From NCBI GenBank assembly GCA_934090935.1, contig CAKOKD010000001.1, positions 290,571-354,570 on the forward strand: a stretch of DNA of 64,000 bases, given 5' to 3'. This DNA comes from an uncultured Bacilli bacterium (GTDB lineage Bacteria; Bacillota_I; Bacilli_A; RF39; UBA660). Below are positions 1 to 64,000 of the stretch, piece after piece (within the stretch, counting starts at the first letter, position 1; the number at the start of each line of letters is the position of its first letter). Made by a program: the position numbers and the translations under genes. The notes beneath the pieces are model-generated. The model was not told where the DNA came from and ran no database searches. It saw only the letters and a list, made by a program, of their open reading frames with translations.

Positions 1-561
1 TAAAATTTTATCAACTATACCATAATTCATTGCTTCTTCTGCATCCATGTAATGATCTCTTTTTGTGTCGTTATTTATCTTTTTTAAAGTTTGGTTGGTG
101 TTTTTTGCAAGAAGTTTATTTAGTTTTTCTCTTAAATGTAAAATTCTATCAGCTTGAATTTGAATTTCCGTTGCTTGACCTTGAGCTCCACCTAGTATTT
201 CATGAATCATAACTTCAGCATTTTCCAGGATACATCGTTTTCCTTTAGTTCCGCTTGAAAGCAAAAAGGCACCCATTGAAGCACTCATACCAACTCCGAT
301 AGTTTCAACATCACTTTTTATAATTTTCATTGTGTCATATATGGCAAGACCAGCAGTAACTGATCCTCCAGGAGAATTGATATAGATTGATATATCATTA
401 TGATTAATTGAATCTAAATATAAAAGCTCGGATATAACTAAAGAAGCTGTATCATCATTAATCTCTCCACTTATAAATATGATTCTATCCTTTAATAATC
501 TTGAATAAATATCGTAAATTTGATGCCCTTCATAATTTTTTTCTACTATTGTTGGAATTAT
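1..561 (-). CDS. clpP: ATP-dependent Clp protease proteolytic subunit; the last few C-terminal residues lie beyond the window edge
   Basis: Reverse-strand translation gives ...[14 protein letters not shown]...[18 protein letters not shown]...[11 protein letters not shown]...[20 protein letters not shown], typical ClpP. AGGTGA then a TTG start inferred at 559-561; start uncertain. Confidence 0.8.
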
Positions 562-687
562 CAATATTATCACCTAATAATATTATAAATAAAACATTAG
601 AAAATATTCTTAAATAAAATGACAAATGGACACGAATTTTATAATAAAGAGTAAAATTCATGATATAATTTAGAATAGGTGGTATAC

Positions 688-2127
688 ATGAGTAATAAAG
701 AATATGCTGCGGGGTTAAAATTTTTATTATATGTTGCTGTTAAAGATTTATTTAACGGAGAAGTGTTTTTTCATCATTCTTTAGATAAAGGAATATATAC
801 AACTATTGAATGTAATGAAACAATAGATAAGGAAAAACTTCTTAATATAAAAAGTTATATGAAGGAACTTGTTGATAAAAATATTCCGATAGGTAAAAGA
901 ATAGTAAAAAAAGAAGATGCTTATAAATATTATAAAGAAAAAAATGCCTTAGAAAAGATGACTAATGTTTTAAATATAAGCAATATAACAGTTTCTTTAT
1001 TTGAATTAAATGGCAAATATAATTATTTTTATACGCATAATATGGTTAAATCAACTGGAGAATTAAAATTGTTTGATTTATATTTTATTGAAGATAATAA
1101 GTTTATATTGGTTTTACCAACTAATGATGAGATTATATTTAATTTTAGAAACAAGATATATGAATCCTTTAGAGAATATGATTCATGGTTAAAAAGAGTA
1201 AATATAAATTATGTAATGGATTTAAATAAGCTTATTGCAGAAGGTAAAATTAAAGATTTTATACGTAAAAATGATATTATGATTGAAAGAAATCTTGAGG
1301 GAATAGCTGAAGATATAGTCTCTAAAAATAAAAGAATTGTTTTACTTGCCGGACCTTCCAGCAGTGGAAAAACTACAACTAGTAAGAAGTTGAGTTTATA
1401 TCTTTCTTCTTTAGGGGTAAATGCAATTCCAATATCTCTTGATGATTTCTTCTTAAATAGAAATGAAACTCCAGTTGATGAATATGGTAATAAAGATTAT
1501 GAATCAATAAATGCTTTAGATTTGAAATTATTTAATAAAGTGTTAACTGATTTGTTGAGTGGAAATAAAACTTATTTACCAAGTTATAATTTTATTACTG
1601 GAGAAAAAGAAATCAGTACAACTTCAATAGTTTTAAATGAAAATGACTTATTAGTAATTGAAGGTTTACATGGACTTAATCCTAATTTAATAAGCAACGA
1701 ATATCAAGATTTAATATATAAAATCTATATTAGTCCTTTAACACCTTTAAATGTTGATAGACATAACTATGTTTCAACAACTGAAAATAGACTTCTTAGA
1801 AGAATAATAAGAGATTTTAGAACTAGAGGAAAAAGTGGAGAAGATTCACTTGCATCATGGGAAAGCGTTAGACGTGGAGAAGAGGCTTACATATTCCCAT
1901 ATACTGACAGTGCTGATGCTATAATTAATACAGCTTATACTTATGAAATTGGTGTTTTAAAAGTGTATGTTGAACCAATACTTTATAGTATTGATATAAA
2001 TAGTAAATATTATAATGAAGCTAGAAGAATAATAGATCACTTAAAAACTTTTTATCCAATTCCTAGTGAATATGTAAGTGAGGATAATTTGTTAAGAGAA
2101 TTTATTGGTGGATCTAGTTTTGAATAG
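688..2127 (+). CDS. uridine-kinase-family P-loop kinase with an N-terminal extension (about 250 aa)
   Basis: Walker A LLAGPSSSGKTTTSKKL and a uridine-kinase-like core (ISLDDFF...LVIEGLHGLNP) preceded by a ~250-aa N-terminal extension. RBS-like AATAGGTGG (about 675-683) precedes ATG 688; the track start at 679 is GTG. Confidence 0.6.
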   Translation: MSNKEYAAGLKFLLYVAVKDLFNGEVFFHHSLDKGIYTTIECNETIDKEKLLNIKSYMKELVDKNIPIGKRIVKKEDAYKYYKEKNALEKMTNVLNISNITVSLFELNGKYNYFYTHNMVKSTGELKLFDLYFIEDNKFILVLPTNDEIIFNFRNKIYESFREYDSWLKRVNINYVMDLNKLIAEGKIKDFIRKNDIMIERNLEGIAEDIVSKNKRIVLLAGPSSSGKTTTSKKLSLYLSSLGVNAIPISLDDFFLNRNETPVDEYGNKDYESINALDLKLFNKVLTDLLSGNKTYLPSYNFITGEKEISTTSIVLNENDLLVIEGLHGLNPNLISNEYQDLIYKIYISPLTPLNVDRHNYVSTTENRLLRRIIRDFRTRGKSGEDSLASWESVRRGEEAYIFPYTDSADAIINTAYTYEIGVLKVYVEPILYSIDINSKYYNEARRIIDHLKTFYPIPSEYVSEDNLLREFIGGSSFE

Positions 2128-2138
2128 GAGAGGAAAAT

Positions 2139-3140
2139 ATGAAAAAGATTGCAATTAATGGTTTTGGAAGAATTGGTAGACTTGCTTTTAGAGAACTTTT
2201 AAAGTCTCAAGAGTATGAAGTAGTAGCTGTTAATGATTTAACAAGTGTAGAAGATTTATATTATTTATTGAAATATGATTCAAATTTTAGAATGTTTGAT
2301 GCAAGTAGCTTATCTTTTGATGATGAATCATTGATAGTAGCTGGCAAACATGTACGCGTTTTTAAAGAAACGGATGCAACAAATTTACCTTGGGGTGAAC
2401 TTGGAATTGATGCCGTATTGGAGTGTTCTGGACATTACACTGACTTAGAAAAAGCAAATTCACATATCATAGCTGGAGCTAAACATGTTATCATTTCGGC
2501 ACCTGGTAAAGGAGATATGAAAACAATCGTCTTTGGAGTTAATTCAAGAGGCCTTGATGGAAGTGAAAAAGTGATATCAGCCGCAAGTTGTACAACAAAT
2601 TGTCTTGCTCCAGTATTAAGTTTATTGGATAAAGCTTATGGAGTAGAATATGGATATATGACAACTATTCATGCAACAACAAATGATCAAACAACTTTAG
2701 ATGTTGCTCATAAAAAAGGAGCTTTTTCAAGACGTGGAAGAAGCGCTTTAGAAAATATTATTCCAGCATCTACTGGTGCTGCTAGTGCAATAGGTAAAAT
2801 TTTACCAAATTTAAATGGAAAACTTAAAGGAAGCGCTTTTAGAGTTCCAACAATTGATGGTTCAGTAGTTGATTTAACAGTTAAACTAGGAAAATTTGTA
2901 ACTAAAGAAGAAATAAACGAAATGTTTAAAAATAATCAAAGCGATGTTATCAAATTTACAATGGATCCAATTGTTTCAAGTGATGTAATTGGAACACATA
3001 CGGGTTCACTTGTTGATGGACTTTTAACTGATGTTCTTGAATGTGATGGAGAAGAACTTGTAAAAATAGTTGCTTGGTATGATAATGAACTTGGTTATAC
3101 TTGTCAAATGATTAGAACTTTAGGAGAACTTTTAAAATGA
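2139..3140 (+). CDS. gap: glyceraldehyde-3-phosphate dehydrogenase
   Basis: INGFGRIGR NAD-binding motif and the active-site SCTTNCLAP; 333 aa; RBS AGGAGAGG. Confidence 0.95.
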   Translation: MKKIAINGFGRIGRLAFRELLKSQEYEVVAVNDLTSVEDLYYLLKYDSNFRMFDASSLSFDDESLIVAGKHVRVFKETDATNLPWGELGIDAVLECSGHYTDLEKANSHIIAGAKHVIISAPGKGDMKTIVFGVNSRGLDGSEKVISAASCTTNCLAPVLSLLDKAYGVEYGYMTTIHATTNDQTTLDVAHKKGAFSRRGRSALENIIPASTGAASAIGKILPNLNGKLKGSAFRVPTIDGSVVDLTVKLGKFVTKEEINEMFKNNQSDVIKFTMDPIVSSDVIGTHTGSLVDGLLTDVLECDGEELVKIVAWYDNELGYTCQMIRTLGELLK

Positions 3141-3799
3141 AAAAGATATGTTTATTTCTTTTAAGCTTTCTAATTATTCCTTTATTTGTATTGGCTGATT
3201 CGACCAATTTTGAACCATTATATGAAATGGATACTGAGATAAAGGATAACTATATCTATTTAATGTTGAGTTATGATGGAGATATGGTTGAAACTATAAA
3301 TGAGACGATATCGTTTAAAACTAAAGATATTGAACTTACTGGTGTAGATGGAATAAATGGATATGAAATCACTAAAAAAGAAATAAATGAAAAGGGTAAA
3401 TATACTAGTTATGATATAAGCATATCAAGTGGTGAATCTATTTCATCTAAAGAATACGCTATAATAGAGTTTAAAGTTGATAAAACTAAAAATGCTGATA
3501 TATTTTTCTATAATATAGATGGAGTTAATTTCAATTCTAAGTTTAGAAATAAAGGCTCGGTTTTATCATTAAGAAAAGATAATGATCTAATGATTTATAC
3601 TAAAAAGGAGATAAATTCAAACACTAAAATACAATATATGCTTATAGATAATATGTATATATTCATTATTCTAGGAATAGTTTTATTAATAATAGTTTTG
3701 ATATTTATAAATATACCTAGTAAGAAAAATGTTAAAAAACCTGATGTTTTGAACAATGAAGATGATATAGATACATCATTTTATAATAAAGATATATAA
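3137..3799 (+). CDS. hypothetical secreted or membrane-anchored protein (N-terminal signal peptide, C-terminal TM helix)
   Basis: Start overlaps the gap stop. Hydrophobic N-terminus, hydrophobic stretch IFIILGIVLLIIVLIFI near the C-terminus. No recognised domain. Confidence 0.45.
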   Translation: MKKICLFLLSFLIIPLFVLADSTNFEPLYEMDTEIKDNYIYLMLSYDGDMVETINETISFKTKDIELTGVDGINGYEITKKEINEKGKYTSYDISISSGESISSKEYAIIEFKVDKTKNADIFFYNIDGVNFNSKFRNKGSVLSLRKDNDLMIYTKKEINSNTKIQYMLIDNMYIFIILGIVLLIIVLIFINIPSKKNVKKPDVLNNEDDIDTSFYNKDI

Positions 3800-3920
3800 A
3801 AGTTCAAATTTATATTGTTGATAATGATATATTAATATTTATACTTGGAATGTTATCGGAGATTATGCTTACTATTTGCTCAAATAAACTGTATAAAAGA
3901 AAAACAAAGGTTAATTCTGA

Positions 3921-3949
3921 TTGACAAATGAAGGAATAGAACTTATAAT
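3921..3949 (+). promoter_or_regulatory. sigma-A-type promoter of the ileS leader (TTGACA-17-TATAAT)
   Basis: TTGACA 3921-3926, 17-nt spacer, TATAAT 3944-3949. Confidence 0.6.
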
Positions 3950-3955
3950 TTAGTT

Positions 3956-4172
3956 TGTAAAGCAATTGATGAAGACGTTAAATAATGATTTTTTATAGAG
4001 AAGCTGTGGGTGGTGCAAACAGTTAAAAATAGTTATTTAAGAATCACTTCTAATGCGACTTAGGGATAAGCTAAGTACGTTTACTGCGTTAAAGTTAATA
4101 AAGTGTGAATTACATTCATAAAATAGGATGGTACCACGGACTTGTTCGTTCCTATGTTATGGATGTTTTTTT
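3956..4172 (+). promoter_or_regulatory. T-box riboswitch leader of ileS
   Basis: Conserved T-box sequence AAATAGGATGGTACCACGG at 4122-4139 followed by a U-run (4165-4172) before the ileS RBS. ileS is a classical T-box-regulated gene in Firmicutes. Stem I, specifier and terminator pairing were not resolved by eye. Confidence 0.6.
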
Positions 4173-4190
4173 ATTGGAAAGGAAATGGTT

Positions 4191-7100
4191 ATGAAAAATT
4201 TTAAAGAACTTGATAAGAGAAAAGCAAGTGAAGTAGAAGAAAGTATCTTAGAAACTTGGAAAAAAGAAGATATTTTAAATGAAACAATTAAAAATAGAAA
4301 AAATGGAAAAAATTGGGTATTCTATGATGGACCAATATATGCAAATGCTAAACCTGGAATTCATCATGTTCTTGCTAAAACAATTAAAGATTCATTTTGT
4401 AAATATCATACAATGAAAGGCGAAAGAGTTTTAAGAAAAATTGGACTTGATACTCATGGACTTCCAATTGAAGTTAATGTAGAAAAGAAGCTTGGTTTTA
4501 AAACAAAAGCTGATATTGAAGCGTTTGGTGTTGAAAATTTCTGCCGTGAATGTAATAAAGCAACAGCATTAAATATTGATGAAATAAATGCTGTTACGGA
4601 TAAAATGGGTCAATTTATTGATTGTGAACATCCTTATGTAACTTGTTCAAATGAATATATTGAATCTGAATGGTGGATTATAAAAGAAATGGACAAAAAA
4701 GGACTTTTATACCATGGTAATAAAGTTTTATGGTATTGTCCTAGATGTGGAACAGAACTTTCTCAAAATGAGGTTTCACAAGGTTATGAAGAAACAAGTG
4801 TTAATACTGTAATCGTACCTTTAAAAAGAGTTGATGCGGATGAATATTTTCTTGCTTGGACTACAACTCCTTGGACTTTAATGGCAAACGTTGCTATATG
4901 TGTTAATCCAGAACTTACTTACATAAAAGTATTATCTCAAGGATACAAATTTATTTTAGCTTCTGCTTTAGCTTCAAAAGTATTAGGTGAAGATTATGAA
5001 GTTCTTGAAACTTATAAGGGATCTGATTTAGTAGGAATAAAATATAAGCAATTGATGCCTTTTGTTCATGTTGAAGGAAAATGTCATGAAGTAATAGCAG
5101 ATAATTATGTTACTGCTGAAGATGGTACAGGAATAGTTCATATTGCACCTGCTTATGGTGAAGATGATAATCGTGTATGTCGTGAAAATGGCATTGGTTT
5201 TGTAAATCCAGTTGGATTAGATGGATGTTATACTGAAGGACCATGGAAAGGAACTTTAGTAACTGATCCTAATCTTGAAATAGAAATCATTAAGTGGTTA
5301 AAAGAAAATGATAAACTATTTAAGAAAATTAAAATAGTTCATGATTATCCTCATTGTTGGAGATGTCATTCACCACTTATAAGTTATCCAAAACCAGCTT
5401 GGTATATTAAGACAACAGCTTATAAAGATAAAATAATTGAAGAAAATAAGAAGATAAATTGGTATCCTGATTATGTTGGAAATAAACGCTTTGCTAACTG
5501 GCTTGATAATATGATTGACTGGGGAATTTCTAGAAATAGATATTGGGGTTGTCCTCTTCCAGTTTGGACTTGTTCATGTGGTAATAAGTGTGTTGTCGGA
5601 TCAATTGATGAATTACAAGAGCTAGTAATTGAAGATGTTGATGTTAGAAAGATGGAATTACATCGTCCTTATGTTGATGAACTTCATGTTAAATGTGATA
5701 AATGTGGAAAATCTATGGATAGAGTCAAAGATGTATTAGATGTTTGGTTCGATTCTGGAGCTATGCCATACGCTCAATATCATTATCCATTTGAAAATAA
5801 AGAATTATTTGAAAGCCAATTCCCAGCTGATTTTATAGCTGAAGGACTTGATCAAACTCGTGGATGGTTCTATGTTTTACTTGTAATTTCAACAATAATT
5901 TCTGGTGAATCTAGTTTTAAAAACGTTGTTGTAAACGATATGGTTCTTGACGGATTTGGTAAAAAGATGAGTAAATCAACTGGTAATATAGTTGATCCTA
6001 TAAATGAGTTGGATGAATACGGTGCAGATATAGTTAGATGGTATATGCTTTCAGTCTCTCCTGTATGGACACCTTTAAAATATGATTCAAAAGGTTGTAG
6101 AGAAGTTCATTCAAAATTCTTTAATCCATTTAAAAACACTTATACATTCTTCCAAACTTATGCTAATATTGATGGAATAGATACAGATGAATGTGATGTT
6201 GCTTATGAAGATCGTGAAGAAATAGATAAATGGCTTTTATCTAAATATAATAAACTAGTTAAAAATGTTACTGATGCTTATGAAGCATATGACTTAAATC
6301 AAGTAGTTAAACAAATAACTTCATTTGTTTCAGAAGATTTATCTAACTGGTATATAAGAAGAAATAGAAATAGATTTTGGAGTAGTGAACTTGATAATTC
6401 TAAAAAATCTGTATACATAACTACTTATGAAGTTTTAATTGGTTTATGTGGATTATGTGCTCCAGTTATTCCTTATATAACTGAAGAAATATACAAGAAT
6501 TTAACTGGTGAGAAATCAGTTCATTTAAGCGATTTCCCTAAATATGATGAAAATTTAATCAATGAAGAAATTGAAGTTAAAATGGATTTAGTAAGAGATT
6601 TAATTTCTACAGGAAGATATGTTCGTGAAGAAACTAAGATAAAAGTGCGTCAACCATTAAGTGAAGCTTTAATTGATGGAAAATATGAAAGTATTTTAGG
6701 AAACTTAGTAAGTTTAATCAATGAAGAATTAAATGTTAAAAAAGTTACTTTTGTTGATGATTTATCTAAATATATGAATTTTACAATTAAACCAAACTTT
6801 AAAGTATGTGGATCTATGTTCGGATCTAAGATGGGCCTTTATAGTGAAACTTTGAAAAATTTAAGTTTAGATGATGAAGAGGCTTTATTGAAAGAAGAAA
6901 CTATTACAGTAGACTTTAATGGTGAAAGACTTGATATAACACCTGAAATGGTTGATGTTAGAATCGATGCTAAGGAAGGATTCAATGTTGGTATGGAAAA
7001 TAATAAATTTATTATTCTAAATACTGAACTTACTCGTGATCTTTTACTTGAAGGTCTTGCTCGTGAATTTGTATCTAAAGTTCAAAATATGAGAAAAACA

Positions 7101-7292
7101 AGTGGGTTAAATATTGAAGATAGAATTAAACTTTATTTCTATGGTGATGATGAAGTAAATGATGCTTTAATAATGTTTAAAGATTATGTTAAAGAAGAAA
7201 CATTAGCAGTAGTTTACGAAGAAAAAGAAAGTGGAGAAGTTGTGGATATCAACGGCCATGACGTTATAATATCAATAGAAAAGAGTGAATAA
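4191..7292 (+). CDS. ileS: isoleucyl-tRNA synthetase (long, type-2-like form)
   Basis: HIGH-like PGIHHVLAKT, KMSKSTGN, a zinc-knuckle CPRCG...CSCG, about 1030 aa. The track start at 4128 lies inside the leader; ATG 4191 (MKNFKELDK) with AAAGGAAA RBS is preferred. Confidence 0.93.
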   Translation: MKNFKELDKRKASEVEESILETWKKEDILNETIKNRKNGKNWVFYDGPIYANAKPGIHHVLAKTIKDSFCKYHTMKGERVLRKIGLDTHGLPIEVNVEKKLGFKTKADIEAFGVENFCRECNKATALNIDEINAVTDKMGQFIDCEHPYVTCSNEYIESEWWIIKEMDKKGLLYHGNKVLWYCPRCGTELSQNEVSQGYEETSVNTVIVPLKRVDADEYFLAWTTTPWTLMANVAICVNPELTYIKVLSQGYKFILASALASKVLGEDYEVLETYKGSDLVGIKYKQLMPFVHVEGKCHEVIADNYVTAEDGTGIVHIAPAYGEDDNRVCRENGIGFVNPVGLDGCYTEGPWKGTLVTDPNLEIEIIKWLKENDKLFKKIKIVHDYPHCWRCHSPLISYPKPAWYIKTTAYKDKIIEENKKINWYPDYVGNKRFANWLDNMIDWGISRNRYWGCPLPVWTCSCGNKCVVGSIDELQELVIEDVDVRKMELHRPYVDELHVKCDKCGKSMDRVKDVLDVWFDSGAMPYAQYHYPFENKELFESQFPADFIAEGLDQTRGWFYVLLVISTIISGESSFKNVVVNDMVLDGFGKKMSKSTGNIVDPINELDEYGADIVRWYMLSVSPVWTPLKYDSKGCREVHSKFFNPFKNTYTFFQTYANIDGIDTDECDVAYEDREEIDKWLLSKYNKLVKNVTDAYEAYDLNQVVKQITSFVSEDLSNWYIRRNRNRFWSSELDNSKKSVYITTYEVLIGLCGLCAPVIPYITEEIYKNLTGEKSVHLSDFPKYDENLINEEIEVKMDLVRDLISTGRYVREETKIKVRQPLSEALIDGKYESILGNLVSLINEELNVKKVTFVDDLSKYMNFTIKPNFKVCGSMFGSKMGLYSETLKNLSLDDEEALLKEETITVDFNGERLDITPEMVDVRIDAKEGFNVGMENNKFIILNTELTRDLLLEGLAREFVSKVQNMRKTSGLNIEDRIKLYFYGDDEVNDALIMFKDYVKEETLAVVYEEKESGEVVDINGHDVIISIEKSE

Positions 7293-7303
7293 CTCTTTTT
7301 TTT
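7279..7303 (+). terminator. intrinsic terminator of ileS (hairpin AGAGTGAATAACTCT plus T8), contiguous with the left end of cassette R1
   Basis: The inverted repeat spans the ileS stop codon and is followed by TTTTTTTT (7296-7303). Confidence 0.65.
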
Positions 7304-7345
7304 ATGCTTTCTAGGTTCTAATTTTGTCGACATTTGTCGGATTTA

Positions 7346-7373
7346 TTGACAATGAAAATTAACTATATATAAT
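7346..7373 (+). promoter_or_regulatory. consensus sigma-A promoter inside R1 (TTGACA-16-TATAAT), immediately preceded by the TGTCGACA palindrome
   Basis: TTGACA 7346-7351, TATAAT 7368-7373. TTGTCGACATTTGTCGG at 7324-7340 is a candidate operator. Confidence 0.6.
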
Positions 7374-7469
7374 ACAAACTCGAGAAGCAGAAAAAGATGC
7401 TTATCACTTCCAAACTAGAGGCTAAATTATTCGGGGTTTTGGTTAAGGAGTACGAGAGGAAGTGATACG

Positions 7470-7547
7470 ATGAAGAAGGATAATCAAATAAGATTACTTT
7501 ATCTAATCGTTTTTATATTGTTAATAGTAATTCTAAAATTATTATAG
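7470..7547 (+). CDS. small hydrophobic peptide (25 aa, MKKDNQIRLLYLIVFILLIVILKLL), candidate type I toxin
   Basis: ATG preceded by GAGGAAGTGATACG. The SD region GGAAGTGATA is complementary to upstream TATCACTTCC, predicting SD sequestration. ORF conserved in all three R copies. Confidence 0.5.
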   Translation: MKKDNQIRLLYLIVFILLIVILKLL

Positions 7548-7551
7548 CAAC

Positions 7552-7640
7552 AAAAAAAAGCATCTTTATTCTACTGAATAAGGATGCTACACCCATAAGT
7601 GGTAAGCATCAGCCTCAAAAGAAACTTCTGCTTCTCACTA
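7552..7640 (-). ncRNA. putative antisense sRNA (antitoxin candidate) convergent to the small ORF
   Basis: On the minus strand a TATATT -10 sits about 7 nt upstream of GTGAGAAGCAG, with a -35-like TTACAT 17 nt further up. The transcript would end at hairpin GCATCCTTATTCAGTAGAATAAAGATGC plus U8. The + strand has an A-run before this hairpin and no U-run after it, so it terminates minus-strand transcription only. Confidence 0.4.
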
Positions 7641-7750
7641 AATTAAATATAGCATAATCAAAATAAAATGTAAATATTTACACATAATAGTATTGTTATA
7701 CCGAATAAAAAATTAATCTATGGTACAATTAAAATAGAATGGTGTGTATT

Positions 7751-9061
7751 ATGAAGAGAAAGAGTGCATTAGTATTTACAATTTTATTATTAGCGGTGGG
7801 ATTTGCTGCCGTGTCAACAACTTTAGTAATAAATGGGTCTGCAAAAGTAAGTGAAAATACAGAGGATTTTTCTGTAATATTTACCAAGGCTTCATTAGAT
7901 GGAACAGATGTATATGCAAATATAGTTGATGATACTAAAAAGATAATAAATTTTTCAACAAATGAATTAAAGACAATAAATCAAACAAGTGTGTTAAATT
8001 ATGAAGTAACAAATAATTCAAGCAATTATGATGCTGAAGTTCAAGTAACTTGTAAATTAAAAGATGGTGGGTCTGCTAAATATACAAGTATCAAAAATGA
8101 ACTAGAAGGAAATGCAACAATTGTAAAAGCCAAAGAAAGCTTAAATGGAACATTAACAGTTAACTTAAAAAAAACTGCTACAGAAGAAGTAAATGAACAA
8201 TATGTTTGTGAACTAACGTTTAATGCAGTAGAGAGAACTCAGTTGGGAAATAATCCAGCTATTGATAAGCTAATATCTTTAGCTAATTCTGAGGAAATAA
8301 ATTCATATGAAAATGGAAATAAAAATCAATTATATGTTTTTAATCATGAGCAAACTAAACAAACAGAAGCCCTAAGCGACTATCGTTTTATTGGCGATAA
8401 TCCATATAATTATATAAAGTTTAGTGGTGAAACATGGAGAATATTAGGTATCTTTGATATTGATGGAGAAAAAAAGATTAAAATAATAAAAAATGATACT
8501 TTGGATAGTTCATACGCTTGGGATACTAACGGAAAAAATAATTTTATAATTTCAAGTTTAAATAATTATTTAAATGAAAATTATTATGAAACTTTGGATA
8601 AAAATTATATATCAAAAACAAAAATCTACTTAGGTGGAACTGATATGATGCAATATGTAAAGGCAAATGAATGGTATAGTCATGAAAGAAGTAATAAAGT
8701 GTATTCTGGAAACCCAAGTTATTATAATGACGCATATGTTTCTTTAATGTATCCATCGGATTTTGCTTATACTTATGCCTATGGAATTGACAATGAGTGT
8801 TTTAATAATGGATTTGGATGTGATGTTTCATCAGGAAGAACTAATAGTTGGATGTATATTGGTAAAAATATGGAAGCATTTATAACTCCTGATTCAAGTT
8901 CAAGTAATCAAATTTATAGAATGAATTCTTCCAGTGGTTATAATAAAAGTACATCTTCAACTTTAATGTATATAAGACCAGTTGTATATTTAAATAGCAA
9001 TGTGAAATTTATTTCAGGAGATGGATCAAGCACAAATCCTTATAAATTAGATACAAATTAG
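7751..9061 (+). CDS. secreted family member A: conserved N-terminal module plus lectin-like C-terminal domain
   Basis: Probable start MKRKSALVFTILLLAVGFAAV (the track's 7739 start adds MVCI). N-module is highly similar to the 14603 and 56406 genes (FSVIFTKASLDG.DVY..VDDTKKII.F......QTSVLNYEVTNNSSNYDAEV.VTC...YVCELTFNAVER). C-terminus ...WMYIG...YIRPVVYL...GSSTNPYKLDTN. Own promoter with extended -10 TGGTACAAT; no poly-G. Confidence 0.8.
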   Translation: MKRKSALVFTILLLAVGFAAVSTTLVINGSAKVSENTEDFSVIFTKASLDGTDVYANIVDDTKKIINFSTNELKTINQTSVLNYEVTNNSSNYDAEVQVTCKLKDGGSAKYTSIKNELEGNATIVKAKESLNGTLTVNLKKTATEEVNEQYVCELTFNAVERTQLGNNPAIDKLISLANSEEINSYENGNKNQLYVFNHEQTKQTEALSDYRFIGDNPYNYIKFSGETWRILGIFDIDGEKKIKIIKNDTLDSSYAWDTNGKNNFIISSLNNYLNENYYETLDKNYISKTKIYLGGTDMMQYVKANEWYSHERSNKVYSGNPSYYNDAYVSLMYPSDFAYTYAYGIDNECFNNGFGCDVSSGRTNSWMYIGKNMEAFITPDSSSSNQIYRMNSSSGYNKSTSSTLMYIRPVVYLNSNVKFISGDGSSTNPYKLDTN

Positions 9062-9097
9062 ATGAAACTAAAAAAGAATAATATATTAAAAAAACAC

Positions 9098-9125
9098 ATG
9101 ATTTCATGTGTTTTTTTTAATGTAT
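9098..9125 (+). terminator. intrinsic terminator after gene A
   Basis: AAACACATGATTTCATGTGTTT hairpin followed by a T-run. Confidence 0.65.
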
Positions 9126-9206
9126 TTTAATTTGCAAAAAGTTGTATAAAATAATTTGCAAAATTAAAAAAATTTTTTTCAAAGTAGTAATTTTCAACAA
9201 AAGAAA

Positions 9207-9240
9207 TTGACAATCGGGGGGGGTATTATAAAATAAAAAT
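9207..9240 (+). promoter_or_regulatory. family promoter with a G8 homopolymer in the spacer (TTGACA-atc-G8-TATTATAAAATA)
   Basis: G-run at 9216-9223 between a -35-like TTGACA (9207-9212) and an A/T-rich -10 region. Same architecture at 14547, 34011 and 56354. Confidence 0.6.
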
Positions 9241-9257
9241 AGATGAGGTGTGTTTAA

Positions 9258-10019
9258 ATGAAGAAAAGTGCAATAATAGTTGTAATTGTTTTTATGATGA
9301 TTGGATTTGCAGCAGTAAGTACGTCATTAATAATAAATAGTAATATAAAAGTATCAAAGAATGAAACGGACTTTGATGTATATTTTTCAAAGGCAAGATT
9401 GGATACAAAAGATGTATATGAAAGTGTAATAAGTCAAGATAAAAAGACAATAATATTTAATACAAATAATTTAAGTAAAGTAGGAGATAAACAGTACTAA
9501 CATATGAAGTAACAAATAATTCAAACAACAAGGAACTTCATTAAAACAAAATGGTACATATACAAGAATGTATGATACTGAGATTGGATATTTAGCAAGT
9601 ACATCAAGAAATATAAGTGGAATATATGATATGTCCGGTGGAGCACATGAATATATGTCAGTATATACCTTAGATAACTCTGATAATAGTGGAATAACTT
9701 TTACAAATTATGGCTCAAAGTATTATGATGTTTATAATGAATCGAGTATGACAACCAGTTACCAATGTAGAATATTAGGAGATGCAACGGAGAAATGGGG
9801 CCATTTACAACTTTGAAATCAATTGAAAGCAATAGCAGTATAAAAAGATATGTATCAAGTCGGTTTGCATCCTATGCATATTTTGTTTCCTCTTCAAGTC
9901 CATTTTTTGCACGCGGTGGTGATTATGGGCATGGTATATTTGCTGGGCAACTTTATTTTGGTGGTGCTTCTGGAGAAGCATATAGCTATGTTGGTTTTCG
10001 TCTAGTTTTAACACCTTAA
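9258..10019 (+). pseudogene. chimeric, frameshifted family pseudogene D (N-module of the 56406 type fused to the C-terminal region of the 57608 type)
   Basis: 9258-9500 encodes MKKSAIIVVIVFMMIGFAAVSTSLIIN... then stops. TYEVTNNSNN follows out of frame. 9568-10019 in two frames matches the C-terminus of the 57608 protein (TENISGVYDMSGG.HEY...YQ.RILGDAT...GFRLVLTP). Confidence 0.8.
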
Positions 10020-10030
10020 TAAAGGATGTT

Positions 10031-10061
10031 TCAATAGAAAAGAGTGAATAACTCTTTTTTT
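10031..10061 (+). repeat. 31-bp exact direct duplicate of the ileS 3' end and terminator (7272-7302)
   Basis: TCAATAGAAAAGAGTGAATAACTCTTTTTTT occurs at 7272-7302 and again at 10031-10061, bracketing R1 + gene A + pseudogene D. Confidence 0.85.
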
Positions 10062-10105
10062 CATGTATAAATGATGCTATAATAATAATAGAATAGAGGG
10101 TAATT

Positions 10106-10633
10106 ATGAAGTATGATGATTTAGTTAATATTTTATATCAAGATAATCTTAACTGGGTTTATTCAGTTATTACAACTCTAGATAAAGAAAAAATTGATAA
10201 AAAGGAAAAGTATATAAGTGATCCTTATCAATTTAATAATTTTTTAGTTCTAGGTTTCTATTTTATGAATTTATATATTATCAGTAATTTAAAGGAATAT
10301 AAATTCTATGATGCAACAAAACTTTTAACGACTGTTGTTTTTTCTGCAAGTACACATAATAAAGAAAAATTGATGGGAGTTTATAAAAAGGAAATCGATC
10401 TAAAAAGAATTGTTGAGCAATATAATTCGCTGGTAAGAAAAACGAAGGAGTTTGCGCCTACAGATGGATTAAAAGCAAGAATTGTTGCTATAGATGAGAT
10501 TTATAGAAGAATGTATGATGTGTTTAATAAAAGACATTTTGATGATTTCATCAGGGTTGTTATGTCGTCATTCCCTGAATATGAAAAAAAGATAGATCAA
10601 AGTTTAAAAGATTATGCAAAAAGAACAGTATAG
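10106..10633 (+). CDS. hypothetical protein
   Basis: ORF with AGAGGGTAATTATG start region; no recognised motifs. Confidence 0.45.
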   Translation: MKYDDLVNILYQDNLNWVYSVITTLDKEKIDKKEKYISDPYQFNNFLVLGFYFMNLYIISNLKEYKFYDATKLLTTVVFSASTHNKEKLMGVYKKEIDLKRIVEQYNSLVRKTKEFAPTDGLKARIVAIDEIYRRMYDVFNKRHFDDFIRVVMSSFPEYEKKIDQSLKDYAKRTV

Positions 10634-10645
10634 GAGGAGTTAGTC

Positions 10646-11101
10646 TTGGTAAATGATGAAAAAATAAAACAAGTGATAAGCGCCATTAAAGAAAATGGTT
10701 TAAAATCATTTAATGATGAATCGCTTGCTAAATTATTATCGATATTTACTGCTGAAGAATTTGATGAATTTCTAGAAAAGTCCTATTCTGAACTTGGTGG
10801 AGTAAGTGCAGTTGTTAGAATTAATTCAATTAGACCTTATGTTAGTTTCTTGGTAAATAAAGAACTCAATAAGATTTACAATTCGGATATATATAAGTTG
10901 TTTTTAGAATCATTAAAAAGAGGAGAATATTATGCTTATTTCAAGTCTTTAACAATAGAGGAATTAGCTAGTTTAAAAAAATATTTAACATATAATTATT
11001 CAAGCAGTGAGGAGTTAGCTAAAAGTGCAACAAAAAAAGTAATTAGTATGATTACTAAAGAGATAAGATTAAGAGAACAAAACAAAAACTTGGTTTTTTA
11101 A
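10646..11101 (+). CDS. hypothetical protein
   Basis: GGAGGAG RBS upstream; no recognised motifs. Confidence 0.45.
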   Translation: MVNDEKIKQVISAIKENGLKSFNDESLAKLLSIFTAEEFDEFLEKSYSELGGVSAVVRINSIRPYVSFLVNKELNKIYNSDIYKLFLESLKRGEYYAYFKSLTIEELASLKKYLTYNYSSSEELAKSATKKVISMITKEIRLREQNKNLVF

Positions 11102-11110
11102 CCAAGTTTT
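11082..11110. terminator. bidirectional intrinsic terminator between the 10646 ORF and rpsD
   Basis: AACTTGGTT-TTTT-AACCAAGTT hairpin with A-run upstream and T-run downstream. Confidence 0.6.
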
Positions 11111-11118
11111 ATTTTTTT

Positions 11119-11721
11119 CTATCTATTGTAGAACTCAACTACTAATGATTCATTGATATCAGCTGATAATTCAGTTCTTTCAGGATATCTAAGATAAGTT
11201 CCTGTAAGTTTTTTATTATCGAATTCAACATATGCAGGTGTTTTTACACCAGCTTCTAAAGAAGCTTTGATTGCTGGATGTTCAAGTGAATTTTCTTTAA
11301 CACTTATAACATCACCAGGTTTACAAGAATATGAAGGAATATCAACTTTTGAACCATTAACTAGGATATGTCCATGATTTACAAGTTGTCTTGCACCACG
11401 TCTAGTAGTTGAAAGACCCATTCTATATACTAGGTTATCTAATCTAGATTCTAGTAATTTTAAGAAGTTTTCACCATGAACACCTTTCAACTTAGCAGCT
11501 CTATCAAATAGTCTTCTAAATTGTTTTTCATTTAATCCATACATAAATCTGATTTTTTGTTTTTCTTGTAATTGGATACCATATTCACTAATCTTTTTTC
11601 TTCTTCCTGCACCATGTTGTCCTGGAGCATAAGGTCTCTTAGCTAAATCTTTTCCATTTTCTAATGTAGAAAAACCATATCTTCTAGATTTTTTGTATGC
11701 TGGACCAGTATATCTTGCCAT
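11119..11721 (-). CDS. rpsD: 30S ribosomal protein S4
   Basis: [18 protein letters not shown]...[15 protein letters not shown]; 200 aa. Confidence 0.95.
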
Positions 11722-11970
11722 AAATTTTCTCCTTTCTTATATTTACTATAGTAAAGGACTATTTAACATACTTAGTAGGGAGTTTAACTTTCTTTCCCTT
11801 AGGCAGTTTAAGTTACTAGATTTTTATTCTTAAACACATTACTAATTTTGTTAAATGACTGCCAATCACTACGCATTAGTAATATACACTAAATATATGC
11901 AAAAGTCAATTAAATTAGACTTTTTTTTGAGCAATTATTATGTTAAAATTGTTTATAGAATAGGGTATGG

Positions 11971-14388
11971 GTGATGAGTGTGAGCGATTTAAAAGAACAC
12001 TTTAAAATGAACTATGATATACTTCCAAATATCTCAAACATAGTCAAAGGAAATAAATATCGTATAACAGTGCTTTCAGAAATACTAGTTCGTCTTGAAT
12101 ATTCGGAAACAGGTAAGTTTGAAGATCGTCCAACTGAACTTGCAATAAATAGAAAATTTAATCCAGTGAAGTTTGAAAAACATGAGGATAATAAATATTT
12201 GACAATCAAAACTAAATATTTCACTTTAACGTATCAAAAGGAAATGCCTTTTTATGGTTCAAAAGTTAGTCCAGATCAATATATGAGAGTTAATTTAAAT
12301 GATACTGATAAGTTTTGGTATCCACTTCATCCTGAAGTTAGAAACTTCTTGGGTACGGCTTATTCTCTTGATGGAGCAAATGGGCATGCAAAACTTAATA
12401 AGGGCCTTTATTCGACAGATGGTTTTGTTTCTTTAGATGACTCTGAAAGTTTAATTTTTAATGAGGATGGTTCTTTAGGTCGTAGAACGGATAAAAGAGT
12501 TGATATATATCTTTTTATGTATAAGCGTGATTTTGGAGCTTGCTTAAAGGATTATTTTACTTTAACGGGATATCCTCCGTTAATTCCAAGATATGCTTTA
12601 GGTGTTTGGTGGAATAGAAATACTGCTTATAATTCAAAAGATTTAGAAAAATTGGTGTTTGATTTTAATAAATATCGTGTTCCACTTTCAATAATTATGC
12701 TTTCTGATAAATGGCATAGAAAAAATGAAGGATTAGTATCAGGTTTTACTTTTGATGAGAAATTGTTTAAAAGGCCTAAAAGAATGGCCGATTATTTACA
12801 TAATAAGAATGTAAGGCTTGCTGTTAAAGTGAATCCGGTTTTGGGAATAAGTGATAAAGAGGATTATTTTATACCATATAGAAACGGAGCTAATTTAGGG
12901 GATAAAAGTGGAATAGTTCCATTTAATGTCTTTAATAAAGATGAATTGAACTCTTATTTTGATAATTTAATTCATCCACTTATGAATTATGGTGTTGATT
13001 TTTTCTGTGTAGATTATAATAATTCAAAAGATTTAACTACTTTAAGAGCATTGACTCATTATCATTTTGATGATTTTAAGCAGCTTACAAATAGAAGAGG
13101 TATTGTTCTTGCAAGAGATGGTCTTTTAGCCGCGCATAGATATCCAATTCATTATACAGGAGAGATGCTTGTATCTTGGAAAAATTTAGAGATGCTTCCA
13201 TCTTTTAATAGCACAGCATCAAATATTGGACTTTCATGGATTTCAAACGATATTGGTGGTTATACTGGGGGAATTGAAGAAGGAGAACTTTATTCAAGGT
13301 TTGTTCAATTTGGATGTTTTTCTCCAATTCTTCGTCTTTCATGTGATGAAAGTAGATATTTTAAAAGAGAACCATGGGCTTGGGATACTAAAACTCAATC
13401 AGTGGTTATCAAGTATTTAAGACTAAGGCATTCATTAATTCCATATCTTTATAGTGAAGCTTATAGATATTCAAGAATAGGTCTTCCGCTTGTTCAACCA
13501 ATTTATTATAGATATCCGGAAATATATGATGAACCTTTATATAGAAATGAATACTACTTTGGAACCAATTTGTTTGTTGCGCCAATTACAAGCAAAAAGG
13601 ATGTTTTGATGGATAGATCCGTGTTAAAACTTTTTTTACCTGATGGAATTTGGTATGATTTTACAAATGGTAAAAGATATGTTGGCGGAAAACGTTATAC
13701 AACATTTTATAAAGAAGAAGATTATCCGGTGTTCGCGAAAGCAGGAACTATTATACCAATGGATATATTAAATGATAATGATCTTAATAATACTAATCCA
13801 TCTAAATATATGGAAATTCAAGTATTTCCAGGAGCATCAAGTACGTATGAGATGTATGAAGATGATGGAAATTCATCTCTTTATGAACAAGGATTTTATC
13901 TTTTAACGAGCATAGATTACACTTATCAAGCAAACAATTTCACGGTTATAATTAGACCTGTAGCTGGAAAAAGTGGAATAATTCCAGAGATGCGTTCGTA
14001 TAGAATAAGATTTAGAAATACAAGAGAAGCTGATGAAGTACAAGTGCATTCTGGTGAAGAGATAGTTAAAATGGTTAATTCATATATAGATGATTCAGAT
14101 TTTGTTGTTGAGCTTCCACCTTTATCTACATTGAAACAGATAACAATTAATTGTAAGGGAAGAGATATTGAAATTGATGCTTTAAGACTTATTAATGATG
14201 ATATTGATTCCATACTTAATGATTTACCAATTGAGACTAAAACAAAGGATAAACTAGGAGAAATCTTGTTAAGTGATATGGATATAAAACAAAAAAGAAT
14301 AAAAATACGTAAATTAAGAAAAGAAAAATTAAATCAAAAATATATCAATCTTTTCTTAAAGTTACTGGAATATATAGCTGAAGTGTAA
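11971..14388 (+). CDS. glycoside hydrolase family 31 (alpha-glucosidase or alpha-xylosidase type)
   Basis: GH31 hallmarks: WWNRNTAY, KVNPV, FFCVDYNN, WISNDIGGYTGG; 805 aa, no signal peptide. Confidence 0.8.
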   Translation: MMSVSDLKEHFKMNYDILPNISNIVKGNKYRITVLSEILVRLEYSETGKFEDRPTELAINRKFNPVKFEKHEDNKYLTIKTKYFTLTYQKEMPFYGSKVSPDQYMRVNLNDTDKFWYPLHPEVRNFLGTAYSLDGANGHAKLNKGLYSTDGFVSLDDSESLIFNEDGSLGRRTDKRVDIYLFMYKRDFGACLKDYFTLTGYPPLIPRYALGVWWNRNTAYNSKDLEKLVFDFNKYRVPLSIIMLSDKWHRKNEGLVSGFTFDEKLFKRPKRMADYLHNKNVRLAVKVNPVLGISDKEDYFIPYRNGANLGDKSGIVPFNVFNKDELNSYFDNLIHPLMNYGVDFFCVDYNNSKDLTTLRALTHYHFDDFKQLTNRRGIVLARDGLLAAHRYPIHYTGEMLVSWKNLEMLPSFNSTASNIGLSWISNDIGGYTGGIEEGELYSRFVQFGCFSPILRLSCDESRYFKREPWAWDTKTQSVVIKYLRLRHSLIPYLYSEAYRYSRIGLPLVQPIYYRYPEIYDEPLYRNEYYFGTNLFVAPITSKKDVLMDRSVLKLFLPDGIWYDFTNGKRYVGGKRYTTFYKEEDYPVFAKAGTIIPMDILNDNDLNNTNPSKYMEIQVFPGASSTYEMYEDDGNSSLYEQGFYLLTSIDYTYQANNFTVIIRPVAGKSGIIPEMRSYRIRFRNTREADEVQVHSGEEIVKMVNSYIDDSDFVVELPPLSTLKQITINCKGRDIEIDALRLINDDIDSILNDLPIETKTKDKLGEILLSDMDIKQKRIKIRKLRKEKLNQKYINLFLKLLEYIAEV

Positions 14389-14390
14389 GA

Positions 14391-14422
14391 AACATGTATG
14401 AATTTACATGTTTTTTTTTGGT
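14391..14422 (+). terminator. intrinsic terminator after the GH31 gene
   Basis: AACATGTATGAATTTACATGTT hairpin plus T9. Confidence 0.65.
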
Positions 14423-14546
14423 TTTAAATTTATTGAATAAGAATACTAAATAAACTCAAGTAGCAAGCATAAGTTAAAAAATATTTTGTTTCTCTTGATA
14501 AACCAAAATATAAAATGCAAAAAAAGTGTAAACAAGGAAGTTTTGC

Positions 14547-14582
14547 TTGAAAATCGGGGGGGGGTATTATAAAATAAAAAAG
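14547..14582 (+). promoter_or_regulatory. family promoter with a G9 homopolymer (TTGAAA-atc-G9-TATTATAAAATA)
   Basis: G-run at 14556-14564. Confidence 0.6.
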
Positions 14583-14602
14583 TAAAGGAAAGTAGGTATA
14601 AT

Positions 14603-16114
14603 ATGAAAAAGAAGAGTATGCTTATAGTAGCAATTATATTAATGTCAATTGGATTTGCTAGCATTTCAACGACATTAATAATAAACGGGAATGCAAACGT
14701 AAGTGAAAATCAAGATGACTTTTCAGTTATCTTTACAGCTGCAACATTAGATGGAAAGGATGTATATTCATCAGTAGTAGATGATACAAAGAAGATAATA
14801 ACATTTGAAACATCAGAATTAAAAACATTAAATCAAACATCAGTATTAAATTATGAAGTAACAAATAATTCAAGCAACTATGATGCAAATGTAAATGTAA
14901 CATGTGTACCAAAGGAAGGAACAATAGCAAAATATACAAGCATCAAAAATAAATTAGAAAACGAAGCAACAGTTGTAAAAGCAAAAAGTTCAGTAAATGG
15001 AACATTAACAGTAACACTAGATAAGGTAGCAACTGAAGCAGTTACAGAAGAATATACATGTAAGTTAGAATTTAATGCAGTCGAAAGAACTGAAATTGCA
15101 GTAGGAACAACTAATTTATATAATTTAATAAAAAATAATGCTGATACTAAAACCGTAATAGATTATAAGGTACGTTCAGGAGTAAGTGGAACAAATGGAA
15201 TATATACAACAACTGCTACTGAAGGTAATGTACCAGTATATTATTATAGAGGAGCAGCTGATAAAGTAAATAATAATATAATATTTAATAATATGTGTTG
15301 GAAGATAATAAGAACAACTGAAAACAATGGAGTAAAACTAATATATAACGGAACACCAACAGATGGCAAATGTGAAACTCAAACAGGAGAAGCAACTCAA
15401 ATAGGAACAAGTGCATTTAATACAAATTATACCGATAATGCATATGTTGGCTATATGTATGGAACAGCAGGAAGCAACACCTATGCAGCAACTCATGCAA
15501 ATACAAATGACTCAACAATAAAAACATATATAGATAATTGGTATAAAGCTAATTTTGATGAAATAACAACATCAAAATTGGAAGATACAGTATTCTGTAA
15601 TGATAGAAGTACAAAAGCATATGATGCAAAGACAATTGGAGAAACTTCCTTTTCATCCTTTGGTTCATTAGGATATGGGAAAAGTGCATCATTGTATGGA
15701 GCAGCACATCGAGCATCATATTGGTCGAACAATCCAAATCCAAGTTTAGTGTGTCAAAATCAAAATGATAAATTTACCGTAGATAGTAAAAATGGAAACG
15801 GAAAACTAACATATCCAGTTGGATTAATAACATTAGATGAGGTAGTGCTTGCAGGATTTAATACAAAATATTCCAATACAGGTGATTATGATGATGTAAC
15901 AAATTACTTATATACAAATAGCATTTATTGGACATTCTCCCCTGTGATGCTGGATGCTCGTGGTTATGCTTGTGTTGGTTATGTCTATAGTGCTGGCTAT
16001 GTGCACTATGACTATGTGGGCGGTGCTCGTGGGGTCCGTCCAGTAGTTTCGCTTATCAGTGGCACACTTGTAACTGGTTCTGGTACAACAACTAACCCAT
16101 ATGTGGTTGAATAA
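14603..16114 (+). CDS. secreted family member B: conserved N-module plus longer lectin-like C-terminal domain
   Basis: MKKKSMLIVAIILMSIGFASISTTLIINGNANVSEN...VTCVPK...YTCKLEFNAVER. C-terminus ...WKIIRTTENNGVKLIYNG...LITLDEVVLAG...YWTFSPV...GVRPVVSLISG...GTTTNPYVVE. Confidence 0.85.
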   Translation: MKKKSMLIVAIILMSIGFASISTTLIINGNANVSENQDDFSVIFTAATLDGKDVYSSVVDDTKKIITFETSELKTLNQTSVLNYEVTNNSSNYDANVNVTCVPKEGTIAKYTSIKNKLENEATVVKAKSSVNGTLTVTLDKVATEAVTEEYTCKLEFNAVERTEIAVGTTNLYNLIKNNADTKTVIDYKVRSGVSGTNGIYTTTATEGNVPVYYYRGAADKVNNNIIFNNMCWKIIRTTENNGVKLIYNGTPTDGKCETQTGEATQIGTSAFNTNYTDNAYVGYMYGTAGSNTYAATHANTNDSTIKTYIDNWYKANFDEITTSKLEDTVFCNDRSTKAYDAKTIGETSFSSFGSLGYGKSASLYGAAHRASYWSNNPNPSLVCQNQNDKFTVDSKNGNGKLTYPVGLITLDEVVLAGFNTKYSNTGDYDDVTNYLYTNSIYWTFSPVMLDARGYACVGYVYSAGYVHYDYVGGARGVRPVVSLISGTLVTGSGTTTNPYVVE

Positions 16115-16247
16115 AAATCAATAATTCTAAGATAACTTTGGTTATCTTTTTTTATGTTTCATAAATCTAATGTGAATATAAATCACTACTAAAAAGGAGA
16201 TAATGTATGATATGTTTTAACTGTAAAAATATGTAGTTGGAGGAAAT

Positions 16248-16901
16248 ATGAAAAGTGCAGTTAAAGTGGTTAATTTAAATAAAAATTATTATGTGCATAA
16301 AAATACAATTAGTGTATTTAAAAACTTAAATTTAAATTTTTATTATGGAAAGATGTATGGAATTATAGGACATTCTGGTTGTGGAAAGTCGACTTTAATA
16401 AAAATCATTGGGTTATTGGAAAACTATGATTCTGGAAATATTTTCATTAATAATCAGGATATAAGTAAAACAAGTTTGATTGATCAAGCAAAATTAAGAA
16501 ATGAAAAAATAGGATTTGTATTTCAAGATTATTTATTGGATGATTATTTAAATGTTTACGATAATATTTTACTTCCAACGTTGTTAAATAAAAAAGATAA
16601 TAAAAACAATATTATTGATTTGGCTAAAACATATGGAATTGAAAATAGATTAAAACATTTTCCAAAAGAATTATCTGGAGGAGAGCAAGCACGCGTTGCT
16701 CTTATTAGAGCTATAATTAATGATCCTGATATTATATTGGCTGATGAACCAACTGGAAATTTGGATGGAAAAAATGAAGTTCTTGTTTTAAATAATCTAA
16801 AAAAAATTGCTAGAAATGGAAAATGTGTTATTGTTGTAAGTCACTCTAAAGATATAGAAAAATATGTTGATGAAATAATTGATTTGGAAGGAGAACTTTA
16901 A
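16248..16901 (+). CDS. ABC transporter ATP-binding protein (MacB/FtsE-like)
   Basis: Walker A GHSGCGKST, signature LSGGEQARV, Walker B ILADEPT. Confidence 0.85.
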   Translation: MKSAVKVVNLNKNYYVHKNTISVFKNLNLNFYYGKMYGIIGHSGCGKSTLIKIIGLLENYDSGNIFINNQDISKTSLIDQAKLRNEKIGFVFQDYLLDDYLNVYDNILLPTLLNKKDNKNNIIDLAKTYGIENRLKHFPKELSGGEQARVALIRAIINDPDIILADEPTGNLDGKNEVLVLNNLKKIARNGKCVIVVSHSKDIEKYVDEIIDLEGEL

Positions 16902-18069
16902 GATGTATTTTGATTATGTAAGAAAACATATATTAAATTGGAAAAATTTTATCTTATTTCTAATCTTTCTATTTACCAATTTAGCAATTTTATTATCAAT
17001 AAGTGTTGGATATACATTTGTTTTGTTAAAACAATCATATTTTTATAAATATAGCGGATTTAGAACTATCATTGTTGATTCTAATGATATTAATAATTTG
17101 AAAAAAATAGATCATGTACTTGCTGTAGAAGATGCAAAGTATAGAAATCCTCTAACTTTTTCTTCTAAAGACTTCGATTCAGATTTAAAAGTTGAAATTT
17201 TAATTAATGCTTTGATATCTAAAGAAGATTTAAAAATAAAAAGAGGTAAGATGATAAAAAATGCTAATGAAGCTATATGTTCAGATACTTTTTTTCCATA
17301 TGAAATAGAAGTAAGAAACGGAAAAACTATTTTTAATAAAAGTAGAATCATAAGTGGTAAATCGATATTAAATAAGAGCTTTAGTATATATGAAAATGAT
17401 GAAAAAATAGCAACATATGATATAGTTGGTACTTTTGATACTAAAAAAACGATGAACGCTTTGAATTCTTGTTATATATTAAAAGACGATTTCGAAAAAA
17501 TTATTCAAGATGAAAGTGACTTAGAACAATCTACTTCAAATAGTAATGAAAGTGGTTCTATGCTATTAGTTGATAAATATGAAAATGTAGAAAACGTTTT
17601 AAAGGAACTAAAAAAAAGAAATGATTCTTATTATGTTGTATCAGAACTAAATGAAGGATATATTAAAATTCTTACTTATTTTCCTATATTTGCTTCAATA
17701 ATAATCTCTCTTTTATTTATGATAGTTTTGGAATCATTTTTGTCAAAAAAAATAAAATATAGATCAAAGTGTAATGCAATTTTAAAGTCTATTGGATTTG
17801 AAAATAGAAAAATTGAAAATATAAATATTTTAGAAAACGTTATATTATTTTTTATTTCATTTGTTATTTCAATTATTTTATACTTAATTTTATTCTTTTA
17901 TATAAAAAATGTTTTGCTTGCGGAATATATTTATGATGGAACTTTTATACCTTTTTCAATTATTCCAATCATTCTTTCTTTTATTTTAGAAGTTATTATA
18001 ATTCTTTTGGTAAACAAAAGAGTATTACGTTTTAAATTAAATAAAAGTGTAGAGGAAATTCTTTTATGA
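16879..18069 (+). CDS. ABC transporter permease, FtsX-like
   Basis: N-terminal TM, large extracytoplasmic loop, C-terminal TM bundle; translationally coupled to the ATPase gene. Confidence 0.6.
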   Translation: MIWKENFKMYFDYVRKHILNWKNFILFLIFLFTNLAILLSISVGYTFVLLKQSYFYKYSGFRTIIVDSNDINNLKKIDHVLAVEDAKYRNPLTFSSKDFDSDLKVEILINALISKEDLKIKRGKMIKNANEAICSDTFFPYEIEVRNGKTIFNKSRIISGKSILNKSFSIYENDEKIATYDIVGTFDTKKTMNALNSCYILKDDFEKIIQDESDLEQSTSNSNESGSMLLVDKYENVENVLKELKKRNDSYYVVSELNEGYIKILTYFPIFASIIISLLFMIVLESFLSKKIKYRSKCNAILKSIGFENRKIENINILENVILFFISFVISIILYLILFFYIKNVLLAEYIYDGTFIPFSIIPIILSFILEVIIILLVNKRVLRFKLNKSVEEILL

Positions 18070-18902
18070 AATATTTAATATTTTTTAAAGAAACTTTTAA
18101 TAAAAAATCTACTAGAAATTATTTCTTTATAATACTTTCTCTTCTTATAGTTATTGATGTTTCATTTATTTTTTATAAATACAGCGGTAAGATTCTAAAT
18201 GATAATTATAAAAATTCGTACTTCTTGTTAGAACTTAATACAAAAAATAAAATAAATCTTATAAAAAATTATAGTAATATTGAAGTTTATCAAAAATGTA
18301 TTTTTAATGAAAATGAGATTATTGTTGAAGATAAGTCTAGTAAATATTTTCCTAAAAGTGTGAAACAAGTTAATAAATCAGAATTTGCAAAATATAAGTT
18401 TGATAATAGATATTTCATTACATTAAAGAAATGGATAGATTATAATGATTTTTGCGACTTATTGATTAAAAACGAGATTGATTATGATTTTTATATAGTA
18501 AAGAAAAATGAGTTGAATTTTGAAAATTATTATCAATATTTCATTTATGTTTTGTTTATTGTATGTTTTATATGTTTATTAGTTTTTGTTATTAGTATCA
18601 TCAATATTTTAATTGATGAAAAAGAATTTTGCAAAATTTTATATATGGTGGGATATAACTATTATTTGATTAATTTTATGACAGTTATAAAAATATTTGT
18701 GTTTATGTTATGGTTAGTTTTGATAAATTTTTTATTTCAATTAACTTTAGGTTATTTTTTAAAGTTTTTTGATTATTCAATGATGCTTACAAACATAGCT
18801 ATCTTAATTTTATCAATTATAATAGCAATGTTTTGGATAGTAGGAAGGAGTATTAAAAAGAAAGGTGCTTTTATAATCAATATTGCAGTAAATCATGTAT
18901 AA
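18066..18902 (+). CDS. second membrane permease subunit (FtsX-like topology)
   Basis: Overlapping start; N-terminal TM, loop, C-terminal TMs. Confidence 0.5.
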   Translation: MKYLIFFKETFNKKSTRNYFFIILSLLIVIDVSFIFYKYSGKILNDNYKNSYFLLELNTKNKINLIKNYSNIEVYQKCIFNENEIIVEDKSSKYFPKSVKQVNKSEFAKYKFDNRYFITLKKWIDYNDFCDLLIKNEIDYDFYIVKKNELNFENYYQYFIYVLFIVCFICLLVFVISIINILIDEKEFCKILYMVGYNYYLINFMTVIKIFVFMLWLVLINFLFQLTLGYFLKFFDYSMMLTNIAILILSIIIAMFWIVGRSIKKKGAFIINIAVNHV

Positions 18903-18939
18903 TAATATTAAATCAATTTATTTTTTAGGTGGTGACTAA

Positions 18940-20010
18940 ATGGATGCAAAGAAAATAGGTGATTTAATCAAAAAATTAAGAGAGCAGAAAGGATTAAGTC
19001 AGTATAAATTAGCTGAAGCACTTTTTGTTGATAGAACTGCAGTAACAAAATGGGAAAATGGAAAAACAATTCCAAGCGTTGATATGTTGTTAGTGATTAG
19101 TAACTACTTTAATATTTCAATAGATGAACTTGTTTATGGAAGTTTGAAGAATAATGAAAACGATGAAAAAATAGAAAAATACCCAGCTGAATTATTACAT
19201 GAAAAACATAAATTAAGAAAAAATTTAGCAATTGTAATATTTTTCTTGATAATTATATCTTTATTATTTTTCTTCTATTATTTTTTAACTACTTATAATT
19301 CAATAAAAATTTATAAAGTTAGTTTAAAATCTGATTCTATTGAACTTGCTGATAGTTATTTTATAAAAACTAGAGAAAAAGCATACCTTAATATTAACTT
19401 TGTTAATAATGATTTGAATATTGATAAAATTAAAATTTATTATTTGGATAAAAATAAAGAGAAGATAATTATAAATAGTAACTATAATAATAACTTTACT
19501 ATTGTAGATTATTATGGCTATTCTGAATATTTTGATTTTAAGAGAATAACTTATATTTTAAATAATATGTATATTAACGTCTCTGGAGAAAAAATTGATC
19601 AGGTTCTAAAAATCAATTTTAAACAAGAATATTCTAATTCAAAATTATTTTTATTTAAAGATAAGAAATCTACTGATGAAAAAGAATTATATGTAATTAC
19701 TTCGCATTTTGATGATCAAAACAATAAGTTTGAAAAGATTTGTAAAAATAATAATTGCGCGATGGATGTAAAATATAATCAAATATCATATAATTTATTT
19801 TATGATAAAGATACAAGAGAAGTTGTTTTATATAATTTAAAAGAGAACATAATGTATGAATACAATACTGAATATGAGATATTTAATGTTTCAAATAAAA
19901 GTTCAAATTATAGTGTTAATGTATCTGATAAAAAATGTTTACAGAACAACTGTGATTCTTATGAAATTGATTATGAATTGTTTTGGAATATAATAAATAA
20001 TTCAATTTAA
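18940..20010 (+). CDS. XRE-family helix-turn-helix regulator with a TM segment and extracytoplasmic domain
   Basis: HTH QYKLAEALFVDRTAVTKWENGKTIPSVDMLLVIS, then hydrophobic LAIVIFFLIIISLLFFFYYFL. Confidence 0.7.
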   Translation: MDAKKIGDLIKKLREQKGLSQYKLAEALFVDRTAVTKWENGKTIPSVDMLLVISNYFNISIDELVYGSLKNNENDEKIEKYPAELLHEKHKLRKNLAIVIFFLIIISLLFFFYYFLTTYNSIKIYKVSLKSDSIELADSYFIKTREKAYLNINFVNNDLNIDKIKIYYLDKNKEKIIINSNYNNNFTIVDYYGYSEYFDFKRITYILNNMYINVSGEKIDQVLKINFKQEYSNSKLFLFKDKKSTDEKELYVITSHFDDQNNKFEKICKNNNCAMDVKYNQISYNLFYDKDTREVVLYNLKENIMYEYNTEYEIFNVSNKSSNYSVNVSDKKCLQNNCDSYEIDYELFWNIINNSI

Positions 20011-20239
20011 AATTACTAGCAATACTTAAATATTTGAATTTGAAAAAAGTGTAAAAGATTATTATGACGCGATGAATGGTGTAAAATTATCTTTATAATT
20101 TATTCATAATTTATGAAAACTAAATTAGCTGTTGCCTAATTAGTTTTTTTTTGAATTTATATTAATCCTTTTTATCTTAAAATTATAGAATATATTATTT
20201 CTTTATGTTATAATTAGTTAAGAATAGGAGTATGAGTGT

Positions 20240-21982
20240 ATGTCTGGTGATTTTAATACATTACTAACAATTGGTTATGCGATTATTACTTTAGGCGTAG
20301 TTATAAGTGTAATTATTATAATTATTAGAAATATAAAAAATCAGTTCAATAATACTCTTGATAACTTGGAAAGAAGTAAAAACTTAATTATAAGTGGTTC
20401 TATTTTAAGTGAACTTAATAAAGTTGAATCATTAATTAATAATAAAGAATTAGAATCTAAATTTAATTATTGGAAAAGTGTTTTTAAAGAACTAAAAGAT
20501 AAAGACGTTATAAAGATAAGTGATGAGCTTTTACAAGCTGAAGAAAAAGTTAATAAAAAGAAATATAGAGAAGCTAATGAATATTTAACTAATGTTGAGT
20601 TTGATATTTATATTGCTAAAAGTAAAGCAAGTAAACTTTTAGATGATATTCAAGAGATAACTTTATCAGAAAAGAAAAACAGGGAAATTGTTACTAAATT
20701 AAAAAGTGAGTATCGTAATATATTTTTACATTATAATAATGGTAATAATAAAGATGATTATTCCTTAATACAAGTTCCTTTAGAACTTCAATTCGAAAAT
20801 GTTGATAAACTTTTTTCAGCTTTTGAACTTGCTATGGAAAACAATGTTTATTCAGAAGTTGGTAAAATTGTTAAAGCTTTAGATGATACTATTGGTAATT
20901 TAAAGATTGTTATTGAAGAAGCTCCATCAATTATTCTTTTGGGTAAAAATTTGATTCCTAAAAAAATAGAAGAGGTAAGTAAAATTAATGAAAAGATGAA
21001 AAGTGAAGGATATAACCTTGATTATTTAAAGATAGAATATAATATAAATGAATCAGAAAAGAAAATTGCTGATATATTTGATAGATTAAATGTTTTAAAT
21101 CTAGAAGATTCTATATTTGAACTTAAAACTATAATGGATTATTTTGATAGACTTTATTCTGATTTTGATAAAGAACGTGTTGCTAAAAAGATGTTTGATG
21201 ATTATATCAGAAGTGTTTTAATTAAATGTAAAAAATTAAAGAAAATTGTTAATAGTCTTTCTAGTAAAATTGATGATATTAAATATAGTTATGATTTAAC
21301 TGATGATGATGTTCATATTATAAGTGAAATAAAATCAGAAATATTAGAATGTGAAACAATGTATGATAATCTTGTTAATAAATTTAGAGAAAAGAATACA
21401 GCTTATTCAAGACTTACAAAAGAAATGGAAAATATTAATGCTAAACTTTTAAAAGCTGAAGATAAACTTGATTATACTTTAAGAAGTTTAGGATCTTTAA
21501 AAGAGGACGAAATACGTGCTCATGAACAACTTGATGAGATTAAAGTTATTTTAAAACAAACTAAAAAGCAAATTAATTCATATAAACTTCCAATTGTTCC
21601 AAGAAATTATTATGTGGAATTAGAAGAAGCAAATGAAGCTGTTCGTGATATGGTTTTAGAGCTTGAACGCAAACCGATTTCGATTAAAACTTTAAATACA
21701 AGAGTAGATACTGCTAGAGATTTAGTTTTAAAGGTGTATAATACTTCTTTAGAGGTTGTTAAAACAGCATCTATGGCGGAAAATGCAATTGTTTATGGAA
21801 ATAGATATCGTGCAATAAATTCAAATATCAATAATGGTTTAACAAAAGCAGAAAGAGAATTTAATAAAGGTAATTTTAAAGAAAGTTTAGAATATGCAAT
21901 TAATTCTATAAATGTGGTTGAACCAGGAATTCATAAACGTTTATTGGATGCTTATAAAAAAGAAAGAAATATGGTGAAGTAG
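20240..21982 (+). CDS. ezrA: septation ring formation regulator EzrA-like (N-terminal TM plus long coiled coil)
   Basis: Single N-terminal TM, about 560 aa of coiled-coil-like sequence. Followed by a cysteine desulfurase, as in B. subtilis ezrA context. Confidence 0.65.
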   Translation: MSGDFNTLLTIGYAIITLGVVISVIIIIIRNIKNQFNNTLDNLERSKNLIISGSILSELNKVESLINNKELESKFNYWKSVFKELKDKDVIKISDELLQAEEKVNKKKYREANEYLTNVEFDIYIAKSKASKLLDDIQEITLSEKKNREIVTKLKSEYRNIFLHYNNGNNKDDYSLIQVPLELQFENVDKLFSAFELAMENNVYSEVGKIVKALDDTIGNLKIVIEEAPSIILLGKNLIPKKIEEVSKINEKMKSEGYNLDYLKIEYNINESEKKIADIFDRLNVLNLEDSIFELKTIMDYFDRLYSDFDKERVAKKMFDDYIRSVLIKCKKLKKIVNSLSSKIDDIKYSYDLTDDDVHIISEIKSEILECETMYDNLVNKFREKNTAYSRLTKEMENINAKLLKAEDKLDYTLRSLGSLKEDEIRAHEQLDEIKVILKQTKKQINSYKLPIVPRNYYVELEEANEAVRDMVLELERKPISIKTLNTRVDTARDLVLKVYNTSLEVVKTASMAENAIVYGNRYRAINSNINNGLTKAEREFNKGNFKESLEYAINSINVVEPGIHKRLLDAYKKERNMVK

Positions 21983-21985
21983 GAA

Positions 21986-23110
21986 ATGGTTTATTTAGAT
22001 TATTCAGCAACAACTCCAGTGCTTCCAGAAGTACTTGATAGTTACAATAAAGTTACAGAAGAATATTTTGGAAATCCAAATAGTTTACATAGTTTAGGAG
22101 TTAAAGCTCATGAACTTTTAGAAAGTGCAAATAAGCAAGTAAGTGAACTTTTAAATATTAAAGAGGATGAGTTTTTTTATACAAGTGGAGCAACAGAATC
22201 AAATAATTTAGCTATTATTGGAGCAGCTTTAACTTATAAAAGATATGGAAATAGAATACTTGTTTCAACAATGGAACATCCAAGTATTTATGGAATATGT
22301 AAACATTTAGAAAAACTTGGATTTATAATCGATTATGTTAATGTTACTAATGAAGGTGTAATCGATTTTGATGATTTAAAAAATAAAGTTACTAAAGACA
22401 CTATTTTAGTAAGTATTTGTGCAGTTAATTCCGAAGTTGGAGCAAGGCAACCATTAAAAACTGTTAGACAAGTTATAAGAAAAAATAATGAGAATTGTAT
22501 TCTTCATAGTGATATGACTCAAGCTATTGGTAAAGTTAATATTAATGTTAATGATGTTGATTTAGCTACTATTAGTAGTCATAAGATATATGGACCAAAA
22601 GGGATTGGACTTTTATATAAAACTAGAGGTCTTGTGTTAACTCCACTTTTATATGGACATGATGATTCTTTAGTTCCAGGTACGCCTCCGCTTCCTTTAA
22701 TTGTATCTTTTGCTAAAGCATTAAGACTTGCTTTAAAAGATATAAATAAAAAAGAAGAAACAGTAAAAAAATACTATGATAAGATTGTTGAACATATGGA
22801 AAATTATCCAAGAATTGTTATCAATTCAAGTAAATATTGTATTCCACATATTTTAAATATTAGTTTAATGGATATAAAACCGGAAACATTTATTCATGCT
22901 CTAGAAAAAGATGAAGTTTATGTTTCTAGCAATACAGCTTGTTCTAAGGGAAAAAAGAGTGAATCTGTTTATCAAATGACTCATGATGATAAAAGAAGTG
23001 AAACAACAATTAGAATAAGTCTTTCACCATATACGATGCCAAGTGAGATAAATGAATTCTTAGAATCTTTTGATAAGCATTATAATGAACTTATAAAATT
23101 AAGTGAGTAA
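21986..23110 (+). CDS. class V aminotransferase / cysteine desulfurase (NifS/IscS-like)
   Basis: YLDYSATTP N-terminus and PLP-lysine region SSHKIYGPKGIG. Confidence 0.8.
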   Translation: MVYLDYSATTPVLPEVLDSYNKVTEEYFGNPNSLHSLGVKAHELLESANKQVSELLNIKEDEFFYTSGATESNNLAIIGAALTYKRYGNRILVSTMEHPSIYGICKHLEKLGFIIDYVNVTNEGVIDFDDLKNKVTKDTILVSICAVNSEVGARQPLKTVRQVIRKNNENCILHSDMTQAIGKVNINVNDVDLATISSHKIYGPKGIGLLYKTRGLVLTPLLYGHDDSLVPGTPPLPLIVSFAKALRLALKDINKKEETVKKYYDKIVEHMENYPRIVINSSKYCIPHILNISLMDIKPETFIHALEKDEVYVSSNTACSKGKKSESVYQMTHDDKRSETTIRISLSPYTMPSEINEFLESFDKHYNELIKLSE

Positions 23111-23185
23111 TAGGCAAATTTTGAAATTTGCTTTTTTTCTGGTTATTTTTATAGTACAATAGAGATAATTTTATGGAGGAAAGTT

Positions 23186-24478
23186 ATGCTAAAGTATTTT
23201 AAAGAATTGGAAAATAAAGAGAATCAATATTTAGAATTAATTGAGTGGAACACAAAAAGATATTATGTTATAGGTGAAAATAATCTTCCTTTTTCTTTTT
23301 ATCAAAAGTATGCTTCAATGTTTGAGCAAATAAGAAATTTGGATTTGCTTTGTCAAAAAAGTATAGATTCTGACAAAAAAGTGCTATTTTGGGATAACGA
23401 AATGGATAATCGTCAAGAGATATTTTTAAGTGAGTTAATTGCTAAATTTTTAAATGGTCAGGATACTAGTGGATACAATTTAACTGATGCGGGTAGAGAA
23501 AGACTGGACATTTTAATGCTTCTTTTTAAAAAGGAATATCCGACTTATAATTTTGAAGATATAGAAGAATACGTTTCCGCGGTTTTTGAATTATTTATAG
23601 CAGATTCTTATTTATTTTTTTATAATGATCATGATGAAAAGAAAATAACTAAGAGATTTCTTTCTGCAGTTTTAATAGTGGCAAGATATCAAAAAAAATT
23701 AACTAAAGGGTTAGAAAATAAAATAAACCAAGCTTTAGAAGAAATGCCAGAACTTGTTGTTAAAATTCCTTTAAAGCAATTTAATCCTGTTAATTTTTCT
23801 TTACCGAATTGTTGGTTTATTACTCCTGACGGTCGATTATATAATTCTCTTGGACCGCAAGCACACAAAGAATGTAATCTAATTTATCCTTATAGACGTG
23901 TAATCAGAAATCAAGAATTACCAAGAGCAAGTGATATAAAAAAGCAAATAAGTGCTATAGAAGAATCTGGATTTATAACTTATGAAGAGTTTGAAATGTA
24001 CTTAAATTTAATTTATGATTTCCCTACAGTGTATACCCCTGAATATTATACGTTGGATAATTCACAAAAAATGTGGTATAACCATATTGAAAAACGTAGC
24101 TATAATCCTAAAATTAGATCTGTAGTAATTGGCGTTCTGAGTGCTCAAGCTAATTTTTATAGTTTTTTTGAAGAATTAAAAACATATTCGACTGATTATG
24201 AAAGAGATCTTAAATATGTTATGTCTCTTGATTTTGACGAATTGTTAGTTAGATGTTGTGGTTTTCATAAAGTTTTATCTATTCCAGAAGAATTTTATCC
24301 GATTAAAACTATTGTTACTAGTGTAATAAATTATGAAGAAGTTTTCAGAGAATACATTGAAAAAGGTTGGAAAATAAATTTTGTTCCCCCAATAGTACTA
24401 AATAAAGAACTCGGTAAATTAGAAGAATATCCAGAAGAATTTTTAACTATAAGAAAAGTTTTGAAAAGTGATAAGTAA
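23186..24478 (+). CDS. hypothetical cytoplasmic protein, 430 aa
   Basis: AGGAAAG RBS; no recognised motif. Confidence 0.45.
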   Translation: MLKYFKELENKENQYLELIEWNTKRYYVIGENNLPFSFYQKYASMFEQIRNLDLLCQKSIDSDKKVLFWDNEMDNRQEIFLSELIAKFLNGQDTSGYNLTDAGRERLDILMLLFKKEYPTYNFEDIEEYVSAVFELFIADSYLFFYNDHDEKKITKRFLSAVLIVARYQKKLTKGLENKINQALEEMPELVVKIPLKQFNPVNFSLPNCWFITPDGRLYNSLGPQAHKECNLIYPYRRVIRNQELPRASDIKKQISAIEESGFITYEEFEMYLNLIYDFPTVYTPEYYTLDNSQKMWYNHIEKRSYNPKIRSVVIGVLSAQANFYSFFEELKTYSTDYERDLKYVMSLDFDELLVRCCGFHKVLSIPEEFYPIKTIVTSVINYEEVFREYIEKGWKINFVPPIVLNKELGKLEEYPEEFLTIRKVLKSDK

Positions 24479-24698
24479 ATTTATAACAATATAAATTAAA
24501 ATGACTATAATTAAGAGTGTATAACTCTTTTTTTTGTATTTTAGGTTCTAATTTTGTCGACATTTGTCGAGTTTGTTGACAAGAAAAATTAACTATATAT
24601 AATAACCAATTGAGAAGCAGAGAAAGATGCTTATCACTTCCAACTAGAGGCTAAATATTCAGGGTTTTGGTTAAAGGAGTACTAGAGGAAGTGATACG

Positions 24699-24776
24699 AT
24701 GAAAAAAGATAATCATATAAGATTACTTTACTTAATCGTTTTAATATTGCTAGTAATAATTTTAAAATTATTATAG
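24699..24776 (+). CDS. small hydrophobic peptide (25 aa, MKKDNHIRLLYLIVLILLVIILKLL), candidate type I toxin, copy 2
   Basis: Same RBS-sequestering arrangement as R1. Confidence 0.5.
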   Translation: MKKDNHIRLLYLIVLILLVIILKLL

Positions 24777-24863
24777 GAAAAAAAGCATCTTTATTCTACT
24801 GAATAAGGATGCTACAACAAACACGTGGTAAGCATCGGCCTCAAAAGGAACTTTTGCTTCTCA
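24777..24863 (-). ncRNA. putative antisense sRNA, copy 2
   Basis: Minus-strand TTGAAA-17-TATATT upstream of GTGAGAAGCAAAAG; ends at the conserved hairpin plus U-run. Confidence 0.4.
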
Positions 24864-24917
24864 CTAAATAAAATATAACATTTTTTAAAAGTGTTTTCAA
24901 TATATAAGGTAATAATT

Positions 24918-24982
24918 ATGCTTATAGTAGCAATATTACTAATGAAGATGGAACAAGTACAAATCCATATGTAGTTTTATAA
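24918..24982 (+). pseudogene. ghost of a family gene: start fragment MLIVAILLM fused to the C-terminal remnant DGTSTNPYVVL*
   Basis: ATGCTTATAGTAGCAATATTACTAATG matches codons about 6-14 of the 14603-type gene. GATGGAACAAGTACAAATCCATATGTAGTTTTATAA in another frame matches the family C-terminal tail (GTTTNPYVVE). Confidence 0.7.
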
Positions 24983-25112
24983 TATAAAAAATATATTTAA
25001 TTTTTAAAATGAATTAAGAATAATTTAATTCATTTTTTTTGAAAATTTTAATTAAATAAAGACTTTTTGTAAGAAATTTGATACAATTTTTATAGATTTG
25101 AAGGTGTTAAAT

Positions 25113-26198
25113 ATGGATAAAATTATATTAACTGGAGATAGACCTACTGGTAGACTTCATATTGGCCATTATGTTGGCTCTTTAAAAAGAAGAGTTGAGC
25201 TTATGAATGATGGTGACTATGATAAGTTTTATATTGAGATCGCTGATGCTCAAGCATTAACCGATAACTATGATAATCCTGCTAAGATTAGAGAAAATGT
25301 TCTTGAAGTTGCGATTGATTATTTATCTTGTGGAATTGATCCAAATAAAGTAACGATATTTATTCAATCAGGAATTCCAGCACTATGTGAACTTACATTT
25401 TATTATATGAACTTGGTAAGTTTAACAAGATTAGAGAGAAACCCAACTGTTAAAAGTGAAATCAAAATGCGTAAGTTTGAAAGCATTCCAACAGGATTCT
25501 TAACTTATCCAATAAGTCAAGCTGCTGATATAACAGGTTTTGATGCAACAATTATACCTGTTGGTGAAGATCAACTTCCAATGATTGAACAAACTAGAGA
25601 AATAGTAAGAAGTTTTAATTCTATTTATGGAAAAACTTTATATGAACCAAGTGCTGTTTTACCAGAAAATGAAACTTGTAATAGACTTCCAGGTATAGAT
25701 GGTAAAGCAAAGATGAGTAAAAGTTTGGGTAATGCGATTTATATTTCTGATACCCCTGAAGTTATTAAAGAAAAAGTAATGAAGATGTATACTGATCCAA
25801 ATCATATAAATATAAGTGATCCAGGAAAAATTGAAGGAAATATGGTATTTACTTATCTAGATGCTTTTGCTAAAGATGATGACTTTTTGGAATATGCTTC
25901 TGAATATAAAAACTTAGATGAAATGAAGGATCATTATAGACGTGGTGGTTTAGGAGATGTTAAGATTAAAAAATTCTTAATAAATGTTTTAAATCGTGAA
26001 TTTGGTCCTATAAGAGAAAGACGTGCTTACTTTGAAAACCATATTGAAGAAGTAATTGAGATTTTAAAAAATGGTACGGAAAAAGCTAAGAATGATGCCG
26101 ATGAAGTGTTAACAAGAGTAAAAAAATCAATGGGTATTAATTATTTTGATGATGATACTTTTATTGATATCTATAAAGATAAATACAATAAAGAATAA
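25113..26198 (+). CDS. trpS: tryptophanyl-tRNA synthetase
   Basis: TGDRPTGRLHIGHYVG (HIGH) and KMSKSLGN; AAGGTG RBS before ATG 25113 (the track start at 25098 is TTG). Confidence 0.9.
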   Translation: MDKIILTGDRPTGRLHIGHYVGSLKRRVELMNDGDYDKFYIEIADAQALTDNYDNPAKIRENVLEVAIDYLSCGIDPNKVTIFIQSGIPALCELTFYYMNLVSLTRLERNPTVKSEIKMRKFESIPTGFLTYPISQAADITGFDATIIPVGEDQLPMIEQTREIVRSFNSIYGKTLYEPSAVLPENETCNRLPGIDGKAKMSKSLGNAIYISDTPEVIKEKVMKMYTDPNHINISDPGKIEGNMVFTYLDAFAKDDDFLEYASEYKNLDEMKDHYRRGGLGDVKIKKFLINVLNREFGPIRERRAYFENHIEEVIEILKNGTEKAKNDADEVLTRVKKSMGINYFDDDTFIDIYKDKYNKE

Positions 26199-26209
26199 GA
26201 TGGGATTAT

Positions 26210-26707
26210 ATGAATAAAGATTTTAAATATATTTTAATGATTATAATAAGTGTCATTTGTTTAAGCGTTGGCCTTTTGATGTTTAATATCAAAAGTTCTA
26301 AAGATGTGAAATTAACATCAACAACGACAACAACTAAGATTGTAGTAGAAGAAAATCTAAAAAAAGATAAAATTATTGTAAATGGCATTGAAGAAGAAAT
26401 AGTTTTAAAAACTTATGTTGCTTATGATATTTTTAAAATAGATATAGACGTTAATAATTTTGAAATGACAAAGATGAGTAATAATACTTATTTTCTAAAA
26501 GATTTAAATGATGAAAATATTTATTTGAAGTTTGAAATGATTGATGAAGAAACTTATAATCATGAAAATGTTTCTGATAACTTAAATTATAGTTATCTAC
26601 ATGGAGATAAAATATATTTAAAAGTAACTAAAAATGTGGATGAAAGCATAAGTGACACTATCCTTAAAAGAATGGATTATATGTTAGCCTCATTATATAT
26701 CAGTTAA
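26210..26707 (+). CDS. hypothetical membrane-anchored protein
   Basis: N-terminal TM (ILMIIISVICLSVGLLMF). Confidence 0.45.
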   Translation: MNKDFKYILMIIISVICLSVGLLMFNIKSSKDVKLTSTTTTTKIVVEENLKKDKIIVNGIEEEIVLKTYVAYDIFKIDIDVNNFEMTKMSNNTYFLKDLNDENIYLKFEMIDEETYNHENVSDNLNYSYLHGDKIYLKVTKNVDESISDTILKRMDYMLASLYIS

Positions 26708-26793
26708 AATAGGTTTGGAGTGAATAATCACTCCTTTTATAATTGCATTTTTTACATTATTTCGGTATACTTTTCTATGAAGAGGTGGAATTT

Positions 26794-28437
26794 ATGAGTA
26801 ATAAAGAACTTGCAGATTTAATATTTCCAAATATAGATAAAACTATTGAAGATTATGAAAAAATGTATCCAGAAAGAGAGTTACCAGAGGGAGCTTTAGT
26901 TACAAGATTTGCTCCAAGTCCAACTGGATTTGTACATATTGGTAATTTGTTTCAAGCTTTAACAGATTATTTTTTAGCTAAAAACAGTGGAGGAGTATTT
27001 TATTTAAGAAATGAAGACACTGATACTAAAAGAGAAGTAACGGACGCTGTTGATAAAATAATGGAATGTTTAGATTATGTTGGACTTAATCCTGATGAAT
27101 ATGAATATAAGGGTGAAATTCATGGAAATTATGGACCTTACGTTCAAAGTGAAAGAAAAGAAATCTATCATGCATTTATTAAACATTTAATTGAAATTGG
27201 AAGGGCATATCCTTGTTTCTGCTCTGCAGAAGAACTTGATATAATGAGAAAAAAACAAGAAGCAAAGAAAGCTCAACCAGGTTATTATGGAGCATGGGCT
27301 AAATGTAGAGATTTAACGAATGAAGAAAGAGCTGAAAGAATTAAAAACGGGGAATCTTATGTTATTCGTTTTAGAAGTGAAGGAAATCCAAATAGAAAAG
27401 TTGAATTTGATGATCCTGTTACAGGAATTATTGAATTCCCAGAAAACAATAACGATATGGTAATTATGAAGTCAGGAGACATGCTTCCAACATATCATTT
27501 TGCACACGTAGTTGATGATCATTTAATGCATACAACAACAGTTGTAAGGGGACAAGAATGGCTTCCAAGTGTACCTTTACATATTGAAATGTTTGATGCT
27601 TTTGGCTTTGAAAAACCAAGTTATATTCATAATGCTTTACTTTTAAAACAAGATGGAAATATTAAAAGAAAAATAAGCAAAAGAAAAGATCCAGAAGCTT
27701 TAATGAGTTACTATAGTGAAAAAGGATATCCAGCTTCGGCTATAATTGAATCTTTAATGACTATATTAAATAGTAATTATGAGGAGTGGAGAGATAATCA
27801 TCCTGATGCATCATTTTTAGATTTTAATTTTGATCCAAAGAAAGTTGGAACAAGTGGAGCTTTATATGATTTAGAGAAACTTGATAATATTTCAAAGAAT
27901 ATTATTTCAAAGATGAGTGCAACTGACTTATTTGAAAGACTTTTAAAATATACAGAAGAGTATGATGTTGATTTCAATAAACTTTTAAGTGAAAATAGAG
28001 ATTACACAATTAGTATTTTAAATATTGAAAGAGAAATAGAAAAACCAAGAAAAGATTATGCATGTTTAAGTGATATTAAACCAAATATTTATTATATGTT
28101 CCCTGAATTATTTAAAGCTGAAAACTATGAATGGGGACGTGTTACAGAAATAGATGAAATAAAAATTATTGTTAACACGTATATAGATAAATATTATGAT
28201 GCAACTGATGATAAAGATACTTGGTTTAATAAAATCAAAGAACTAACTGAAGAATTAGGATATGCATCAAATATGAAAGATTATAAAAAGAATCCGGAAA
28301 TGTATAAAGGAAATGTTGCTGATATCTCAACAATTATAAGAGTTTGTTTAACTACAAAATCTCGTACTCCTGATTTATACGATATTATGCGTATTTTAGG
28401 TATAGATGAAATAAAAAGAAGAATAAATTTATTATAG
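26794..28437 (+). CDS. class I glutamyl/glutaminyl-tRNA synthetase family protein (GluRS-like catalytic core, unusually long at about 548 aa)
   Basis: RFAPSPTGFVHIGN and an ISKRK KMSKS-like motif. The track start at 26743 has no RBS; ATG 26794 follows GAGGTGG. Confidence 0.75.
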   Translation: MSNKELADLIFPNIDKTIEDYEKMYPERELPEGALVTRFAPSPTGFVHIGNLFQALTDYFLAKNSGGVFYLRNEDTDTKREVTDAVDKIMECLDYVGLNPDEYEYKGEIHGNYGPYVQSERKEIYHAFIKHLIEIGRAYPCFCSAEELDIMRKKQEAKKAQPGYYGAWAKCRDLTNEERAERIKNGESYVIRFRSEGNPNRKVEFDDPVTGIIEFPENNNDMVIMKSGDMLPTYHFAHVVDDHLMHTTTVVRGQEWLPSVPLHIEMFDAFGFEKPSYIHNALLLKQDGNIKRKISKRKDPEALMSYYSEKGYPASAIIESLMTILNSNYEEWRDNHPDASFLDFNFDPKKVGTSGALYDLEKLDNISKNIISKMSATDLFERLLKYTEEYDVDFNKLLSENRDYTISILNIEREIEKPRKDYACLSDIKPNIYYMFPELFKAENYEWGRVTEIDEIKIIVNTYIDKYYDATDDKDTWFNKIKELTEELGYASNMKDYKKNPEMYKGNVADISTIIRVCLTTKSRTPDLYDIMRILGIDEIKRRINLL

Positions 28438-28446
28438 GAGAGAATT

Positions 28447-28806
28447 ATGAATAAAAAGAGGATACTTACAATCATTATAATCATTTTACTTATTTTTGTT
28501 GCTTTTCTATTTTTCTTTAAAATAGGCAAAAAGAGTGTTAATAAGAGTTTTTATGCAGTTGATTTAGATGCAAGCTATGAAACAAGCCAAATGTGGAGCT
28601 ATATCATCAGCGAAGATGGTATTGTTGAGGTGCGAAAAAGTGAATATGATGATACAACTCATAAACAACATTTTGAATTCATAGGAATAAAAAAAGGTAA
28701 AGTTGATGTTACTTTTGAATATAAGAATATCGATGCTACTGATACAATAAAACAAGAAAAAATAACTTTAATTGTTGATAAGAACTTAAATATAAGAAAA
28801 AAATAA
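28447..28806 (+). CDS. hypothetical membrane-anchored protein
   Basis: N-terminal TM (ILTIIIIILLIFVAFLFFF). Confidence 0.45.
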   Translation: MNKKRILTIIIIILLIFVAFLFFFKIGKKSVNKSFYAVDLDASYETSQMWSYIISEDGIVEVRKSEYDDTTHKQHFEFIGIKKGKVDVTFEYKNIDATDTIKQEKITLIVDKNLNIRKK

Positions 28807-28825
28807 CTTATAACTTTTTAAAAGC

Positions 28826-28855
28826 TTAACTTTTTTTAGTTAAGTTTTTATTTTG
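28826..28855 (+). terminator. intrinsic terminator before the sigma-G gene
   Basis: GCTTAACT-TTTTTT-AGTTAAGT hairpin plus T-run. Confidence 0.55.
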
Positions 28856-28860
28856 AATAA

Positions 28861-28888
28861 AATATTTAAATTATCCTCATTATATATG
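28861..28888 (+). promoter_or_regulatory. forespore-type (sigma-F/sigma-G) promoter: GAATA-18-CATTATA
   Basis: Matches the consensus GhATR-18-CATnnTA directly upstream of the sigma-G homolog. Confidence 0.5.
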
Positions 28889-28892
28889 TGAG

Positions 28893-29675
28893 GTGAATAT
28901 TATAAAAAATAAAGTTGAAATAAATGGAATAAATACAAATGATTTAAAAGTTTTAAAAAAAGAAGAAATGGATGAATTATTTAAAAGATATAAAGAAGGA
29001 GATTTGCTTGCTAAAGAAAAACTTGCTACGGGAAATTTACGTCTAGTTTTATCCATAATTAAAAATTATAATAATGGTAAAAATGATATGAATGATCTGT
29101 TTCAAGTTGGATGTATCGGGCTTATGAAAGCTATTGAAAACTTTGATTCTACATTTAATTGTCTTTTCTCAACATATGCAGTTCCTTTAATTTTAGGTGA
29201 AGTTAAAAGATATATAAGGGATTCTAATACTATAAGAGTTACTAGAAGTATCAGAGATCTTGCTTATAAAATTATGAAATATAAAGATTTATATCAAAGT
29301 ATTCATGGTGTAGAACCTAAAAATGAAGATATTTTAATGGAACTTGGTATAACAGAATATGAGCTTAAAGAAGCGTATGATTCTTTAAGAGAACCGATGA
29401 GCATATATGATCCAATTTATAATGATGGAGGAGATACAATTTACTTATTAGATCAGCTTAAAGATGAGAAATGTGAAAGCATCGATAAAGATATTATTAT
29501 TTCTTTAAATCGAGCTTTAAAATATATTAAAGAAAGAGAAAGAAACATTTTAATATCAAGATATATTATTGGTAAAACTCAGACGGAATTGGCTTCTGAA
29601 TTAGGCGTAAGTCAAGCTCAGATATCAAGAATAGAAAAAAATGCCATAAATAATGTGAAAAAGTATATTAAATAA
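28893..29675 (+). CDS. sigG: sporulation sigma factor SigG-like
   Basis: NKVEINGINTNDLKVLKKEEMDELF...GNLRLVLSII...DLFQVGCIGLMKAIENFD...STYAVPLILGEVKRYIRD closely parallels B. subtilis SigG (NKVEICGVDTSKLPVLKNEEMRKLF...). Exact start uncertain (GTG). Confidence 0.8.
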   Translation: MNIIKNKVEINGINTNDLKVLKKEEMDELFKRYKEGDLLAKEKLATGNLRLVLSIIKNYNNGKNDMNDLFQVGCIGLMKAIENFDSTFNCLFSTYAVPLILGEVKRYIRDSNTIRVTRSIRDLAYKIMKYKDLYQSIHGVEPKNEDILMELGITEYELKEAYDSLREPMSIYDPIYNDGGDTIYLLDQLKDEKCESIDKDIIISLNRALKYIKERERNILISRYIIGKTQTELASELGVSQAQISRIEKNAINNVKKYIK

Positions 29676-29703
29676 TGTATAATAATCTCAAGTGAGGTAA
29701 ATT

Positions 29704-30960
29704 ATGAAGTATTTGAATTTTAAAAACGATTATACATTAATAAAGACTGATAAAATAGATACAGTTGTATTTACATTTGTTTTTCCAGTTAGTTATGTTA
29801 AAGGAGAAATGGCATATTTTAAGATACTTAACGATATAATAACTCAAACAAGTGAAAAGTATCCTGATAATGGTGAATACAATAAAGCTAGAATTAAAAG
29901 TGGTGTAGTTGATAATCTATTAACTTTAAAATCTATTGGTTCAACATATTTTTTGAAATATGAATTTGAAATACCGAGAGAAAACTTAATCAAGGATTAT
30001 AGTATTGAAGAAGCATTTTCTTTTGCAATAGATTCTTTGATGAAACCATTTATTAAAGATAAAAAATTTGATCAATCTCAATTTGATTATGAAAAAAATT
30101 ACCTAATTAGAGCCGATAAATTGTCTGATGAAAATATTGATTCTTCTAATGATAAAAAATTATGGGATATAGTTGATAAAGAAGAGTTAACAGGATTAAC
30201 AAGTGAACATTATAAAGAAGCATTAGAAAAATTAAATAATGAAAGATTATATGAGCTATATCTAGAAAACATCTATAATAATAAACCATTTATATACGTT
30301 TATGGAAATATAGAAAGAGAAACTTTAGATAAATTATTTGATAAATATTATCCTTTAAGTAAGAATGAAATAAAAGTTGAAAAAAATTACATGACTTTAT
30401 TGCCAGTTGTTGCTGAAGATTATATTGAAGTACCAACTAAGTTTAATCAAACTGAAATTGTTATGGTATATCAAGTAGACGTTACCGAAGATAATTATTT
30501 TAGGCTACATCAACTTAGAGATTTCTTATCTTCAAAGGAAAACAATTTAATATTTAAAACTTTAAGAACGGAACATAATTTGGTTTATCATGCAGGAACT
30601 CATACTAGAGCAAGATCAGGAATATTATTTGTTGATGCTTTGATACAAGATAAAAATATAGATGAGGCTACTAAATTAGTTAATGGAGTATTTGAGAGTT
30701 TAAAGGATAAAAAAGTTTTAGCTGAATGTTTAAGCAAAGCACAAAAATATGTTAGTTATGATTTGTTGGTTGAGGAAGATAATTCATTTAATGAATTAAG
30801 GAAAGTAAAAGATGCTGATTTAGAATTAAATGGTTTGGAAAAAGTAGCAAAATTGTATGAAGAAACAACGGTTGATGATATGCTTGATTTTATTCAAAAT
30901 GTAAAGCATACAAGTACAATTATATTTAGAGGTGTAGGAAATGATAAAAACAACGATTAA
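29704..30960 (+). CDS. M16-family peptidase-like protein lacking the HxxEH motif (non-catalytic partner)
   Basis: M16-like length and topology, paired and overlapping with the following active M16 gene. Confidence 0.55.
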   Translation: MKYLNFKNDYTLIKTDKIDTVVFTFVFPVSYVKGEMAYFKILNDIITQTSEKYPDNGEYNKARIKSGVVDNLLTLKSIGSTYFLKYEFEIPRENLIKDYSIEEAFSFAIDSLMKPFIKDKKFDQSQFDYEKNYLIRADKLSDENIDSSNDKKLWDIVDKEELTGLTSEHYKEALEKLNNERLYELYLENIYNNKPFIYVYGNIERETLDKLFDKYYPLSKNEIKVEKNYMTLLPVVAEDYIEVPTKFNQTEIVMVYQVDVTEDNYFRLHQLRDFLSSKENNLIFKTLRTEHNLVYHAGTHTRARSGILFVDALIQDKNIDEATKLVNGVFESLKDKKVLAECLSKAQKYVSYDLLVEEDNSFNELRKVKDADLELNGLEKVAKLYEETTVDDMLDFIQNVKHTSTIIFRGVGNDKNND

Positions 30961-32191
30961 AAAACTAAAAAATGGTCTTACAATGGTTTTAGTTGAAGAT
31001 AAGAGCAAAAATCAAACATCAGCTGTTTTGACGGTTAAATACGGAACAAAAGTAAGTCATGTAAAGGTCGGAGATGAAATCATTGAAATTAAACCGGGTC
31101 TTGCTCATTTACTTGAACATACTTTAATAGAAAATAGTATTTATGGTAATGTTTCAGCTTACTTCAATGATAACTATGTTAATTATAATGGCTTTACTTC
31201 TTCAAAAACCACTTATTTTCCAATTAAAACTATAAAAGATTTTAAAAAACATTTAAAAGTATTACTAGACTATATAAACATTATAGATTTTAATGAAGAA
31301 AAATTGGAAGAGATAAAAAAGCCTATTGTTGATGAAATCATTAGAAGTAAAGATAGAGTTCATTATAAATTTAATGAAGCTGTTTATTTTCTTGTTAATA
31401 ATAAGACAAGATTTGTCGGAAATTTAGGAGAAATTGATGATGTATTAAAAATAAGTGTAGAGGAATTAAGTCGAGTTCATGAGATTATGTATCAACCAAG
31501 CAATCAAATACTTTCTATAAGTGGAAACTTTGATACTGATGATATATTAAAATATGTAGAAGATATATATGATGAATATAATATTCCGGTTATAGAGTAT
31601 CAAATCTTGGATGAAGAGGATACTTATGAATATGAAAAAAATGAAATTACTATTATAGATGAAAAGTATGATCCAATCTGTTCGTTAGAATTTAAAATAG
31701 ATTTAAGTGACTTTACAAATGAAGAAAGATTGAAAATAGATTATTATATTTCATATTTTTTAACATATAATTTTTCAGATAACTCAAAAGCTTATAAAAG
31801 AGTTAAAGACGAACATCTTTCAGCTTTTTCATTTTCTTGTTCAAAAGATTTTATTACGCCTAATGTTTTAGGAGTTAGAGTTGTTTTAAATACAACTGAA
31901 CATGATAAGGCAAGGGGTATCATTCAAGATGTATTTGATAATCTTTATATGGATAAGGAATATTTTGAATTATGGAAGAGAGAAAGCTTAATTGATATTA
32001 TTAAAAGAGAAAAGAATCATAATCTAATTAGAAAAAGTCTTATAAACAATATATTGGATTTTGATATTTATTATAATGAAGGAATAGATTTTATAGAAAG
32101 CATGAGTTTTGAAGAAATGAAAAACTTAATAGAAAGAATGGATTTCAGCAATTATTTATTTGCTAAAGAATTTAAAGATGTAAAGGAATAG
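30941..32191 (+). CDS. M16 (pitrilysin-family) zinc peptidase with HLLEH
   Basis: Inverted zincin motif GLAHLLEHTLIE near the N-terminus. Confidence 0.75.
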   Translation: MIKTTIKKLKNGLTMVLVEDKSKNQTSAVLTVKYGTKVSHVKVGDEIIEIKPGLAHLLEHTLIENSIYGNVSAYFNDNYVNYNGFTSSKTTYFPIKTIKDFKKHLKVLLDYINIIDFNEEKLEEIKKPIVDEIIRSKDRVHYKFNEAVYFLVNNKTRFVGNLGEIDDVLKISVEELSRVHEIMYQPSNQILSISGNFDTDDILKYVEDIYDEYNIPVIEYQILDEEDTYEYEKNEITIIDEKYDPICSLEFKIDLSDFTNEERLKIDYYISYFLTYNFSDNSKAYKRVKDEHLSAFSFSCSKDFITPNVLGVRVVLNTTEHDKARGIIQDVFDNLYMDKEYFELWKRESLIDIIKREKNHNLIRKSLINNILDFDIYYNEGIDFIESMSFEEMKNLIERMDFSNYLFAKEFKDVKE

Positions 32192-32279
32192 ACAAATAAT
32201 ATTCTTAAAAACTCATCTTATGATATAATTAACTTATAGGGAATATGATGTACTCTAAAAAATAGAAAGAAGTGAATTT

Positions 32280-33458
32280 ATGGGATTATTAAAAGCAACA
32301 ACTAATTCAATATCTCAAGTTGTTGGAGATCAATTTAAGGAGTTTATTACTCCTGCTACTACTGATAAATCAGTTTTAGTTCAAAAAGGTGTAGTAAATC
32401 ATGGTGTTGGAAATACAAATCCAACTGAGGGTATTATCACTAATGGAAGTAAAATAGTTATACCTGAAGGATATGCAATGATGATTGTTGATAATGGAGC
32501 AATCAAAGAATTTAGTGCTGAAGCTGGAGAATTTATTTGGGATCAATCAAGTGAACCAAGTGTATTTGAAGGAGGTTTCTTTAAAGGAATAGGAGATTCA
32601 ATTAAAAGGATTGGAAATCGTATTACTTTTGGAGGTCAAACTGCTCATGATCAAAGAGTTTACTATGTAAATCTTTTAAATATTACTGGAAATAAATTTG
32701 GTTCTACTAATACAGAAACAATTTTTGATCCAGTTTATGGAAGCGTTGAAATTACTTTCTTTGGAGAGTATTCATTTAAAGTAATAGATCCAACTATTTT
32801 AATAACTAATGTTTTGGGTTCTATGCCTAAGGATGAAGTTAGTGTTGATGATGTAGTTGGTGGTCAATTAAAGATGGAATTTACAAGCAATGTTTCAACT
32901 TGTATAGCTGATTTAATGACTTCTAATAATATTTCATTTAATACAGTTCAAAAGTATAAAAATGAAGTAGTTAAAGTGATGAATGATTTACTTGATGAAT
33001 CTTGGGTTAAACAATATGGTTTAGAGATTCAAGATATGGCACTTAATATCAATGCTAGTGATGAATCTAAAGCAATTATTAGAGAAGTTGATTCTGAGAT
33101 ATCAAGAGAAAAACGTCGTGGAGATATGTATGCTGCAAATCCAAGTGGTATGATGGCAGCTGCTACAGCTGATGCAATGGTTAATGCTTCAAAAAATGAA
33201 AATGGAGCAATGATGGGATTCATGGGAATGAACATGAGTCAAAATGTTGGAGCAAATGTAATGGATAGTGCTAATAATATTACACCAAGTCAACCAACTC
33301 AAAACGTTAATCCAACTGAAGTTGTTATGTCTAATGTAAATGTTGAAGAAAAAAAGGAAAGTGTTGAAGAGACTTCAAATACTCCAAAATTCTGTTCAGA
33401 CTGCGGAACTCCAGTAACTGGAAAATTCTGTAGTTCATGTGGAAAACAACAATATTAA
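32280..33458 (+). CDS. SPFH/band-7-like domain protein with C-terminal zinc-ribbon (CSDCG...CSSCG)
   Basis: N-terminal about 250 aa resemble the SPFH-like bacterial family; C-terminal CxxC...CxxC. Confidence 0.55.
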   Translation: MGLLKATTNSISQVVGDQFKEFITPATTDKSVLVQKGVVNHGVGNTNPTEGIITNGSKIVIPEGYAMMIVDNGAIKEFSAEAGEFIWDQSSEPSVFEGGFFKGIGDSIKRIGNRITFGGQTAHDQRVYYVNLLNITGNKFGSTNTETIFDPVYGSVEITFFGEYSFKVIDPTILITNVLGSMPKDEVSVDDVVGGQLKMEFTSNVSTCIADLMTSNNISFNTVQKYKNEVVKVMNDLLDESWVKQYGLEIQDMALNINASDESKAIIREVDSEISREKRRGDMYAANPSGMMAAATADAMVNASKNENGAMMGFMGMNMSQNVGANVMDSANNITPSQPTQNVNPTEVVMSNVNVEEKKESVEETSNTPKFCSDCGTPVTGKFCSSCGKQQY

Positions 33459-33470
33459 TAATTAATAAAA

Positions 33471-33497
33471 TAATCGCAGTAATGCGATTTTTTTTAT
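33471..33497 (+). terminator. intrinsic terminator after the 32280 gene
   Basis: AATCGCAGTAATGCGATT plus T8. Confidence 0.65.
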
Positions 33498-33670
33498 GTG
33501 TTTTATTTTTTTAGGTTCTAATTTTGTCGACATTTGTCGGATTTATTGACAAGGTAAATAAAGTATATATAATACAAACTCGAGAAGCAGAAAAAGATGC
33601 TTATCACTTCCAAACTAGAGGCTAAATTATTCGGGGTTTTGGTTAAAGGAGTACGAGAGGAAGTGATACG

Positions 33671-33754
33671 ATGAAAAAAGATAATCATATAAGATTACTT
33701 TATCTAATCGTTTTTATATTGTTAATAATAATTTTAAAATTATTATGTCAATAA
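33671..33754 (+). CDS. small hydrophobic peptide (27 aa, MKKDNHIRLLYLIVFILLIIILKLLCQ), candidate type I toxin, copy 3
   Basis: Conserved ORF, RBS paired with the upstream TATCACTTCC. Confidence 0.5.
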   Translation: MKKDNHIRLLYLIVFILLIIILKLLCQ

Positions 33755-33838
33755 AAAAAGCATCTTTATTCTACTGAATAAGGATGCACCGCAAAATGTG
33801 GTAAGCATCAGCCTCAAAAGAAAACTTCTGCTTCTCAC
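33753..33838 (-). ncRNA. putative antisense sRNA, copy 3
   Basis: Minus-strand TTGTAA-17-TATATT then GTGAGAAGCAG; ends at the hairpin plus U7. Confidence 0.4.
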
Positions 33839-33895
33839 TAAAATAAATATAACATTTTTCAATATAAATTACAATGATAATAAATAAATACACTT

Positions 33896-34010
33896 TACGC
33901 ATAATAAAAATGAATATGCAAAATACAACGAAAATGTTGTATAATATAAGATATAATACAACTGCAAAATAAAACAGACGACAAAAGTTATGTAAAACAA
34001 GACAATGCCC
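33896..34010 (+). promoter_or_regulatory. conserved AT-rich leader shared with the 56241-56353 region (contains TGTTGTATAATAT, a possible second promoter)
   Basis: CATAATAAAAATGAATAT.CAAAA.ACA...AAAATGTTGTATAATATAAGA...GACGACAAAAGT.ATGTAAAACAA...AATGCCC is conserved between 33896-34010 and 56241-56353. Confidence 0.45.
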
Positions 34011-34045
34011 TTGAAAATCGGGGGGGGTATTATAAAATAAAAAAG
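34011..34045 (+). promoter_or_regulatory. family promoter with a G8 homopolymer (TTGAAA-atc-G8-TATTATAAAATA)
   Basis: G-run at 34020-34027. Confidence 0.6.
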
Positions 34046-34065
34046 TAAGATGCGAAGGTGTAGAA

Positions 34066-36180
34066 ATGAAGAAAACGACAATAATGCTAGTTACTGTTTT
34101 ATTTATGATAATAGGATATGCAGCATATAATGCAACTGTAAATATATATGGATTAGGTAAGATATCAGAAAATATAAGTGACTTTAAGGTATATTTAGAT
34201 AATTTAAAAGTAAATGATACAGAAAATACAGGAATAAATGATGTAAAAGATGAATTTACAATAGATAATGTAAATGGAAAAATAAGTGTAGATATAGTAA
34301 ATGATTCAACAGAATATGATACAGAAAGTTATCTTGAGTGTGCAAGTATAGTAACACCAGATAAAACTGAATGGAGATTTGATTATACAGGTGCTGAACA
34401 AACATTTACAGCACCAATGTCTGGAACATATAAGCTTGAGACATGGGGAGCTCAAGGTGGAAGTGTTGGAAACTATACTGGTGGCTATGGGTCATATTCA
34501 ATAGGTGATTTATATTTAACACAAAATAGTAAAATTTATATTAATATTGGTGGAGCTGGTACAACTGGAAAATTGGATGCATCATTTGTTGTAACTCCTG
34601 GTGGCTATAATGGAGGTGGAATAAATACTTCAGATGTCTATGGTTATGGAGCTACGGGCGGAGGAGCGACTCATATATCTACAACATCAGGTCTACTTTC
34701 AGAAAATGCGAATAATTTATCAAACTTATTAATCGTATCTGGAGGCGGCGGAGGAAGTGGGCAAGAAAGTGGATTAGGATATTGCTATGGAGGTTCCGCT
34801 GGAGGAATATCAAGCACCAAAGGTTATTCTAATCCAAATCGATATTATGCTCCAGGCGATGTTGGTACTCAAACAACAGGTTTTGCATTTGGTAAAGGCG
34901 GAGATTCAAAATCTTGGCTTGGATCCGGTGGAGCAGGTTTATATGGAGGCTATTCTGGATGTGGAGGCGCGGGAGGCTCGAGTTATATCGGAAACTCACT
35001 CTTAACAGAAAAATCAATGTACTGTTATAATTGTACTGAATCAACTGAAGAATCAACACGAACTATAAGTACTACATGCACAAGTGCAACACCAACCGAA
35101 AACTGTGCAAAACAAGGTAATGGATATGCACGTATTACTCTAGTTTCAAGTGACGAAATAGAAAAAATATCAACAGAAGTGGTAACTATAGAAGCCCAAG
35201 ATAAGAAAAAAGTAACCTTAGAAAATATAAATACAGGCAGTTTAACTTGTAAGTTAAAAGTTAATAAATTATCACGAACAACTAAAGAGGAAAAATATAT
35301 AGGTCCAACAGAATGGACATTTGATTATACAGGAAGCGAGCAAACTTTTACAGTACCAATAAGTGGAACATACAAGCTTGAAACATGGGGAGCACAAGGT
35401 GGAAATGCTATTTATACAAATTATAGTGGTACTGGTGGTAAAGGATCATATGCAGGTGGAGTAATTGAATTTAATGCAAACACAAAAATATATGTTTATG
35501 TTGGTGGAAAAGGTACGAATGGCAATAATTCAAGAGCCGCTACTTTAATTGAGGGTGGTTACAATGGAGGAGGTAACAATCAATCTTTAGATTCTGCATC
35601 ACCTGCTGGAGGCGGAGCAACCGATATTAGATTAACAAATGGATTATGGAATAACTTTGATTCTCTTAAATCTAGAATAATGGTTGCTGGAGCTGGAGGC
35701 GGATCTGGAATAGAGAATGTAGGTGCTCCAGGAGGATTGAATGCTGGAGTCTATGGAACTCTATATGGAGGAAACGGAACTTCAACTTCAGGTGGAGCAG
35801 CTGGTACTGGATATAGCCACAATAGTGGAGCAACAAACGGAACATTTGGAGTTGGTGGAAACGGTGGACGATATATCACAGGAGCTGGAGGTAGTGGTTA
35901 CTATGGCGGAGGCGGAGGAAATCATTATTCGCCAGCTACCTCCGGAGGTGGAGGCGGCGGTTCTTCTTTCATCTCAGGACATGACGGATGTGATGCAATA
36001 TCCGAAAACTCTACAGCATCAAATATAATACATACAGGTCAATCTATACATTATAGTGGATATTATTTTACTCAAACTATAATGAAGTCTGGAGACGAAA
36101 CAATGCCAAGTCATGATGGGAAAAGCACTATGACAGGAAATAGTGGTAATGGATACGCACGTATTACGTTAATAAAATAA
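34066..36180 (+). CDS. secreted glycine-rich repeat protein (family-type leader plus short N-module plus two tandem Gly-rich modules)
   Basis: MKKTTIMLVTVLFMIIGYAAY leader. Two repeats each start EW.FDYTG.EQTFT.P.SGTYKLETWGAQGG and end GNGYARITL. Runs of GGGGG, GGATDIRL and VAGAGGGSG. Confidence 0.8.
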   Translation: MKKTTIMLVTVLFMIIGYAAYNATVNIYGLGKISENISDFKVYLDNLKVNDTENTGINDVKDEFTIDNVNGKISVDIVNDSTEYDTESYLECASIVTPDKTEWRFDYTGAEQTFTAPMSGTYKLETWGAQGGSVGNYTGGYGSYSIGDLYLTQNSKIYINIGGAGTTGKLDASFVVTPGGYNGGGINTSDVYGYGATGGGATHISTTSGLLSENANNLSNLLIVSGGGGGSGQESGLGYCYGGSAGGISSTKGYSNPNRYYAPGDVGTQTTGFAFGKGGDSKSWLGSGGAGLYGGYSGCGGAGGSSYIGNSLLTEKSMYCYNCTESTEESTRTISTTCTSATPTENCAKQGNGYARITLVSSDEIEKISTEVVTIEAQDKKKVTLENINTGSLTCKLKVNKLSRTTKEEKYIGPTEWTFDYTGSEQTFTVPISGTYKLETWGAQGGNAIYTNYSGTGGKGSYAGGVIEFNANTKIYVYVGGKGTNGNNSRAATLIEGGYNGGGNNQSLDSASPAGGGATDIRLTNGLWNNFDSLKSRIMVAGAGGGSGIENVGAPGGLNAGVYGTLYGGNGTSTSGGAAGTGYSHNSGATNGTFGVGGNGGRYITGAGGSGYYGGGGGNHYSPATSGGGGGGSSFISGHDGCDAISENSTASNIIHTGQSIHYSGYYFTQTIMKSGDETMPSHDGKSTMTGNSGNGYARITLIK

Positions 36181-36259
36181 ATAAAATATTATTCCTCTTT
36201 TTTCGACAAATTTTTCTCTTTTCTATTGGTAGAATAACTTTAAGAAATGAGGAAAAAAT

Positions 36260-36760
36260 ATGTATGGAATTTTAAAAAATATAGAAAGCTTTGAATATTA
36301 TAAAACTGTTAAATTATTGGATCTTATTGGTAAAGAAGATAAATTATGTCAAGATGTTTTAGATCGAAGAATTAAAGAATTGGTTAGAATATCAAGTTCT
36401 TATGAACAATATATCAATGATATGAACTTAATTAAAGAAACAGCTCAAAAGCTTATAAATGATAATTATTTAGAAGATGCATTAAATGTTTTTTTGAGTG
36501 CTTATCAAACATTTAAATATGTAGATTTATTATATTATGCAGGAAAAACTTGCTATTTACTTGGCGATATCAATAGTTCTATTGAATATTTCAGACGCTA
36601 TATCATGTTTGGAGGCTACTTAAAACTTGATAAGGTTTATTATTATCTATCTTTAAGTTATAAGGACAAGAATTATGAAAGTGAAAGATTCTTGAATTTA
36701 TCTAAAAGATATAATGATTTGTATGGAAAACATTATTATGATTTTAAATATAACCATTAA
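36260..36760 (+). CDS. hypothetical protein
   Basis: GAGGAAAAAAT ATG; no motif recognised. Confidence 0.45.
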   Translation: MYGILKNIESFEYYKTVKLLDLIGKEDKLCQDVLDRRIKELVRISSSYEQYINDMNLIKETAQKLINDNYLEDALNVFLSAYQTFKYVDLLYYAGKTCYLLGDINSSIEYFRRYIMFGGYLKLDKVYYYLSLSYKDKNYESERFLNLSKRYNDLYGKHYYDFKYNH

Positions 36761-36777
36761 AAAAACTAAAAGAAATT

Positions 36778-37152
36778 TTAGTTTTTTAGTGTATTAAAAG
36801 TTTCTTCTACATCAGAAATATCCGAATCGTCTTTATATATTGGCAATATATGAAGATGAAAGTGTTTTACTTCTTGGCATATTCCATGATTTGTTATAAG
36901 TCTAATTCCATCACAGTTCATCTTTTTATATAAAAGTTCGCTCATTTTTTTAGCAACTTCATTTATGTGAAGTAAAGTTTTGTCATCAAGTGTATAGAAG
37001 TCACTTATATGCGTCTTAGGAACAATTAACATATGACCATTTTCTTTAGGGTTTACGTCAAGAAAAACTTTAACTATTTCATCCTCATACAATGTATATG
37101 AAGGGATATCATTATTTATTATTTTACAAAAAATACAATCTTTCAATTTCAT
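36778..37152 (-). CDS. HIT-family (histidine triad) hydrolase
   Basis: CIFCKI...HLHILP histidine triad. Confidence 0.8.
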   Translation of the reverse strand: MKLKDCIFCKIINNDIPSYTLYEDEIVKVFLDVNPKENGHMLIVPKTHISDFYTLDDKTLLHINEVAKKMSELLYKKMNCDGIRLITNHGICQEVKHFHLHILPIYKDDSDISDVEETFNTLKN

Positions 37153-37213
37153 CACCAATATTAGTATACAATTTTTTACAATTCTTGCATAGACTAAATT
37201 AGGAGGTATGATT

Positions 37214-37729
37214 ATGGCCTATTACAAAGAGATTGTAACTAAAGCCGTTATTGGAAAGGGTAAAAAAACAAAAAGTGAAGAATATGTTATAACAACGGAT
37301 GAAAAAATTGACAATGTACTTGGATGTTGGGTAATAAATCATAATTTTAGAGGATCTATTGTGAATAATTCTATCATCGTAAATGGAAGTTATGATGTTA
37401 ATATCTGGTATTCTTATAACAATAATACTAAGACGAATGTTATGATTAAAAAATTTAATTATGAATACCCTATGAATGTTAGTTTAAAAGAAAATTCATC
37501 CCTAACTAAGGATTCAGAGATTATTGTAAGGACGCTTTCTCAACCAAGTGTAGTTGATGTTAATATAGATGGACTTGATATCCATTTAACAATCGAAAAG
37601 CAATTAGGAGTAGAAGTTATTGGTGATACAACCGTAAGAGTAAGTGTTGAAGACACATTTGATGATTATGAAGAAATCGAAGAAAATACGATGGACGAAA
37701 TCGATGTTACTGATGATTATTTAAAATAA
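37214..37729 (+). CDS. cotE: spore coat morphogenetic protein CotE-like
   Basis: YKEIVTKAVIGKGKK...LGCWVINH...YDVNIWYSYNNNTKTNV... parallels B. subtilis CotE (YREIITKAVVAKGRK...GGWIINH...YDINVWYSY.DNTKTEV), with an acidic C-terminus. AGGAGG RBS 7 nt before ATG 37214. Confidence 0.75.
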   Translation: MAYYKEIVTKAVIGKGKKTKSEEYVITTDEKIDNVLGCWVINHNFRGSIVNNSIIVNGSYDVNIWYSYNNNTKTNVMIKKFNYEYPMNVSLKENSSLTKDSEIIVRTLSQPSVVDVNIDGLDIHLTIEKQLGVEVIGDTTVRVSVEDTFDDYEEIEENTMDEIDVTDDYLK

Positions 37730-37777
37730 ATTTGAAAAAATAAACATTTTTTTGTATACTTATAATAGAGGTGGCAA

Positions 37778-38301
37778 TGATGGAGATTAAGGATGAATCT
37801 GGAAAAACATTTGAAATCGATGCAAGAGAGATTATGGATGTAGACTATAATAAAACATATGCTAAGTGTTATTACTCAAAAAGTAGAAGTGAAGAGGTTG
37901 AAATTGCAGATGGCTCTTTACAATCTGTACTTATGAGTTGTTCTTATCCTAATGATATCCAAAAATTTCAAATATATAATAAAAGACATATATTAATAGA
38001 TGATATAGATTTATGGATTCCATGTAATCAAGGTGTTTTTGTTTATAATGGTGAAAAAATAAATGCACTACGATACTATAGCCTTCATAATGAAGCATTA
38101 CCAATAGGCGAATTTGATCCCGATTTAGGAAGAGAAATAACATTTAACGATTTATGTTCTCAAACTTATGTTGTTTATAAAGATGGAACAGTTGATAAAA
38201 ATCCAAGTGCAGCTATGATAACTATTTCTGAATTGATAAAGCTATATGGAAAACAAAGTCAAATGGAGGTTGAACAAGATAAACCTAAAATGAGCCCTTA
38301 G
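37778..38301 (+). CDS. hypothetical protein
   Basis: AGAGGTGG RBS; no motif recognised. Confidence 0.45.
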
Positions 38302-38378
38302 GCTTTTTTTTTTAATCTTTTTATGTTATAATGTTCTCACGCGAAATACTTTTTTAATTTAATTAGGAGATGAATTTA

Positions 38379-40013
38379 ATGAGTAAAATTAAAATATTTG
38401 GGCTTGGTGGCCTAAATGAAATAGGTAAAAATACCTATGTAATAGAAATAGATGGTAAAATTTTTATAATGGATGCCGGTATAAAATATGCAAATGATTC
38501 TATGTATGGAATCGATTATATTTTACCTAACTATAAATATTTAGAAGACAATAAAGAAAGAATGGTTGGTGTTTTTTTAACACATGCACATCAAGAAAAT
38601 ATGGGTGGTGTTTTCGATTTAGTAGAACATCTACCTAAAATTAAAGTTTATGCAACAAAATATACAAAAGAGTTATTATTGATGAATGGTATGAAAGAAA
38701 AGAACATTGTTGATGTTGTTGCTAATCATAAAATTGGCTTTAAAAACGTTTCAGTATTTCCAATAAATGTAAGTCATTCAGTTCCTGATGCTGTTATGTA
38801 TGTTATAAATACTCATGATGGAGCAATTGTTTATACAGGGGACTTTATAATAGATCCAACTATGAGTGGAGCTTATTCCATGGATTTAGGAAAAATTGCT
38901 TATGTTGGTAAACAAGGTGTTTTATGTTTAATGGCTGAATCTGTTTTTTCAGAAAGAAAGGGACATACTTCTCCACACCATAGATTAACTAACTGGTTTA
39001 AGGATACTTTTAATCATGCGGATGGAAGAATTATTATTACGACTCTTCCTGTACATTTACATACGATTCAAGAGATATTTGATGCAGCTAAAAATATGCA
39101 TAAAAAGATTGTTGTTATGGGGAAAAGACTTCAAAATATTATAAATATGGCGATGAAAAACGGTTATTTGAATGTTTTACCTAGTATACTTGGAGATTTA
39201 AACGATATCGATTCAGATAATTCCATTTTACTTGTTTGTGATGATCGTGAAAGACCTTATGCAACAGTTGATAAGATTGTTAATGGAAACGATAAATTTA
39301 TCACTTTAAAACCTACGGATACAGTTGCATTTGCAGAGCCTAAATATGATGCAACTGAAAAAACTTTTGTTGGTATTCAAGATGAGATAGCTATGATGGG
39401 AGCAAATGTTGTTACTTTACCTAATACGTATACGATTTTACATCATGCTAGTCAAGAAGATTTGATGATTATGTTAAATCTTGTTAATCCTAAGTATTAT
39501 ATGCCTGTTAAGGGTGAATATAGATCAATGGTTAATAATGCTAATCTAGCAACAGAACTTGGTATGAAGCCAGAAAATATTTTATTGAAACAAAACGGTG
39601 ATGTTGTAGAGTTTGTTGATGGAGTTTTACAGGATAAATTTGAGACTATCAAAGTTGATGATGTTTTAATCGATGGAAAAAGCAGTGATGATGTCGGTGA
39701 ACTTGTTATTAAAGATAGAGAAATGCTTGGTGAAAATGGTATTATGCTAATAAGTGCCACTTTAGATAAACAAACAAAGAGAATTCTTGTTGGTCCTGAA
39801 GTTACTACTCGTGGATTTATTTATGTTAAAGATTCTTATGATATGATTGAAGAAATAAAGCGAATTGCTGTTAATATAATTGAGAATAATACAACACCAA
39901 CTTATGTTGATTATAATCAAATTAAAAATGAAATCAGAGAAGAACTAAGCAAGTATTTCTTAAATGAAACAGAAACTAAACCAATGATTATTGCTGTTAT
40001 TCAAGAGGTATAA
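38379..40013 (+). CDS. RNase J-like beta-CASP metallo-beta-lactamase with a divergent motif II (HAHQEN in place of HxHxDH)
   Basis: KIFGLGGLNEIGKN...VFLTHAHQENMGG...; about 545 aa typical of RNase J. AGGAGA RBS 9 nt before ATG 38379. Confidence 0.8.
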   Translation: MSKIKIFGLGGLNEIGKNTYVIEIDGKIFIMDAGIKYANDSMYGIDYILPNYKYLEDNKERMVGVFLTHAHQENMGGVFDLVEHLPKIKVYATKYTKELLLMNGMKEKNIVDVVANHKIGFKNVSVFPINVSHSVPDAVMYVINTHDGAIVYTGDFIIDPTMSGAYSMDLGKIAYVGKQGVLCLMAESVFSERKGHTSPHHRLTNWFKDTFNHADGRIIITTLPVHLHTIQEIFDAAKNMHKKIVVMGKRLQNIINMAMKNGYLNVLPSILGDLNDIDSDNSILLVCDDRERPYATVDKIVNGNDKFITLKPTDTVAFAEPKYDATEKTFVGIQDEIAMMGANVVTLPNTYTILHHASQEDLMIMLNLVNPKYYMPVKGEYRSMVNNANLATELGMKPENILLKQNGDVVEFVDGVLQDKFETIKVDDVLIDGKSSDDVGELVIKDREMLGENGIMLISATLDKQTKRILVGPEVTTRGFIYVKDSYDMIEEIKRIAVNIIENNTTPTYVDYNQIKNEIREELSKYFLNETETKPMIIAVIQEV

Positions 40014-40016
40014 TTT

Positions 40017-40145
40017 ATGGGATATAAAGTAAATACTAATAAGAATTTAGTTGAAGAAGAATTAATGAAAAAATTGATGGAATGTGGTATTGAAATCACT
40101 TATCCAGAAGAAAAGGATGATAAGAAAGAAACTAAGAAAAAATAG
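40017..40145 (+). CDS. small ORF (42 aa, MGYKVNTNKNLVEEELMKKLMECGIEITYPEEKDDKKETKKK)
   Basis: AGAGGTA RBS 6 nt upstream, directly after the RNase J stop; lysine-rich tail. Confidence 0.35.
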   Translation: MGYKVNTNKNLVEEELMKKLMECGIEITYPEEKDDKKETKKK

Positions 40146-40264
40146 TTTCTTTTCTTTTTTTGAAGAAAAACAAATATTTAACGTTATATATATTGGTAGG
40201 AGGTATTTAACAATTGATTTAAAAAATAAAATAATATAAAATATAAGTTAAGGAAGTGAGACTC

Positions 40265-41545
40265 ATGAAAAATAGTTTGTTACCAGCTGATACATATACA
40301 ATTATCAATCAAACTATTTTGACTGAAGTTGATAAAAAAATAATTATTTCTTTATATGAACCAATTATTGGTCCAATAGCTGTAAGTCTTTATTTAACTC
40401 TTTGGGCTGATTTAGATAAACTTGAGTTAATGAGTAAAGATTTTACACATCATCATTTGATGACTATTTTAAAAACTAAGTTAGTCGATATTGAAAACGC
40501 TAGAAAAAGTTTGGAAGCTGTTGGTTTATTAAAAAGCTATATTAAAAGAAATGATAATATAAATGAATATTTATATGAACTATATTCTCCTTTAAGTGCT
40601 AGTGAGTTTTTAAATCATCCGGTTTTGAGTATTTTACTTTTAAATAACATTGGAGAAAATGAATATAATATCATTTTAAATAATTATAAAAGGCATAATT
40701 TTAGTAAAAGTGATTATGAAGAAATTACTTCAAGTATGAATGAAACATTTAAATCGGTTAATGAAAGTATTTATGAAGAAAATATAAGAAGTGTTAAAAA
40801 GTTGGGAGTTAATATTGAATCTTCTATTGATTTTGAACTTTTAGAATCGACTTTACCAAAAGGATTGGTTACAAGTAAGACTTTCAACAAAAAAACTAGA
40901 GATTTAATTAATCAATTGGCATTTATTTATAATATTGATTCCATTAAAATGAGTGAAATAATTAGACTTGTTATTGATGAATATGGAATAATTAATAAAG
41001 ATAAACTTAGAATAGCAACTAGAAAAAATTATGAGTATAACAATAATGGAAGTTTACCAACTATTGTTTATAGGACTCAACCTGAGTATTTAAAAAGTCC
41101 AAGTGGAGATCTTTCTAATAGGGGTAAAATGATTCATGTATTTGAAAATACTAAACCTTATGATTTCTTAAAAAGTAAAAATAAAGGTATTAAACCAACT
41201 AGTCGTGATTTAAAATTGCTTGAACATTTAGCTGTTGATTTTGATTTACCTCCTGGAGTTATTAATGTTCTTGTGGATTATGCTCTACTTGTTAATAATG
41301 GTAAGCTTAATTCGGCATATTTAGAAACCATAGCAGGAGATTGGTCAAGAAGAAATGTTAAGACAGTTGAAGATGCGATGAGTATTGCTGAAAAAGGGCA
41401 TAAGAAAAATGTTAAGGTAGTAAAAGAGATTACTAAGAAGGATGTTTTAAATGTACCTGCTTGGATGGATAAAGATAATAAAAGCGAGGAAATGAGTGAA
41501 GAAGAACTTGCAGAACTTGAAAGTATGTTTGAAGAATTTAGGTGA
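40265..41545 (+). CDS. dnaB: replication initiation / membrane attachment protein (Firmicutes DnaB-type helicase-loader partner)
   Basis: Position immediately upstream of, and coupled to, dnaI; size and composition fit DnaB/DnaD-like proteins. AAGGAAGTGA RBS. Confidence 0.5.
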   Translation: MKNSLLPADTYTIINQTILTEVDKKIIISLYEPIIGPIAVSLYLTLWADLDKLELMSKDFTHHHLMTILKTKLVDIENARKSLEAVGLLKSYIKRNDNINEYLYELYSPLSASEFLNHPVLSILLLNNIGENEYNIILNNYKRHNFSKSDYEEITSSMNETFKSVNESIYEENIRSVKKLGVNIESSIDFELLESTLPKGLVTSKTFNKKTRDLINQLAFIYNIDSIKMSEIIRLVIDEYGIINKDKLRIATRKNYEYNNNGSLPTIVYRTQPEYLKSPSGDLSNRGKMIHVFENTKPYDFLKSKNKGIKPTSRDLKLLEHLAVDFDLPPGVINVLVDYALLVNNGKLNSAYLETIAGDWSRRNVKTVEDAMSIAEKGHKKNVKVVKEITKKDVLNVPAWMDKDNKSEEMSEEELAELESMFEEFR

Positions 41546-41550
41546 TAATA

Positions 41551-42459
41551 ATGGAAAAATTAAGTGAACTTACAAAGGTTGATAAAGATAAACTTGATCG
41601 AGAACTTTTAAAAAGCTATGTTGAAGCATGTAAAGATGAAGACTTTAAAAAAATGATAAAAAAGTTGGATATAAGTGAAGATGTAGCTATAAAGTATACA
41701 ACTAAACTTGAACGTACTAGTAAAGAACTTAAAAACTGTAGTAAATGTAAAGGTGTTTTGGAATGTAAAAATGCGGTTAATGGATGTGTATATTTTCCTA
41801 AAAGTGTTGGTAATCGTCTTAACTTTGATTATGTAGAATGTAAATTTAAACGTGAATATGAAAAAAAGGAACTTTTAAAAACTGAATGCTTCAGTGAGCC
41901 ATTAAGTATTAAAAATGCTTCAATGAAAGATATTGATTTAACCGACAAAAAAAGAAAAGATGTTATTAAGTGGATAAATAATTTCTATAAAGAATATCAA
42001 AAGGATAAAAATATCAAAGGTTTATACCTTCATGGTTCATTTGGATCTGGCAAAAGCTATTTAATTGCTGCTTTATTTAATGAACTATCAAAACTTGGTG
42101 TTAAATCTATCATAGTTTGTTATCCAGAACTTTTAAGAAGTTTAAAAGAATCCTTTAATGATGATTTTGAAGATCGAATGTATAAACTTAAAACAACGGA
42201 TTTGCTTCTTATTGATGACATCGGTGCCGAAAGCGTAAGTCCTTGGAGTAGAGATGAAATTTTAGGAACTATTTTACAATATAGAATGGATGCTAAGATA
42301 CCGACGTTTTTTACATCTAACTTGAATAAAGAGGAACTGATTAGTCATCTTGCTTATACTAAAAATGGTGTTGATATGGTTAAAGCAAAAAGAATTATTG
42401 AAAGAATTAATCAACTAACTGCTGATATGGAACTTATAAGTGAAAATAGAAGAAAATAA
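41551..42459 (+). CDS. dnaI: primosomal helicase loader DnaI
   Basis: N-terminal Cys cluster (CSKCKG...C..C) and AAA+ Walker A GSFGSGKSYL, Walker B LLLIDDIG. Confidence 0.8.
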   Translation: MEKLSELTKVDKDKLDRELLKSYVEACKDEDFKKMIKKLDISEDVAIKYTTKLERTSKELKNCSKCKGVLECKNAVNGCVYFPKSVGNRLNFDYVECKFKREYEKKELLKTECFSEPLSIKNASMKDIDLTDKKRKDVIKWINNFYKEYQKDKNIKGLYLHGSFGSGKSYLIAALFNELSKLGVKSIIVCYPELLRSLKESFNDDFEDRMYKLKTTDLLLIDDIGAESVSPWSRDEILGTILQYRMDAKIPTFFTSNLNKEELISHLAYTKNGVDMVKAKRIIERINQLTADMELISENRRK

Positions 42460-42516
42460 ATTTCTTGAAAAGTTTTATTTAATATCTTATAATTAATATA
42501 GAAACGTGGTGCGAGA

Positions 42517-43713
42517 ATGAAAAAAAGTTTGATATTTATTATTGGTATTTTTATGTTTGCTTCATCAACTGTTTTAGCTGCTCCAACTGGTTCAAGTGGA
42601 ATAAGTTTTGGTGAATGTTATAGATTTGCTGATGGTTTTAAAACGATTGGAACAAATGAGGGAAGTTATTACTATAAATATTGCTATAGAGCAACTTGTG
42701 GAAGTGATTCTAAATATAGCTTAGATCCAATGACGACACTTTCTTCTTATCGTTGTGAAAATGGAAATTATGATCCTTATAGTCAAATCACAAGCGATGG
42801 ATGTAGCAAATATAGTGGAACTTGTAAACAAGGAAGCAATCCTTATTGTACTAGAGTAGAATTTGTTGATTGTAACAGAAAAAAAGATGGAAGTGCATAT
42901 TCTAATGGTGGAACTGTAACACCAACTCAACCATCAAATAATACAACGACGACTCCAAGCAATAATAAAACAACAACGACGAAAGCTAGTGGTGGAAGAA
43001 AAACAACAACAACTCGTCGTGCTATAACAACTGGTTTTACAGCACCTACGACTACTACAACTACAACAGTACAAATCTCAAATAATAACAATATTAAGAG
43101 TATAAAAATCAATAATCAAGATATAAGATATAAAGCTGATAAGGATACTTACTCGCTTAAACTTCCTTATGATATGGCTAATATCGACGTAACAGTAGAA
43201 CTTGAGAGCAAAAGAGCTACATATGAGGTTGTTGGTAATACAAATATGCCAAATGAAGACACAGTTGTAAAGGTTATTGTAACAGCTGAAAATGGTGATA
43301 AAAGAGAGGTCACATTTAATGTAACTCGTTATAGTGTTGAGACAAGTGATTGTACACTTGCTAATATATATATTGAAGATTATGATATTGAGTTTTCTAA
43401 AAATAAATATGAATATGCTTTAACTTTACCAAAAAATGTAAAATCATTGGATATCGTAGTTGTACCTACACAAGAACAAAGTGCAACTTATGAGATACGT
43501 GGAAATGAAAGTTTAAAAAATAAAAGTGTTATCGATATAATTGTTTTAAGCGCAGATGGAAATGAATGTAATTATCAAATAAAAATCAAAAAGACTTCTA
43601 ACACTTGGAAATATGTTCTATTGATTATATTGCTTACTGGAGCGTTAGGAACAGCTATATACTTCTTATATAAATTCTTGAAGAAAAGTAAAGGAAAATA
43701 TAAATACGAATAA
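42517..43713 (+). CDS. cell-surface protein: signal peptide, Cys-rich head, Thr-rich linker, three cadherin-like repeat domains, C-terminal TM anchor
   Basis: Signal peptide MKKSLIFIIGIFMFASSTVLA. TTTTPSNNKTTTTK...TTTTTTTV linker. About 75-aa repeats x3 (e.g. SLKLPYDMANIDVTVELESKRATYEV / ALTLPKNVKSLDIVVVPTQEQSATYEI). TM LLIILLTGALGTAIYFLY plus KK-rich tail. Confidence 0.7.
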   Translation: MKKSLIFIIGIFMFASSTVLAAPTGSSGISFGECYRFADGFKTIGTNEGSYYYKYCYRATCGSDSKYSLDPMTTLSSYRCENGNYDPYSQITSDGCSKYSGTCKQGSNPYCTRVEFVDCNRKKDGSAYSNGGTVTPTQPSNNTTTTPSNNKTTTTKASGGRKTTTTRRAITTGFTAPTTTTTTTVQISNNNNIKSIKINNQDIRYKADKDTYSLKLPYDMANIDVTVELESKRATYEVVGNTNMPNEDTVVKVIVTAENGDKREVTFNVTRYSVETSDCTLANIYIEDYDIEFSKNKYEYALTLPKNVKSLDIVVVPTQEQSATYEIRGNESLKNKSVIDIIVLSADGNECNYQIKIKKTSNTWKYVLLIILLTGALGTAIYFLYKFLKKSKGKYKYE

Positions 43714-43715
43714 AA

Positions 43716-43740
43716 AGAGACTTAACTCTTTTTTTTTGAT
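43716..43740 (+). terminator. intrinsic terminator
   Basis: AAAGAGACTTAACTCTTT plus T9. Confidence 0.6.
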
Positions 43741-43780
43741 GTAAAAAAATGTATAATCATTATAGAATAGGATTGATAAT

Positions 43781-44266
43781 ATGAGAGATTCGATAAATGG
43801 ACTTTGGTTGATTGGAATTGTAATGACTCTTATGGTGTTTTTGATAGCTTTTGTTGCTATAAGTTTGAATTATAGCAATGCTTTTAGAATGAAAAGTGAA
43901 ATGGCAAATGCAATTGAACAATATAATGGGATAAATGGAAACACTATAAACAGATTGGAATCTATTGCTAATAATTATGGTTATAAAACAACTAAAACTT
44001 GTCATAAACCGGAAGATGTTGAAAGCATTATTGGAGTAAAGGACGGATATGTTACTAAAAATCCTAAGAGTGCCCAAAATTATTGCATTTATAGAACAAG
44101 TTATTCAGGAAGTTGTAACTCTTCATATACATGTGATACTAAATATACATATAACATCGATGTGTTCTTTACATTTGATTTACCACTTTTTGGAAATGTA
44201 TTTACGTTTACGGTAAGCGGAGAAACAAGCGAAATATTATATCCTGAGGAAGCTTATCTAAATTAA
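43781..44266 (+). CDS. TadE-like pseudopilin candidate
   Basis: N-terminus MRDSINGLWLIGIVMTLMVFLIAFVAISL (charged start then one TM); paralog of the 44643 gene. Confidence 0.4.
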   Translation: MRDSINGLWLIGIVMTLMVFLIAFVAISLNYSNAFRMKSEMANAIEQYNGINGNTINRLESIANNYGYKTTKTCHKPEDVESIIGVKDGYVTKNPKSAQNYCIYRTSYSGSCNSSYTCDTKYTYNIDVFFTFDLPLFGNVFTFTVSGETSEILYPEEAYLN

Positions 44267-44356
44267 TTGGTGTAAATTTTACATAAAATAATTGAATATG
44301 CAAAATAATAATAGTATAATTGGTTTATATAAGAGAATAGGAGATGTGTATTTTTT

Positions 44357-44620
44357 ATGAAAGATGCAACAGGAGAATTAAGTATGACTGCAGTAGCTGT
44401 AGTAGCAATAGCAGCAATATCAGTAGTGTTTACTACATTAATCTGGCCTTCAATAAAAGCTAATATTGTAAGATCAACTCATTGTACTGAAGCTTTTTCT
44501 TGCGATTGTAGTGGAAGCGGAAGTTTATGTTCTTGTAAATATTTAGACACTGATGGCGAAACTGAAATAGATGTAAAATGTCCAAAGAAAGACATGGAAG
44601 GAACATCTGCTGAAGGTTAA
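44357..44620 (+). CDS. small Cys-rich membrane protein, possible Flp-family pilin (start uncertain: 44357 or 44387)
   Basis: MKDATGELSMTAVAVVAIAAISVVFTTLIW resembles the Flp leader (G then a hydrophobic helix), but AGGAGA sits 7 nt before the internal ATG 44387. Confidence 0.3.
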   Translation: MKDATGELSMTAVAVVAIAAISVVFTTLIWPSIKANIVRSTHCTEAFSCDCSGSGSLCSCKYLDTDGETEIDVKCPKKDMEGTSAEG

Positions 44621-44642
44621 TAATTATTGGAGATGATAACGC

Positions 44643-45137
44643 ATGAGAGAAGCGATAGGTGCTACATGGATAATGGGAATCGTAATTGCTTTCATTGCGT
44701 TATTTTCAGGTTTCCTAGCTTTTTCAATCAATTATTCTAAAGCATTTAAGGTAAAAAATGGAATAGTTGAAAGAATTGAAAAATATAATGGTTTAAGTGA
44801 AGAAGCGAAAGACGATATCACTTCTTTTTTAAAGGAAATCGGATATAATGCAACAGGAAGCTGTGAGACACTTTTATCTGACGAAAACCTAAAATTTGCG
44901 GGTTTTAGAATAGATGAAGGAACTACTTCTCATCCAAATAAAAATGAAAAGTATAATTTTTGTATACAAAAAATTCATTCAAACTCTGGAACTGGTCAAA
45001 TGAGTACAGCTTATTATAAAGTTTATGTATTCTTTTCTTTATCGATTCCGGTTATAGAACAGTTTACAAAATTCAATGTAACTGGAGAAACTAAAAATAT
45101 TTATTTTCCTAAAGATGGAAGTACTTTTGGAGGTTAA
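44643..45137 (+). CDS. TadE-like pseudopilin candidate
   Basis: MREAIGATWIMGIVIAFIALFSGFLAFSI, similar to 43781. Confidence 0.4.
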   Translation: MREAIGATWIMGIVIAFIALFSGFLAFSINYSKAFKVKNGIVERIEKYNGLSEEAKDDITSFLKEIGYNATGSCETLLSDENLKFAGFRIDEGTTSHPNKNEKYNFCIQKIHSNSGTGQMSTAYYKVYVFFSLSIPVIEQFTKFNVTGETKNIYFPKDGSTFGG

Positions 45138-45140
45138 TTT

Positions 45141-46112
45141 ATGAATGTTGTAACAGCTAATGAAAATAAAAACATAATCGATAGACTAGATTTCGATATT
45201 ATAAAAAGAATAGATGGTGAGTATGAACTAACTGATTTGATGAGTAAACTTACCAATCTTTATTACAATAAAATCGTTATTGATATAACATCTATAAAGG
45301 ATTATCGAAATATGAACTTGTTTAATGAGTTAAAGAAATATGTTGATCCCAATAAGGTTATAATTCTACTTAACAGTGATTCTATTGTAAATAGTCGAGA
45401 ATATATATCCAATATGATCAAGGCTGGATTTTATAATTTCAGTCGTAACTTTGAAGGAATCAAATTTTTATATGGAACTCCAAATGATTATGAAAAAGTC
45501 AAACATTTTATTCAAGAAGATATCGATATTATTCCAATAGAAATAGAAGAAATTCCGGAGGAACCATCCCTTGCATTCACTGGCAAAAAGATTATTGGTT
45601 TAGTTGATTTAACTGATCATGCTGGGGCAAGCACACTTACAAATATGATGGTTCGACAACTTAATAACAATGGATATAAAGCTTATGGAATTGAGATGTT
45701 TAGACAAGATTTGATATATTATAGAAGCGATAGTTTATTTTCATGTATGAATAAAAATGATTTGGATATCAAACTTAGAAGTTTAAATGACGCTGAAGCA
45801 ATTATTATTGATTTAAATGAATTTGGTGAAAAAGAGAAGTATTGCGATGATATTTTGTATTTGGTTGAGCCATCCTATATTAGACTTACCAAATTGCTTA
45901 GAAAAAATAAAAATGCTTTTTTAGATCATAAGAATGATAAAATCGTTTTAAATATTAGTTTTGTAACTGAATATGATAAAAGCGATTTTGAATATGAATT
46001 AAAGTGTAAAGTATTTGATAATATTCCACCAATCAATGATAGAAACAAAAATAGCGGTGAAATCAACGATTTATTATATAAATTAGGATTCAAAAATGTA
46101 AAAAAAGTGTAA
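45141..46112 (+). CDS. TadZ/CpaE-like protein with a degenerate Walker A (receiver-like N-domain plus ParA/MinD-like fold)
   Basis: IIGLVDLTDHAGASTLTNMM sits where KGGVGKT would be; AIIIDL Walker B-like. Confidence 0.35.
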   Translation: MNVVTANENKNIIDRLDFDIIKRIDGEYELTDLMSKLTNLYYNKIVIDITSIKDYRNMNLFNELKKYVDPNKVIILLNSDSIVNSREYISNMIKAGFYNFSRNFEGIKFLYGTPNDYEKVKHFIQEDIDIIPIEIEEIPEEPSLAFTGKKIIGLVDLTDHAGASTLTNMMVRQLNNNGYKAYGIEMFRQDLIYYRSDSLFSCMNKNDLDIKLRSLNDAEAIIIDLNEFGEKEKYCDDILYLVEPSYIRLTKLLRKNKNAFLDHKNDKIVLNISFVTEYDKSDFEYELKCKVFDNIPPINDRNKNSGEINDLLYKLGFKNVKKV

Positions 46113-46117
46113 TATTG

Positions 46118-46146
46118 TTGACAAATCACAATTATTTAAATTATAA
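46118..46146 (+). promoter_or_regulatory. sigma-A-type promoter TTGACA-17-TATAAT before the 46177 ORF
   Basis: TTGACAAATCACAATTATTTAAATTATAAT. Confidence 0.5.
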
Positions 46147-46176
46147 TGTTTATATGAAAAGAGAGAAGGTATATTA

Positions 46177-46521
46177 ATGATCGGATTTGATTTAGGAGAT
46201 TTTTGTGATAGTACAAAAGATATAATGCAATTTATAGGTTATATTTTAACTGTTGTTAAACTAGCTATACCTCTATTAATCATTGCTTTTGGTATTTTTG
46301 ATTTAGGTAAAGCTGTTACTGCTGGAAAGGATGATGAAACTAAAAAAGCTGCAAAGACTTTGATGTGGAGAGCTATTGCAGGTGTATTTATCTTCTTTAT
46401 CCCAAGTGTAGTTATTTGGTTATTTGGAACAATAAGTGGTTATAATGATGCATCAGCTGCTGATGGTAACGGATTCAAAAAGTGTTCTGATTGTTTACTT
46501 GAACCATGGAATTGTAATTAG
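46177..46521 (+). CDS. small membrane protein (2 TM) with a Cys-rich C-terminus (CSDCLLEPWNCN)
   Basis: GAGAAGGT RBS; two hydrophobic helices. Confidence 0.5.
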   Translation: MIGFDLGDFCDSTKDIMQFIGYILTVVKLAIPLLIIAFGIFDLGKAVTAGKDDETKKAAKTLMWRAIAGVFIFFIPSVVIWLFGTISGYNDASAADGNGFKKCSDCLLEPWNCN

Positions 46522-46632
46522 TTGACAATGTGTCAACTTTTTTTATGAGATTTTAGGCATTTTGTTATATAATTATTCTATATTCGACATTTATTTTTTT
46601 ATTTTTCTTGTAGACTATAGTTGGTGAAAATT

Positions 46633-46803
46633 ATGAAAGTTAAAGTAATCGATGAATCTCATGAGGAGGATTTAGAAAAAAGTGTTAATGCATTTATCAG
46701 TGATGTTGAAGTCATCGACATCAAATTTCAGGTAAGTGTCGGCATATTTGCTGAGGAACAGATTTATTGCTTTTCGGCGATGATTATATATAAAGAAGGT
46801 TAG
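46633..46803 (+). CDS. Cse60-like small sporulation protein
   Basis: MKVKVIDESHEEDLEKSVNAFI...YCFSAMIIYKE resembles the sigma-E-controlled Cse60/YteV family; sits next to a SpoVB-like flippase. Confidence 0.45.
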   Translation: MKVKVIDESHEEDLEKSVNAFISDVEVIDIKFQVSVGIFAEEQIYCFSAMIIYKEG

Positions 46804-46805
46804 TT

Positions 46806-48437
46806 ATGAAAAAGAATAGTTTTTTAGAAGGAACAATTATTGCAACCATGGCAATAGTTTTTGTAAAAATTTTAGGAATGCTTTATGTAATTCCCTTTTA
46901 TTCGATTGTTGGTTCAAGAGGAGGAGCTTTATATAGTTATGCTTATAACATATATTTGATTTTTTTAGGCATATCGAGTGCTGGGCTACCTAGTGCAATA
47001 AGTAAAATCATAAGTGAATATAACGCTTTAGGCAATAAAGATGCTAAAAATATTGCTTATAATCAAGCAAAAAAAATCATATTTATATTTGCTGGTCTAT
47101 CGTTTCTTTTATTGTTTTTCTTTGCTGAAGAAATTGCTGGATTCATTATAGGAGATTTGAGTGGGGGAAATACGATTACTGATGTCGCTTTTGTAATACG
47201 AGCTGTGTCTCCAGCGATTTTAGTTGTTCCTTTTTTGAGCATCACTAAAGGATATTTACAGGGGCATAAGTATGTAAGTCCTTCTTCAATCAGTCAACTT
47301 ATTGAACAAATAGTTAGAATTGCTGTTATTTTAATCGGTTCATATTTAGTTATCAAAGTCTTTAATGGAAGTGTTTCTCTTGCAGTAGGCATTTCGGTTT
47401 TTGGAGCTTTTGTAGGTGGCTTGTGTGCTTATTTATACTTAAAACATGTGATAAATAAAAACAAGGAATTATTAGAAATAGAAGAAAATGTAAAAGATGA
47501 TGATAAATTAAAAAAAGAGATAACGAGGAAAATCATCAAATATTCTGTACCATTTATCATAATCAACATTATTACCAATTTATATAATTTTACGGATCAA
47601 ATTTTAGTTTTAAGAACTTTAGAGTATTTGAAATTGGACACTGCTACTATTGAATTTGCTGCCAGTGCGATAAGCACATGGGCTCCAAAAATTAATATGA
47701 TTATAAATGCAATGGCGATGGGAATGACTATAAGTTTGATTCCAACGATTGTAAGTGCTTATACTAAAAAGGATATGGATGAGGTCAGCGATAAAATCAA
47801 TAGATCGTTATCCTTAGTTTTCTTTATATCCTTGCCGCTTTCTGTTGGAATTTGTTTGCTTAGAGTTCCTGTTTGGCAAATATTTTATAATTCTAATAGC
47901 TTTGGATATATGATATTAGGATTGTCTGTTTTCTCAGCTTTATGTGCAAATATGTATATGATTTTGTCAACTATATGTCAAAGTTTAAACAAATTCAAAC
48001 TAGTATATTTAGTCAGTTTAAGCGGGTTTTTAACAAATGCTTTTTTGGATGTTCCGATTATGATATTATTCAGTAAAATAAATATACCGGCATTTTTAGG
48101 AAGTATAGTTTCAAGTATTATTGGATTTTCAATAAGTGTAATTGTTGGAATATCTTCTTTACATAGAAGTGAAGGAATAAGCTTTGGATTTACATTAAAA
48201 AATATGTTTAAGTCTTTAGTACCTGTAGGTGCGATGTCTTTAGTTTTAATCCTTATTGATAAGTTCTTTGTTATAAGCAATAATTTTATACATATCTTTA
48301 TATTTGCTTTAATAGGTGGATTTATTTATATATATCTATCCTATAAAATGCATATATTAAATGATTTATTTGGACGTGAGGGATTAAATAGAATCATAAA
48401 AAAACTTACCTTAGGTAAGTTTGAAATAAAGAATTAA
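46806..48437 (+). CDS. MOP-superfamily flippase (SpoVB/MurJ/Wzx-like polysaccharide biosynthesis protein)
   Basis: About 14 TM helices; GMLYVIPFY...GGALYSYAYNIY N-terminus typical of the SpoVB/YtgP family. Confidence 0.7.
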   Translation: MKKNSFLEGTIIATMAIVFVKILGMLYVIPFYSIVGSRGGALYSYAYNIYLIFLGISSAGLPSAISKIISEYNALGNKDAKNIAYNQAKKIIFIFAGLSFLLLFFFAEEIAGFIIGDLSGGNTITDVAFVIRAVSPAILVVPFLSITKGYLQGHKYVSPSSISQLIEQIVRIAVILIGSYLVIKVFNGSVSLAVGISVFGAFVGGLCAYLYLKHVINKNKELLEIEENVKDDDKLKKEITRKIIKYSVPFIIINIITNLYNFTDQILVLRTLEYLKLDTATIEFAASAISTWAPKINMIINAMAMGMTISLIPTIVSAYTKKDMDEVSDKINRSLSLVFFISLPLSVGICLLRVPVWQIFYNSNSFGYMILGLSVFSALCANMYMILSTICQSLNKFKLVYLVSLSGFLTNAFLDVPIMILFSKINIPAFLGSIVSSIIGFSISVIVGISSLHRSEGISFGFTLKNMFKSLVPVGAMSLVLILIDKFFVISNNFIHIFIFALIGGFIYIYLSYKMHILNDLFGREGLNRIIKKLTLGKFEIKN

Positions 48438-48727
48438 ACCATATACATTGAATTAGCGAAATTGAAATCTGTTTGAGAATTGTTAGCAGTTGATTTAACT
48501 AAATTGTTTTCTAAATTAGAAATGCGTTGATCAAGTCTTGATATCTCTCTTTCGATTTTGCTCAATCTTGAATCGATATCATCATATATAGAATTTGTAT
48601 TAGTGTATTGTGGTTGCATATTCGTGTTTGCCATATTAGGCATCATCATATTCGTATTCATTTGTGGATTTGTTTGATAACCGTATGAACCGAATTGAGA
48701 AAAAAAGCTATTTCTGTCTTTTTTCAT
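48434..48727 (-). CDS. hypothetical Met/Asn/Gln-rich protein with a C-terminal coiled coil
   Basis: GGGAGTGA RBS before MKKDRNSFF...; the track start at 48775 lacks an RBS. Confidence 0.45.
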   Translation of the reverse strand: MKKDRNSFFSQFGSYGYQTNPQMNTNMMMPNMANTNMQPQYTNTNSIYDDIDSRLSKIEREISRLDQRISNLENNLVKSTANNSQTDFNFANSMYMV

Positions 48728-48789
48728 ATAATCACTCCCTAGTGTATTATATGTTTTTAGAGATAAATGTTTCATTTGGAGGAAGTTTT

Positions 48790-49422
48790 ATGAGATTAAG
48801 AAATGTAAAAAATGCAGTTGATATAGTAAATAACAGCAGATATGTTATAGGAGAACCAAAAAAAATGATTGGTCACTTTAAAGAGATGTTTGGAAATGAT
48901 CATGAAATACATTTGGAGATCGGAATGGGTAAAGGAGACTTTATTATCGGTAATGCGTTAAAATACCCTGATATCAATTTCATCGGTGTTGAAAAGTATG
49001 AATCGGTGCTTGTTCGAGCAATACAAAAACTTGATGATATGGATATTCCTAATCTAAGACTTATAAGATGTGATGCGATTGAAATAAACAAGATATTTGA
49101 TAAAGAAATAAATACGTTGTATCTAAACTTTTCTGATCCTTGGCCAAAAAAGAAACATGCCAAAAGAAGATTAACGTCTCCTCAATTTTTAAGCCTTTAT
49201 GACGATATTTTTGAAAATCTACCACGAATTATACAAAAAACGGATAATATTGGTCTATTCGCATATTCACTTATGTCTCTTTCAAATTATGGATATACCT
49301 TTGAAAAAGTATCTTTAGATTTAGAAAATGAAGACATCGATAATGTTAAAACAGAATATGAGAAAAAATTTACTGCTCAAAATATTAAAATAAATTATCT
49401 TAATGCTGTAAAGAAGAAATAA
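48790..49422 (+). CDS. trmB: tRNA (guanine46-N7)-methyltransferase
   Basis: LEIGMGKGDF...GVEKYESV...NFSDPWPKKKHAKRRL. Confidence 0.85.
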   Translation: MRLRNVKNAVDIVNNSRYVIGEPKKMIGHFKEMFGNDHEIHLEIGMGKGDFIIGNALKYPDINFIGVEKYESVLVRAIQKLDDMDIPNLRLIRCDAIEINKIFDKEINTLYLNFSDPWPKKKHAKRRLTSPQFLSLYDDIFENLPRIIQKTDNIGLFAYSLMSLSNYGYTFEKVSLDLENEDIDNVKTEYEKKFTAQNIKINYLNAVKKK

Positions 49423-49532
49423 TTTGAATGTAAGTAAAGTAAAGTATGTTATAATTAACATAGTAGGAGTGGTAAATAGTATTTTAAATTTAAATATAAT
49501 TTGTTATAATATCAATATAAAGGAATGTTTTT

Positions 49533-50183
49533 ATGAAGAAAATATTGGTAATTGTTTTATTGACTTTGTTTATTACTACAGGATGTTCATCATGTATCAA
49601 TGTAAAAAAATCAACTATTGATCAAGTAATAGATAGCAGTTTGAATTCGAAGTTTAATCTCACAAATCACATTAATAAAGGATTTAAGTATTATCTTCCA
49701 AAGAATTTAAGCATTACAAAGTTAGATGAAACGAATGAGATAATCAAATATAAAAATTATGAGTACTATTTATATGTGGATTTAGTTAGTTATTATAATA
49801 AGAAAGACTTATCTTACAATGTAGATGAATCTGCAAAATATTCACGTCTCTTATTAAATGGTGAAAACAAAGGAATAGTTTCAATATATGATAATGGTGA
49901 TGAATGTTTTATAAGCGTTGATTATAAATATGCTAGAATTGAAACTAAAGTTAATTCACTGGATATAAACGAGAATATGGCTAATATAATGGTTATTCTT
50001 TCAAGTTTAAAATATAACGATGATGTTATAAAAAATATTCTTACAAATGATAAAAAGGTTGAAGATGATGAAGTCGTTGAAGTTTTTGATAACAAAAAGA
50101 ATGAAAGCACTTCACTTGATGTAGAGGAACCTGAATATACTGGAAATGAAGAAGAGGATTACGATCCTGATGTTATTAATTAG
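49533..50183 (+). CDS. hypothetical lipoprotein
   Basis: Lipobox LFITTGCSS. Confidence 0.55.
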   Translation: MKKILVIVLLTLFITTGCSSCINVKKSTIDQVIDSSLNSKFNLTNHINKGFKYYLPKNLSITKLDETNEIIKYKNYEYYLYVDLVSYYNKKDLSYNVDESAKYSRLLLNGENKGIVSIYDNGDECFISVDYKYARIETKVNSLDINENMANIMVILSSLKYNDDVIKNILTNDKKVEDDEVVEVFDNKKNESTSLDVEEPEYTGNEEEDYDPDVIN

Positions 50184-50198
50184 AGGAGATGAATTACC

Positions 50199-51110
50199 AT
50201 GGGTTTAATGGATAAAGTAAAGAAAATTTTGTTTGATGAGGATGAAATAGAAGTTCCTGTAAAAAGTGATGAACTACCAAAAAGAGAAGTGAAAAAAGAA
50301 AGTTTTCCTTCTAGAGGATCATTTATCAATCATCATGAAGAGGTAGAAGAAGAAAATCCAATAAAAGAAGTTATCGTTCCAAAGGAAAAAGAAGAGGTAC
50401 ATGAAGAAGTAGAGATAAAGAAAAATTTTAACTTTGCGGATGATGATGACTTTGATTATTTGCCTAAAAGAGCGAATGAAAAAAGTGAAGTACATGAGGA
50501 AGTTAAAAGTCGAATCGATATGTACAACGTATATGATGAATATAAAAGAAAAGAAAGTACTCCAACTAAAACTTTTCATGCCGGTCTTCAAGAGAACAAA
50601 GATTATAAAAAGATTATAAAGGATGAAGAACCAAGTAAGGAGAAAAGGCCTTTTAAGGTAACTCCAGTTATATCTCCAGTTTATGGTATTATTGATGAGA
50701 CAAAAGTGGAGAAAACCATTGAAAAGAAAGTGGAGTTTTCTCCAGTAAGAAATTTTGGACCTGTTAGTTATACTGATGAAAAAGTTCCAAAATTTGAAGA
50801 AAAAGAAGAAGTGGTTATACCGGAGAAAATAGAAATAACTGATGATGAAATTCAAACTTCAGGTATAGAAAATGATTATTTGGACAATAATAATATTGAG
50901 GAGTCATTTGAGTCAACTTCCGAATATGAAAAAATAAATCGTGAAGATGCATTAGAGCATGATGATTTTCAGTATACTCCTCAAAAAAATGAGATAAGTG
51001 AAGAAGAAAAACATGAAAATGAAAAGCTAGAGGATACAATTGAAACTGACCTTTTTAATCTTATTGATTCGATGTATAAGGATGATGAAGAATCAGGAGA
51101 TGAAGACTAA
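50199..51110 (+). CDS. hypothetical acidic Glu/Lys-rich protein
   Basis: GAGGAGA RBS; low-complexity E-rich sequence. Confidence 0.5.
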   Translation: MGLMDKVKKILFDEDEIEVPVKSDELPKREVKKESFPSRGSFINHHEEVEEENPIKEVIVPKEKEEVHEEVEIKKNFNFADDDDFDYLPKRANEKSEVHEEVKSRIDMYNVYDEYKRKESTPTKTFHAGLQENKDYKKIIKDEEPSKEKRPFKVTPVISPVYGIIDETKVEKTIEKKVEFSPVRNFGPVSYTDEKVPKFEEKEEVVIPEKIEITDDEIQTSGIENDYLDNNNIEESFESTSEYEKINREDALEHDDFQYTPQKNEISEEEKHENEKLEDTIETDLFNLIDSMYKDDEESGDED

Positions 51111-51409
51111 TGGATGTTTTAAATACAGTGCTTCCAATAGTAGTAAATATACTTTTAATAGTTTTGCTTGTTGTAAGTATTATATTGGTGATAAAATGCA
51201 TATATCTTATTAACAAAGCAAAAAGTATAGTTTCAAATGTAGAACAAAAAGTGAACAGTTTAAATGGAATATTCAATGTTATGAATATCGTCAGTGATAA
51301 AGTTGAGGCTATATCAATGTCGGTTGTTAATTTTTTTGAAGGATTGCTGATGAAATTCATAAAAAAAGATAAAGATGAAGAGAGGAATGAAAGTGATGAA
51401 GAAGAGTAA
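51110..51409 (+). CDS. DUF948/YtxG-like small membrane protein
   Basis: N-terminal TM then amphipathic region; followed by a YtxH-like gene, as in the B. subtilis ytxG-ytxH arrangement. Confidence 0.45.
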   Translation: MDVLNTVLPIVVNILLIVLLVVSIILVIKCIYLINKAKSIVSNVEQKVNSLNGIFNVMNIVSDKVEAISMSVVNFFEGLLMKFIKKDKDEERNESDEEE

Positions 51410-51791
51410 ATTAGGAGCTTTAATGGTAGGTGTTGGAATAGGAGCTGCAGCAGGAATGTTACTTGCACCTAAAAGTGGAGAAGAAACTAGAAAAGACATC
51501 AAAAATAAAGCTAAAAAATTAGGTAAAAAAGTAAAAGATATCGATCTTAATGAGGTTAAAGAAAACCTTGTAAAAGAATTTGATAAATTTAAAAATGAAA
51601 TGAAAGATATGGATAAAGAGAAAGCAATGCGTCTTGCTAAAGAACAAGGAACTAAGCTTTTAAATAGTTGTGAAGATTTGATAAATGCAGCTAAAGAAAA
51701 AAGTGCACCAATGATTGAAAAAACGGCTAAAGATATAAAGAAAAAATTATCTGAGATATTAGCTGATGCTTCAAATAAATTAAGCGAATAG
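51396..51791 (+). CDS. YtxH-like protein
   Basis: MKKSKLGALMVGVGIGAAAGMLLAPKSGEETRKDIKNKAKKLGKK is the YtxH-family signature N-terminus; GAGGAA RBS. Confidence 0.65.
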   Translation: MKKSKLGALMVGVGIGAAAGMLLAPKSGEETRKDIKNKAKKLGKKVKDIDLNEVKENLVKEFDKFKNEMKDMDKEKAMRLAKEQGTKLLNSCEDLINAAKEKSAPMIEKTAKDIKKKLSEILADASNKLSE

Positions 51792-51865
51792 AGATAAATT
51801 AAGCAACAATTTGTTGCTTTTTTAGTTGCTAAAAAGTATAATAACTATAGAATAGGAAGGTTAAT

Positions 51866-52687
51866 ATGAAGGATGAAATAATTGATTTAGATGAAAATAA
51901 AGATGTCGATAATACATTTGTCATTGACTTAAATTCTGATAATAATTCTTTAAGTGATGAATTAACTAATGAAACCAATAGTGGTTTAAATGATACTAAA
52001 AAGAGCAAGAAAAAAGTCCCAATATTAACATTTAAGCATATAAAAAATGTTCCTAAGAATGTTTTTATTATTGGAAGTATTGTTTTCTTTGTTGTTGGAT
52101 TGTTTATGGGCAAAGTGTTTTTTTCAAAGAATTATTGTTCAGTTCCAACAAAAAAAACGCTTGAGAATAAACTTTTTGTAGCTGATGGAAAAAACAATAT
52201 CACAGAAGTGAGTGGATTAAAATATAAAATACCTACATCATATATATATGATAAATCGGATGGATATCTTATTGTTTATGATAAAGATGGAGCTTATAAG
52301 GTTTCAATAAAGAATGTAAGTGGAGATTATGATACTCTTGCATTATCCAAAGTTTCTATTAAAGAAAGCATAAAAGAACAAGGATTTATTGTAAATGATA
52401 TAAGAGAGCTTGTGGTTAATAATAATAACTATATTGTTGTTGATATAACGGATAATACTTTAAACCACTTAATAGCTTTTACGGGATTTTTAGATAGTGT
52501 CTTTTATGTTGATATAGTTACATCTAGTAATGAGATAGATACAAGTATTTTAAATGTTTCAGATGATATCATAAGAAATGCTGAAAAGATTGATAAAACT
52601 AATTCTTTAGAAAGCATTAGAGGTGTTGATGTAACGGATATATCGATGAAAGCAGCATTGGAATATAAAAAAGCGACTGGCAATTAA
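51866..52687 (+). CDS. hypothetical membrane-anchored protein
   Basis: TM IIGSIVFFVVGLFMGKVFF. Confidence 0.45.
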   Translation: MKDEIIDLDENKDVDNTFVIDLNSDNNSLSDELTNETNSGLNDTKKSKKKVPILTFKHIKNVPKNVFIIGSIVFFVVGLFMGKVFFSKNYCSVPTKKTLENKLFVADGKNNITEVSGLKYKIPTSYIYDKSDGYLIVYDKDGAYKVSIKNVSGDYDTLALSKVSIKESIKEQGFIVNDIRELVVNNNNYIVVDITDNTLNHLIAFTGFLDSVFYVDIVTSSNEIDTSILNVSDDIIRNAEKIDKTNSLESIRGVDVTDISMKAALEYKKATGN

Positions 52688-52693
52688 TTTATG

Positions 52694-52722
52694 TTGACTT
52701 AAAATAAAAAGTTGTATATAAT
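52694..52722 (+). promoter_or_regulatory. sigma-A-type promoter TTGACT-17-TATAAT of the tyrS operon leader
   Basis: TTGACT 52694-52699, TATAAT 52717-52722. Confidence 0.55.
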
Positions 52723-52729
52723 TTATTTA

Positions 52730-52872
52730 ATTGATGTTGATGAAGAGTTACGCCTTTGGAGTCAAATCGTATTATTCGCGTTAAGAATTATAGAGAGTAT
52801 GAGCAATCATAAATTAAGGTGGTACCACGGAGTTATTCGTCCTTAAGTAGTGATTGCTTTTTTGGTGGTGTT
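52730..52872 (+). promoter_or_regulatory. T-box riboswitch leader (tyrS operon)
   Basis: T-box sequence AAATTAAGGTGGTACCACGG at 52811-52830 followed by a U-run at about 52856-52861. Confidence 0.6.
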
Positions 52873-52876
52873 TGGT

Positions 52877-53506
52877 ATGTTAAAGAGAATTATTTTTGAT
52901 ATTGATGGAACTTTAATCGATAAAGTGGATTTCAATGAATTGGTTAAAATTGAACTTTCTGCTTTTGGTTATGAATATGATGAAATTCAATTATCCAATT
53001 ATTTATATGCTATGAATACTTATGAAAGTGAATTTATAAGGTATAATTTCAAGGATTATTTTGACTATATAAGGGAGTTAAGCAAAATAGATATAAGTAA
53101 GGAGTATATGAAAAAGTTTTTGGAAGATGCTGGTAAATTTGTTCCAGGTTATGTTCATCCTGATGTTATTTTAACTCTTCAATATCTAAAGAAAAAATAT
53201 GAACTTGTAGTTCTAACCAATTTTTTTAGATGTGTTCAATATTCGCGTTTGAAAAATTCTGGGATTCATGAATTCTTTGATGAATTTTATGGTGGGGATT
53301 TAGCGATCAAACCGATGAGTGAAGCATACGAATATGCAATAGGAAATAGAAAGAAAAGTGAATGTATGATGATTGGAGATTCTAAATCATTAGATTATGA
53401 AGGTGCAATCTGTTATGGTATGGATGCTCTTCTCTTTGATAGGGATTTAGAATATCAATCAGAAACAAAGATAAACAATTTTCATGAATTAAGAAAGAGA
53501 TTTTAA
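52877..53506 (+). CDS. HAD-superfamily hydrolase, first gene of the T-box-controlled operon
   Basis: MLKRIIFDIDGTLID (HAD motif I DxDGT); the track's GTG start at 52850 lies inside the leader. Confidence 0.7.
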   Translation: MLKRIIFDIDGTLIDKVDFNELVKIELSAFGYEYDEIQLSNYLYAMNTYESEFIRYNFKDYFDYIRELSKIDISKEYMKKFLEDAGKFVPGYVHPDVILTLQYLKKKYELVVLTNFFRCVQYSRLKNSGIHEFFDEFYGGDLAIKPMSEAYEYAIGNRKKSECMMIGDSKSLDYEGAICYGMDALLFDRDLEYQSETKINNFHELRKRF

Positions 53507-53518
53507 GGAGGAAAAAAT

Positions 53519-54745
53519 ATGAAATGTTTTGAAGATTTACAATGGAGAGGATTGATTAAGGATATATCAAGTCCTGAGCTTGAGGATAAATTAAACAATG
53601 AAAAGCTTACCTTTTATATAGGAACAGATCCAACTGCTGATTCAATGCATATTGGACACTTTTCAAGCTTTTTAATCGCGACTCGTTTGGCTAAATATGG
53701 TCATAAGCCAATTTTACTTGTTGGAGGAGCAACTGGACTTATAGGTGATCCTAAACCTAGCCAAGAAAGAAAAATGATAACTCGAGAAGAGGTTAATAAA
53801 AATGTAGAGGGATTAACTAAACAAGCTCATGATATATTCGGTTTTGAGGTTGTTAATAATTATGATTGGATTAAAGATATAAGCGTTATTGATTTTTTAA
53901 GAGATTATGGAAAATATATCAATGTTAACTATATGTTGGATAAAGATATAATCAAAAGAAGACTTGAAAGTGGAATTACTTTCTGTGAGTTTGCTTATAC
54001 TCTTTTACAAGGTCTTGACTTCGTTACTTTAAATAAAAATCATGGAGTAACTTTACAAGTTGCTGGATCTGATCAATGGGGAAATATCACAACTGGAATT
54101 GAACTTTCTCGTAAAATGGAAGGCCCAGAGCTTTTCGGTATGACAATGCCTCTTGTATTGGATGCTAATGGAGTTAAATTTGGTAAAACTGAAGGTAATG
54201 CTTTATGGCTTGATAAGAATAAAACATCATCTTATGAGTTATTTCAATATTTGATAAATTCCGATGATAACTGTGTAATCGATTACTTAAAGAAACTTAC
54301 ATTCTTGAGCAAAGAGGAAATTGAAAAAATTGAAGAGGAACAAAAAAGATGTCCAGAGGAAAGAATTGCTCAACATGCGCTTGCTCGTGAAGTTATAACT
54401 TTCTTACATGGAGAAGATGAATATAATAAAGCTTTGAAGATCAGCAAAGATTTATTCAGTGGAAATATTAAAGATTTAACAATTGATGAAATTCGTGATG
54501 GATTTAAAGATGTTCCTAGTTTTGATATAAAAGAGGAAGTATCTCTTATTGATTTGCTTATAAATAACAATATAGCTTCAAGTAAAAGAGAAGCAAGGGA
54601 ATTCATAAATGCAGGAAGTATTTCAATTAATGGAGATAAAATTTGTGATGAAAACTATTTAATAAACGAAAGTGTAGCTATAAATGGTGAAGTAGTTGTT
54701 ATAAGAAGAGGAAAGAAAAAATATTACTTAGGTATTTTTAAATAG
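53519..54745 (+). CDS. tyrS: tyrosyl-tRNA synthetase
   Basis: GTDPTADSMHIGH (HIGH) and KFGKTEGN (KMSKS-type); C-terminal S4-like domain. Confidence 0.92.
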   Translation: MKCFEDLQWRGLIKDISSPELEDKLNNEKLTFYIGTDPTADSMHIGHFSSFLIATRLAKYGHKPILLVGGATGLIGDPKPSQERKMITREEVNKNVEGLTKQAHDIFGFEVVNNYDWIKDISVIDFLRDYGKYINVNYMLDKDIIKRRLESGITFCEFAYTLLQGLDFVTLNKNHGVTLQVAGSDQWGNITTGIELSRKMEGPELFGMTMPLVLDANGVKFGKTEGNALWLDKNKTSSYELFQYLINSDDNCVIDYLKKLTFLSKEEIEKIEEEQKRCPEERIAQHALAREVITFLHGEDEYNKALKISKDLFSGNIKDLTIDEIRDGFKDVPSFDIKEEVSLIDLLINNNIASSKREAREFINAGSISINGDKICDENYLINESVAINGEVVVIRRGKKKYYLGIFK

Positions 54746-54787
54746 AACAATATATTCCTTAAAGTAATGGTATAAAAGTATAAAAAA

Positions 54788-54813
54788 AGATCATTTCAAT
54801 TTTGAAATGGTCT
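54788..54813. terminator. bidirectional terminator hairpin between tyrS and the minus-strand EIIB-like gene
   Basis: AGATCATTTCAATTTTGAAATGGTCT with flanking A/T runs. Confidence 0.55.
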
Positions 54814-55135
54814 ATTTTAATTCATTGATATATTTTTTTAATGTTCTAGCATCGTTTCCAAAAATTATTTTTAATTGATTATCAATTTCAACAATTCCTT
54901 TAGCTCCTAATTTTTGTATTCCTTCTTTATCAACCTTTGAGATATCCTTTAAAGTTACTTTAAATCTTGACATGTTTACTTTAGTATCCAAGATGTTATC
55001 TTTACCACCTAAGTATTGCACTAGTTTATTAATCTCTAGATTAAAGTTTTTATGATTTAGTTTAACTATAACTAAAGATATAATAATTAAAACAACTGCA
55101 ATAATTCCATATTGCATCAAATGCATTAAATTCAT
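54812..55135 (-). CDS. membrane-anchored PTS EIIB-like domain protein lacking the phospho-cysteine
   Basis: TM then LGGKDNI...VNMSRFKVTLKD...GAKGIVEIDNQLKIIFG: EIIB (glucose-type) fold motifs, but Ser replaces the catalytic Cys. Confidence 0.5.
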   Translation of the reverse strand: MNLMHLMQYGIIAVVLIIISLVIVKLNHKNFNLEINKLVQYLGGKDNILDTKVNMSRFKVTLKDISKVDKEGIQKLGAKGIVEIDNQLKIIFGNDARTLKKYINELK

Positions 55136-55233
55136 ATATTAATCACCAAAACAATAATACTATAAAATAAATAAAAAAGCAATTGTTGAAAAAAAGTTAA
55201 AATAAATATATAATTTTACTAGGACGTGATGAT

Positions 55234-56022
55234 ATGAAAAAAATAATTTATAGAATTCTTGCTTATATGATAGATATCGCGATTGTTACTCTTTTAACTA
55301 TTGGATTTATGTATCTACCATTTAATAAATCTAATAATGAAAAAGTTGGATCTATATATGTAAATATCTCAACAAATGAACTTGAATATGAAACTTTAAC
55401 CAATAAACTGAATACTTACTATGAAGATGCTAAATTTAGTGAAGATGAGTTAAAGGATATCGAAACTGATTTTCCAGCTTATTATAATTGTTTTAAAGAT
55501 ATAAAAGCAGAAGAGGAAGTAACTAATGAAATAAAAAGTGATTTAGAAAAAAATCTAAAGATGAATTATGTTGATATAAAAAATGATTATGCTTATCAAA
55601 TAAATAAATTAAATGTAAATGAGACAATCGTTGGATTTGTTTTTTACATCTTGTATTTTGGAGTATTGCAATATTTCTTGAAAGGTCAAACTTTAGGTAA
55701 AAAAATATTTAAGTTAAAAGTTAAAGGTATAAATGATAAAAAATTATCTATATTTAATTATATCTTAAGAAGTGTATTGGTATGTGAAATACTTGTTACT
55801 GGAATAGATTTAATTTTCTTGCTTACTATGAAAGAAAGCTTGTATATAGATTGTAATTATTGGATTTTACAAGTTAAGTACATATATGAAATAGGATTTA
55901 TAGTTGTGATGATTATAAGAGATGATGCGAGAAGTGTACATGATTTAATATTAGGTACTGAAGTTGTTAGATTAGAAAAGAATTCTTTAAAAGATGAAAA
56001 AAATACTGATAAAGCTAATTAA
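55234..56022 (+). CDS. RDD-family membrane protein
   Basis: YRILAYMIDIAIV N-terminus and multiple TMs. Confidence 0.5.
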   Translation: MKKIIYRILAYMIDIAIVTLLTIGFMYLPFNKSNNEKVGSIYVNISTNELEYETLTNKLNTYYEDAKFSEDELKDIETDFPAYYNCFKDIKAEEEVTNEIKSDLEKNLKMNYVDIKNDYAYQINKLNVNETIVGFVFYILYFGVLQYFLKGQTLGKKIFKLKVKGINDKKLSIFNYILRSVLVCEILVTGIDLIFLLTMKESLYIDCNYWILQVKYIYEIGFIVVMIIRDDARSVHDLILGTEVVRLEKNSLKDEKNTDKAN

Positions 56023-56200
56023 AATGTATCAAAAGACACCATTTAGAAGTCATTCTAATTGTAAATTTATACCTAGTTGTTCAAATTATGCAATAGAGGC
56101 AATCAATAAATATGGAGCGTTTAAAGGAACTTTTTTAGCTGTTAAACGAATAGTTAGATGTAACCCATTTTCTAAGGGTGGAATTGATAATGTAAAGTGA
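55994..56200 (+). CDS. yidD: membrane protein insertion efficiency factor YidD
   Basis: LIKMYQKTPFRSHSNCKFIPSCSNYAIEAI, the YidD signature. Confidence 0.8.
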   Translation: MKKILIKLIKMYQKTPFRSHSNCKFIPSCSNYAIEAINKYGAFKGTFLAVKRIVRCNPFSKGGIDNVK

Positions 56201-56240
56201 TATCTTTGATATTGCTTTTTTTATATATTTAATTTATTTA

Positions 56241-56353
56241 CACATAATAAAAATGAATATACAAAACACAACTAAAATGTTGTATAATATAAGAAACAAT
56301 AGGAGAATAAAATAAAAAAGACGACAAAAGTAATGTAAAACAAAATAATGCCC
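56241..56353 (+). promoter_or_regulatory. conserved AT-rich leader (copy of the 33896-34010 region)
   Basis: See 33896 entry. Confidence 0.45.
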
Positions 56354-56388
56354 TTGAAAATCGGGGGGGGTATTATAAAATAAAAATA
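56354..56388 (+). promoter_or_regulatory. family promoter with a G8 homopolymer (TTGAAA-atc-G8-TATTATAAAATA)
   Basis: G-run at 56363-56370. Confidence 0.6.
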
Positions 56389-56405
56389 GATGAGGTGTGT
56401 TTAAG

Positions 56406-57599
56406 ATGAAGAAAAGGAGTGCAATAATAGTTGCAATTGTTTTTATGATGATTGGATTTGCAGCAGTAAGTACGTCATTGATAATAAATGGAAATGCTAA
56501 TGTTAGCGAAAGCAATGAAGATTATTCAGTAATATTTACTAAAGCTTCATTAGATGGAGAAGATGTGTATTCAACAGCAGTAGATGATACAAAAAAGATA
56601 ATTACATTTACAAGTAAGAATCTAATGAAAGTCGGAGACACATCAACACTTACATATGAAGTAACAAATAATTCAGCAAACTATGATGCAGAAGTGCGTG
56701 TTACATGTGTACCAAAAGACGGAACAACAACAAAATATACAAGTATCAAGAATGAACTTGAAGGAAATGCAACGAAGGTATTAGCAAAAGAAAGTATAAA
56801 TGGAACATTAACAATAACACTTTCAAAACAATCAATCGAAGAAGTGAGTGAAGAATATACATGTTCGTTAGAATTCAATGCAACTGAGAGAGATGAACTT
56901 GGAGAAAATATTCAAGATCCAGTATCATTTACAACAGATTCCTGGGAGACTATTCAAAAAGCAGTTAAAATAGGAAATACAAGTAAATATAATGTAGGGG
57001 ATACAAAAGAAATAAATTTAACTAATTTTGGAACACATACAGTGCGTATATCAAATATGAGTGCATGCACAAATGGAGAAACAAGTGAAACAGCATGTGG
57101 GTTTGTAGTAGAATTTGCAGATATAATAACAAAACATACATTTAATAATACATCAACAAATGTAGGAGGTTGGAAAAATTCAGAAATACGTACATATGTA
57201 AATGGAACAATATATAATTCTTTACCAAGTGAATTACAAAATGCTATCACTTCAACAAAGGTAATATCAGGACATGGAAGTACAAGTGGAGAGACAAATT
57301 TTGAAACACAAGACAAAGTATACCTAATATCATCAAAAGAATTATACGGAACAGCGACAGTCAAAGATACTTTAAGCACTGAAACAAAGCAATTGGATTA
57401 TTATAAAAATAAAGGAGTTACTTTATTAAAATACACTGAAGCTGTAAAAAAGTATAATCTACAAGACGTAAACTGGTGGCTTCGATCAGCAACTTCCGAT
57501 ACAACAGACTTCTTTCTTGACGTAGCAACAAAGGGAGTCTGGACAAACGGAGCTTCTACTGCATTAAATGGCATTTCTCCAGCATTTAGAATAGGATAG
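56406..57599 (+). CDS. secreted family member C: conserved N-module plus lectin-like C-domain ending ...WWLRSATSD...GISPAFRIG
   Basis: TGAGGTG RBS 8 nt before ATG 56406 (the track's 56397 start is GTG). N-module is close to the 9258 pseudogene N-terminus. Confidence 0.85.
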   Translation: MKKRSAIIVAIVFMMIGFAAVSTSLIINGNANVSESNEDYSVIFTKASLDGEDVYSTAVDDTKKIITFTSKNLMKVGDTSTLTYEVTNNSANYDAEVRVTCVPKDGTTTKYTSIKNELEGNATKVLAKESINGTLTITLSKQSIEEVSEEYTCSLEFNATERDELGENIQDPVSFTTDSWETIQKAVKIGNTSKYNVGDTKEINLTNFGTHTVRISNMSACTNGETSETACGFVVEFADIITKHTFNNTSTNVGGWKNSEIRTYVNGTIYNSLPSELQNAITSTKVISGHGSTSGETNFETQDKVYLISSKELYGTATVKDTLSTETKQLDYYKNKGVTLLKYTEAVKKYNLQDVNWWLRSATSDTTDFFLDVATKGVWTNGASTALNGISPAFRIG

Positions 57600-57607
57600 T
57601 GATTAGT

Positions 57608-59020
57608 ATGAAGAGAAATAAAATAATAACATTAATTCTTGTAATATTTGTATTCGGAATATCAGTAGCATATGCAGCAGATATAATATTAAGTGAAGAA
57701 GTATATTTTGATAATAAAAATTCAAATTTGAGTTCAACAAATGTACAAGATGCAATAGATGAAATAAATGAAAAAGTATTGTTAACAAAATCATGTTCAA
57801 GTGATGTAGAAGAACCAAAAGTAAGTGATGGATTAATACCAGTAACTATAGCAAATGATGGAACAGTAACATATGCCGATACAAGTAAGAGATGGTATGA
57901 CTATTGTAATAAAGTTTGGGCAAATGCAGTAATACTTGAAGATGGTGTAAGTTATAATGTAGGAGATACAATAAAAGAAGATGATATTCAAAGTTATTTT
58001 GTATGGATACCAAAATACAAGTACAAACTTTGGAATGTAGATACACCAATAGAAAAAACACACGAAATAGATATAATATTTGATGCAAAGGATACAATAG
58101 ATGTAGAAGGAGTATCATGTAAAACACCGATGACAAGTGGAGATTCAGGAAACTGTAAAAATGGAGAATATATGACACATCCAGCATTTGTAAGTATGGG
58201 AGTGAATGGATTCTGGGTAGGAAAGTTTGAAACTGGATATAAAGGAGCGACAAACGTTTCTTCTGGTCGAGTAAATTCAAGGGATACAAGTAAAGTAATA
58301 ATAAAACCAAATGTATATAGTTGGAGAGGCATAACTGTATATAATGCATTTAGTGCAAGTTATAATTATAACCGAGAAATGAATTCACACATGATAAAAA
58401 ATACCGAGTGGGGAGCAGTTGCATATTTAAGTCACTCAAAATATGGAATAAGTAAAAAAATAAACATTAATAATAACAGTTCCTTTAAAACAGGATATTC
58501 AGCTCTTTTATCAACAAGTCAACATATATATCCTGGAGATTATGGGGATGGCGCAAGTTATAATTCTTTCTATAATACAAATGTAGGTTATAAAGCAAGT
58601 ACAACGGAAAATATAAGTGGTGTATATGATATGTCTGGTGGAACTCATGAGTACACTGCTTCATATGTAAATGGAAAACCAGGTACAAGTGGATTTACAA
58701 CTGCAACAATTGCAAACAGTGATTCAAAATATTTTGATATATATAATGCATCTTCTTCAGTTACATCTTATCAATATAGAATATTAGGAGATGCAACTGG
58801 TGAATTAGGACCATTTAAACGATATGTAGATGCAGATAATACCTCTAGAGGTCATAATGGTTGGTATGGCGAACATTCTGATTTCATTGATTCTTCTTAT
58901 CCTTGGTTCATTCGTGGAGGTTATTATTGCTATGGAGTGCTTGCAAGTCAATTTTATTTTAATAGGTATACTGGAGCTGTTGATTTAAACATTGGTTTCC
59001 GTATAGTTTTAGCTCCATAA
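57608..59020 (+). CDS. secreted protein E, co-transcribed with C: Sec signal peptide (VAYA/AD), unique N-region, lectin-like C-region ending GFRIVLAP
   Basis: Starts 9 nt after the stop of C. Its C-terminal 150 aa are the template of the 9568-10019 pseudogene segment. Motifs HPAF...GFWVGKFE, EWGAVAYL, PWFIRGGYYCYG. Confidence 0.8.
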   Translation: MKRNKIITLILVIFVFGISVAYAADIILSEEVYFDNKNSNLSSTNVQDAIDEINEKVLLTKSCSSDVEEPKVSDGLIPVTIANDGTVTYADTSKRWYDYCNKVWANAVILEDGVSYNVGDTIKEDDIQSYFVWIPKYKYKLWNVDTPIEKTHEIDIIFDAKDTIDVEGVSCKTPMTSGDSGNCKNGEYMTHPAFVSMGVNGFWVGKFETGYKGATNVSSGRVNSRDTSKVIIKPNVYSWRGITVYNAFSASYNYNREMNSHMIKNTEWGAVAYLSHSKYGISKKININNNSSFKTGYSALLSTSQHIYPGDYGDGASYNSFYNTNVGYKASTTENISGVYDMSGGTHEYTASYVNGKPGTSGFTTATIANSDSKYFDIYNASSSVTSYQYRILGDATGELGPFKRYVDADNTSRGHNGWYGEHSDFIDSSYPWFIRGGYYCYGVLASQFYFNRYTGAVDLNIGFRIVLAP

Positions 59021-59023
59021 AAA

Positions 59024-59045
59024 AGGAAGATGCTAATCTTCTTTT
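59024..59045. terminator. bidirectional terminator between gene E and tmcAL
   Basis: GGAAGATGCTAATCTTCT hairpin with flanking A/T runs. Confidence 0.55.
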
Positions 59046-60142
59046 TTTAATGGTTTGTTTCCTAATTCAAATTTAAGCACATCATCATTTGTTAAAAGTT
59101 TATAAACATATGCACATCTTAATTCATAGTCTTTAATTATAGAATTAATACTTGTAAACTTTGTAATAAGAGGAATATTTATATCTTTCTTTATTGAATT
59201 GATGTAAAGTTGACCTAATTTACTTAATCCTAGAATCCTAATATAATCGTTTTTTGTTACTTTTGCTTTATCTTCTTTAGTTAAACCGATTAAAATATGT
59301 ATAAGCATTCTTCTTATTCTATTTGTTGTATATCTTTTAGATTTAGTTTTCTCGATTAAATCATCTATGGAATTGGCATTATTTACAACTTTTTTTAATC
59401 TGTTTTCAATTCCTTCATCAACTGTTAAATACTTTGATAAATCATTATCGGTAAGTATCTTATATTTCAAAAAAGTAAATAAAAGGTCATCGTCTATTTT
59501 ATTTATTTTTCCTTCAGGTATATAGTTAGTTATATCAATATTATTTTTTATTTTATTTCTTATATTGGTTGCAGATATTATTGAATCATTACTTTTAGTA
59601 TCATGAAAGTCGTTAGTTCTTTTTATAGATATTGGTTCAATATCATAATTATTTTTTAATATAGCTTTGATATAAGAAAGTGCTAGTAAATCGTTTGGAA
59701 GTTTGATATTAGATTCTGTAACTTTATTTAACGCTGTGGGATAATTAATTCCTTCCTTTAAAAATTCTTTTACTTTATCATCATTTTCTAATTGTTTTTT
59801 AGCTATTTCTTTTAAATAGTCAATGTCATTTGTTTCAGAACCAAAAACTATTTTTTTTACTCTTAACTCGTTTAAAAGTTCAATTGAGGAAGATGCGAAT
59901 ATATCTGCAGAAGAAGAAGAGAATATAAAAGGATGTTCGATTACTAAATCAACGCCATATTTTAAAGCTAGTCTTGTTTTTTCTTCTTTTGATTCTATGG
60001 ATATATCTCCACGTTCTAAAAAGTATCCATTTAATATCAAAATAATGATATGGTTTTTATACATCTCTTTTATTTTGTTTATATGATATATATGTCCATT
60101 ATGAAAAGGATTATACTCACATATGATTCCGATTGCATCCAT
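59033..60142 (-). CDS. tmcAL: tRNA(Met) cytidine acetate ligase TmcAL-like (UPF0348 nucleotidyltransferase)
   Basis: MDAIGIICEYNPFHNGHIYH (HxGH) N-terminus; about 370 aa; AGAGGTGA RBS before ATG 60142. Confidence 0.7.
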   Translation of the reverse strand: MDAIGIICEYNPFHNGHIYHINKIKEMYKNHIIILILNGYFLERGDISIESKEEKTRLALKYGVDLVIEHPFIFSSSSADIFASSSIELLNELRVKKIVFGSETNDIDYLKEIAKKQLENDDKVKEFLKEGINYPTALNKVTESNIKLPNDLLALSYIKAILKNNYDIEPISIKRTNDFHDTKSNDSIISATNIRNKIKNNIDITNYIPEGKINKIDDDLLFTFLKYKILTDNDLSKYLTVDEGIENRLKKVVNNANSIDDLIEKTKSKRYTTNRIRRMLIHILIGLTKEDKAKVTKNDYIRILGLSKLGQLYINSIKKDINIPLITKFTSINSIIKDYELRCAYVYKLLTNDDVLKFELGNKPLKKED

Positions 60143-60215
60143 CGCGTTCACCTCTTTTATATATTAACATAAGTGAGAAATTTATGCTATAATTGTATCA
60201 GGATAGGGTGATGAG

Positions 60216-60647
60216 ATGAAAAAACGTATATATTTTATTCATTCAAGAAAAATCAATTATAATGATGAAATTTATTTGCCAGTGCTTAGAAGTAAAGTCT
60301 TACATAATCATGATTTAATGCTTCCTGAAAGTGAAAGTTTAAAGGATAAATATTACAAAGATTTGATCAATATGGCGGATATTATAGTTGTTGATTTAAC
60401 ACTTCCAGATATCGGTTTTAATATGGAATTAAAGCAAGCTATCTTATCTCATAAACCGATTCTTGCTTTAGCAAATAAAAACGTTGCTTTTGATGAAAAA
60501 TATAAAAAACTTTTAAAAAATATCTATGGATATTCTAACGAAGAAGAATTCAGGGATTATGTTGAAAAGTTTGCACTAAAACATGAAAGTGATCCTAGAA
60601 GTGATGTTGGAACTATAATACTTGGCGATATAAAAGAGGATAATTAG
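60216..60647 (+). CDS. hypothetical protein (Rossmann-like; possibly YtoQ/nucleoside 2-deoxyribosyltransferase-like)
   Basis: Weak pattern only. Confidence 0.35.
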   Translation: MKKRIYFIHSRKINYNDEIYLPVLRSKVLHNHDLMLPESESLKDKYYKDLINMADIIVVDLTLPDIGFNMELKQAILSHKPILALANKNVAFDEKYKKLLKNIYGYSNEEEFRDYVEKFALKHESDPRSDVGTIILGDIKEDN

Positions 60648-60955
60648 TTATCCTCCTCTATGTCTAAAATAGATGAAATATCTATTTTTTTATTGTCTAA
60701 AGTGATTAAATATTTTTGAGTTCTTCCTATAATTGTTTCATGTTTTTCTTCATTATCTGTTTTTATTAAAACATTTAATTTATAAACATAGTTATTGGAA
60801 TTAAATAAATCATTTATTTTCTTTTCAATCAAAAATGTATTGTTTTTAGAATTTTTAGTATATGGTACAAGCTCATCTTTTTCGCTTTGATATATGCTTT
60901 GACTCATATTATTGGTTTTTATATTATTGTTTTGAAATACTTTTGGTAAATTCAT
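60644..60955 (-). CDS. hypothetical protein
   Basis: AGGTGA RBS before MNLPKVFQ. Confidence 0.4.
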   Translation of the reverse strand: MNLPKVFQNNNIKTNNMSQSIYQSEKDELVPYTKNSKNNTFLIEKKINDLFNSNNYVYKLNVLIKTDNEEKHETIIGRTQKYLITLDNKKIDISSILDIEEDN

Positions 60956-61012
60956 GTTTATCACCTATAATATAATATGTTTAATTATCGTTTTTATGAG
61001 TAAAATAAAAAT

Positions 61013-62044
61013 ATGAAAGATAATGGGTTAATAATAAGTTGTGTAATAATATTTTTTATATTTAGTATGATCAATTTGATTGATTATAATTTCTTTTTTG
61101 TGAAACAAATTATTTGGTATATATTGGGATTTATTATTTATTTTATTATGAAAAAATTAAACAGGAGAAGTGTAATAAGACTTTCTTTCTTGTTGTATAT
61201 TATTTTAAATGTACTTCTTTTATATCTCCTTATATTTGGAAGTGAAACCAATGGATCTAAAGCTTGGATAAATATTGGTAAGATGAGTATTCAACCAAGT
61301 GAACTCATGAAGGTTGTTTTAATTGTCGTTTTAAGCTATATGACTTGTAAAAAAAATTATGTGATAAAGTCTTTTGTATTAACACTTATTCCTGCAGTTC
61401 TTACTTTTTTGGAACCTGAAACTGGAAATGTTATATTTTATTTTGTTATATTTGTTTCCTGCATAATGTTTAATTCATCAAATTTTAAGGCGTTTAAAAT
61501 TCTTTTTTCATCTATGATATTTATTTTAAGTGTGTTGTTTTCATTATATTATTTTTATAATGATTTATTTATAGGTATATTTGGATATAAAATATTTTAT
61601 AGAATTGATCGAATAATCAGTTTTTTAAACTCTAATTATCAATTGAATCAAGCTTTAATCGCGATGGGAACGTCTTATCTATTTGGTGGAATAAGTTCAA
61701 ACTTTATACCTGAGGCGAAAACGGATTTTGCCTTTGCTTTGTTGGTTAGCAAGGTTGGATTTCTTGGAATTCTAGTTTATTTAGCCGTTAATTTTTTATT
61801 CAACATATGTGTTATAAATAAGATAAAGAGAAATTATGGAGTAATGAAACTTATTATTTCTTCGTTTATAGTGTTAAAAATATTTCAAGAAAGTATTCAT
61901 ATACTTATGAATATCGGTTTTTTTCCAATTACAGGAATAACTTTGCCTTTTATTTCTTATGGTGGTACAAGCATTATTACATATTTTTATATCTTAGGAA
62001 TTATTAGTAATAGAAGTATGGATTATAGTTTGGATAAACATTAG
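61013..62044 (+). CDS. SEDS-family (FtsW/RodA/SpoVE) protein, shorter than usual
   Basis: C-terminal GGTS motif (LPFISYGGTSIITYF); multiple TMs; no obvious RBS. Confidence 0.65.
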   Translation: MKDNGLIISCVIIFFIFSMINLIDYNFFFVKQIIWYILGFIIYFIMKKLNRRSVIRLSFLLYIILNVLLLYLLIFGSETNGSKAWINIGKMSIQPSELMKVVLIVVLSYMTCKKNYVIKSFVLTLIPAVLTFLEPETGNVIFYFVIFVSCIMFNSSNFKAFKILFSSMIFILSVLFSLYYFYNDLFIGIFGYKIFYRIDRIISFLNSNYQLNQALIAMGTSYLFGGISSNFIPEAKTDFAFALLVSKVGFLGILVYLAVNFLFNICVINKIKRNYGVMKLIISSFIVLKIFQESIHILMNIGFFPITGITLPFISYGGTSIITYFYILGIISNRSMDYSLDKH

Positions 62045-62195
62045 GTGTATAGTAAACTGGTCTTGGACGAGATAATCCAACTATAGCTGCTCCTCCAAGT
62101 CCTCCAAGCAAAAATGGTACAGCAAATCCGAAACGATCTTGATAATACATATTAGGTTTGAAATAAGGATTATAGTTATACATGAAAAAAACTCC
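62016..62195 (-). CDS. small Tyr/Pro/Gly-rich protein (59 aa, MYNYNPYFKPNMYYQDRFGFAVPFLLGGLGGAAIVGLSRPRPVYYTPNVYPNYNPYFYY)
   Basis: AAAGGAG RBS 8 nt before ATG; not in the ORF track (under 60 aa); convergent 29-bp overlap with the SEDS gene end. Confidence 0.45.
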
Positions 62196-62223
62196 TTTCT
62201 ATGAGTATTTTATGTAAGGAGTT

Positions 62224-63060
62224 TTATTTTGTTCTTAATCTATATAAAGTAATGCTTGGTCGATTAAAGAATCTTAATCTAAGGGTAGATGTTCCAATTC
62301 CACCGGAGACATATAATTCTTTTGAACCGATTATATAATGTTCATCCTTATATTTTTTTGAACCATCAGGTGTCCATAAAGCACCTATTAAAGGTATTCT
62401 TACTTGACCTAGGTGAGAGTGCCCAGCAAAAGCTATATTGTAAGAATCATCAGTTATATCATCTATTAGGTCAGGTTCATGAGTTAAAACTATTGTGAAT
62501 AAATCATCGGGATATTCGTTTTTATAACTAAAACCATTTTTTATATCAACTTTTCCTCTTAATGGGTCATCAAAACCAACAAATACTAGAGGAGTTGTTG
62601 AATTTTTATATACGAATTCATAAGTGTTATATAAAACGTTCCAATTTAGCTCTTTCATGATTATATCAAAGTATTCATGATCATAGTCGTGATTTCCTTT
62701 GACGGCTAATATTTCTATATTGGCTTTAAGTTTCTTTAATTCAACTATAATATTATTTACTTCTTCATCACTTAGTTTTACTTTGTTTTCAACTAGATCA
62801 CCGGTGAAGATAATTATATCAGGATTTTGATCATTTATTCTTTTTACAACATGTTTAAGTTCTTTTAAGAACACAGTGCTTCCATAATGAAGATCTGTAA
62901 ACTGAACGATTTTTAAACCATCATAATCCTCTGGTAGAGATGATGATATTATCGATTTTTCATAAACTTTCAAACCTGTAGTCGATATGAATCTTGCATA
63001 AAGAATGCCAAGTATCGCGCTTATAATTAGAAATATTAAAATTATTTTCCATCTTTTCAT
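62224..63060 (-). CDS. calcineurin-like metallophosphoesterase with N-terminal TM
   Basis: FTDLHYG, GDLVEN, GNHDY, GHSHLGQ phosphoesterase motifs. Confidence 0.8.
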   Translation of the reverse strand: MKRWKIILIFLIISAILGILYARFISTTGLKVYEKSIISSSLPEDYDGLKIVQFTDLHYGSTVFLKELKHVVKRINDQNPDIIIFTGDLVENKVKLSDEEVNNIIVELKKLKANIEILAVKGNHDYDHEYFDIIMKELNWNVLYNTYEFVYKNSTTPLVFVGFDDPLRGKVDIKNGFSYKNEYPDDLFTIVLTHEPDLIDDITDDSYNIAFAGHSHLGQVRIPLIGALWTPDGSKKYKDEHYIIGSKELYVSGGIGTSTLRLRFFNRPSITLYRLRTK

Positions 63061-63068
63061 AGAACCAC

Positions 63069-63674
63069 CTATATAAATAATACCATAATTGCTATTAAGT
63101 TATTTAAAATATGTGCAAATGTTGACGTTAAGATGTTTTCATCTTTAAAATAGGCAACTGAAAGAGAGATACTTAAAAACATATAAGGTATAAAAAATAT
63201 TAAATCTTTTGAATTTCCTAAGTTTAAATGAACTAAAGCAAATATAATTGTGGATAGACATATGCTTACAAATCCTTTTTTATATGGTAAACGATATATC
63301 ACTTCTTCTACAAATGGAGAAAATATTGTAAGCATTATGGACATAAGTAATGGGGATGAGGAAATCATATTCTCTAATTCTTTTTGATTTAAAGAGTTTG
63401 TTTTCATGCTATTAAGCAAAATATATTCGCTTATAAAGGATAATGCAATAAAAAGTATTATAAAAAGAATTTGTTTTAAAGATATATTTCTTAATTTAAA
63501 GAAGTCTTGCTTTATTTTGTCTTTATAAATAATCATAAAAAATATTGATAGTAAAATATATGTTAAGAAGTATGTATATATCTCATTTTTTAAAAATAAA
63601 AACAATAAAGCATATATGAAGGAATTAAATATAATTAAAGATATGCTTATCGCAAAACTTTTCAAACAATTCAT
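63069..63674 (-). CDS. CPBP-family (CAAX protease-like) intramembrane metalloprotease
   Basis: EEVIYR, FALVH, HILNN motifs; AAGGAGTGA RBS before MNCLKSF. Confidence 0.7.
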   Translation of the reverse strand: MNCLKSFAISISLIIFNSFIYALLFLFLKNEIYTYFLTYILLSIFFMIIYKDKIKQDFFKLRNISLKQILFIILFIALSFISEYILLNSMKTNSLNQKELENMISSSPLLMSIMLTIFSPFVEEVIYRLPYKKGFVSICLSTIIFALVHLNLGNSKDLIFFIPYMFLSISLSVAYFKDENILTSTFAHILNNLIAIMVLFI

Positions 63675-63807
63675 TTTTATCACTCCTTGAATAACAATAT
63701 TTTAACATAAGTTATGATAAAATGTTTGAAAATCGTATATACCCATGCTATAATTATTGATAGTAGAAGAATATGCCTTATGGGAATAAATTGGAAGGGT
63801 TGAAGAA

Positions 63808-64000
63808 ATGAAGAAAAAAAGAAATTCATCAATTTTTAAAAGACTTTTAGGTAATAAGAATACAGTTACTATTTTAGGTGTGCTTGCATGTATTGCAACG
63901 CTTATCGTTGGTTATAATTATCGTGTTAATAATGCAATCAGTCCCATAACTGTTCCATATGCTAAGGAATCCATTCCATCAAGAACGCTTATTACAAGCG
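63808..64000 (+). CDS. CpaB/RcpC-like (Flp pilus assembly, SAF-domain) protein; 5' partial, runs off the window
   Basis: MKKKRNSSIFKRLLGNKNTVTILGVLACIATLIVGYNYRVNNAISPITVPYAKESIPSRTLIT: charged N-terminus, TM, then the start of a SAF-like segment as in CpaB. Confidence 0.35.
   Translation, partial: MKKKRNSSIFKRLLGNKNTVTILGVLACIATLIVGYNYRVNNAISPITVPYAKESIPSRTLITS

Follow-up and report, generated by a model that had tools for sequence, protein, structure and literature searches.

In the 64-kb stretch of DNA analyzed here (the window), four members of one gene family are each preceded by a copy of the same promoter cassette, in which eight or nine consecutive G residues sit between the hexamers predicted in silico as −35 and −10, so that the length of this tract would set their spacing. 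This tract is far less length-variable than classical contingency loci. As a tentative interpretation, we propose that the cassette is a sigma-A promoter with a selected G8, in which slippage may act as a low-frequency, locus-by-locus variator of expression and not as a freely toggling one-step switch. An alternative of nearly equal likelihood is that the promoter element is fixed and does not switch.

Four promoters of one gene family share a poly-G spacer

All four sites lie on the plus strand and have the layout TTGA(A/C)A-ATC-Gn-TATTA-TAAAAT, with the tracts embedded in TTGA(C/A)AATC-Gn-TATTATAAAATAAAA. In the first cassette (9207 to 9234), the −35 box TTGACA (9207 to 9212) is followed by ATC, G8 (9216 to 9223), TATTA, and the −10 box TAAAAT (9229 to 9234), giving a spacer of 16 nt. 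The second (14547 to 14575) combines TTGAAA (14547 to 14552), G9 (14556 to 14564), and TAAAAT (14570 to 14575) with a 17-nt spacer. The third (34011 to 34038; G8 at 34020 to 34027, TAAAAT at 34033 to 34038) and the fourth (56354 to 56381; G8 at 56363 to 56370, TAAAAT at 56376 to 56381) both have TTGAAA and a 16-nt spacer. The tract lengths and positions reported in the initial annotation were thus reproduced, as were its spacer lengths for G8 (16 nt) and G9 (17 nt); a consensus scan recovered TTGAAA-17-TAAAAT at 14547 to 14575 and TTGAAA-16-TAAAAT at 34011 to 34038, each with 10 of 12 matches. The paralogous genes start at 9258, 14603, 34066, and 56406, with the −10 box ending 23 to 27 nt before the ATG.

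These tracts are the only G or C runs of at least 8 nt on either strand of the window, in which G+C ranges from 20 to 38%. Dinucleotide-preserving shuffles gave an expectation of 0.06 such runs per window, against the four seen, and none of 100 shuffles reached 5 matches, in line with the earlier claim that the runs are not random. Their lengths (G8, G9, G8, and G8) are sufficient for slippage, which takes about 7 to 8 or more G/C.

In silico, the cassette has the features of a sigma-70/sigma-A promoter, with 5/6 matches in each hexamer, a spacer of 16 to 17 nt, and a suitable distance to the ATG. The placement of the tract within a family-wide promoter spacer, as first annotated, is supported by the best sigma-70-type match. 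Variation in the −35 box is confined to positions 4 and 5 (TTGAAA, TTGACA, and TTGCAA), as expected of a genuine −35 box. TAAAAT or TATAAT lies 5 nt ahead of a conserved TAGA(A)TG(G/A)GTGTG leader in tract-bearing and tract-less family promoters alike, and the tract-less promoters carry TATAAT or TACAAT at the position of TAAAAT relative to that leader; this positional homology points to TAAAAT as the −10 box. A further conserved motif, TGTAAA, is found on the plus strand 14 nt before the −35 box (14527 to 14532, 33991 to 33996, and 56334 to 56339), with 73 to 97% conservation per base among 92 non-identical promoters, and is possibly an activator or UP-like site.

The same motif permits another parsing, which we consider very improbable: TGTAAA as the −35 box and GAAAAT as the −10 box, which would place the G run at the transcription start and TATTATAAAATAAAA in the 5′ leader, with reiterative transcription of the pyrG type. 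TGTAAA does lie exactly 16 nt 5′ of GAAAAT, and the A/T block 3′ of the tract is conserved beyond the needs of a −10 box. However, these hexamers match the consensus at only 3/6 and 4/6 positions, versus 5/6 and 5/6 for TTGAAA/TAAAAT, and the homology with the tract-less promoters backs TAAAAT as the −10 box. Neither a downstream terminator nor a pairing partner of the kind expected for Bacillus subtilis pyrG-type control was seen, nor did any conserved hairpin involve the tract. Rfam searches of the whole window at the gathering threshold, and of positions 33400 to 34100 at an E-value threshold, returned nothing at the tracts; the sole match in the window was a T-box at 3957 to 4156.

Several other readings were considered and rejected. 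GGGTAT resembles a sigma-B −10 box, but GTTTAA was not seen 12 to 15 nt upstream; TGTAAAC resembles the −35 box of an ECF sigma factor, but a CGT-type −10 box was not seen at 16 to 17 nt (both judged by eye against the consensus sequences). A hairpin or attenuator formed by G8 was dismissed, as no conserved C-rich partner was found, and an inversion or shufflon system was dismissed, as the family genes are all on one strand with no recombinase seen nearby. A tRNA scan of the window found none, which excludes an integration-site explanation.

Genes behind the cassettes

The first cassette precedes a degraded family gene (9258 to 10019, plus strand; open reading frame fragments 9258 to 9500, 9568 to 9816, and 9795 to 10019), in which the N-terminal 76 amino acids (aa) of the family are joined, in two frames, to residues 319 to 473 of a protein of the type encoded at 57599. 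Fragments of this pseudogene recur in other strains. The other three cassettes precede plus-strand genes. Gene B (14603 to 16114) encodes 503 aa with an N-terminal membrane anchor, a beta-sandwich domain, and a variable C-terminal domain; gene C (34066 to 36180) encodes a 704-aa protein in which two glycine-rich domains are of the ALK_LTK_GRD type; and gene D (56406 to 57599) encodes 397 aa with a C-terminal DUF6273. The start codon of the next gene (57599 to 59020, plus strand; 473 aa with a signal peptide) overlaps the stop codon of gene D, suggesting that it is probably cotranscribed with gene D from the fourth cassette.

The family architecture comprises an N-terminal anchor, an Ig-like beta-sandwich (residues 40 to 165, with pLDDT mostly above 80 in the predicted structure), and at least four classes of C-terminal domain. 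Family searches returned 630 and 4,657 homologs. Searches of the proteins against Pfam, NCBIfam, PHROGs, and PDB sequences yielded nothing beyond DUF6273, ALK_LTK_GRD, and unnamed phage families. The matches of a fold search with the N-terminal domain were all generic Ig-like beta-sandwiches, and none was specific to TasA, pilins, or adhesins. With these features, the products resemble variable proteins that are secreted or surface bound, the surface location being putative.

The tract-less promoter of gene A

Gene A (plus strand, ATG at 7751; 7669 to 9061 with its promoter region) is a family member without the tract. As described in the initial annotation, its promoter has an extended −10-like site, which corresponds to TGGTACAAT at 7721 to 7729. 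The same promoter type (type 2) is also present in related species, and a tract-less paralog type was found in every genome. The proposal that gene A is constitutively expressed was not supported; this promoter type has a conserved palindrome, TGTAAATATTTACA (7669 to 7682), that looks like an operator.

Tract length is nearly constant across the clade

Uncultured human-gut Bacilli of one narrow, CAG:582-like clade each carry about 17 to 19 copies of the cassette, and a comparison covering more than 100 related promoters showed a run of eight in nearly all of them. Elsewhere in 842 kb of family loci, only 10 G runs of at least 6 nt were found, 3 of which are variant copies of the cassette promoter. 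G8 accounts for 91 of 99 pure tracts (92%), the remaining eight being six G6 or G7 tracts and two G9 tracts, and in one genome all 17 of 17 tracts are G8. Two loci were sampled in independent metagenomes, one in 7 and the other in 8; although the flanks diverge by up to 2%, the tract is G8 in 14 of these 15 cases. The tract of the third cassette is also G8 in two further strains, and that of the fourth is also G8 in strain L149. In a diverged orthologous promoter, G8 and the 16-nt geometry are kept while the flanks differ (TTGACATTC-G8-TAATA-TATACT).

Strain-level comparisons showed an unchanged length in 18 of 20 cases and a change in 2, one of them with otherwise identical flanks. The latter is the second cassette, G9 in the window and G8 in ERZ28614144, and the sole difference across 7,512 aligned bases, which is what slippage would yield. 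A/T runs of at least 8 nt changed in 7 of 76 comparisons, so the G tracts did not change more often. The earlier attribution of the difference between 8 and 9 to slippage gains support from this lone change.

Five of the seven G6 tracts came from assembly VOFC01 and were set aside as homopolymer errors; they were rejected as real variants, considering that this assembly has frameshifted family genes and lengthened A runs. Other rare length variants could also be homopolymer assembly errors, of which VOFC01 clearly has examples. Contigs from three assemblies terminate within the tract, which we count in favor of length variation.

A near-fixed G8 in a sequence that should be mutable implies strong stabilizing selection or concerted evolution. 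We give serious weight to the possibility that the clade-specific promoter contains G8 as a conserved component that does not switch, and that its variants are rare mutations or assembly errors without a programmed role. G8 might then serve a family-specific regulator as its operator or recognition site, or it might be a structural block within the spacer in a genome that is very AT rich; another option is that its uniformity comes from about 20 paralogous 5′ regions being duplicated and converted by one another. The predominance of G8 and a strain-level stability matching that of A/T runs fit such an element. The 30-nt core (ATC, TATTA, and AAAA) is as invariant as the tract, which exceeds the needs of sigma-A alone, and the 30 to 60 nt upstream are common to paralogs within a species and different between species, a sign of concerted evolution. 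The TGTAAA site, together with the TGTAAA-N2-TTTACA palindrome carried by the sister promoter type, points to a dedicated regulator, and G8 is kept even ahead of the pseudogene. However, genes remain intact behind interrupted tracts and behind 15-, 17-, and 18-nt spacers, so that neither purity nor exact length appears essential. Moreover, pure G8 found only at variable surface-protein promoters in a genome of 27% G+C is the classical signature of contingency loci, and the G8/G9 change occurred with nothing else altered in 7.5 kb.

Spacer length and expression

The initial annotation had proposed that slippage by a single nucleotide switches promoter strength. As a clean switch, this was not supported. 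First, all three perfect-consensus promoters of the window have a 16-nt spacer, which makes it unlikely that G8 and G9 correspond to off and on. Second, intact genes of 397 to 749 aa lie behind 15-, 17-, or 18-nt or interrupted spacers; the interrupted tracts include GTG8, GAGGAGGGGG, GGTGGGGG, and others, and the 18-nt form with an intact gene was found in several samples. A single-base step may thus not switch expression, and a strict requirement for one length is argued against, albeit indirectly.

The same data bear on a reading, improbable in our estimation, that reverses the states. G8 (16 nt) would be resting, weak or off, and slippage that adds one G, bringing the spacer to its 17-nt optimum at G9, would activate one paralog per cell out of a silent archive; the result would be mycoplasma-like combinatorial surface variation, with G8 as the consensus everywhere since each locus is on in a minority of cells. 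It would agree with the strong promoter matches of the window most often having a 17-nt spacer, with one of the four window tracts being G9 while its ortholog is G8, with both G9 promoters found preceding intact genes of about 505 aa, and with the tract-less paralog type in each genome. However, 16 nt serves the perfect-consensus promoters, non-G8 variants are mostly shorter and not longer, the genome with 17 of 17 tracts at G8 would have no "on" copy, and the interrupted 18-nt spacer is stable with its gene intact.

DISCUSSION

In the model that we tentatively prefer, that of a selected G8 with occasional slippage, the four sites would be copies of one sigma-A-type cassette (TGTAAA, N14, TTGAAA, ATC-G8-TATTA, TAAAAT), followed by a leader of about 20 to 25 nt containing a putative ribosome-binding site. 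The cassette would drive a very large family whose members combine an N-terminal anchor, a beta-sandwich stalk, and interchangeable C-terminal domains, and it may be a derived promoter type that spread to about 17 to 19 or more paralogs per roughly 1.4-Mb genome. G8, with its 16-nt spacer, would be the selected and probably the transcriptionally active state. Since the tract is a pure G:C homopolymer, replication slippage would occasionally give variants differing by 1 or 2 bases, with spacers of 17 nt at G9, 15 nt at G7, and 14 nt at G6, and such variants would tune or silence individual paralogs as a form of bet-hedging. The sequences show the geometry, the conservation across the family, the restriction to the clade, the distribution of lengths, and one G8/G9 difference between strains; where transcription starts, how tract length affects promoter strength, and whether and how fast changes revert are what we infer here, and any frequent switching is hypothetical.

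For porA, hifA/B, Bordetella fim, and Mycoplasma hyorhinis vlp, promoter strength is set by a homopolymer or repeat in the spacer (PMC3899988). When the tract of Neisseria meningitidis porA (poly-G) or opc (poly-C) gains or loses one base, the −35/−10 spacing and the transcript level change (PMC3899988). The cassette resembles these in that a putative surface-protein gene has a G:C homopolymer between its predicted −35 and −10 boxes. Neisseria tracts differ widely in length from strain to strain and from colony to colony, and measurements have shown graded expression. Here, in contrast, 92% of copies are G8, and the tract stands in about 20 paralogous promoters instead of one, in a gut commensal of the Gram-positive type.

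The vlp genes of M. hyorhinis form a multigene family of variable surface proteins, each with its own spacer homopolymer, that switch independently and combinatorially (PMC3899988; PMC11868660). The family described here is likewise a multigene family with near-identical 5′ regions and a promoter-spacer homopolymer for each cassette-bearing gene. The vlp tract is a poly-A whose length, about 17 or more bases, is visibly polymorphic, and the vlp genes encode lipoproteins. Unlike this, the G8 tract is short and almost fixed in length, and the proteins have an N-terminal anchor and a beta-sandwich and not a lipobox.

In Bordetella pertussis fim2, fim3, and fimX, the length of a poly-C stretch sets the distance from an upstream element to the −10 box (PMC3899988). 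Both systems share a promoter with a C:G stretch among paralogous genes. The fim promoters are BvgA dependent and have 12 to 15 C, a length that differs among paralogs and strains, unlike the uniform tracts seen here. Campylobacter jejuni is similar in its low G+C and in that G runs of at least 8 nt are rare and concentrated at surface genes. Its tracts, however, lie mostly within coding sequence and have lengths of G8 to G13 that differ from isolate to isolate, in an organism in which mismatch repair is absent; the tracts described here are in promoters and nearly fixed in length.

The gut-bacteria examples of phase variation that we found in the literature are DNA inversions or invertible promoters (PMC11868660), and nothing specific was found on this lineage or on repeat-based phase variation in gut Firmicutes. 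Two further outcomes seem rather unlikely: mycoplasma-style combinatorial surface variation, in which about 20 paralogs of a spore-forming human-gut commensal with a genome of about 1.4 Mb would each stand a single slip away from another expression state through a G8 that selection keeps at eight, or a G8 that is the recognition element of a clade-specific promoter-recognition factor, which would define a new regulon. Either combinatorial variation or a G8-recognition regulon, if true, would add a new regulatory device to those described so far in gut Firmicutes or Bacilli. If the tracts slip at a useful rate, they would represent repeat-based phase variation in an uncultured gut commensal, covering about 20 surface-protein genes in a small genome, and phages or IgA would then be leading candidates for what recognizes the proteins, as receptors or as targets, respectively.

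A G-tract promoter recurs upstream of the family genes

Exactly four G runs of at least 8 nt are present in the window, whose G+C content is 20 to 38%, against a mean of 0.06 matches expected from dinucleotide-preserving shuffles; C runs of at least 8 nt are absent from the window. All four lie in the spacer of one promoter cassette, in the common context TTGA(C/A)A ATC Gn TATTATAAAATAAAA, with 22 to 26 nt from the TATTATAAAATAAAA block to the start codon of a paralogous gene. G8 at 9216 to 9223 precedes the gene at 9258, G9 at 14556 to 14564 that at 14603, G8 at 34020 to 34027 that at 34066, and G8 at 56363 to 56370 that at 56406. The recurrent promoter that the initial annotation had placed ahead of four family genes was borne out in coordinates, context, and start codons.

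These four genes and gene A, a family member lacking the tract (ATG at 7751), have their N-terminal ~170 aa in common and diverge beyond. The AlphaFold model of this common part (mean pLDDT, 75.6; residues 40 to 165 mostly above 80) predicts a seven-strand beta-sandwich preceded by an N-terminal anchor that is disordered or hydrophobic, and a fold search with the domain returned only generic Ig-like sandwiches. The C-terminal domain is DUF6273 in the 56406 gene, and two glycine-rich ALK_LTK_GRD domains occupy this position in the 34066 gene, the other C-terminal domains being unassigned; at least four C-terminal classes follow the cassette across related loci. The gene at 57599 to 59020 overlaps the stop codon of that at 56406 to 57599 and is probably cotranscribed with it. 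As for positions 9258 to 10019, they hold a frameshifted pseudogene in which 76 family N-terminal residues are joined to residues 319 to 473, the C-terminal third, of a 57599-type protein, in two frames; three or more other assemblies show the identical breakage, and the G8 promoter is still intact. The same G8 promoter was also observed ahead of an unrelated small gene of ~200 aa (MKKVMNKRNMIIFG...) in L013, L024, L071, L118, L119, and L124, where a distant family member (40 to 47% identity) comes next downstream; the cassette therefore extends beyond one protein family.

A ~370-bp element is present in three copies (7300 to 7667, 24513 to 24885, and 33501 to 33868; 88 to 92% identical), two of them immediately ahead of family genes; its 3' part also precedes type 2 (tract-less) family promoters in other species. 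Each copy combines a TTGACA-16-TATAAT promoter of perfect consensus with a ribosome-binding site and a 25-aa hydrophobic open reading frame (MKKDNHIRLLYLIVFILLIIILKLL; ATGs at 7470, 24699, and 33671), and also contains an inverted repeat predicted to terminate a convergent transcript of the minus strand, as well as the long-range complementarity GAGAAGCAGAA...TTCTGCTTCTC. In these features it resembles a type I toxin-antitoxin module; no Rfam match was found for it. The isoleucyl-tRNA synthetase gene (4128 to 7292) was also seen to have a T-box leader upstream (3957 to 4156; 100 bits).

Promoter architecture and origin of the cassette

A consensus scan identified TTGAAA-17-TAAAAT at 14547 to 14575 and TTGAAA-16-TAAAAT at 34011 to 34038. 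Three observations support this reading of the boxes. Variation in the -35 box is confined to positions 4 and 5 (TTGAAA, TTGACA, and TTGCAA); TAAAAT lies 5 nt ahead of TAGATGAGGTGTG, as TATAAT or TACAAT lies 5 nt ahead of the conserved leader TAGAATGGTGTGTG in the type 2 promoters of gene A and most family members in related species; and a diverged ortholog, TTGACATTC-G8-TAATA-TATACT, retains both G8 and the 16-nt spacing between changed flanks. That transcription instead starts inside the G run is very improbable. Neither Rfam families nor conserved hairpins involving the G tract were found.

The G8 promoters have a TGTAAA(C) half-site 14 nt ahead of their -35 box, with 73 to 97% per-base conservation of TGTAAA among 92 nonidentical promoters. 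Type 2 promoters carry the palindrome TGTAAA-N2-TTTACA at a similar distance, ~85 nt upstream of the ATG (7669 to 7682 in the window, and upstream of family genes in L162, L163, L159, L156, and L171); it may serve as the operator of a regulator specific to the family. Since TGTAAA is found in both promoter types, a single regulator for both is plausible.

Type 2 is the promoter of most relatives, and ~190 kb of type 2 loci contain no G run of at least 6 nt. Following the GH31 gene, a syntenic site bears the G-tract promoter in the window species and type 2 in a species at 86% identity, and the site after ileS carries G8, G8, and GAGGTGGGG in three species. Promoter-upstream sequence is common to the paralogs of one species and different between species, which indicates duplication or gene conversion among paralogs. 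On these comparisons, we regard the G-tract cassette as a derived promoter whose spread through the family took place within a single subclade. The intervals from ileS to a 175-aa gene (7300 to 10100) and after the GH31 gene (14390 to 16114), compared with L155 to L158 and L171 to L173, are also gene-content hotspots between related strains and species, containing from none to two family genes, of differing class, or else an 83-aa remnant, with promoter types swapped at the same site.

Tract length and its predicted effect

The initial annotation proposed that a one-nucleotide slip, from a 16-nt spacer at G8 to 17 nt at G9, switches these promoters. A clean switch of this kind is probably not what the spacers describe. 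The window's three promoters of perfect consensus (TTGACA-16-TATAAT at 7346, 24576, and 33546) all have 16-nt spacers, other strong matches in the window have 17 to 18 nt, and intact genes of 397 to 749 aa follow cassette spacers of 15 nt, 17 nt (GGGGGTGGG, GAGGTGGGG, and G9), and 18 nt (GTG8, GAGGAGGGGG, and GGGGAGGGGG). The 18-nt form, with its 710-aa gene, is kept in several samples as substitutions erode its G run. G8 is therefore likely an active state; G9 would be no less active, and weakening is expected only from a loss of bases, to G7 or G6. A silent archive, in which G9 would be the on state, is improbable.

Between window positions 11602 and 19114 and ERZ28614144 scaffold_1383, 7,512 bases align with no mismatch and a single gap, the G9/G8 tract; four substitutions over 8.6 kb of that scaffold show these to be distinct assemblies. 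Together with the placement in the promoter, this sole difference favors the proposed phase variation by slippage, and near-uniform G8 speaks against it. Among 99 unique pure tracts, 91 are G8, 4 G7, 2 G6, and 2 G9; another 13 promoters have interrupted G-rich spacers of 7 to 10 nt. All 17 tracts of CAKOJJ01 are G8, as are 14 of 15 at two loci recovered from seven and eight independent metagenomes, despite flank differences of up to 2% (the sole G7 allele is 4% diverged). When three strain sets were pooled, G tracts differed from the reference in 2 of 20 comparisons, and A/T runs of at least 8 nt in 7 of 76; consensus sequences show the G tract to be at least as stable as ordinary homopolymers. 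G8 may hence be a fixed element without programmed switching, a recognition or structural block or a tract kept uniform by gene conversion, which is possible and nearly as likely as the reading with slippage variants.

Contigs from three independent assemblies break off inside the tract (L148 start, L153 end, and L175 start, with 7, 7, and 5 G left), which fits length heterogeneity or poor poly-G read quality alike; many others end no more than ~100 nt from the promoter, which a multicopy 5' region would lead one to expect. VOFC01 was left out of tract-length inference for systematic homopolymer errors, given its frameshifted family genes and lengthened A runs; it has five G6 tracts, with G6 standing for G8, and its contigs are L066, L067, L074, L081, L101, L105, and L140. 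Similar errors could underlie some other length variants. One further G8, in L012 near 7239 (CAKOJJ010000025), has a similar left context (GAGAAAATC-G8) and a different right flank (TAACTATATAC), and may lie inside a coding sequence.

Our preferred reading, held tentatively, is a sigma-A cassette in which G8 is selected and probably active, with slippage occasionally yielding variants that would tune or silence single paralogs. It resembles porA/vlp/fim phase variation (PMC3899988; PMC11868660), but here the apparent frequency is low, and it is not a proven one-step on/off switch. The interpretation given in the initial annotation is upheld in part. Both this reading and that of a fixed element are likelier than the silent archive or a start within the G run.

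Hosts and extent of the family

When one genome per GTDB species was scanned for the pattern, the cassette turned up only in CAKOPW01 and CAKOJJ01, metagenome-assembled Hadza "uncultured Bacilli" genomes with ~17 to 19 copies each, and in "Firmicutes bacterium CAG:582"; the remaining matches were chance and contained no G runs. Metagenome matches came from human gut samples. Family members lie on contigs of 1.35 to 1.42 Mb, pointing to small genomes, and a CotE gene near one locus suggests a spore-forming host. The N-terminal domain matched 630 proteins, and a full-length member had 4,657 matches at an E value of ≤1e-20 among 8,000 candidates scored, all metagenomic in both searches; the family is very large and wholly without annotation. 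If real, the switch would be of a known kind, unusual in its host and in its scale.

Follow-up and report, generated by a model that had tools for sequence, protein, structure and literature searches.

Locus D, at positions 9258-10019 of the 64,000-nt stretch of DNA analyzed here (the window), is a genuine fusion pseudogene: it combines a premature TAA, two 1-nt deletions, an out-of-frame junction and truncated domains, and no family protein can be made from it. Most probably, D is an ordinary fusion pseudogene left by one old internal deletion, with a 5' end that is still recombining. Its host, a relative of 'Firmicutes bacterium CAG:582', is an uncultured Bacilli or 'Tenericutes'-like bacterium of the human gut. 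D consists of the following parts.

9245-9250 (+): RBS GAGGTG, 7 nt upstream of the start codon, visible in the sequence itself
9258-9500 (+): fragment 1, an 80-codon ORF starting MKKSAIIVVIVFMMIGFAAVSTSLIIN..., with a premature TAA at 9498-9500
9491-9492 (+): first 1-nt deletion, between GATAAA and CAG, where intact homologues read GATAAATCA; outside a homopolymer
9494-9529 (+): N-module codons that continue in the -1 frame, VLTYEVTNNSNN, with the conserved TYEVTNNS motif; N-module homology ends here
9530-9534 (+): fusion junction AAGGA, bases assignable to neither parent; the two sides are 1 nt out of frame
9535-9789 (+): E-type tail part 1, frame 1, TSLKQNGTYTRMYDTEIGYLASTSRNISGIYDMSGG...YQCRILGDAT, 52% identical at the amino acid level to residues 316-404 of E
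9789-9790 (+): second 1-nt deletion, between ACG and GAG, where homologues read ACNGGNGA
9789-10019 (+): E-type tail part 2, frame 0, GEMGPF...GFRLVLTP followed by TAA (10017-10019), a 74-aa ORF

Within fragment 1, a hydrophobic N-terminal leader (approximately residues 1-27) is followed by the initial ~52 residues of the N-module of the family. Together with the promoter and RBS, this leader, a membrane anchor, and the start of the Ig-like beta-sandwich N-module represent the usual expression cassette of the surface-protein family. Both family hallmarks, the leader (...IGFAAVST.LIIN...) and TYEVTNNS, are thus found in D, the latter in the shifted frame. The RBS is identical in gene C of the window and in L006, an intact family gene of another genome. 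In total, D retains approximately residues 1-92 of the ~165-residue N-module and the last ~160 of the ~400 residues of the E-type domain. Three frame changes occur along D, each of -1 with the junction included, and therefore the junction itself is out of frame. At the second deletion, GDATGEMGPF is found in all E-type homologues. The sequence-only reading had taken D for a decaying pseudogene, with an intact family leader plus N-module start in the first 80 codons and a further frameshift near 9795-9816, and these points are borne out, the latter lesion being the 1-nt deletion at ~9789-9790. The shift that it named along with the stop also exists, with the sign reversed (-1, equivalently +2, instead of +1), and of the strings that it quoted only 'TENISGIYDMSGG' was wrong, as D reads SRNISGIYDMSGG.

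The lesions of D are highly reproducible. Across 1 kb, four independent assemblies show no difference in the D region and a fifth is 99.9% identical. The three ORF fragments of D were seen on 36, 38 and 45 metagenome contigs (38 for the 82-aa ORF at 9568-9816, 45 for the 74-aa ORF), the assemblies being independent and differing in cohort and assembler. In alignments, the first lesion is common to alleles L105 and L106 and to all of L001-L005. There is thus virtually no chance that the frameshifts are sequencing or assembly errors in an intact gene, an alternative that the sequence-only reading had itself raised: the fragments recur in independent assemblies, the lesions are non-homopolymeric, and repairing both indels would still leave the junction out of frame and both domains truncated. 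No intact version was found in other assemblies, the same lesions being present in L001-L005, L105 and L106, and no less-decayed D orthologue was found. D is fixed within the species and found in all sampled strains. The 24-nt junction of D gave 0 matches in JGI metagenome contigs, the species being represented in ENA assemblies instead. Programmed or phase-variable frameshifting inside D was also considered and rejected, because the indel sites are non-homopolymeric and identical in every assembly.

The two sides of D resemble two adjacent genes located elsewhere in the window.

56406-57599: gene C, adjacent to E
57608-59020: gene E, 8 nt from C

Within the window, the 5' part of D is closest to C, with 77.4% identity by blastn (9186-9523 against 56329-56675, E=3e-69), compared to 69% for F, 67% for B and 72% over 187 nt for G at the nucleotide level, and the protein encoded by fragment 1 shows 62%, 56% and 51% identity to C, F and B, respectively. 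The nucleotide identity between D and C varies by segment, being highest for the leader (97.5%), followed by the promoter (92%) and the N-module (68%). A much closer relative of fragment 1 occurs in another genome, where the intact gene P0006/L006 shows 93% amino acid identity (P0006) and 95% nucleotide identity (L006). The tail of D aligns with E at 70.2% identity by blastn (9586-9807 against 58586-58817, E=8e-20), and at 66% nucleotide identity in a global alignment and 46.5% amino acid identity over 157 residues; its best protein match anywhere is only 60-65% identical, the 65% being reached by the L007/P0001 subtype with a 162-aa tail query. The tail presumably belongs to the E-type subtype ...TCGWT..NEDCN..ESTSLNQDGTYTKRYNTEIG. 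The identity values show that D is not derived from this genome's copies of C and E. The adjacency of C and E on which the sequence-only reading drew is real, and the tandem with its 8-nt gap is also present in L093. Its proposal of a recombinant of these two genes is not supported at 77% and 66-70% nucleotide identity, with an N-part 95% identical to L006; the tail is homologous to E, as it claimed, but not close to it. E cannot be counted as a second family member either, as it has a different leader of its own, common to full-length E-type proteins elsewhere, instead of the leader and N-module type.

Elsewhere, E-type domains follow a leader of their own or one of the prepilin type and, in a single relative, share one ORF with the family N-module. 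In this relative, L030, an intact ORF of 578 aa at 8117-9853 encodes the leader, the N-module and the E-type domain, and it is the sole single-gene example seen; none of the 120 best protein matches combined the family leader with an E-type tail. Other E-type genes are often decayed or rearranged (L007, P0020, P0003). For the 372-aa ORF that follows E, no exact protein record was found, probably owing to a differing start call.

The AF2 model of C shows a 7-strand sandwich at residues 40-163 (pLDDT 74-88), and on this model the N-module of D is predicted to break off at approximately residue 92, after about three of the seven strands. Foldseek with the C model returned generic Ig-like sandwiches only, the best being WSSV VP37 (E=9e-4), and no specific family for the N-module. 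The AF2 model of E (mean pLDDT 44) was too poor for a fold search, searching the PDB by sequence, with E or an E-type profile as the query, brought no significant match, and Pfam and NCBIfam searches of the D fragments and of E gave no matches. PF03781 matches below threshold were found in 5 of 20 E-type homologues (E of at least 0.002), L030 reached 20.2 bits, below the Pfam cut-off of 23.3, and the weak FGE-sulfatase match of L030 covers the segment that spans the equivalent of the D junction. This weakly suggests that the E-type domain is distantly FGE-sulfatase-like and that the junction lies approximately in the middle of the FGE-sulfatase-like region. FGE-sulfatase/C-type-lectin-like surface domains (PF03781) and DUF6273 are found in phage receptor-binding proteins and DGR targets (PMC10743442). 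In line with such domains, the E-type tail ends in ...GFR(L/I)VL and C carries DUF6273; unlike them, E and D do not reach the Pfam threshold and the D and E tails lack a DGR signature. Indeed, a DGR template/variable repeat relationship between the two tails was rejected, with no adenine bias and many indels: by D base, the mismatches are A 56, T 40, G 36 and C 24 for a composition of A 157, T 157, G 98 and C 63, and the alignment has 32 gap columns.

A single illegitimate internal deletion most likely gave rise to D. What it removed would be the middle of one gene that combined the N-module with the E-type domain or, alternatively, everything between a C-type gene and its E-type partner downstream. 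This deletion would have left the join out of frame and inside both folds, and two further 1-nt deletions would have followed the fusion. N-module homology is gone by 9529 and nucleotide homology to the E-type L007 begins at 9535; microhomology was looked for at the junction and none was convincing. A join that falls mid-domain and out of frame points to the product of an illegitimate deletion and not to an exchange of intact modules, so that D does not provide the direct evidence of module recombination that the sequence-only reading saw in it. As in other deletion-made fusion pseudogenes of contingency families, both parents are truncated, the junction is out of frame, secondary frameshifts are present, and the fusion is fixed within the species and absent from sister lineages; only D's retained, still recombining 5' cassette sets it apart.

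The promoter of D, the poly-G tract of which had been reported as intact, is indeed preserved.

9207-9234 (+): sigma-70-type promoter, with -35 TTGACA (9207-9212), a 16-nt spacer (ATC + G8 + TATTA) and -10 TAAAAT (9229-9234)
9216-9223 (+): poly-G tract G8 in the spacer, which sets the -35/-10 spacing (G7, 15 nt; G8, 16 nt; G9, 17 nt)

A promoter scan found it near-consensus, matching at 11 of 12 hexamer positions, and C, F and G are preceded by the same ATC-Gn-TATTATAAAATAAAA arrangement. Runs of at least seven G occur at four loci in the window, compared to 0.31 expected by chance, each just upstream of a family gene. Compared between assemblies, the tract at D is G8 in seven (the window, L001-L005 and L105) and G7 in L106, whereas it is G8 or G7 between samples at C, and G9 or G8 at F. 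The poly-G tract at D probably still slips. Homopolymers in promoter spacers drive phase variation of Mycoplasma hyorhinis vlp (poly-A) and of Neisseria meningitidis porA (poly-G) and opc (poly-C). The D promoter, as judged from its sequence, would fit this type: the homopolymer lies between -35 and -10, slippage would alter the spacer (15, 16 or 17 nt here), the tract stands upstream of members of a surface-protein multigene family, and its length varies between isolates at C, F and D. Unlike in these systems, the putative switch at D now controls only a dead gene.

D lies in a lineage-specific block bounded by direct repeats.

7272-7306: left copy of the ileS-end direct repeat, 97% identical to the right copy over 35 nt
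7307-10030 (+): lineage-specific block between ileS and orf175, containing a ~370-nt repeat element, gene B, the B terminator and D
7751-9061: gene B, an intact family member inside the block
9088-9117: B terminator, inside the block
10031-10065 (+): right direct repeat bounding the B-D block, a duplicate of the ileS end with its final codons and weak terminator

In the closest relatives, L013 and L015 (ileS 96-97% identical), orf175 directly follows ileS, with one copy of the ileS-end repeat and no B-D block, and in L016 and L018 the same repeat flanks a single family gene at this site. An Rfam scan of the whole window returned the ileS T-box only. Strain comparison showed that 7.5-11 kb is nearly invariant in all strains, with SNPs clustered in recombination tracts; the diversity across this region is too low for a selection test on D.

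Recombination between family members can be followed by comparing alleles. At a locus adjoining T4SS genes, L006 and L104 are orthologous and 96-100% identical over 2.5 kb, and 57 of their 81 differences fall inside one 192-nt patch (Fisher p=2e-48). In L006, whose host, like those of L104, L107 and L103 (of the same T4SS-adjacent type), is possibly another species than that of the window, this patch is 94.8% identical to D and ends within the stretch that D retains. An identity of 94.8-95%, rather than ~100%, indicates that this copy of D was not the immediate partner of L006. A second case is allele L105, in which the first 271 nt correspond to the intact P0007 gene (L107) with 1 mismatch and the remainder to D of the window with 0 mismatches, the crossover being located within 28 nt. 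L105 is a 721-nt metagenome contig and might be a chimeric assembly, even if the ~28 nt of identical overlap between the parents is far shorter than the assembler k of 141. Genes whose C-domains are of the DUF6273, glycine-rich, F-type or other kinds (P0006/7, P0011, P0124, P0013) carry the D-type N-segment as well, and an F-like patch in the C allele of L097 indicates exchange between intact paralogues too. Recombination of family segments, which the sequence-only reading had proposed from a single sequence, is therefore strongly supported by these sequence comparisons, in particular by the L006/L104 patch and L105. The 5' ~250-300 nt of D would still take part in homologous recombination with intact paralogues, and this would explain both the near-identity of its promoter and leader to theirs and the presence of a D-type N-module segment in live genes. 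In the live mosaics, exchanges are in frame and at conserved motifs.

These observations bear on three other readings of D. An inter-locus recombination between a C-like family gene and an E-like gene, which would make D a direct trace of shuffling of N- and C-modules, is unlikely. It would agree with the occurrence of N-modules of a single allele type on several different C-domains, with the existence of mosaic patches and the coexistence of C-type and E-type genes in this genome, and with the unequal distances of the two halves to their nearest relatives (95% nucleotide identity for the N-part, 60-65% amino acid identity for the tail). However, the join lies within both domains and out of frame, unlike the in-frame exchanges of the live mosaics, the two sides of D share no homology that could support homologous recombination, and conversion that affected the 5' part at a later time accounts for the differing ages of the halves. 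A deletion in cis needs one event and both of its possible substrates are documented, the putative progenitor being a single gene, a tandem pair or possibly two loci. Also rather unlikely is a role of D as a functional archive, close to the reservoir for segmental gene conversion that the sequence-only reading had put forward, from which expressed family genes would receive segments with D as the donor cassette. Such conversion from silent cassettes is known for Neisseria pilE/pilS, Borrelia vlsE and Mycoplasma genitalium MgPar, and D resembles them as a partial, non-functional copy that shares segments with expressed paralogues, and in that alleles at an expressed locus differ by short mosaic tracts (~190-270 nt) with conserved motifs at their ends. 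The D-type patch in an intact orthologous gene, the presence of D in every strain sampled and a 5' segment with an intact ORF for 80 codons also speak for it. Unlike silent cassettes, D is equipped with a near-consensus promoter, an RBS and an ATG and is single, not arrayed: it is the sole such relic in 64 kb. Moreover, none of the genes C, F, B and G in this genome carries a D-identical tract, nor does any expressed gene on contigs of the same species, and the sole clear event at the D locus (L105) has D as recipient, its 5' end replaced by intact-gene sequence, or as crossover partner. The closest sister genomes have no D, and the tail of D accumulates changes (TGA to TGG in P0126). Intact paralogues also exchange segments, which is rather the pattern of a paralogous family under general concerted or mosaic evolution.

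It is possible, and we put it forward tentatively, that D is a working node of antigenic variation, in which poly-G switches would select the member expressed and conversion tracts of ~200-270 nt would shuffle the exposed first half of the N-module. If true, this would amount to a contingency system of the Mycoplasma or Neisseria kind in a never-cultured, genome-reduced commensal of the human gut, with live genes and archived partial copies exchanging sequence. Far less probable is that D is itself alive, with its poly-G promoter driving an 80-residue membrane-anchored peptide or a phase-variable read-through into orf175/orf151. No allele has lost the promoter, the RBS or the 80-codon ORF, and only a weak terminator, the duplicated ileS terminator with its 5-bp stem, separates D from orf175. 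Nevertheless, the 80-residue product would stop short of a complete sandwich, the intactness of the 5' end is explained by recombination with live paralogues, and orf175 is presumably expressed without D in sister genomes. We therefore retain the fusion pseudogene with a recombining 5' end as the best explanation.

D itself being dead, its value is as a marker of an actively recombining surface-protein family. The members of this family are membrane-anchored, with interchangeable head domains (DUF6273, glycine-rich, FGE-sulfatase-like, leucine-rich repeats), each has a slippage-prone poly-G promoter, the length of which differs between people's strains, and N-terminal segments are swapped via short recombination tracts. 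By analogy with mycoplasmas and neisseriae, this combination would represent a genetic toolkit of immune or phage evasion. No description of such a toolkit in this lineage was found in the literature searched, and nothing relevant turned up there on homopolymers or phase variation in gut lineages of the RF39 type. Metagenome contigs end inside the N-module, showing that family loci break assemblies, and surface variation in such organisms is for this reason probably under-reported.

D is an ordinary fusion pseudogene, most likely left by an old internal deletion and broken further by two later frameshifts, and it belongs to a mosaic, putatively phase-variable family of surface proteins in an uncultured gut lineage. 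The sequence-only reading had taken D for a recombinant chimera of a C-type and an E-type gene; its observation is confirmed, while its interpretation is only partly supported. The window is about 27% G+C, with most genes on the + strand, and five of its loci have the common family 5' end:

7751-9061, gene B
9258-10019, pseudogene D
14603-16114, gene F
34066-36180, gene G
56406-57599, gene C

All five start with the hydrophobic leader MKK..IGFAAVST.LIING..., which in B, C, and F is followed by an N-module of about 140 residues. The C-terminal domains of the family genes are unrelated to one another: that of C is DUF6273, G carries two ALK/LTK-type glycine-rich domains, and the domain search assigned no known domain to those of B and F. 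A further head-domain type is found in an 888-aa family member of a relative (database contig L030, 9880-12546), where leader and N-module precede a long leucine-rich-repeat (BspA-like) region. In the Hadza strain L002, the locus corresponding to window F (about 14390-16114) holds two family genes instead of F (14283-17326), one for a 453-aa protein that has a glycine-rich domain, the other for an F-type protein of 505 aa, 80% identical to F. The promoter there is devoid of a poly-G tract. Here an entire locus has been replaced between strains of the same species. Many metagenome contigs (L094, L095, L096, and several Logan contigs) stop inside or just before the C promoter and N-module (window 56260-56850), and assembly appears to be disrupted there by family repeats or by heterogeneity of the population.

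D, C, F, and G are all preceded by a common promoter, TTGA(C/A)A-ATC-G(8-9)-TATTA-TAAAAT. Runs of at least seven G occur at four sites in 64 kb, only upstream of these four loci, where 0.31 would be expected by chance. The poly-G promoter of D is intact, as had been claimed: the tract is G8, and the promoter scan finds TTGACA (9207), a spacer of 16 nt, and TAAAAT (9234), with 11/12 positions matched. Tracts of G7, G8, and G9 correspond to spacers of 15, 16, and 17 nt, respectively, and their length varies between samples.

Poly-G tract lengths of three family promoters
C tract (56363-56370): G8 in the window, L093, L095, and L097; G7 in L094 and L096
F tract (14556-14564): G9 in the window; G8 in L001 and L003
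D tract: G8 in seven assemblies; G7 in L106

These differences fit slipped-strand phase variation of promoter strength. Comparable promoter phase variation operates at M. hyorhinis vlp and N. meningitidis porA/opc. In two related species, the family gene adjacent to ileS has an intact tract (G7 at the same position, L018, 11485) or an interrupted one (GAGGTGGGGC, L016, about 8972-9032), the latter possibly a "locked" promoter.

The earlier description of D proved correct in substance, with three small corrections. The ORF at 9258-9500 encodes 80 residues and ends in TAA. One base is absent after 9491 (GATAAA-CAG, against GATAAATCA in intact homologues), and the conserved motif VLTYEVTNNSNN follows in the -1 frame (9494-9529); the shift had been given as +1. 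Homology to the E-type tail begins at 9535, in yet another frame, a second 1-base deletion lies at about 9789-9790, and D ends with ...GFRLVLTP and TAA (10017-10019). Since each of the three frame changes is -1, the two sides of the junction (9530-9534) are not in frame with each other. The peptide quoted as TENISG... reads SRNISGIYDMSGG in D. The tail, said to match gene E (57608-59020), is indeed homologous to it, but the similarity was overstated, at 70% nucleotide identity locally, 66% globally, and 46.5% at the amino acid level; the N-part is 77% identical to C in nucleotides (E=3e-69).

The exact product of orf175, the gene flanking D, led to five independent contigs from human-gut metagenomes of different cohorts, Hadza samples among them. 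All five show the same 80/82/74-residue fragmentation; over the 1-kb D region, four match the window at 100% and the fifth at 99.9%. The three fragments are found on 36, 38, and 45 contigs of the protein collection, and alleles L105 and L106 have the first deletion and the junction as in D. The lesions are thus real and fixed, and since they recur across independent assemblies, assembly error, which the sequence-only reading had itself named as grounds for refutation, does not account for them. Programmed frameshifting is unlikely, as the indels lie outside repeats, and a DGR template/variable-repeat pairing of the D tail with E is ruled out by the absent adenine bias and the many indels. Strain SNPs are too few for a selection test, since they cluster outside the 7.5-11 kb stretch, all of which is almost free of variation.

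The AlphaFold model of C (14 homologues) is confident only at residues 40-163 (pLDDT 74-88), predicted to form a 7-strand beta sandwich for which Foldseek returned only generic Ig-like sandwiches. D breaks off near residue 92, some three strands into the sandwich, and retains just the last ~160 residues of the E-type domain, whose FGE-sulfatase matches are sub-threshold (L030, 20.2 bits against a cut-off of 23.3; 5/20 homologues). The two sides of the junction have no homology to each other and no recoverable microhomology. D may have arisen by inter-locus recombination, but the join lies mid-fold in both domains and out of frame, unlike exchanged modules. Taken together with the lack of homology and microhomology, this argues for one illegitimate deletion rather than module exchange; such a deletion would have made the fusion, and the two frameshifts would have come later. 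The deletion may have spanned a C-type gene and an E-type gene 8 nt downstream, a tandem present in the window (56406-59020) and in L093, or it may have occurred inside a single ORF with leader, N-module, and E-type domain, of which L030 holds an intact 578-residue example (8117-9853).

Conceptually repaired D was searched against 5.8 billion proteins. Its N-part is 93% and 91% identical to P0006 and P0007, intact 401-residue DUF6273 proteins, and 95% identical in nucleotides to contig L006, far closer than to C. The best matches of the tail are just 60-65% identical (P0001, P0003, P0004; L007), and their subtype carries an insert, ...TCGWT.NEDCN..ESTSLNQDGTYTKRYNTEIG..., whose counterpart in D is GTSLKQNGTYTRMYDTEIG. 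With an N-part far closer to L006 and a tail distant from E, D is not the product of this genome's C and E. Nor is E, by its N-terminus, a second family member, because E and the other full-length E-type proteins P0027 and P0029 start with a leader of a different kind, marked by an ...NVQDAI.EL... motif, and the family leader and E-type tail occur together in none of the 120 best protein matches. Other E-type proteins have a prepilin-type leader (P0003, P0025, P0035; L062 7365-8879; PF07963 N-terminal methylation), and in some relatives a type IV pilin-like stalk may carry the E-type head domain. Rearrangement of E-type genes is common too: in P0020, a different N-module and an E-type tail form one intact ORF. 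Across the clade, broken E-type genes seem to be unusually frequent. Dozens of database ORFs of about 206-209 aa (P0002, P0005, P0008, P0012, and about 40 others) begin at an internal MMKNTEWG of the E-type domain; in one such case, L007 7056-8720, the gene has decayed and contains stops, frameshifts, and an internal deletion.

That family segments recombine, as had been proposed, is shown by four comparisons, although the D junction itself is better read as a deletion. D and C are 92% identical in promoter and 5'UTR, 97.5% in the leader, and 68% in the N-module, with a mosaic boundary near 9340. The contigs L006, L103, and L104, from other strains, are 96-100% identical over 2.5 kb at the locus of an orthologous intact DUF6273 gene, yet of the 81 differences that separate L006 from L104, 57 fall inside a 192-nt patch at codons ~8-71 (L006 8022-8213; Fisher p=2e-48). 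This patch is 94.8% identical to window D in L006; in L104, taken whole, it is about 80% identical to window C and equally to window F, and in 50-nt steps, L103 and L104 first resemble C (98% identity where the patch starts) and then, just after, F (96%). The neighbours of this gene are VirD4-like upstream and HerA-like downstream, with a TraG-like gene also adjoining, and this T4SS-adjacent gene may ride on a conjugative element. L097, a same-species C allele, has an F-like patch. L105 equals the P0007 gene (L107) over its first 271 nt, with one mismatch, and is then identical to window D, switching within 28 nt just before the first deletion; its upstream neighbour differs from that of D. 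D-type N-segments also occur on genes with glycine-rich (P0011), F-type (P0124), and other (P0013) C-domains. From the four comparisons we infer that the family 5' cassette is exchanged by homologous recombination and that D takes part, which would explain why dead D keeps a perfect promoter, RBS, and leader. It is nevertheless rather unlikely that D serves as a conversion donor or is kept for that role: silent cassettes are promoterless whereas D has a promoter, the window has no relic besides D, tracts identical to D are absent from the expressed genes of this species, and in the sole event resolved at its locus (L105) D received sequence or crossed over. The family is of greater interest than D, combining poly-G promoters, interchangeable head domains, and conversion tracts of ~200-270 nt, a system not found described for this lineage in the literature searched.

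The C-terminal half of IleRS served to find relatives among species-representative genomes: uncultured MAGs labelled "Bacilli", "Tenericutes", or "Erysipelotrichaceae", together with "Firmicutes bacterium CAG:582". We take this group to be GTDB RF39. In the closest genomes (L013 and L015, IleRS 96-97% identical), orf175 directly follows ileS, without B or D, and L016 and L018 (about 90% IleRS identity) have one family gene at this site. Wherever the site is occupied, the insert lies between two direct copies of the last ileS codons and the weak ileS terminator (window copies 7272-7306 and 10031-10065, 97% identical); L013 and L015 have a single copy and no insert. The sister genomes lacking the insert and the repeat bounding each insert suggest that family cassettes are recurrently inserted at or excised from this site, and that the B-D block (7307-10030) is the occupant specific to this lineage. 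A T-box leader lies upstream of ileS (3957-4156; Rfam RF00230, 100 bits).

A repeat of ~370 nt is present in three copies with 88-92% identity:

7307-7680, at the left edge of the B-D block
24513-24881
33501-33868, just upstream of G

In the repeat, a perfect TTGACA-16-TATAAT promoter (7346-7373) is followed by a hydrophobic ORF of 25 codons (about 7470-7547) and then by a strong hairpin. The ORF consensus is MKKDNHIRLLYLIVFILLIIILKLL, from which the copy at 7470, beginning MKKDNQ..., departs by a few substitutions. The repeat has no Rfam match. Its 5' and 3' ends are complementary (GAGAAGCAG...CTGCTTCTC), its RNA folds at -81.8 kcal/mol (z=-7.3), and it resembles either a toxin-antitoxin-like module of type I or a small mobile unit.

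Follow-up and report, generated by a model that had tools for sequence, protein, structure and literature searches.

A probable relic of a hypervariable surface-protein gene between a type I toxin-antitoxin-like cassette and trpS in an uncultured Bacilli bacterium

Positions 24904-24982 of the window, i.e. of the whole 64,000-nt stretch of DNA that was analysed, are with a probability of about 0.9 a non-functional relic of a hypervariable surface-protein family member that lay next to trpS. Both extreme ends of the lost gene, a fragment of its leader and the end of its C-terminal tail, are still recognizable and follow each other in different reading frames, as the earlier note on this DNA had reported. 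The remnant is a pseudogene relic and not a family member gene, an ordinary kind of object, and it is presumably not expressed. Intact genes are found at the same position in other assemblies, and a short direct repeat is present at the junction of the two pieces.

The two gene ends and the family they come from

The features of the locus are as follows.

23186-24478, plus strand: open reading frame of a 430-aa protein, the upstream neighbour, polymorphic among strains
24538-24903, plus strand: cassette R2, type I toxin-antitoxin-like, intact, about 365 nt
24904-24917, plus strand: 14 nt (ATAAGGTAATAATT), possibly a remnant of a ribosome-binding region, with a weak likeness to paralogues
24918-24944, plus strand: remnant of the leader, MLIVAILLM, corresponding to codons 6-14 of the lost gene (ATGCTTATAGTAGCAATATTACTAATG)
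24939-24946, plus strand: deletion junction, composed of CTAATG (24939-24944), A24945 and A24946; the relic reads TTACTAATGAAGATGG
24946-24995, plus strand: block of 50 nt without a mismatch to the 3′ end and 3′-UTR of the intact L013 orthologue, delimited by exact-match extension
24947-24982, plus strand: C-terminal tail fragment, DGTSTNPYVVL and a TAA stop (GATGGAACAAGTACAAATCCATATGTAGTTTTATAA), in a frame that differs from that of the leader fragment
25006-25040, plus strand: retained terminator hairpin of the lost gene (ATGAATTAA...TTAATTCAT and a T-run), read from the sequence
25113-26198, plus strand: trpS (PF00579), the downstream neighbour and synteny anchor

In proteins of this family a hydrophobic leader at the N-terminus precedes a conserved N-domain; the subtype discussed here also has a DUF6273-like C-terminal domain, which ends with GDGTSTNPYVV-x. 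Genes of this leader/DUF6273 type start at 7739, 14603, 34066 and 56397 of the window. A homology search with the 14603 protein retrieved more than 7000 relatives, and each of the best 120 formed a 90% cluster of its own. The commonest leader, MK[RK]KSMLIVAILLMSI, occurs in 64 of the best 120 homologues and agrees exactly with the peptide of the relic; most of these 120 end with ..NGDGTSTNPYVV-x. Comparison of the family with NCBIfam, Pfam and PDB sequences yielded only weak or borderline matches to DUF6273. The family alleles are mosaic.

Several further properties of the family were observed in the window. The promoter spacers contain a poly-G tract of eight or nine residues (TTGA[AC]A-ATC-Gn-TATTA-TAAAAT, at 9205-9241, 14546-14582, 34009-34045 and 56352-56388), the length of which varies among copies and strains, a layout that is expected for phase variation by slipped-strand mispairing. 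A decayed family member at 9258-10020 has retained its leader and first 80 codons intact, followed by frame-shifted fragments that are related to the gene at 57599-59020. The most variable stretch of the protein extends from YWTFSP to GVRPVVSL (about 15950-16080 of the window and the homologues, alignment columns 440-480). DUF6273 is mentioned in passages of papers on targets of diversity-generating retroelements; a search of the window for a repeat of the variable C-terminal region, which could represent a template of such an element, was negative.

Examples of phase-variable surface proteins whose promoter spacer contains a homopolymeric tract are Vlp of Mycoplasma hyorhinis (vlp) and the opc product of Neisseria. 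The parent family resembles these systems in its many paralogues, its very high allelic diversity and the G8/G9 tract between TTGA(A/C)A and TAAAAT, a likeness of sequence layout only. In contrast, the relic has no tract and would be permanently off rather than phase-off, and the family protein is unrelated to the known ones and has a DUF6273-like C-terminal domain.

The head piece ATGCTTATAGTAGCAATATTACTAATG agrees at 24 of 27 nt (3 mismatches) with 14618-14644 in the leader of the 503-aa gene at 14603, the only other place in the window that matches it with three or fewer mismatches; none of 100 shuffled sequences reached this value. Leaders of real alleles outside the window are closer still. 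The agreement is 26/27 nt for L014, and 24917-24945, i.e. the head piece with one flanking base on each side, is identical over all 29 nt to a leader in L015, L016 and L017, where the respective paralogue is located at another locus. Codons 6-14 are thereby covered at 27/27 nt, while codons 1-5 and the GFA motif are absent. The peptide had been given as MLIVAIILM in the earlier note; the actual translation, MLIVAILLM, differs at one residue.

The first bases of the head and tail pieces are 29 nt apart, and just 2 nt lie between the end of the former and the start of the latter. The tail piece reproduces the last 11 codons and the stop codon of P0063, the intact gene of L013, without a mismatch and lies within the 50-nt block of identity, the flanks of which are only about 90.6% identical. 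The family tail, its stop codon and the terminator have thus all been retained, and a hairpin that matches 25006-25040 is found in the same place after the intact genes of L002, L013 and L018. A single open reading frame with an N-domain and a DUF6273-like C-terminal domain is lacking, the two ends being in different frames. Neither a poly-G tract nor any family coding sequence or open reading frame was detected between the cassette and trpS (24904-25112), and 24904-24918 in particular is devoid of a G-run. The 14 nt in front of the leader fragment were compared with the ribosome-binding regions AGGTATAAT-ATG at 14603 and AGGGAAATAAT-ATG in L115; the alignment scores fall within the range of shuffled sequences, and these nucleotides are possibly a weakly recognizable leftover of a ribosome-binding region.

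Intact alleles at the trpS locus and the course of the loss

Public assemblies were searched with the exact TrpS protein sequence to obtain contigs of the same species. The 634-nt intergenic region of the relic type was found with 100% identity in L001, L003, L005, L006-L008 and L121-L123. L002 and L004 have an intact 499-aa gene immediately 5′ of trpS, ending with ...GSGTTTNPYVVL, and their flanks are 97-98.5% identical to the window (from 24992 onward, the identity to L002 is 98.5% across 9.5 kb). In L013 the intact 504-aa gene P0063 lies between the gene for the 430-aa protein and trpS; it ends with GDGTSTNPYVVL and is the only homologue with this end among the best 120 of more than 7000. 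L018, the GTDB species representative (an uncultured Bacilli MAG from Hadza samples), also contains an intact 504-aa gene, which ends with ..GDGTSSNPYVVL. An identical TrpS protein sequence adjoins relic alleles and intact alleles alike. These intact syntenic genes of 499-504 aa in four assemblies bear out the view of the earlier note that a gene of this family left the two pieces behind. The L002 and L018 alleles exceed the Pfam cut-off for DUF6273 and are preceded by a poly-G tract.

All intact alleles at the trpS locus share the end NPYVVL with the relic, while paralogues elsewhere end with K, Q, E or other residues. The last codon of the relic and its 3′-UTR are thus specific for the locus, which argues for decay in place. 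The leader of the intact L002 allele is of another type (MKKSAIIVVIVFMM), and therefore the leader fragment may have been acquired by recombination with a paralogue and not by vertical descent at this locus. We did not find an allele from before the deletion, in which an R2-type cassette would be combined with a gene that has both the MLIVAILLM leader and the NPYVVL tail; every contig retrieved with trpS, the aminotransferase gene or the gene of the 165-aa neighbour had either the relic or the L002-type configuration.

The region upstream of the cassette also differs between strains. The gene for the 430-aa protein is present in the window, L001, L003, L006-L013 and L018, and is absent from L002, in which the aminotransferase gene and the cassette are separated by a 33-nt tandem repeat and a terminator instead. 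Comparisons of the 430-aa protein with NCBIfam, Pfam and PDB sequences gave no match to a family above threshold. A tRNA scan yielded no tRNA, and Rfam searches (gathering thresholds, and permissive E-values for 24400-25120) revealed neither a T-box nor a known sRNA at the locus, only sub-threshold noise. As a side observation, trpS has no T-box leader at 24992-25112; the only T-box of the window above threshold is at 3957-4156.

The sequence at the junction can be compared with alleles on both sides of the break (marked ^). Leader alleles read ..TTACTAATG^AGTAT, in codons ..TTA CTA ATG AGT ATA GG, and the tail alleles of L014 and L013 read ..TC(T/C)AATG^GAGATGG, in codons TC(T/C) AAT GGA GAT GGA AC; the relic has TTA CTA ATG AAG ATG GAA C. 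The direct repeat shared at the break is AATG, extended to CTAATG in L014, a short direct repeat of the kind that the earlier note had proposed to look for. The repeat is in a different codon phase at the two sites (CTA ATG versus (T)CT AAT G), which results in the frame offset of 1 nt. A24945 differs from the G of the known tails, and a simple repeat-mediated deletion leaves this base unaccounted for.

The BLAST alignment to L013 is colinear up to 24534 and again from 24941 onward. The internal loss amounts to about 1.43 kb (1512 nt minus 15, 27 and 39 nt), and the loss of about 1.4 kb of coding sequence and of the poly-G promoter in the earlier note agrees with this value and with the absence of a poly-G tract. 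Similarity to the cassette-bearing intact L002 allele stops at 24903, and only 14 nt (24904-24917) separate the cassette flank from the leader fragment. With L002 as a measure, the missing 5′ part comprises the poly-G promoter and 5′-UTR of about 90 nt and 15 nt for codons 1-5. One clean internal deletion, as had been proposed, is therefore not sufficient: the missing promoter, 5′-UTR and codons 1-5 constitute a gap of their own, apart from the internal one.

The ancestor would have had a gene of ~1.5 kb at this position, with a leader of the MK[RK]KSMLIVAILLM type and a tail and 3′-UTR similar to those of L013. One deletion of ~1.43 kb would then have fused leader codon 14 to the 13th-last codon at the AATG/CTAATG repeat, most likely by replication slippage or illegitimate recombination, and would have thrown the tail out of frame. 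The poly-G promoter, the 5′-UTR and codons 1-5 (about 90-100 nt) would have been removed by a separate loss. Still in place are the terminator of the lost gene, trpS together with the region in front of it, and the type I toxin-antitoxin-like cassette. Since the pre-deletion allele was not found, we infer the number and order of these events, and the mechanism is likewise a probable one.

Similar collapses were sought by a leader-motif scan of about 1.2 Mb of related sequence, an approach that detects only relics that have kept the leader, and two further collapsed genes were found, in L112 and L013. At L112:10305-10406 an in-frame open reading frame of 33 codons, MKKKSAIIIAIILMSIGFAS^NSLGISPAFRIA, follows an intact promoter region 3′ of a cassette at 9828; in L108 the same upstream context is followed by an intact gene of 398 aa. 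At L013:1202-1453, just upstream of ezrA, residues 1-22 are fused in frame to roughly the last 60 residues to give 83 aa.

Bacterial pseudogene relics reportedly result from a deletional bias, a view attributed to work of Mira, Ochman and Moran from 2001. The present relic is similar in that a once-intact gene has been cut to its short ends, with microhomology of a short repeat and intact orthologues in sister strains. It differs from such pseudogenes in that both extreme ends, 9 leader codons and 12-13 tail codons, have been kept, and in that the head-to-tail pattern recurs at two other family loci (L112 and L013).

The upstream cassette and its relation to the gene

Cassette R2 is intact, in accordance with the earlier note. 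Its features and its other copies are:

24576-24603, plus strand: promoter of R2, a perfect TTGACA-16-TATAAT (promoter scan)
24699-24776, plus strand: hydrophobic open reading frame of 25 codons, encoding MKKDNHIRLLYLIVLILLVIILKLL
24785-24812: hairpin, followed by a T-run on the minus strand only
24900-24872, minus strand: predicted convergent promoter of consensus level, reading into the hairpin and the T-run
7308-7680: another copy of the cassette in the window
33508-33880: another copy of the cassette, three in all

An example of sequence specific for R2 is TTGACAAGAAAAATTAACTATATATAATAACCAATTGAG. The R2 mRNA is predicted to fold with a minimum free energy of −77.5 kcal/mol (z = −7.0) and with long-range pairing of its 5′ and 3′ parts, and a segment CACTTCC is complementary to the Shine-Dalgarno region GGAAGTG, so that R2 has the 5′-3′ pairing and the predicted sequestered ribosome-binding site of the structured mRNAs of type I toxin-antitoxin systems. 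In each of 18 copies the long-range helices are preserved, though double changes are few. The peptides encoded by the small open reading frame of all full-length copies (25-31 codons) combine a hydrophobic core with a basic N-terminus, and the frame stays open in diverged variants, including MFKKSFKQDVLNV.. and MFKKSFKTDVLIV...

In Firmicutes, type I toxin-antitoxin loci that overlap at their 3′ ends include txpA/RatA, bsrG/SR4 and Fst/par. The cassette resembles these loci in its short hydrophobic open reading frame after a consensus promoter, in a Shine-Dalgarno sequence that could be sequestered by an upstream complementary segment, in its long-range 5′-3′ pairing and in the predicted convergent antisense promoter directed into a hairpin and T-run. 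In contrast to the described loci, its peptides have no match to a Pfam toxin family, and the comparison with Rfam gave no RNA family near the gathering score. Its location, usually but not always upstream of a surface-protein gene, is a further peculiarity. These features fit a predicted 3′-overlapping type I toxin-antitoxin module that is undescribed.

A metagenome scan revealed 23 further cassette stretches (L098-L120) in at least 10 upstream contexts, always 10-25 nt past a terminator. A scan of a genome collection with the 20-mer AGAGGAAGTGATACGATGAA, a block that was later seen to vary among copies, gave 0 matches, as did scans of viral contigs with each of two cassette blocks, and a sign of a phage origin was not obtained. 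In L110:6159-6270 and L119:1353-1460 the similarity is confined to the first 70-110 nt of the cassette, and other sequence follows. This shared part consists of a GGTTCTAATTTTGTCGACATTTGTCG direct-repeat operator-like motif and the promoter, apparently a promoter module that has been reused. A near-identical terminator, (A)AGAGTG(A/T)ATAACTCTTTTTTT, is present at 7264-7310, 10023-10069 and 24496-24542 of the window and in L098, L101, L107, L109, L111 and L115; at 7264-10069 it bounds a module of R1 and two family genes on both sides. The arrangement hints at duplication or exchange of modules by recombination at the shared terminator.

The combination of cassette and gene is variable. Downstream of cassettes, an intact family gene was found in six contexts, and a second relic in L112. 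Cassettes without a family gene occur in L098, L109 and L114, where they abut the convergent clpP, and only a relic follows R2 of the window and the cassette of L112. The orphan cassette (L109:1775-2160, also in L098 and L114) has a variant small open reading frame, MFKKSFKQDVLNVIFITIIFILLIIILKLL, and abuts the 3′ end of clpP. Conversely, family genes without a cassette are common (14603 and 56397 of the window, L013, L014, L015 and L018). Since each occurs separately, the gene is probably not the cargo of the cassette, as which it had been regarded in the earlier note; the cassette appears to be an autonomous unit and not a carrier of the family gene, the two being neighbours by habit.

At the trpS locus itself, the family gene is present and the cassette is absent in L013 and L018, and R2 is only 88.5% identical to the L002 cassette at the same locus, compared with 97-98.5% for the flanks; judging from these sequence comparisons, the locus is a mosaic. 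The persistence of the cassette next to the relic had also been taken as a sign of an addiction-type or selfish module. The relic-bearing contigs do not differ at a single position of the 634-nt intergenic region, which indicates a recent event in a clonal lineage, and the survival of the cassette is thus uninformative and no evidence of addiction in this case. On its left side the loss extends to within 3 nt of the −35 hexamer of the predicted antisense promoter, which is suggestive, as this would be expected if deletions that remove the antitoxin promoter were lethal.

Alternative readings and the meaning of the relic

In AT-rich DNA (the G+C content of the window is 27.5%) short matches are common, and the two pieces could in principle be chance similarities, or the ends of two paralogues that were fused during metagenome assembly. 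Local alignment against the ends of family genes gave scores of 41 for the head and 53 for the tail, compared with maxima of 31 and 28 in 300 shuffles, and no shuffled sequence in either series (100 or 300) reached the observed values. This is in line with the earlier note, which had considered chance matches unlikely. When 24901-24995 was compared with the whole window by sensitive blastn, the best non-self match was the 14603 leader (E = 6e-5), followed by that to the tail of the gene at 7739-9061 (E = 0.003); the order of the two hits is correct, and the exact matches of 29 nt and 50 nt hit intact genes in the right order and at the syntenic position. At least six independent contigs share the relic sequence with 100% identity; they derive from different studies and were built by different assemblers (SPAdes, MEGAHIT, scaffold and Logan assemblies), and their agreement excludes an assembly artefact at a junction of 4-6 nt. 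This length is also far below the k-mer length of any assembler. Chance and artefact were rejected on these grounds, and we regard their probability as negligible. Only slightly more credible is a 5′ truncation that left just a 3′-terminal fragment, with the leader likeness of 24918-24944 being a coincidence that stems from the pre-tail sequence ..SLISGTLV... The last 71 nt of the 14603 gene can indeed be aligned with 24913-24982 at 66% identity (E = 0.004 with relaxed scoring). However, 24917-24945 is exact over 29 nt to leader alleles and only about 55-65% identical to the pre-tail, and colinear homology to the intact L013 gene begins only at 24941, and a pure 3′ fragment was rejected on the basis of the 29-nt match and this colinearity.

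The remaining alternatives accept both ends and differ in their history or role. The locus could have been formed in one step by homology-facilitated illegitimate recombination, in which an imported segment composed of terminator, R2-type cassette, promoter and leader replaced the first ~1.47 kb of the resident gene. The left anchor would have been the shared AGAGTGxATAACTCT terminator and the right illegitimate join CTAATG, and the cassette would have arrived simultaneously. Compatible with such an import are the combination of the gene for the 430-aa protein with a cassette-free family gene in L013 and L018, the near-identical terminator before the cassettes of L101, L107, L111 and L115 and at 7264-7310 of the window, the R2-like cassette of L115 followed by a leader containing ..GCAATATTACTAATGAGT, and the low identity of R2 to the L002 cassette. 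It would nevertheless require at least one further deletion, because the poly-G promoter and codons 1-5 of the donor are absent, and cassette and intact gene coexist in L002, whose flank CATTTTTTAAAAGTGTTTTCAATAT is common to R2; on balance we consider it rather unlikely. That the relic has been kept as something useful, either as an expressed mini-ORF (MLIVAILLMKMEQVQIHM, with AAGG in front of it at 24906-24909) or as an empty acceptor whose conserved head and tail would let a paralogue be copied in by gene conversion, is very unlikely. Leader-to-tail collapse at three loci, two of them in frame, the mosaic family alleles and the failure to find a plus-strand terminator between the strong cassette promoter and the relic would favour a use, but the relic is out of frame and without a promoter of its own, its homology arms span merely 27-50 nt, all copies are clonal, so that no conservation signal can be read from them, and a search probed with leaders could find only relics that retain one. 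A broader scheme, in which collapse is a recurrent and favoured off-switch, relics, with the two most conserved ends retained, are acceptors that can be refilled by gene conversion from paralogues, and the antisense promoter of the cassette limits the deletions that are tolerated because its loss is lethal, is speculative and in our opinion improbable.

Decay of the trpS-adjacent gene to a non-functional relic is therefore the preferred reading. By itself the relic is of little import, and its value is that of a marker: it documents the loss of one variable surface-protein member in a widely sampled clonal lineage of an uncultured human-gut Bacilli species, and it marks the trpS locus as a hotspot of recombination and indels, with at least three configurations among close relatives. 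The poly-G-controlled hypervariable family and the undescribed cassette are the more interesting objects, and the collapsed genes indicate that internal deletions at short repeats have inactivated members of this family again and again.

Follow-up and report, generated by a model that had tools for sequence, protein, structure and literature searches.

What kind of protein does a glycine-rich reading frame of an uncultured gut bacterium encode, and which part of its locus varies? The window, by which we mean the whole 64-kb stretch of DNA analysed here, comes from an uncultured low-GC (~27%) human-gut Bacilli bacterium that recurs in human-gut metagenome assemblies. Its glycine-rich ORF (GC content 37.6% versus ~27% for the whole window) is a real gene, and a protein 100% identical to its 704-aa product is encoded on 15 human-gut metagenome contigs. 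An initial annotation had described two repeats within this product, and that description holds: the repeats align, glycine makes up 19% of the protein, and every G-rich string that had been quoted is found in it. The features of the locus are collected in Table 1.

Table 1. Features of the glycine-rich gene and the DNA directly upstream (positions in the window; residue numbers in brackets)
Feature	Position	Strand	Remarks
Cassette copy 3	33508-33880	+	Context, outside the protein; immediately 5' of the gene
Cassette promoter	33546-33573	+	Strong; perfect TTGACA-16-TATAAT
Hydrophobic 27-codon ORF in cassette copy 3	33672-33755	+	
Sigma-A-type promoter	34011-34038	+	TTGAAA-ATC-G8-TATTA-TAAAAT; promoter scan, 10/12 matches
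-35 element TTGAAA	34011-34016	+	Promoter scan
G8 tract	34020-34027	+	Within the 16-nt spacer
-10 element TAAAAT	34033-34038	+	Promoter scan
Shine-Dalgarno GAAGGTG	34054-34060	+	5 nt 5' of the ATG; read from sequence
ORF	34066-36180	+	704 aa, stop codon included in the span; ATG start
Family leader	34066-34170 (aa 1-35)	+	MKK, 15-residue hydrophobic core, conserved GYA/AYNATVNIYG
Ig-like beta-sandwich module, first half (strands 1-4)	34171-34359 (aa 36-98)	+	Ends with invariant C92
GRD1	34360-35151 (aa 99-362)	+	ALK/LTK-type TNF-like plus glycine-rich domain; PF12810 E = 2.7e-33
Four-Cys segment CYNC...C...C	35023-35106 (aa 320-347)	+	Inside GRD1, ahead of the GNGYARITLV end motif
Ig-like module, second half (strands 5-7)	35152-35301 (aa 363-412)	+	Holds invariant C395
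GRD2	35302-36177 (aa 413-704)	+	ALK/LTK-type glycine-rich domain; PF12810 E = 6.1e-50

Both repeats open with the motif TEW.FDYTG..EQTFT.P.SGTYKLETWGAQGG, at residues 102 and 416, and close with GNGYARITL, at residues 351-359 and 694-702. A global alignment of the two spans 244 positions, of which 51% are identical (z = 22 relative to shuffled sequences), and BLASTP pairs them with E = 8e-29. Both are PF12810 (ALK_LTK_GRD) domains, present in two copies per protein: GRD1 matches model positions 7-242 of 243 with 116.4 bits, and GRD2 positions 7-243 of 243 with 170.9 bits. The whole protein scores 273.3 bits, against a gathering threshold of 24.5 bits, and PF12810 is the sole Pfam family detected in it. 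The initial annotation had suggested a kinship with bacterial or protist glycine-rich domain families; this was right, in that an HMM search identifies the family as PF12810, with nearly the full model covered by either repeat and each repeat significant on its own.

An AlphaFold model of the protein has an overall pLDDT of 77, with values mostly above 90 in GRD1 and near 80 in GRD2, but below 50 over residues 639-690, a C-terminal part of GRD2 that is unlike that of most homologues. When the model is searched against the PDB with Foldseek, ALK/LTK TG/GRD structures take all of the first 21 places (E = 6.5e-8 to 1.9e-5, probability 1.00), with modest TM-scores (0.33-0.49, target-normalised). 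Sequence identity to the solved ALK/LTK structures is 15-19%, and there is one weak direct sequence match, to C. elegans SCD-2 (7LIR). Each domain is predicted to form a TNF-like sandwich bearing glycine-rich segments, a fold that matches the ALK/LTK TNF-like plus glycine-rich supradomain. DSSP assigns strands to the sandwich of the model and coil to the glycine-rich segments, as polyglycine-II helices would yield; by analogy with ALK/LTK, these segments presumably form such helices. A reading of the glycine-rich stretches as beta-roll or beta-helix did not survive these searches. RTX beta-rolls and parallel beta-helices are not supported, as the GGxGxD motif, a Pfam match and a PDB fold match are all absent.

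The cysteines that had been assigned to a linker following repeat 1 lie instead within GRD1 and form a conserved piece of the domain. C320, C323, C338 and C347 are each at least 90% conserved in the alignment of homologues (A1); the family consensus has this four-Cys segment in both repeats, and most homologues keep both. The protein ends in GNGYARITLIK, and neither an EGF-like module nor a transmembrane-kinase part follows the glycine-rich domain, as judged by the Pfam scan and the C-terminal sequence.

The N-terminal region ties the protein to a surface-protein family with further members in the window, at 14603-16114, 56397-57599 and 7739-9061, and a pseudogene at 9258-10019, all homologous to the ORF in promoter, leader and Ig-like module. 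Family membership had been proposed from leader, promoter and cassette, and it stands: leader plus first half-module match the 14603 paralogue by BLASTP (E = 2e-9) and the paralogues by profile-profile comparison (hhalign probability 97.9%, E = 4.6e-13), and the cassette lies upstream. The leader contains the only hydrophobic segment of the protein, its columns are 83% conserved in alignment A1, and it is a Sec signal or an N-terminal anchor. The protein has no LPXTG motif.

The module that follows the leader explains the segment between the repeats. The paralogue module is modelled as a 7-strand sandwich; in the present protein its first half is modelled with a pLDDT of ~80-88. A repeat boundary had been placed at 35160-35330, and a segment does separate the repeats there, but its true span is residues 363-412 (35152-35301) and it is half of the Ig-like module. 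BLASTP of this segment against the paralogue module gave no match, and the relation emerged only with a more diverse profile: hhalign then aligned the C-terminal half of the module with residues 363-412 at E = 1.5e-5 to 2.5e-5, whereas 19 control slices from the rest of the protein all gave E values of at least 0.013. The alignment pairs LTCKLKVNKLSRT with YTCKLEFNAVERT, the strand count in the models agrees with a split module, and the invariant C92 and C395 correspond to the Cys pair of the family. With the ~50-aa 'linker' recognised as the remainder of the module, GRD1 proves to be nested inside that module, and the arrangement is not a simple tandem repeat; GRD2 occupies the position of the family's payload. 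The window paralogues, by contrast, have an unbroken module, and what comes after it is a different payload (DUF6273 or unknown domains).

A TasA/camelysin-type module with a SipW-type signal was also considered, since GYA/AYN resembles the TWA/AFND of TasA. The N-terminal module has no Pfam, NCBIfam or PDB-profile match of this kind, and the Foldseek matches of the module model were generic Ig-like sandwiches throughout (best E = 1.1e-3), TasA being absent from the top 50; this candidate was rejected.

The nested architecture bears directly on what varies at the locus. The initial annotation had suggested that near-identical internal stretches of DNA could allow repeat number to vary, as in a tandem array that changes copy number by recombination. 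A stretch of 101 nt does recur 942 nt further on, in frame and with 84% identity; the number of domains per protein, moreover, ranges from 1 to 10 across paralogues and lineages. Two near-identical 33-mers had been singled out, and both are present and in frame, although the first begins TATAAGCTT... rather than TAC... and lies at 34429-34461, with the second at 35371-35403. Against such recombination, the longest exact run shared by the repeats is 15 nt, and the six complete sequences of the 90% cluster (~25 contigs) are all 704 aa long. The sole short member, of 387 aa, is truncated where its contig of 1.2 kb ends. All 120 homologue matches listed fall within 661-778 aa. A crossover between the repeats would, in addition, remove the second half of the Ig-like module and destroy a folded unit, because the inter-repeat segment is half of that module. 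Copy-number variation is thus largely refuted, and we give this explanation very little credence.

The source of variation at the locus is instead the G tract of the promoter. A poly-G promoter had already been noted, and the G8 tract does lie between the -35 and -10 elements of a sigma-A-type promoter. The window has four tracts of at least seven G, where chance alone would give 0.31 matches, and each of the four lies in one of the paralogous promoters. Within the ORF, despite 137 Gly codons, no run of G reaches five. The poly-G promoter unit is retained ahead of the paralogues and in other species. Among the loci fetched are 70 distinct leader genes, 52 of them with a poly-G tract upstream; the count is biased by the way some of these loci were fetched. 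At the locus itself, G9 and G8 alleles (L172 and L173) have identical flanks and encode the same protein allele (P0123), as compared in consensus assemblies. Literature searches on phase variation through poly-G tracts in these Bacilli of the gut returned nothing relevant.

The tract could conversely be a fixed promoter or regulator-binding element that gives constitutive or ordinarily regulated expression with no phase variation. Its near-uniform length speaks for this: G8 accounts for 73 of 86 promoter instances (85%), the others being G6 (7), G7 (4) and G9 (2), and for seven of the eight complete assemblies of the gene, one of which deviates. G8 is seen in 18-nt as well as 16-nt spacers (L005, L015), so that the length of the tract, not of the spacer, may be the conserved property. 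Many deviating lengths, furthermore, trace to one error-prone assembly set (VOFC01), which supplies six of the 11 shorter tracts (G6/G7); these may be sequencing errors, as the genes downstream look frameshifted. A fixed element accords poorly, however, with the G8 and G9 alleles that share flanks and protein, and with the G6, G7 and G9 tracts among orthologues of the 14603-type gene in Illumina-style assemblies. In other lineages, a poly-A tract of variable length (A12-A17; 12, 16 and 17) takes the same place before homologous leaders, which argues for any homopolymer at this spot and not for a specific G-box; and one paralogue promoter (L017) works with no homopolymer at all, keeping TTGAAA and TAAAAT with a 17-nt spacer. 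We consider a fixed element unlikely, though to be taken seriously, and the G8 tract probably lets cells vary expression at random. Contig breaks at poly-G (in L004 and several metagenome contigs) were rejected as evidence of heterogeneity; the promoter is a dispersed repeat that breaks assemblies.

As the initial annotation had stated, the gene sits behind the third copy of a cassette, which lies directly upstream. The three cassette copies have a mean column identity of 91%, and the cassette RNA is highly structured (fold of -80.6 kcal/mol, z = -7.7). In other species the element is found 41-185 nt upstream of poly-G promoters. Neither the cassette RNA nor its peptide has an Rfam or Pfam match.

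Many phage proteins have the fold and belong to the sequence family of the glycine-rich domains. The gene might be what is left of a prophage gene for a tail fibre or receptor-binding protein. PHROG matches are strong (E ~1e-64 to 1e-66), 77 viral structures match at E <= 1e-3 (including proteins named virion structural protein, putative short tail fibre and tail-collar-domain protein), and viral contigs encode relatives, in one case four ORFs downstream from a tail-fibre-like gene. The setting of the gene speaks against such an origin: it carries the Sec leader and promoter of the family, its neighbours are housekeeping genes (M16 peptidase, Band_7, HIT, RNase J) that are syntenic across strains, and no phage genes, tRNA gene or integration signature were found near the ORF. 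We regard a prophage remnant as extremely improbable.

The product is most likely exported through Sec and switched at its promoter, and would act as an adhesin or a variable surface antigen. Transcription would start from the sigma-A-type promoter with its G8 tract in a 16-nt spacer, and slipped-strand mispairing would change the spacer by 1 nt per step, G9 giving the canonical 17 nt. Expression could thereby be switched or graded at random, independently for each paralogue. The leader would route the protein through Sec, to be anchored by an uncleaved hydrophobic segment or cut after GYA. The Ig-like beta-sandwich would serve as a stalk, with GRD1 in a stalk loop and GRD2 beyond the stalk, and the two glycine-rich domains would act as the ligand-binding heads of an adhesin or a variable antigen. 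Conserved glycine motifs in these domains are interleaved with segments that are less than 50% conserved (for example residues 133-138, 166-178, 186-197, 231-241 and 251-263). Related glycine-rich-domain proteins bear prepilin-type, SipW-like or lipoprotein leaders and are on that account all exported.

Alternatively, the protein may be a structural or protective component of a surface coat, or a released exoprotein, that varies for immune or phage evasion and is not a specific adhesin. No ligand for it was found in the literature, it has no cell-wall anchor motif, no anchoring domain was found in it, and a possible signal-peptidase site (GYA/A) would free it. Many paralogues are present in each genome (MAG), and giant proteins with up to 10 glycine-rich domains exist. 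A shield role is described for the variable Vsa/Vlp surface proteins of mycoplasmas (PMC10502178). Several observations favour specific binding over a coat: ALK/LTK and the fibre of phage Pam3 use this fold to bind a ligand or receptor, the hypervariable loops that alternate with glycine motifs recall receptor-binding tips, and fusions to pilin-type leaders suggest display away from the cell. Our literature search found neither a ligand nor an experiment for any bacterial PF12810 protein, and the one paper in the searched literature that cites PF12810 reports no hint of function for the family (PMC4859500). A coat or exoprotein role is conceivable but doubtful, and we prefer, with moderate confidence, an exported, promoter-switched surface protein whose glycine-rich heads act as adhesin or variable antigen. 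A bolder version, in which the ALK/LTK-type head captures a specific host-derived ligand (possibly ALKAL-like cytokines or another host factor), is a long shot; it would amount to receptor mimicry by a commensal, with a mycoplasma-style promoter-switched repertoire in abundant uncultured gut Bacilli whose heads are exchanged with the tail fibres of their phages.

Although well supported, the gene is a rather unremarkable member of a family of great size: PF12810-related proteins comprise 7,538 cluster representatives at E <= 1e-3, across gut bacteria and phages. The locus gives PF12810 a clear context, as the exported payload of a putatively promoter-switched multigene family, and the alternation of glycine motifs with hypervariable loops suggests that the domain acts at the cell surface, in binding or as an antigen. 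The locus also corrects a misreading: what varies is the tract in the promoter, and the supposed tandem repeat is a nested-domain architecture.

Among known systems, the closest in fold is the ALK/LTK TG supradomain (PF12810; PDB 7NX1, 7LRZ, 7MZY, 7LIR), whose Pfam model both repeats cover end to end and which supplies the best 21 PDB fold matches of the model. Unlike ALK/LTK, the 704-aa protein is bacterial and has two copies of the domain, one of them nested in an Ig-like module; it lacks EGF-like, transmembrane-kinase or other ALK domains, and nothing in it indicates ALKAL binding. Cyanophage Pam3 gp24 uses a TNF-like plus glycine-rich domain, resembling 7LIR, for receptor recognition (PMC9608196). 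The Pam3 fibre gp24 (PDB 7YFW) and Salmonella phage S16 gp38 share with our protein a TNF-like sandwich, glycine-rich motifs and variable distal loops, and in these phages the domain serves extracellular binding (PMC9608196). Although the Foldseek match to 7YFW is weak (E = 0.25), this analogy, like the viral-structure and PHROG matches, suggests a binding role for the glycine-rich domains. In contrast to phage receptor-binding proteins, the 704-aa protein does not belong to a virion; it begins with a Sec leader and is encoded among chromosomal housekeeping genes, behind a putative phase-variable promoter.

For the promoter, the nearest parallels are other surface-protein genes. Poly-G/poly-C tracts are found in the porA and opc promoters of Neisseria meningitidis. 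The vlp genes of Mycoplasma hyorhinis have a poly-A tract in the promoter region, and Vmm of M. mycoides a dinucleotide repeat in the promoter spacer (PMC10502178). The present gene resembles these systems in the putatively hypermutable tract of its promoter, which would switch expression and which here separates the -35 element from the -10 element, and in belonging to a multigene surface-protein family with a common 5' region and leader. It departs from them in that the tract consists of G (of A in certain related lineages), the leader differs from a lipoprotein signal, and the payloads are large globular domains as opposed to short tandem repeats.

The ORF of the 704-aa protein is genuine, and its local GC content of 37.6%, compared with a window mean of about 27%, is high because the protein is 19% glycine. 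Two repeats are present, which start with TEW.FDYTG.EQTFT.P.SGTYKLETWGAQGG at residues 102 and 416 and end with GNGYARITL at residues 351-359 and 694-702. A global alignment of 244 positions shows 51% identity between them (z = 22 relative to shuffled sequences), and a BLASTP match (E = 8e-29) covers the first 140 residues. The initial annotation had recognized these repeats and their motifs; three of its details are corrected here. The Cys-rich string that it took for a linker after repeat 1 (residues 320-347) is internal to that repeat, ahead of the end motif, and in the family consensus belongs to a conserved portion of both repeats, with four Cys residues at least 90% conserved. The two near-identical 33-mers exist at positions other than those reported: the first, whose letters also differ from those given (TATAAGCTT...), lies at 34429-34461 and the second at 35371-35403, an in-frame offset of 942 nt. 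The repeat boundary, placed at 35160-35330, is actually an inter-repeat segment comprising residues 363-412.

Features of the 704-aa gene and of the repeated cassette
Feature	Position	Strand	Description
ORF	34066-36180	+	704 aa, ATG start
Shine-Dalgarno GAAGGTG	5 bases upstream of the ATG of the 704-aa ORF	+	from sequence
Sigma-A-type promoter TTGAAA-ATC-G8-TATTA-TAAAAT	34011-34038	+	G8 within 16-nt spacer; from sequence and promoter scan
Cassette copy 1	7308-7680		~370 nt
Cassette copy 2	24538-24906		~370 nt
Cassette copy 3	33508-33880		~370 nt; directly upstream of the 704-aa gene

The glycine-rich domain family suggested in the initial annotation proved to be Pfam PF12810, the ALK/LTK glycine-rich domain, which matches the whole protein with E = 3.2e-81 and the single repeats with E = 2.7e-33 (repeat 1) and 6.1e-50 (repeat 2), the model being covered nearly end to end. 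An AlphaFold2 model built from an alignment of 67 homologues has a mean pLDDT of 77, exceeding 90 across most of repeat 1. In a Foldseek search of the PDB, the best 21 matches are exclusively ALK or LTK TG/GRD structures (for example, 7NX1, 7MZY, 7LRZ and 7LIR; E = 6.5e-8 to 1.9e-5, probability 1.00), with modest TM-scores of 0.33-0.49 (normalised to target), and the following matches have E >0.1. These matches identify the predicted fold as a TNF-like sandwich plus glycine-rich supradomain and not the beta-roll or beta-helix envisaged earlier; no GGxGxD motif was found in the protein. The glycine-rich domains may contain a polyglycine-II lattice.

Residues 1-92 share homology with the N-terminal regions encoded by the other poly-G genes of the window (BLASTP E = 2e-9; profile-profile probability 97.9%, E = 4.6e-13), bearing out the family membership proposed from the leader. 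The model of a paralogue module (pLDDT ~90, residues 40-165) is a seven-stranded Ig-like sandwich, for which no specific relative was found in the PDB. A profile of the C-terminal half of this module (45 sequences) aligns to residues 358-415 of the 704-aa protein with E = 1.5e-5 to 2.5e-5, compared with E >= 0.013 for all 19 control slices elsewhere in the protein. In this alignment LTCKLKVNKLSRT pairs with YTCKLEFNAVERT, and the invariant C92 and C395 are counterparts of the family's Cys pair; strand counts in both models are consistent with a four-plus-three split. The 50 residues that separate the glycine-rich domains form the second half of the Ig-like module, and the first domain is therefore inserted in a stalk loop, so that the domains are nested, not tandem. 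The second domain occupies the position where paralogues hold other payloads.

Variation in repeat number, suggested from the internal near-identity, is not borne out: DNA identity between the repeats is 84% over 101 nt with a longest exact run of only 15 nt, all six complete proteins of the 90%-identity cluster have 704 aa, and crossover between the repeats would remove half of the stalk. The sole 387-aa cluster member begins at M318 on a 1.2-kb contig and is therefore truncated by the contig end. Domain number ranges from 1 to 10 among paralogues and lineages, which is evolutionary, not allelic, variation.

The promoter is of the family's poly-G type, as first annotated, and is one of four paralogous promoters in the window. 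All four G>=7 tracts of the 64 kb lie within these copies (0.31 matches expected by chance). The promoter unit is conserved in other species, with tracts (n = 86, all from consensus assemblies) of G8 in 73 cases, G6 in 7, G7 in 4 and G9 in 2; six of the short tracts (G6/G7) stem from a single assembly set, in which frameshifts are apparent. At the 704-aa gene, seven of eight complete assemblies carry G8 and one carries G9, and the G9 contig (L172) has the same protein allele and identical flanks as a G8 contig (L173). Two glycine-rich-domain paralogues of Firmicutes bacterium CAG:582 (locus L017, ~2945-2975 and 4157-4187) have a homopolymer-free 'locked' promoter, TTGAAA-ACCTAGATAGGGTATCC-TAAAAT, whose 17-nt spacer suggests that G9 gives optimal spacing and that G8 is one step off. 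The tract could instead be a fixed element, given that G8 is strikingly uniform across promoter instances and is retained even with 18-nt spacers. From the sequence comparisons, we infer that it is a deliberate switch and the varying element at the 704-aa gene, the coding region of which contains 137 glycine codons yet no G run >=5.

The 14603 paralogue (promoter 14547-14582) carries G9, hence a 17-nt spacer, and its orthologues in other metagenomes have G6, G7 and G9 besides G8, the most length-variable family promoter among those compared. In other gut lineages, poly-A stands in place of poly-G before homologous leaders (A17 at ~2930-2950 of locus L036, A16 at ~2955-2970 of L038 and A12 at ~2935-2950 of L076), followed by an extended -10 (TGGTA..); these lineages have the same switch design from a different homopolymer. 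At 9216-10019 of the window, a G8 promoter precedes a broken family gene, probably a pseudogene, with an 80-aa N-terminal ORF and frameshifted fragments similar to the C-terminal portion of the protein encoded at 57599-59020. The gene for the latter protein (473 aa), which has a different signal-like leader, begins with a GTG at 57599 that shares bases with the stop codon of the family gene at 56397, and may be co-transcribed from the poly-G promoter of that gene. The window also contains a T-box leader (3957-4156; Rfam, 100 bits) upstream of a 1054-aa tRNA-synthetase-like ORF; 65 nt at 52804-52868 are 75% identical to its 3' end and may therefore be a second T-box below threshold.

The gene does lie behind the third cassette (R3), as initially placed. 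The cassette comprises a perfect sigma-70-type promoter (TTGACA-16-TATAAT), a conserved hydrophobic ORF of 25-27 codons (MKKDNHIRLLYLIVFILLIIILKLL..) and a hairpin that would terminate minus-strand RNA. The predicted plus-strand RNA fold (-80.6 kcal/mol, z = -7.7) includes a helix that closes the 5' and 3' ends and keeps the Shine-Dalgarno sequestered. Searches of Rfam and Pfam gave no match; the features of the cassette suggest a hitherto undescribed module akin to type I toxin-antitoxin systems. In other species the same element lies 41-185 nt upstream of poly-G promoters. Copy 2 is followed, just upstream of trpS, by a family-gene remnant (24899-24970) that fuses an N-terminal piece (MLIVAILLM) to a C-terminal piece (..GTSTNPYVVL*); thus, each of the three cassettes stands ahead of a family gene or of what is left of one. 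One strain or assembly (locus L003, 251-2404) has a second two-domain paralogue of 718 aa, without poly-G, directly before the cassette, where the Band_7 and M16 peptidase genes would otherwise lie; this is either a structural variant or a join made at the repeat during assembly.

The protein is a further member of a very large, known and functionally uncharacterised domain family. It has >4,000 homologues, and all 120 among the matches listed have 661-778 aa and PF12810. An identical protein is encoded on 15 contigs of human-gut metagenomes (from Hadza and other cohorts), in a constant neighbourhood of housekeeping genes for M16 peptidase, Band_7, HIT and RNase J. The species-level genomes in which relatives occur belong to uncultured gut Bacilli and were deposited under names such as Firmicutes bacterium CAG:582, Clostridium sp. 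CAG:1193, Coprobacillus sp. CAG:605 and "uncultured Tenericutes"; a single MAG can carry eight or more paralogous loci. At E <= 1e-3, an exhaustive search with repeat 2 gave 7,538 cluster representatives (869 at E <= 1e-30), some of them giant proteins carrying as many as 10 copies of the domain. Some glycine-rich-domain proteins of related MAGs have prepilin-type N-termini (e.g. MKRAFTLIELLAVI..; loci L061 1942, L064 1534, L079 2248 and L016 2410), which suggests display on type IV pilus-like fibres; in L079, a G10 tract lies upstream of such a gene. The domain is common in phages too: relatives occur on viral contigs, PHROG matches reach E ~1e-66, and among 77 viral structure matches (E <= 1e-3) are proteins annotated as virion structural protein, putative short tail fibre or tail-collar-domain protein.

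Taken together, the setting is probably a phase-variable surface-protein system of known kind, in which expression would switch stochastically at the promoter. The family leader would then direct the protein to export by Sec and either remain as its anchor or be removed by cleavage behind GYA, and an Ig-like stalk would display the two heads formed by the glycine-rich domains. By analogy, the heads probably bind a host or microbial ligand or act as a variable antigen. In these heads, conserved glycine motifs are interspersed with hypervariable loops, as in phage receptor-binding tips; in the solved fibre of cyanophage Pam3, a TNF-like plus glycine-rich domain, which its authors liken to C. elegans ALK, mediates receptor recognition (PMC9608196). 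The promoter, known here from its sequence, has the design described for two mycoplasma switches, that of vlp in Mycoplasma hyorhinis and that of vmm in M. mycoides (PMC10502178).
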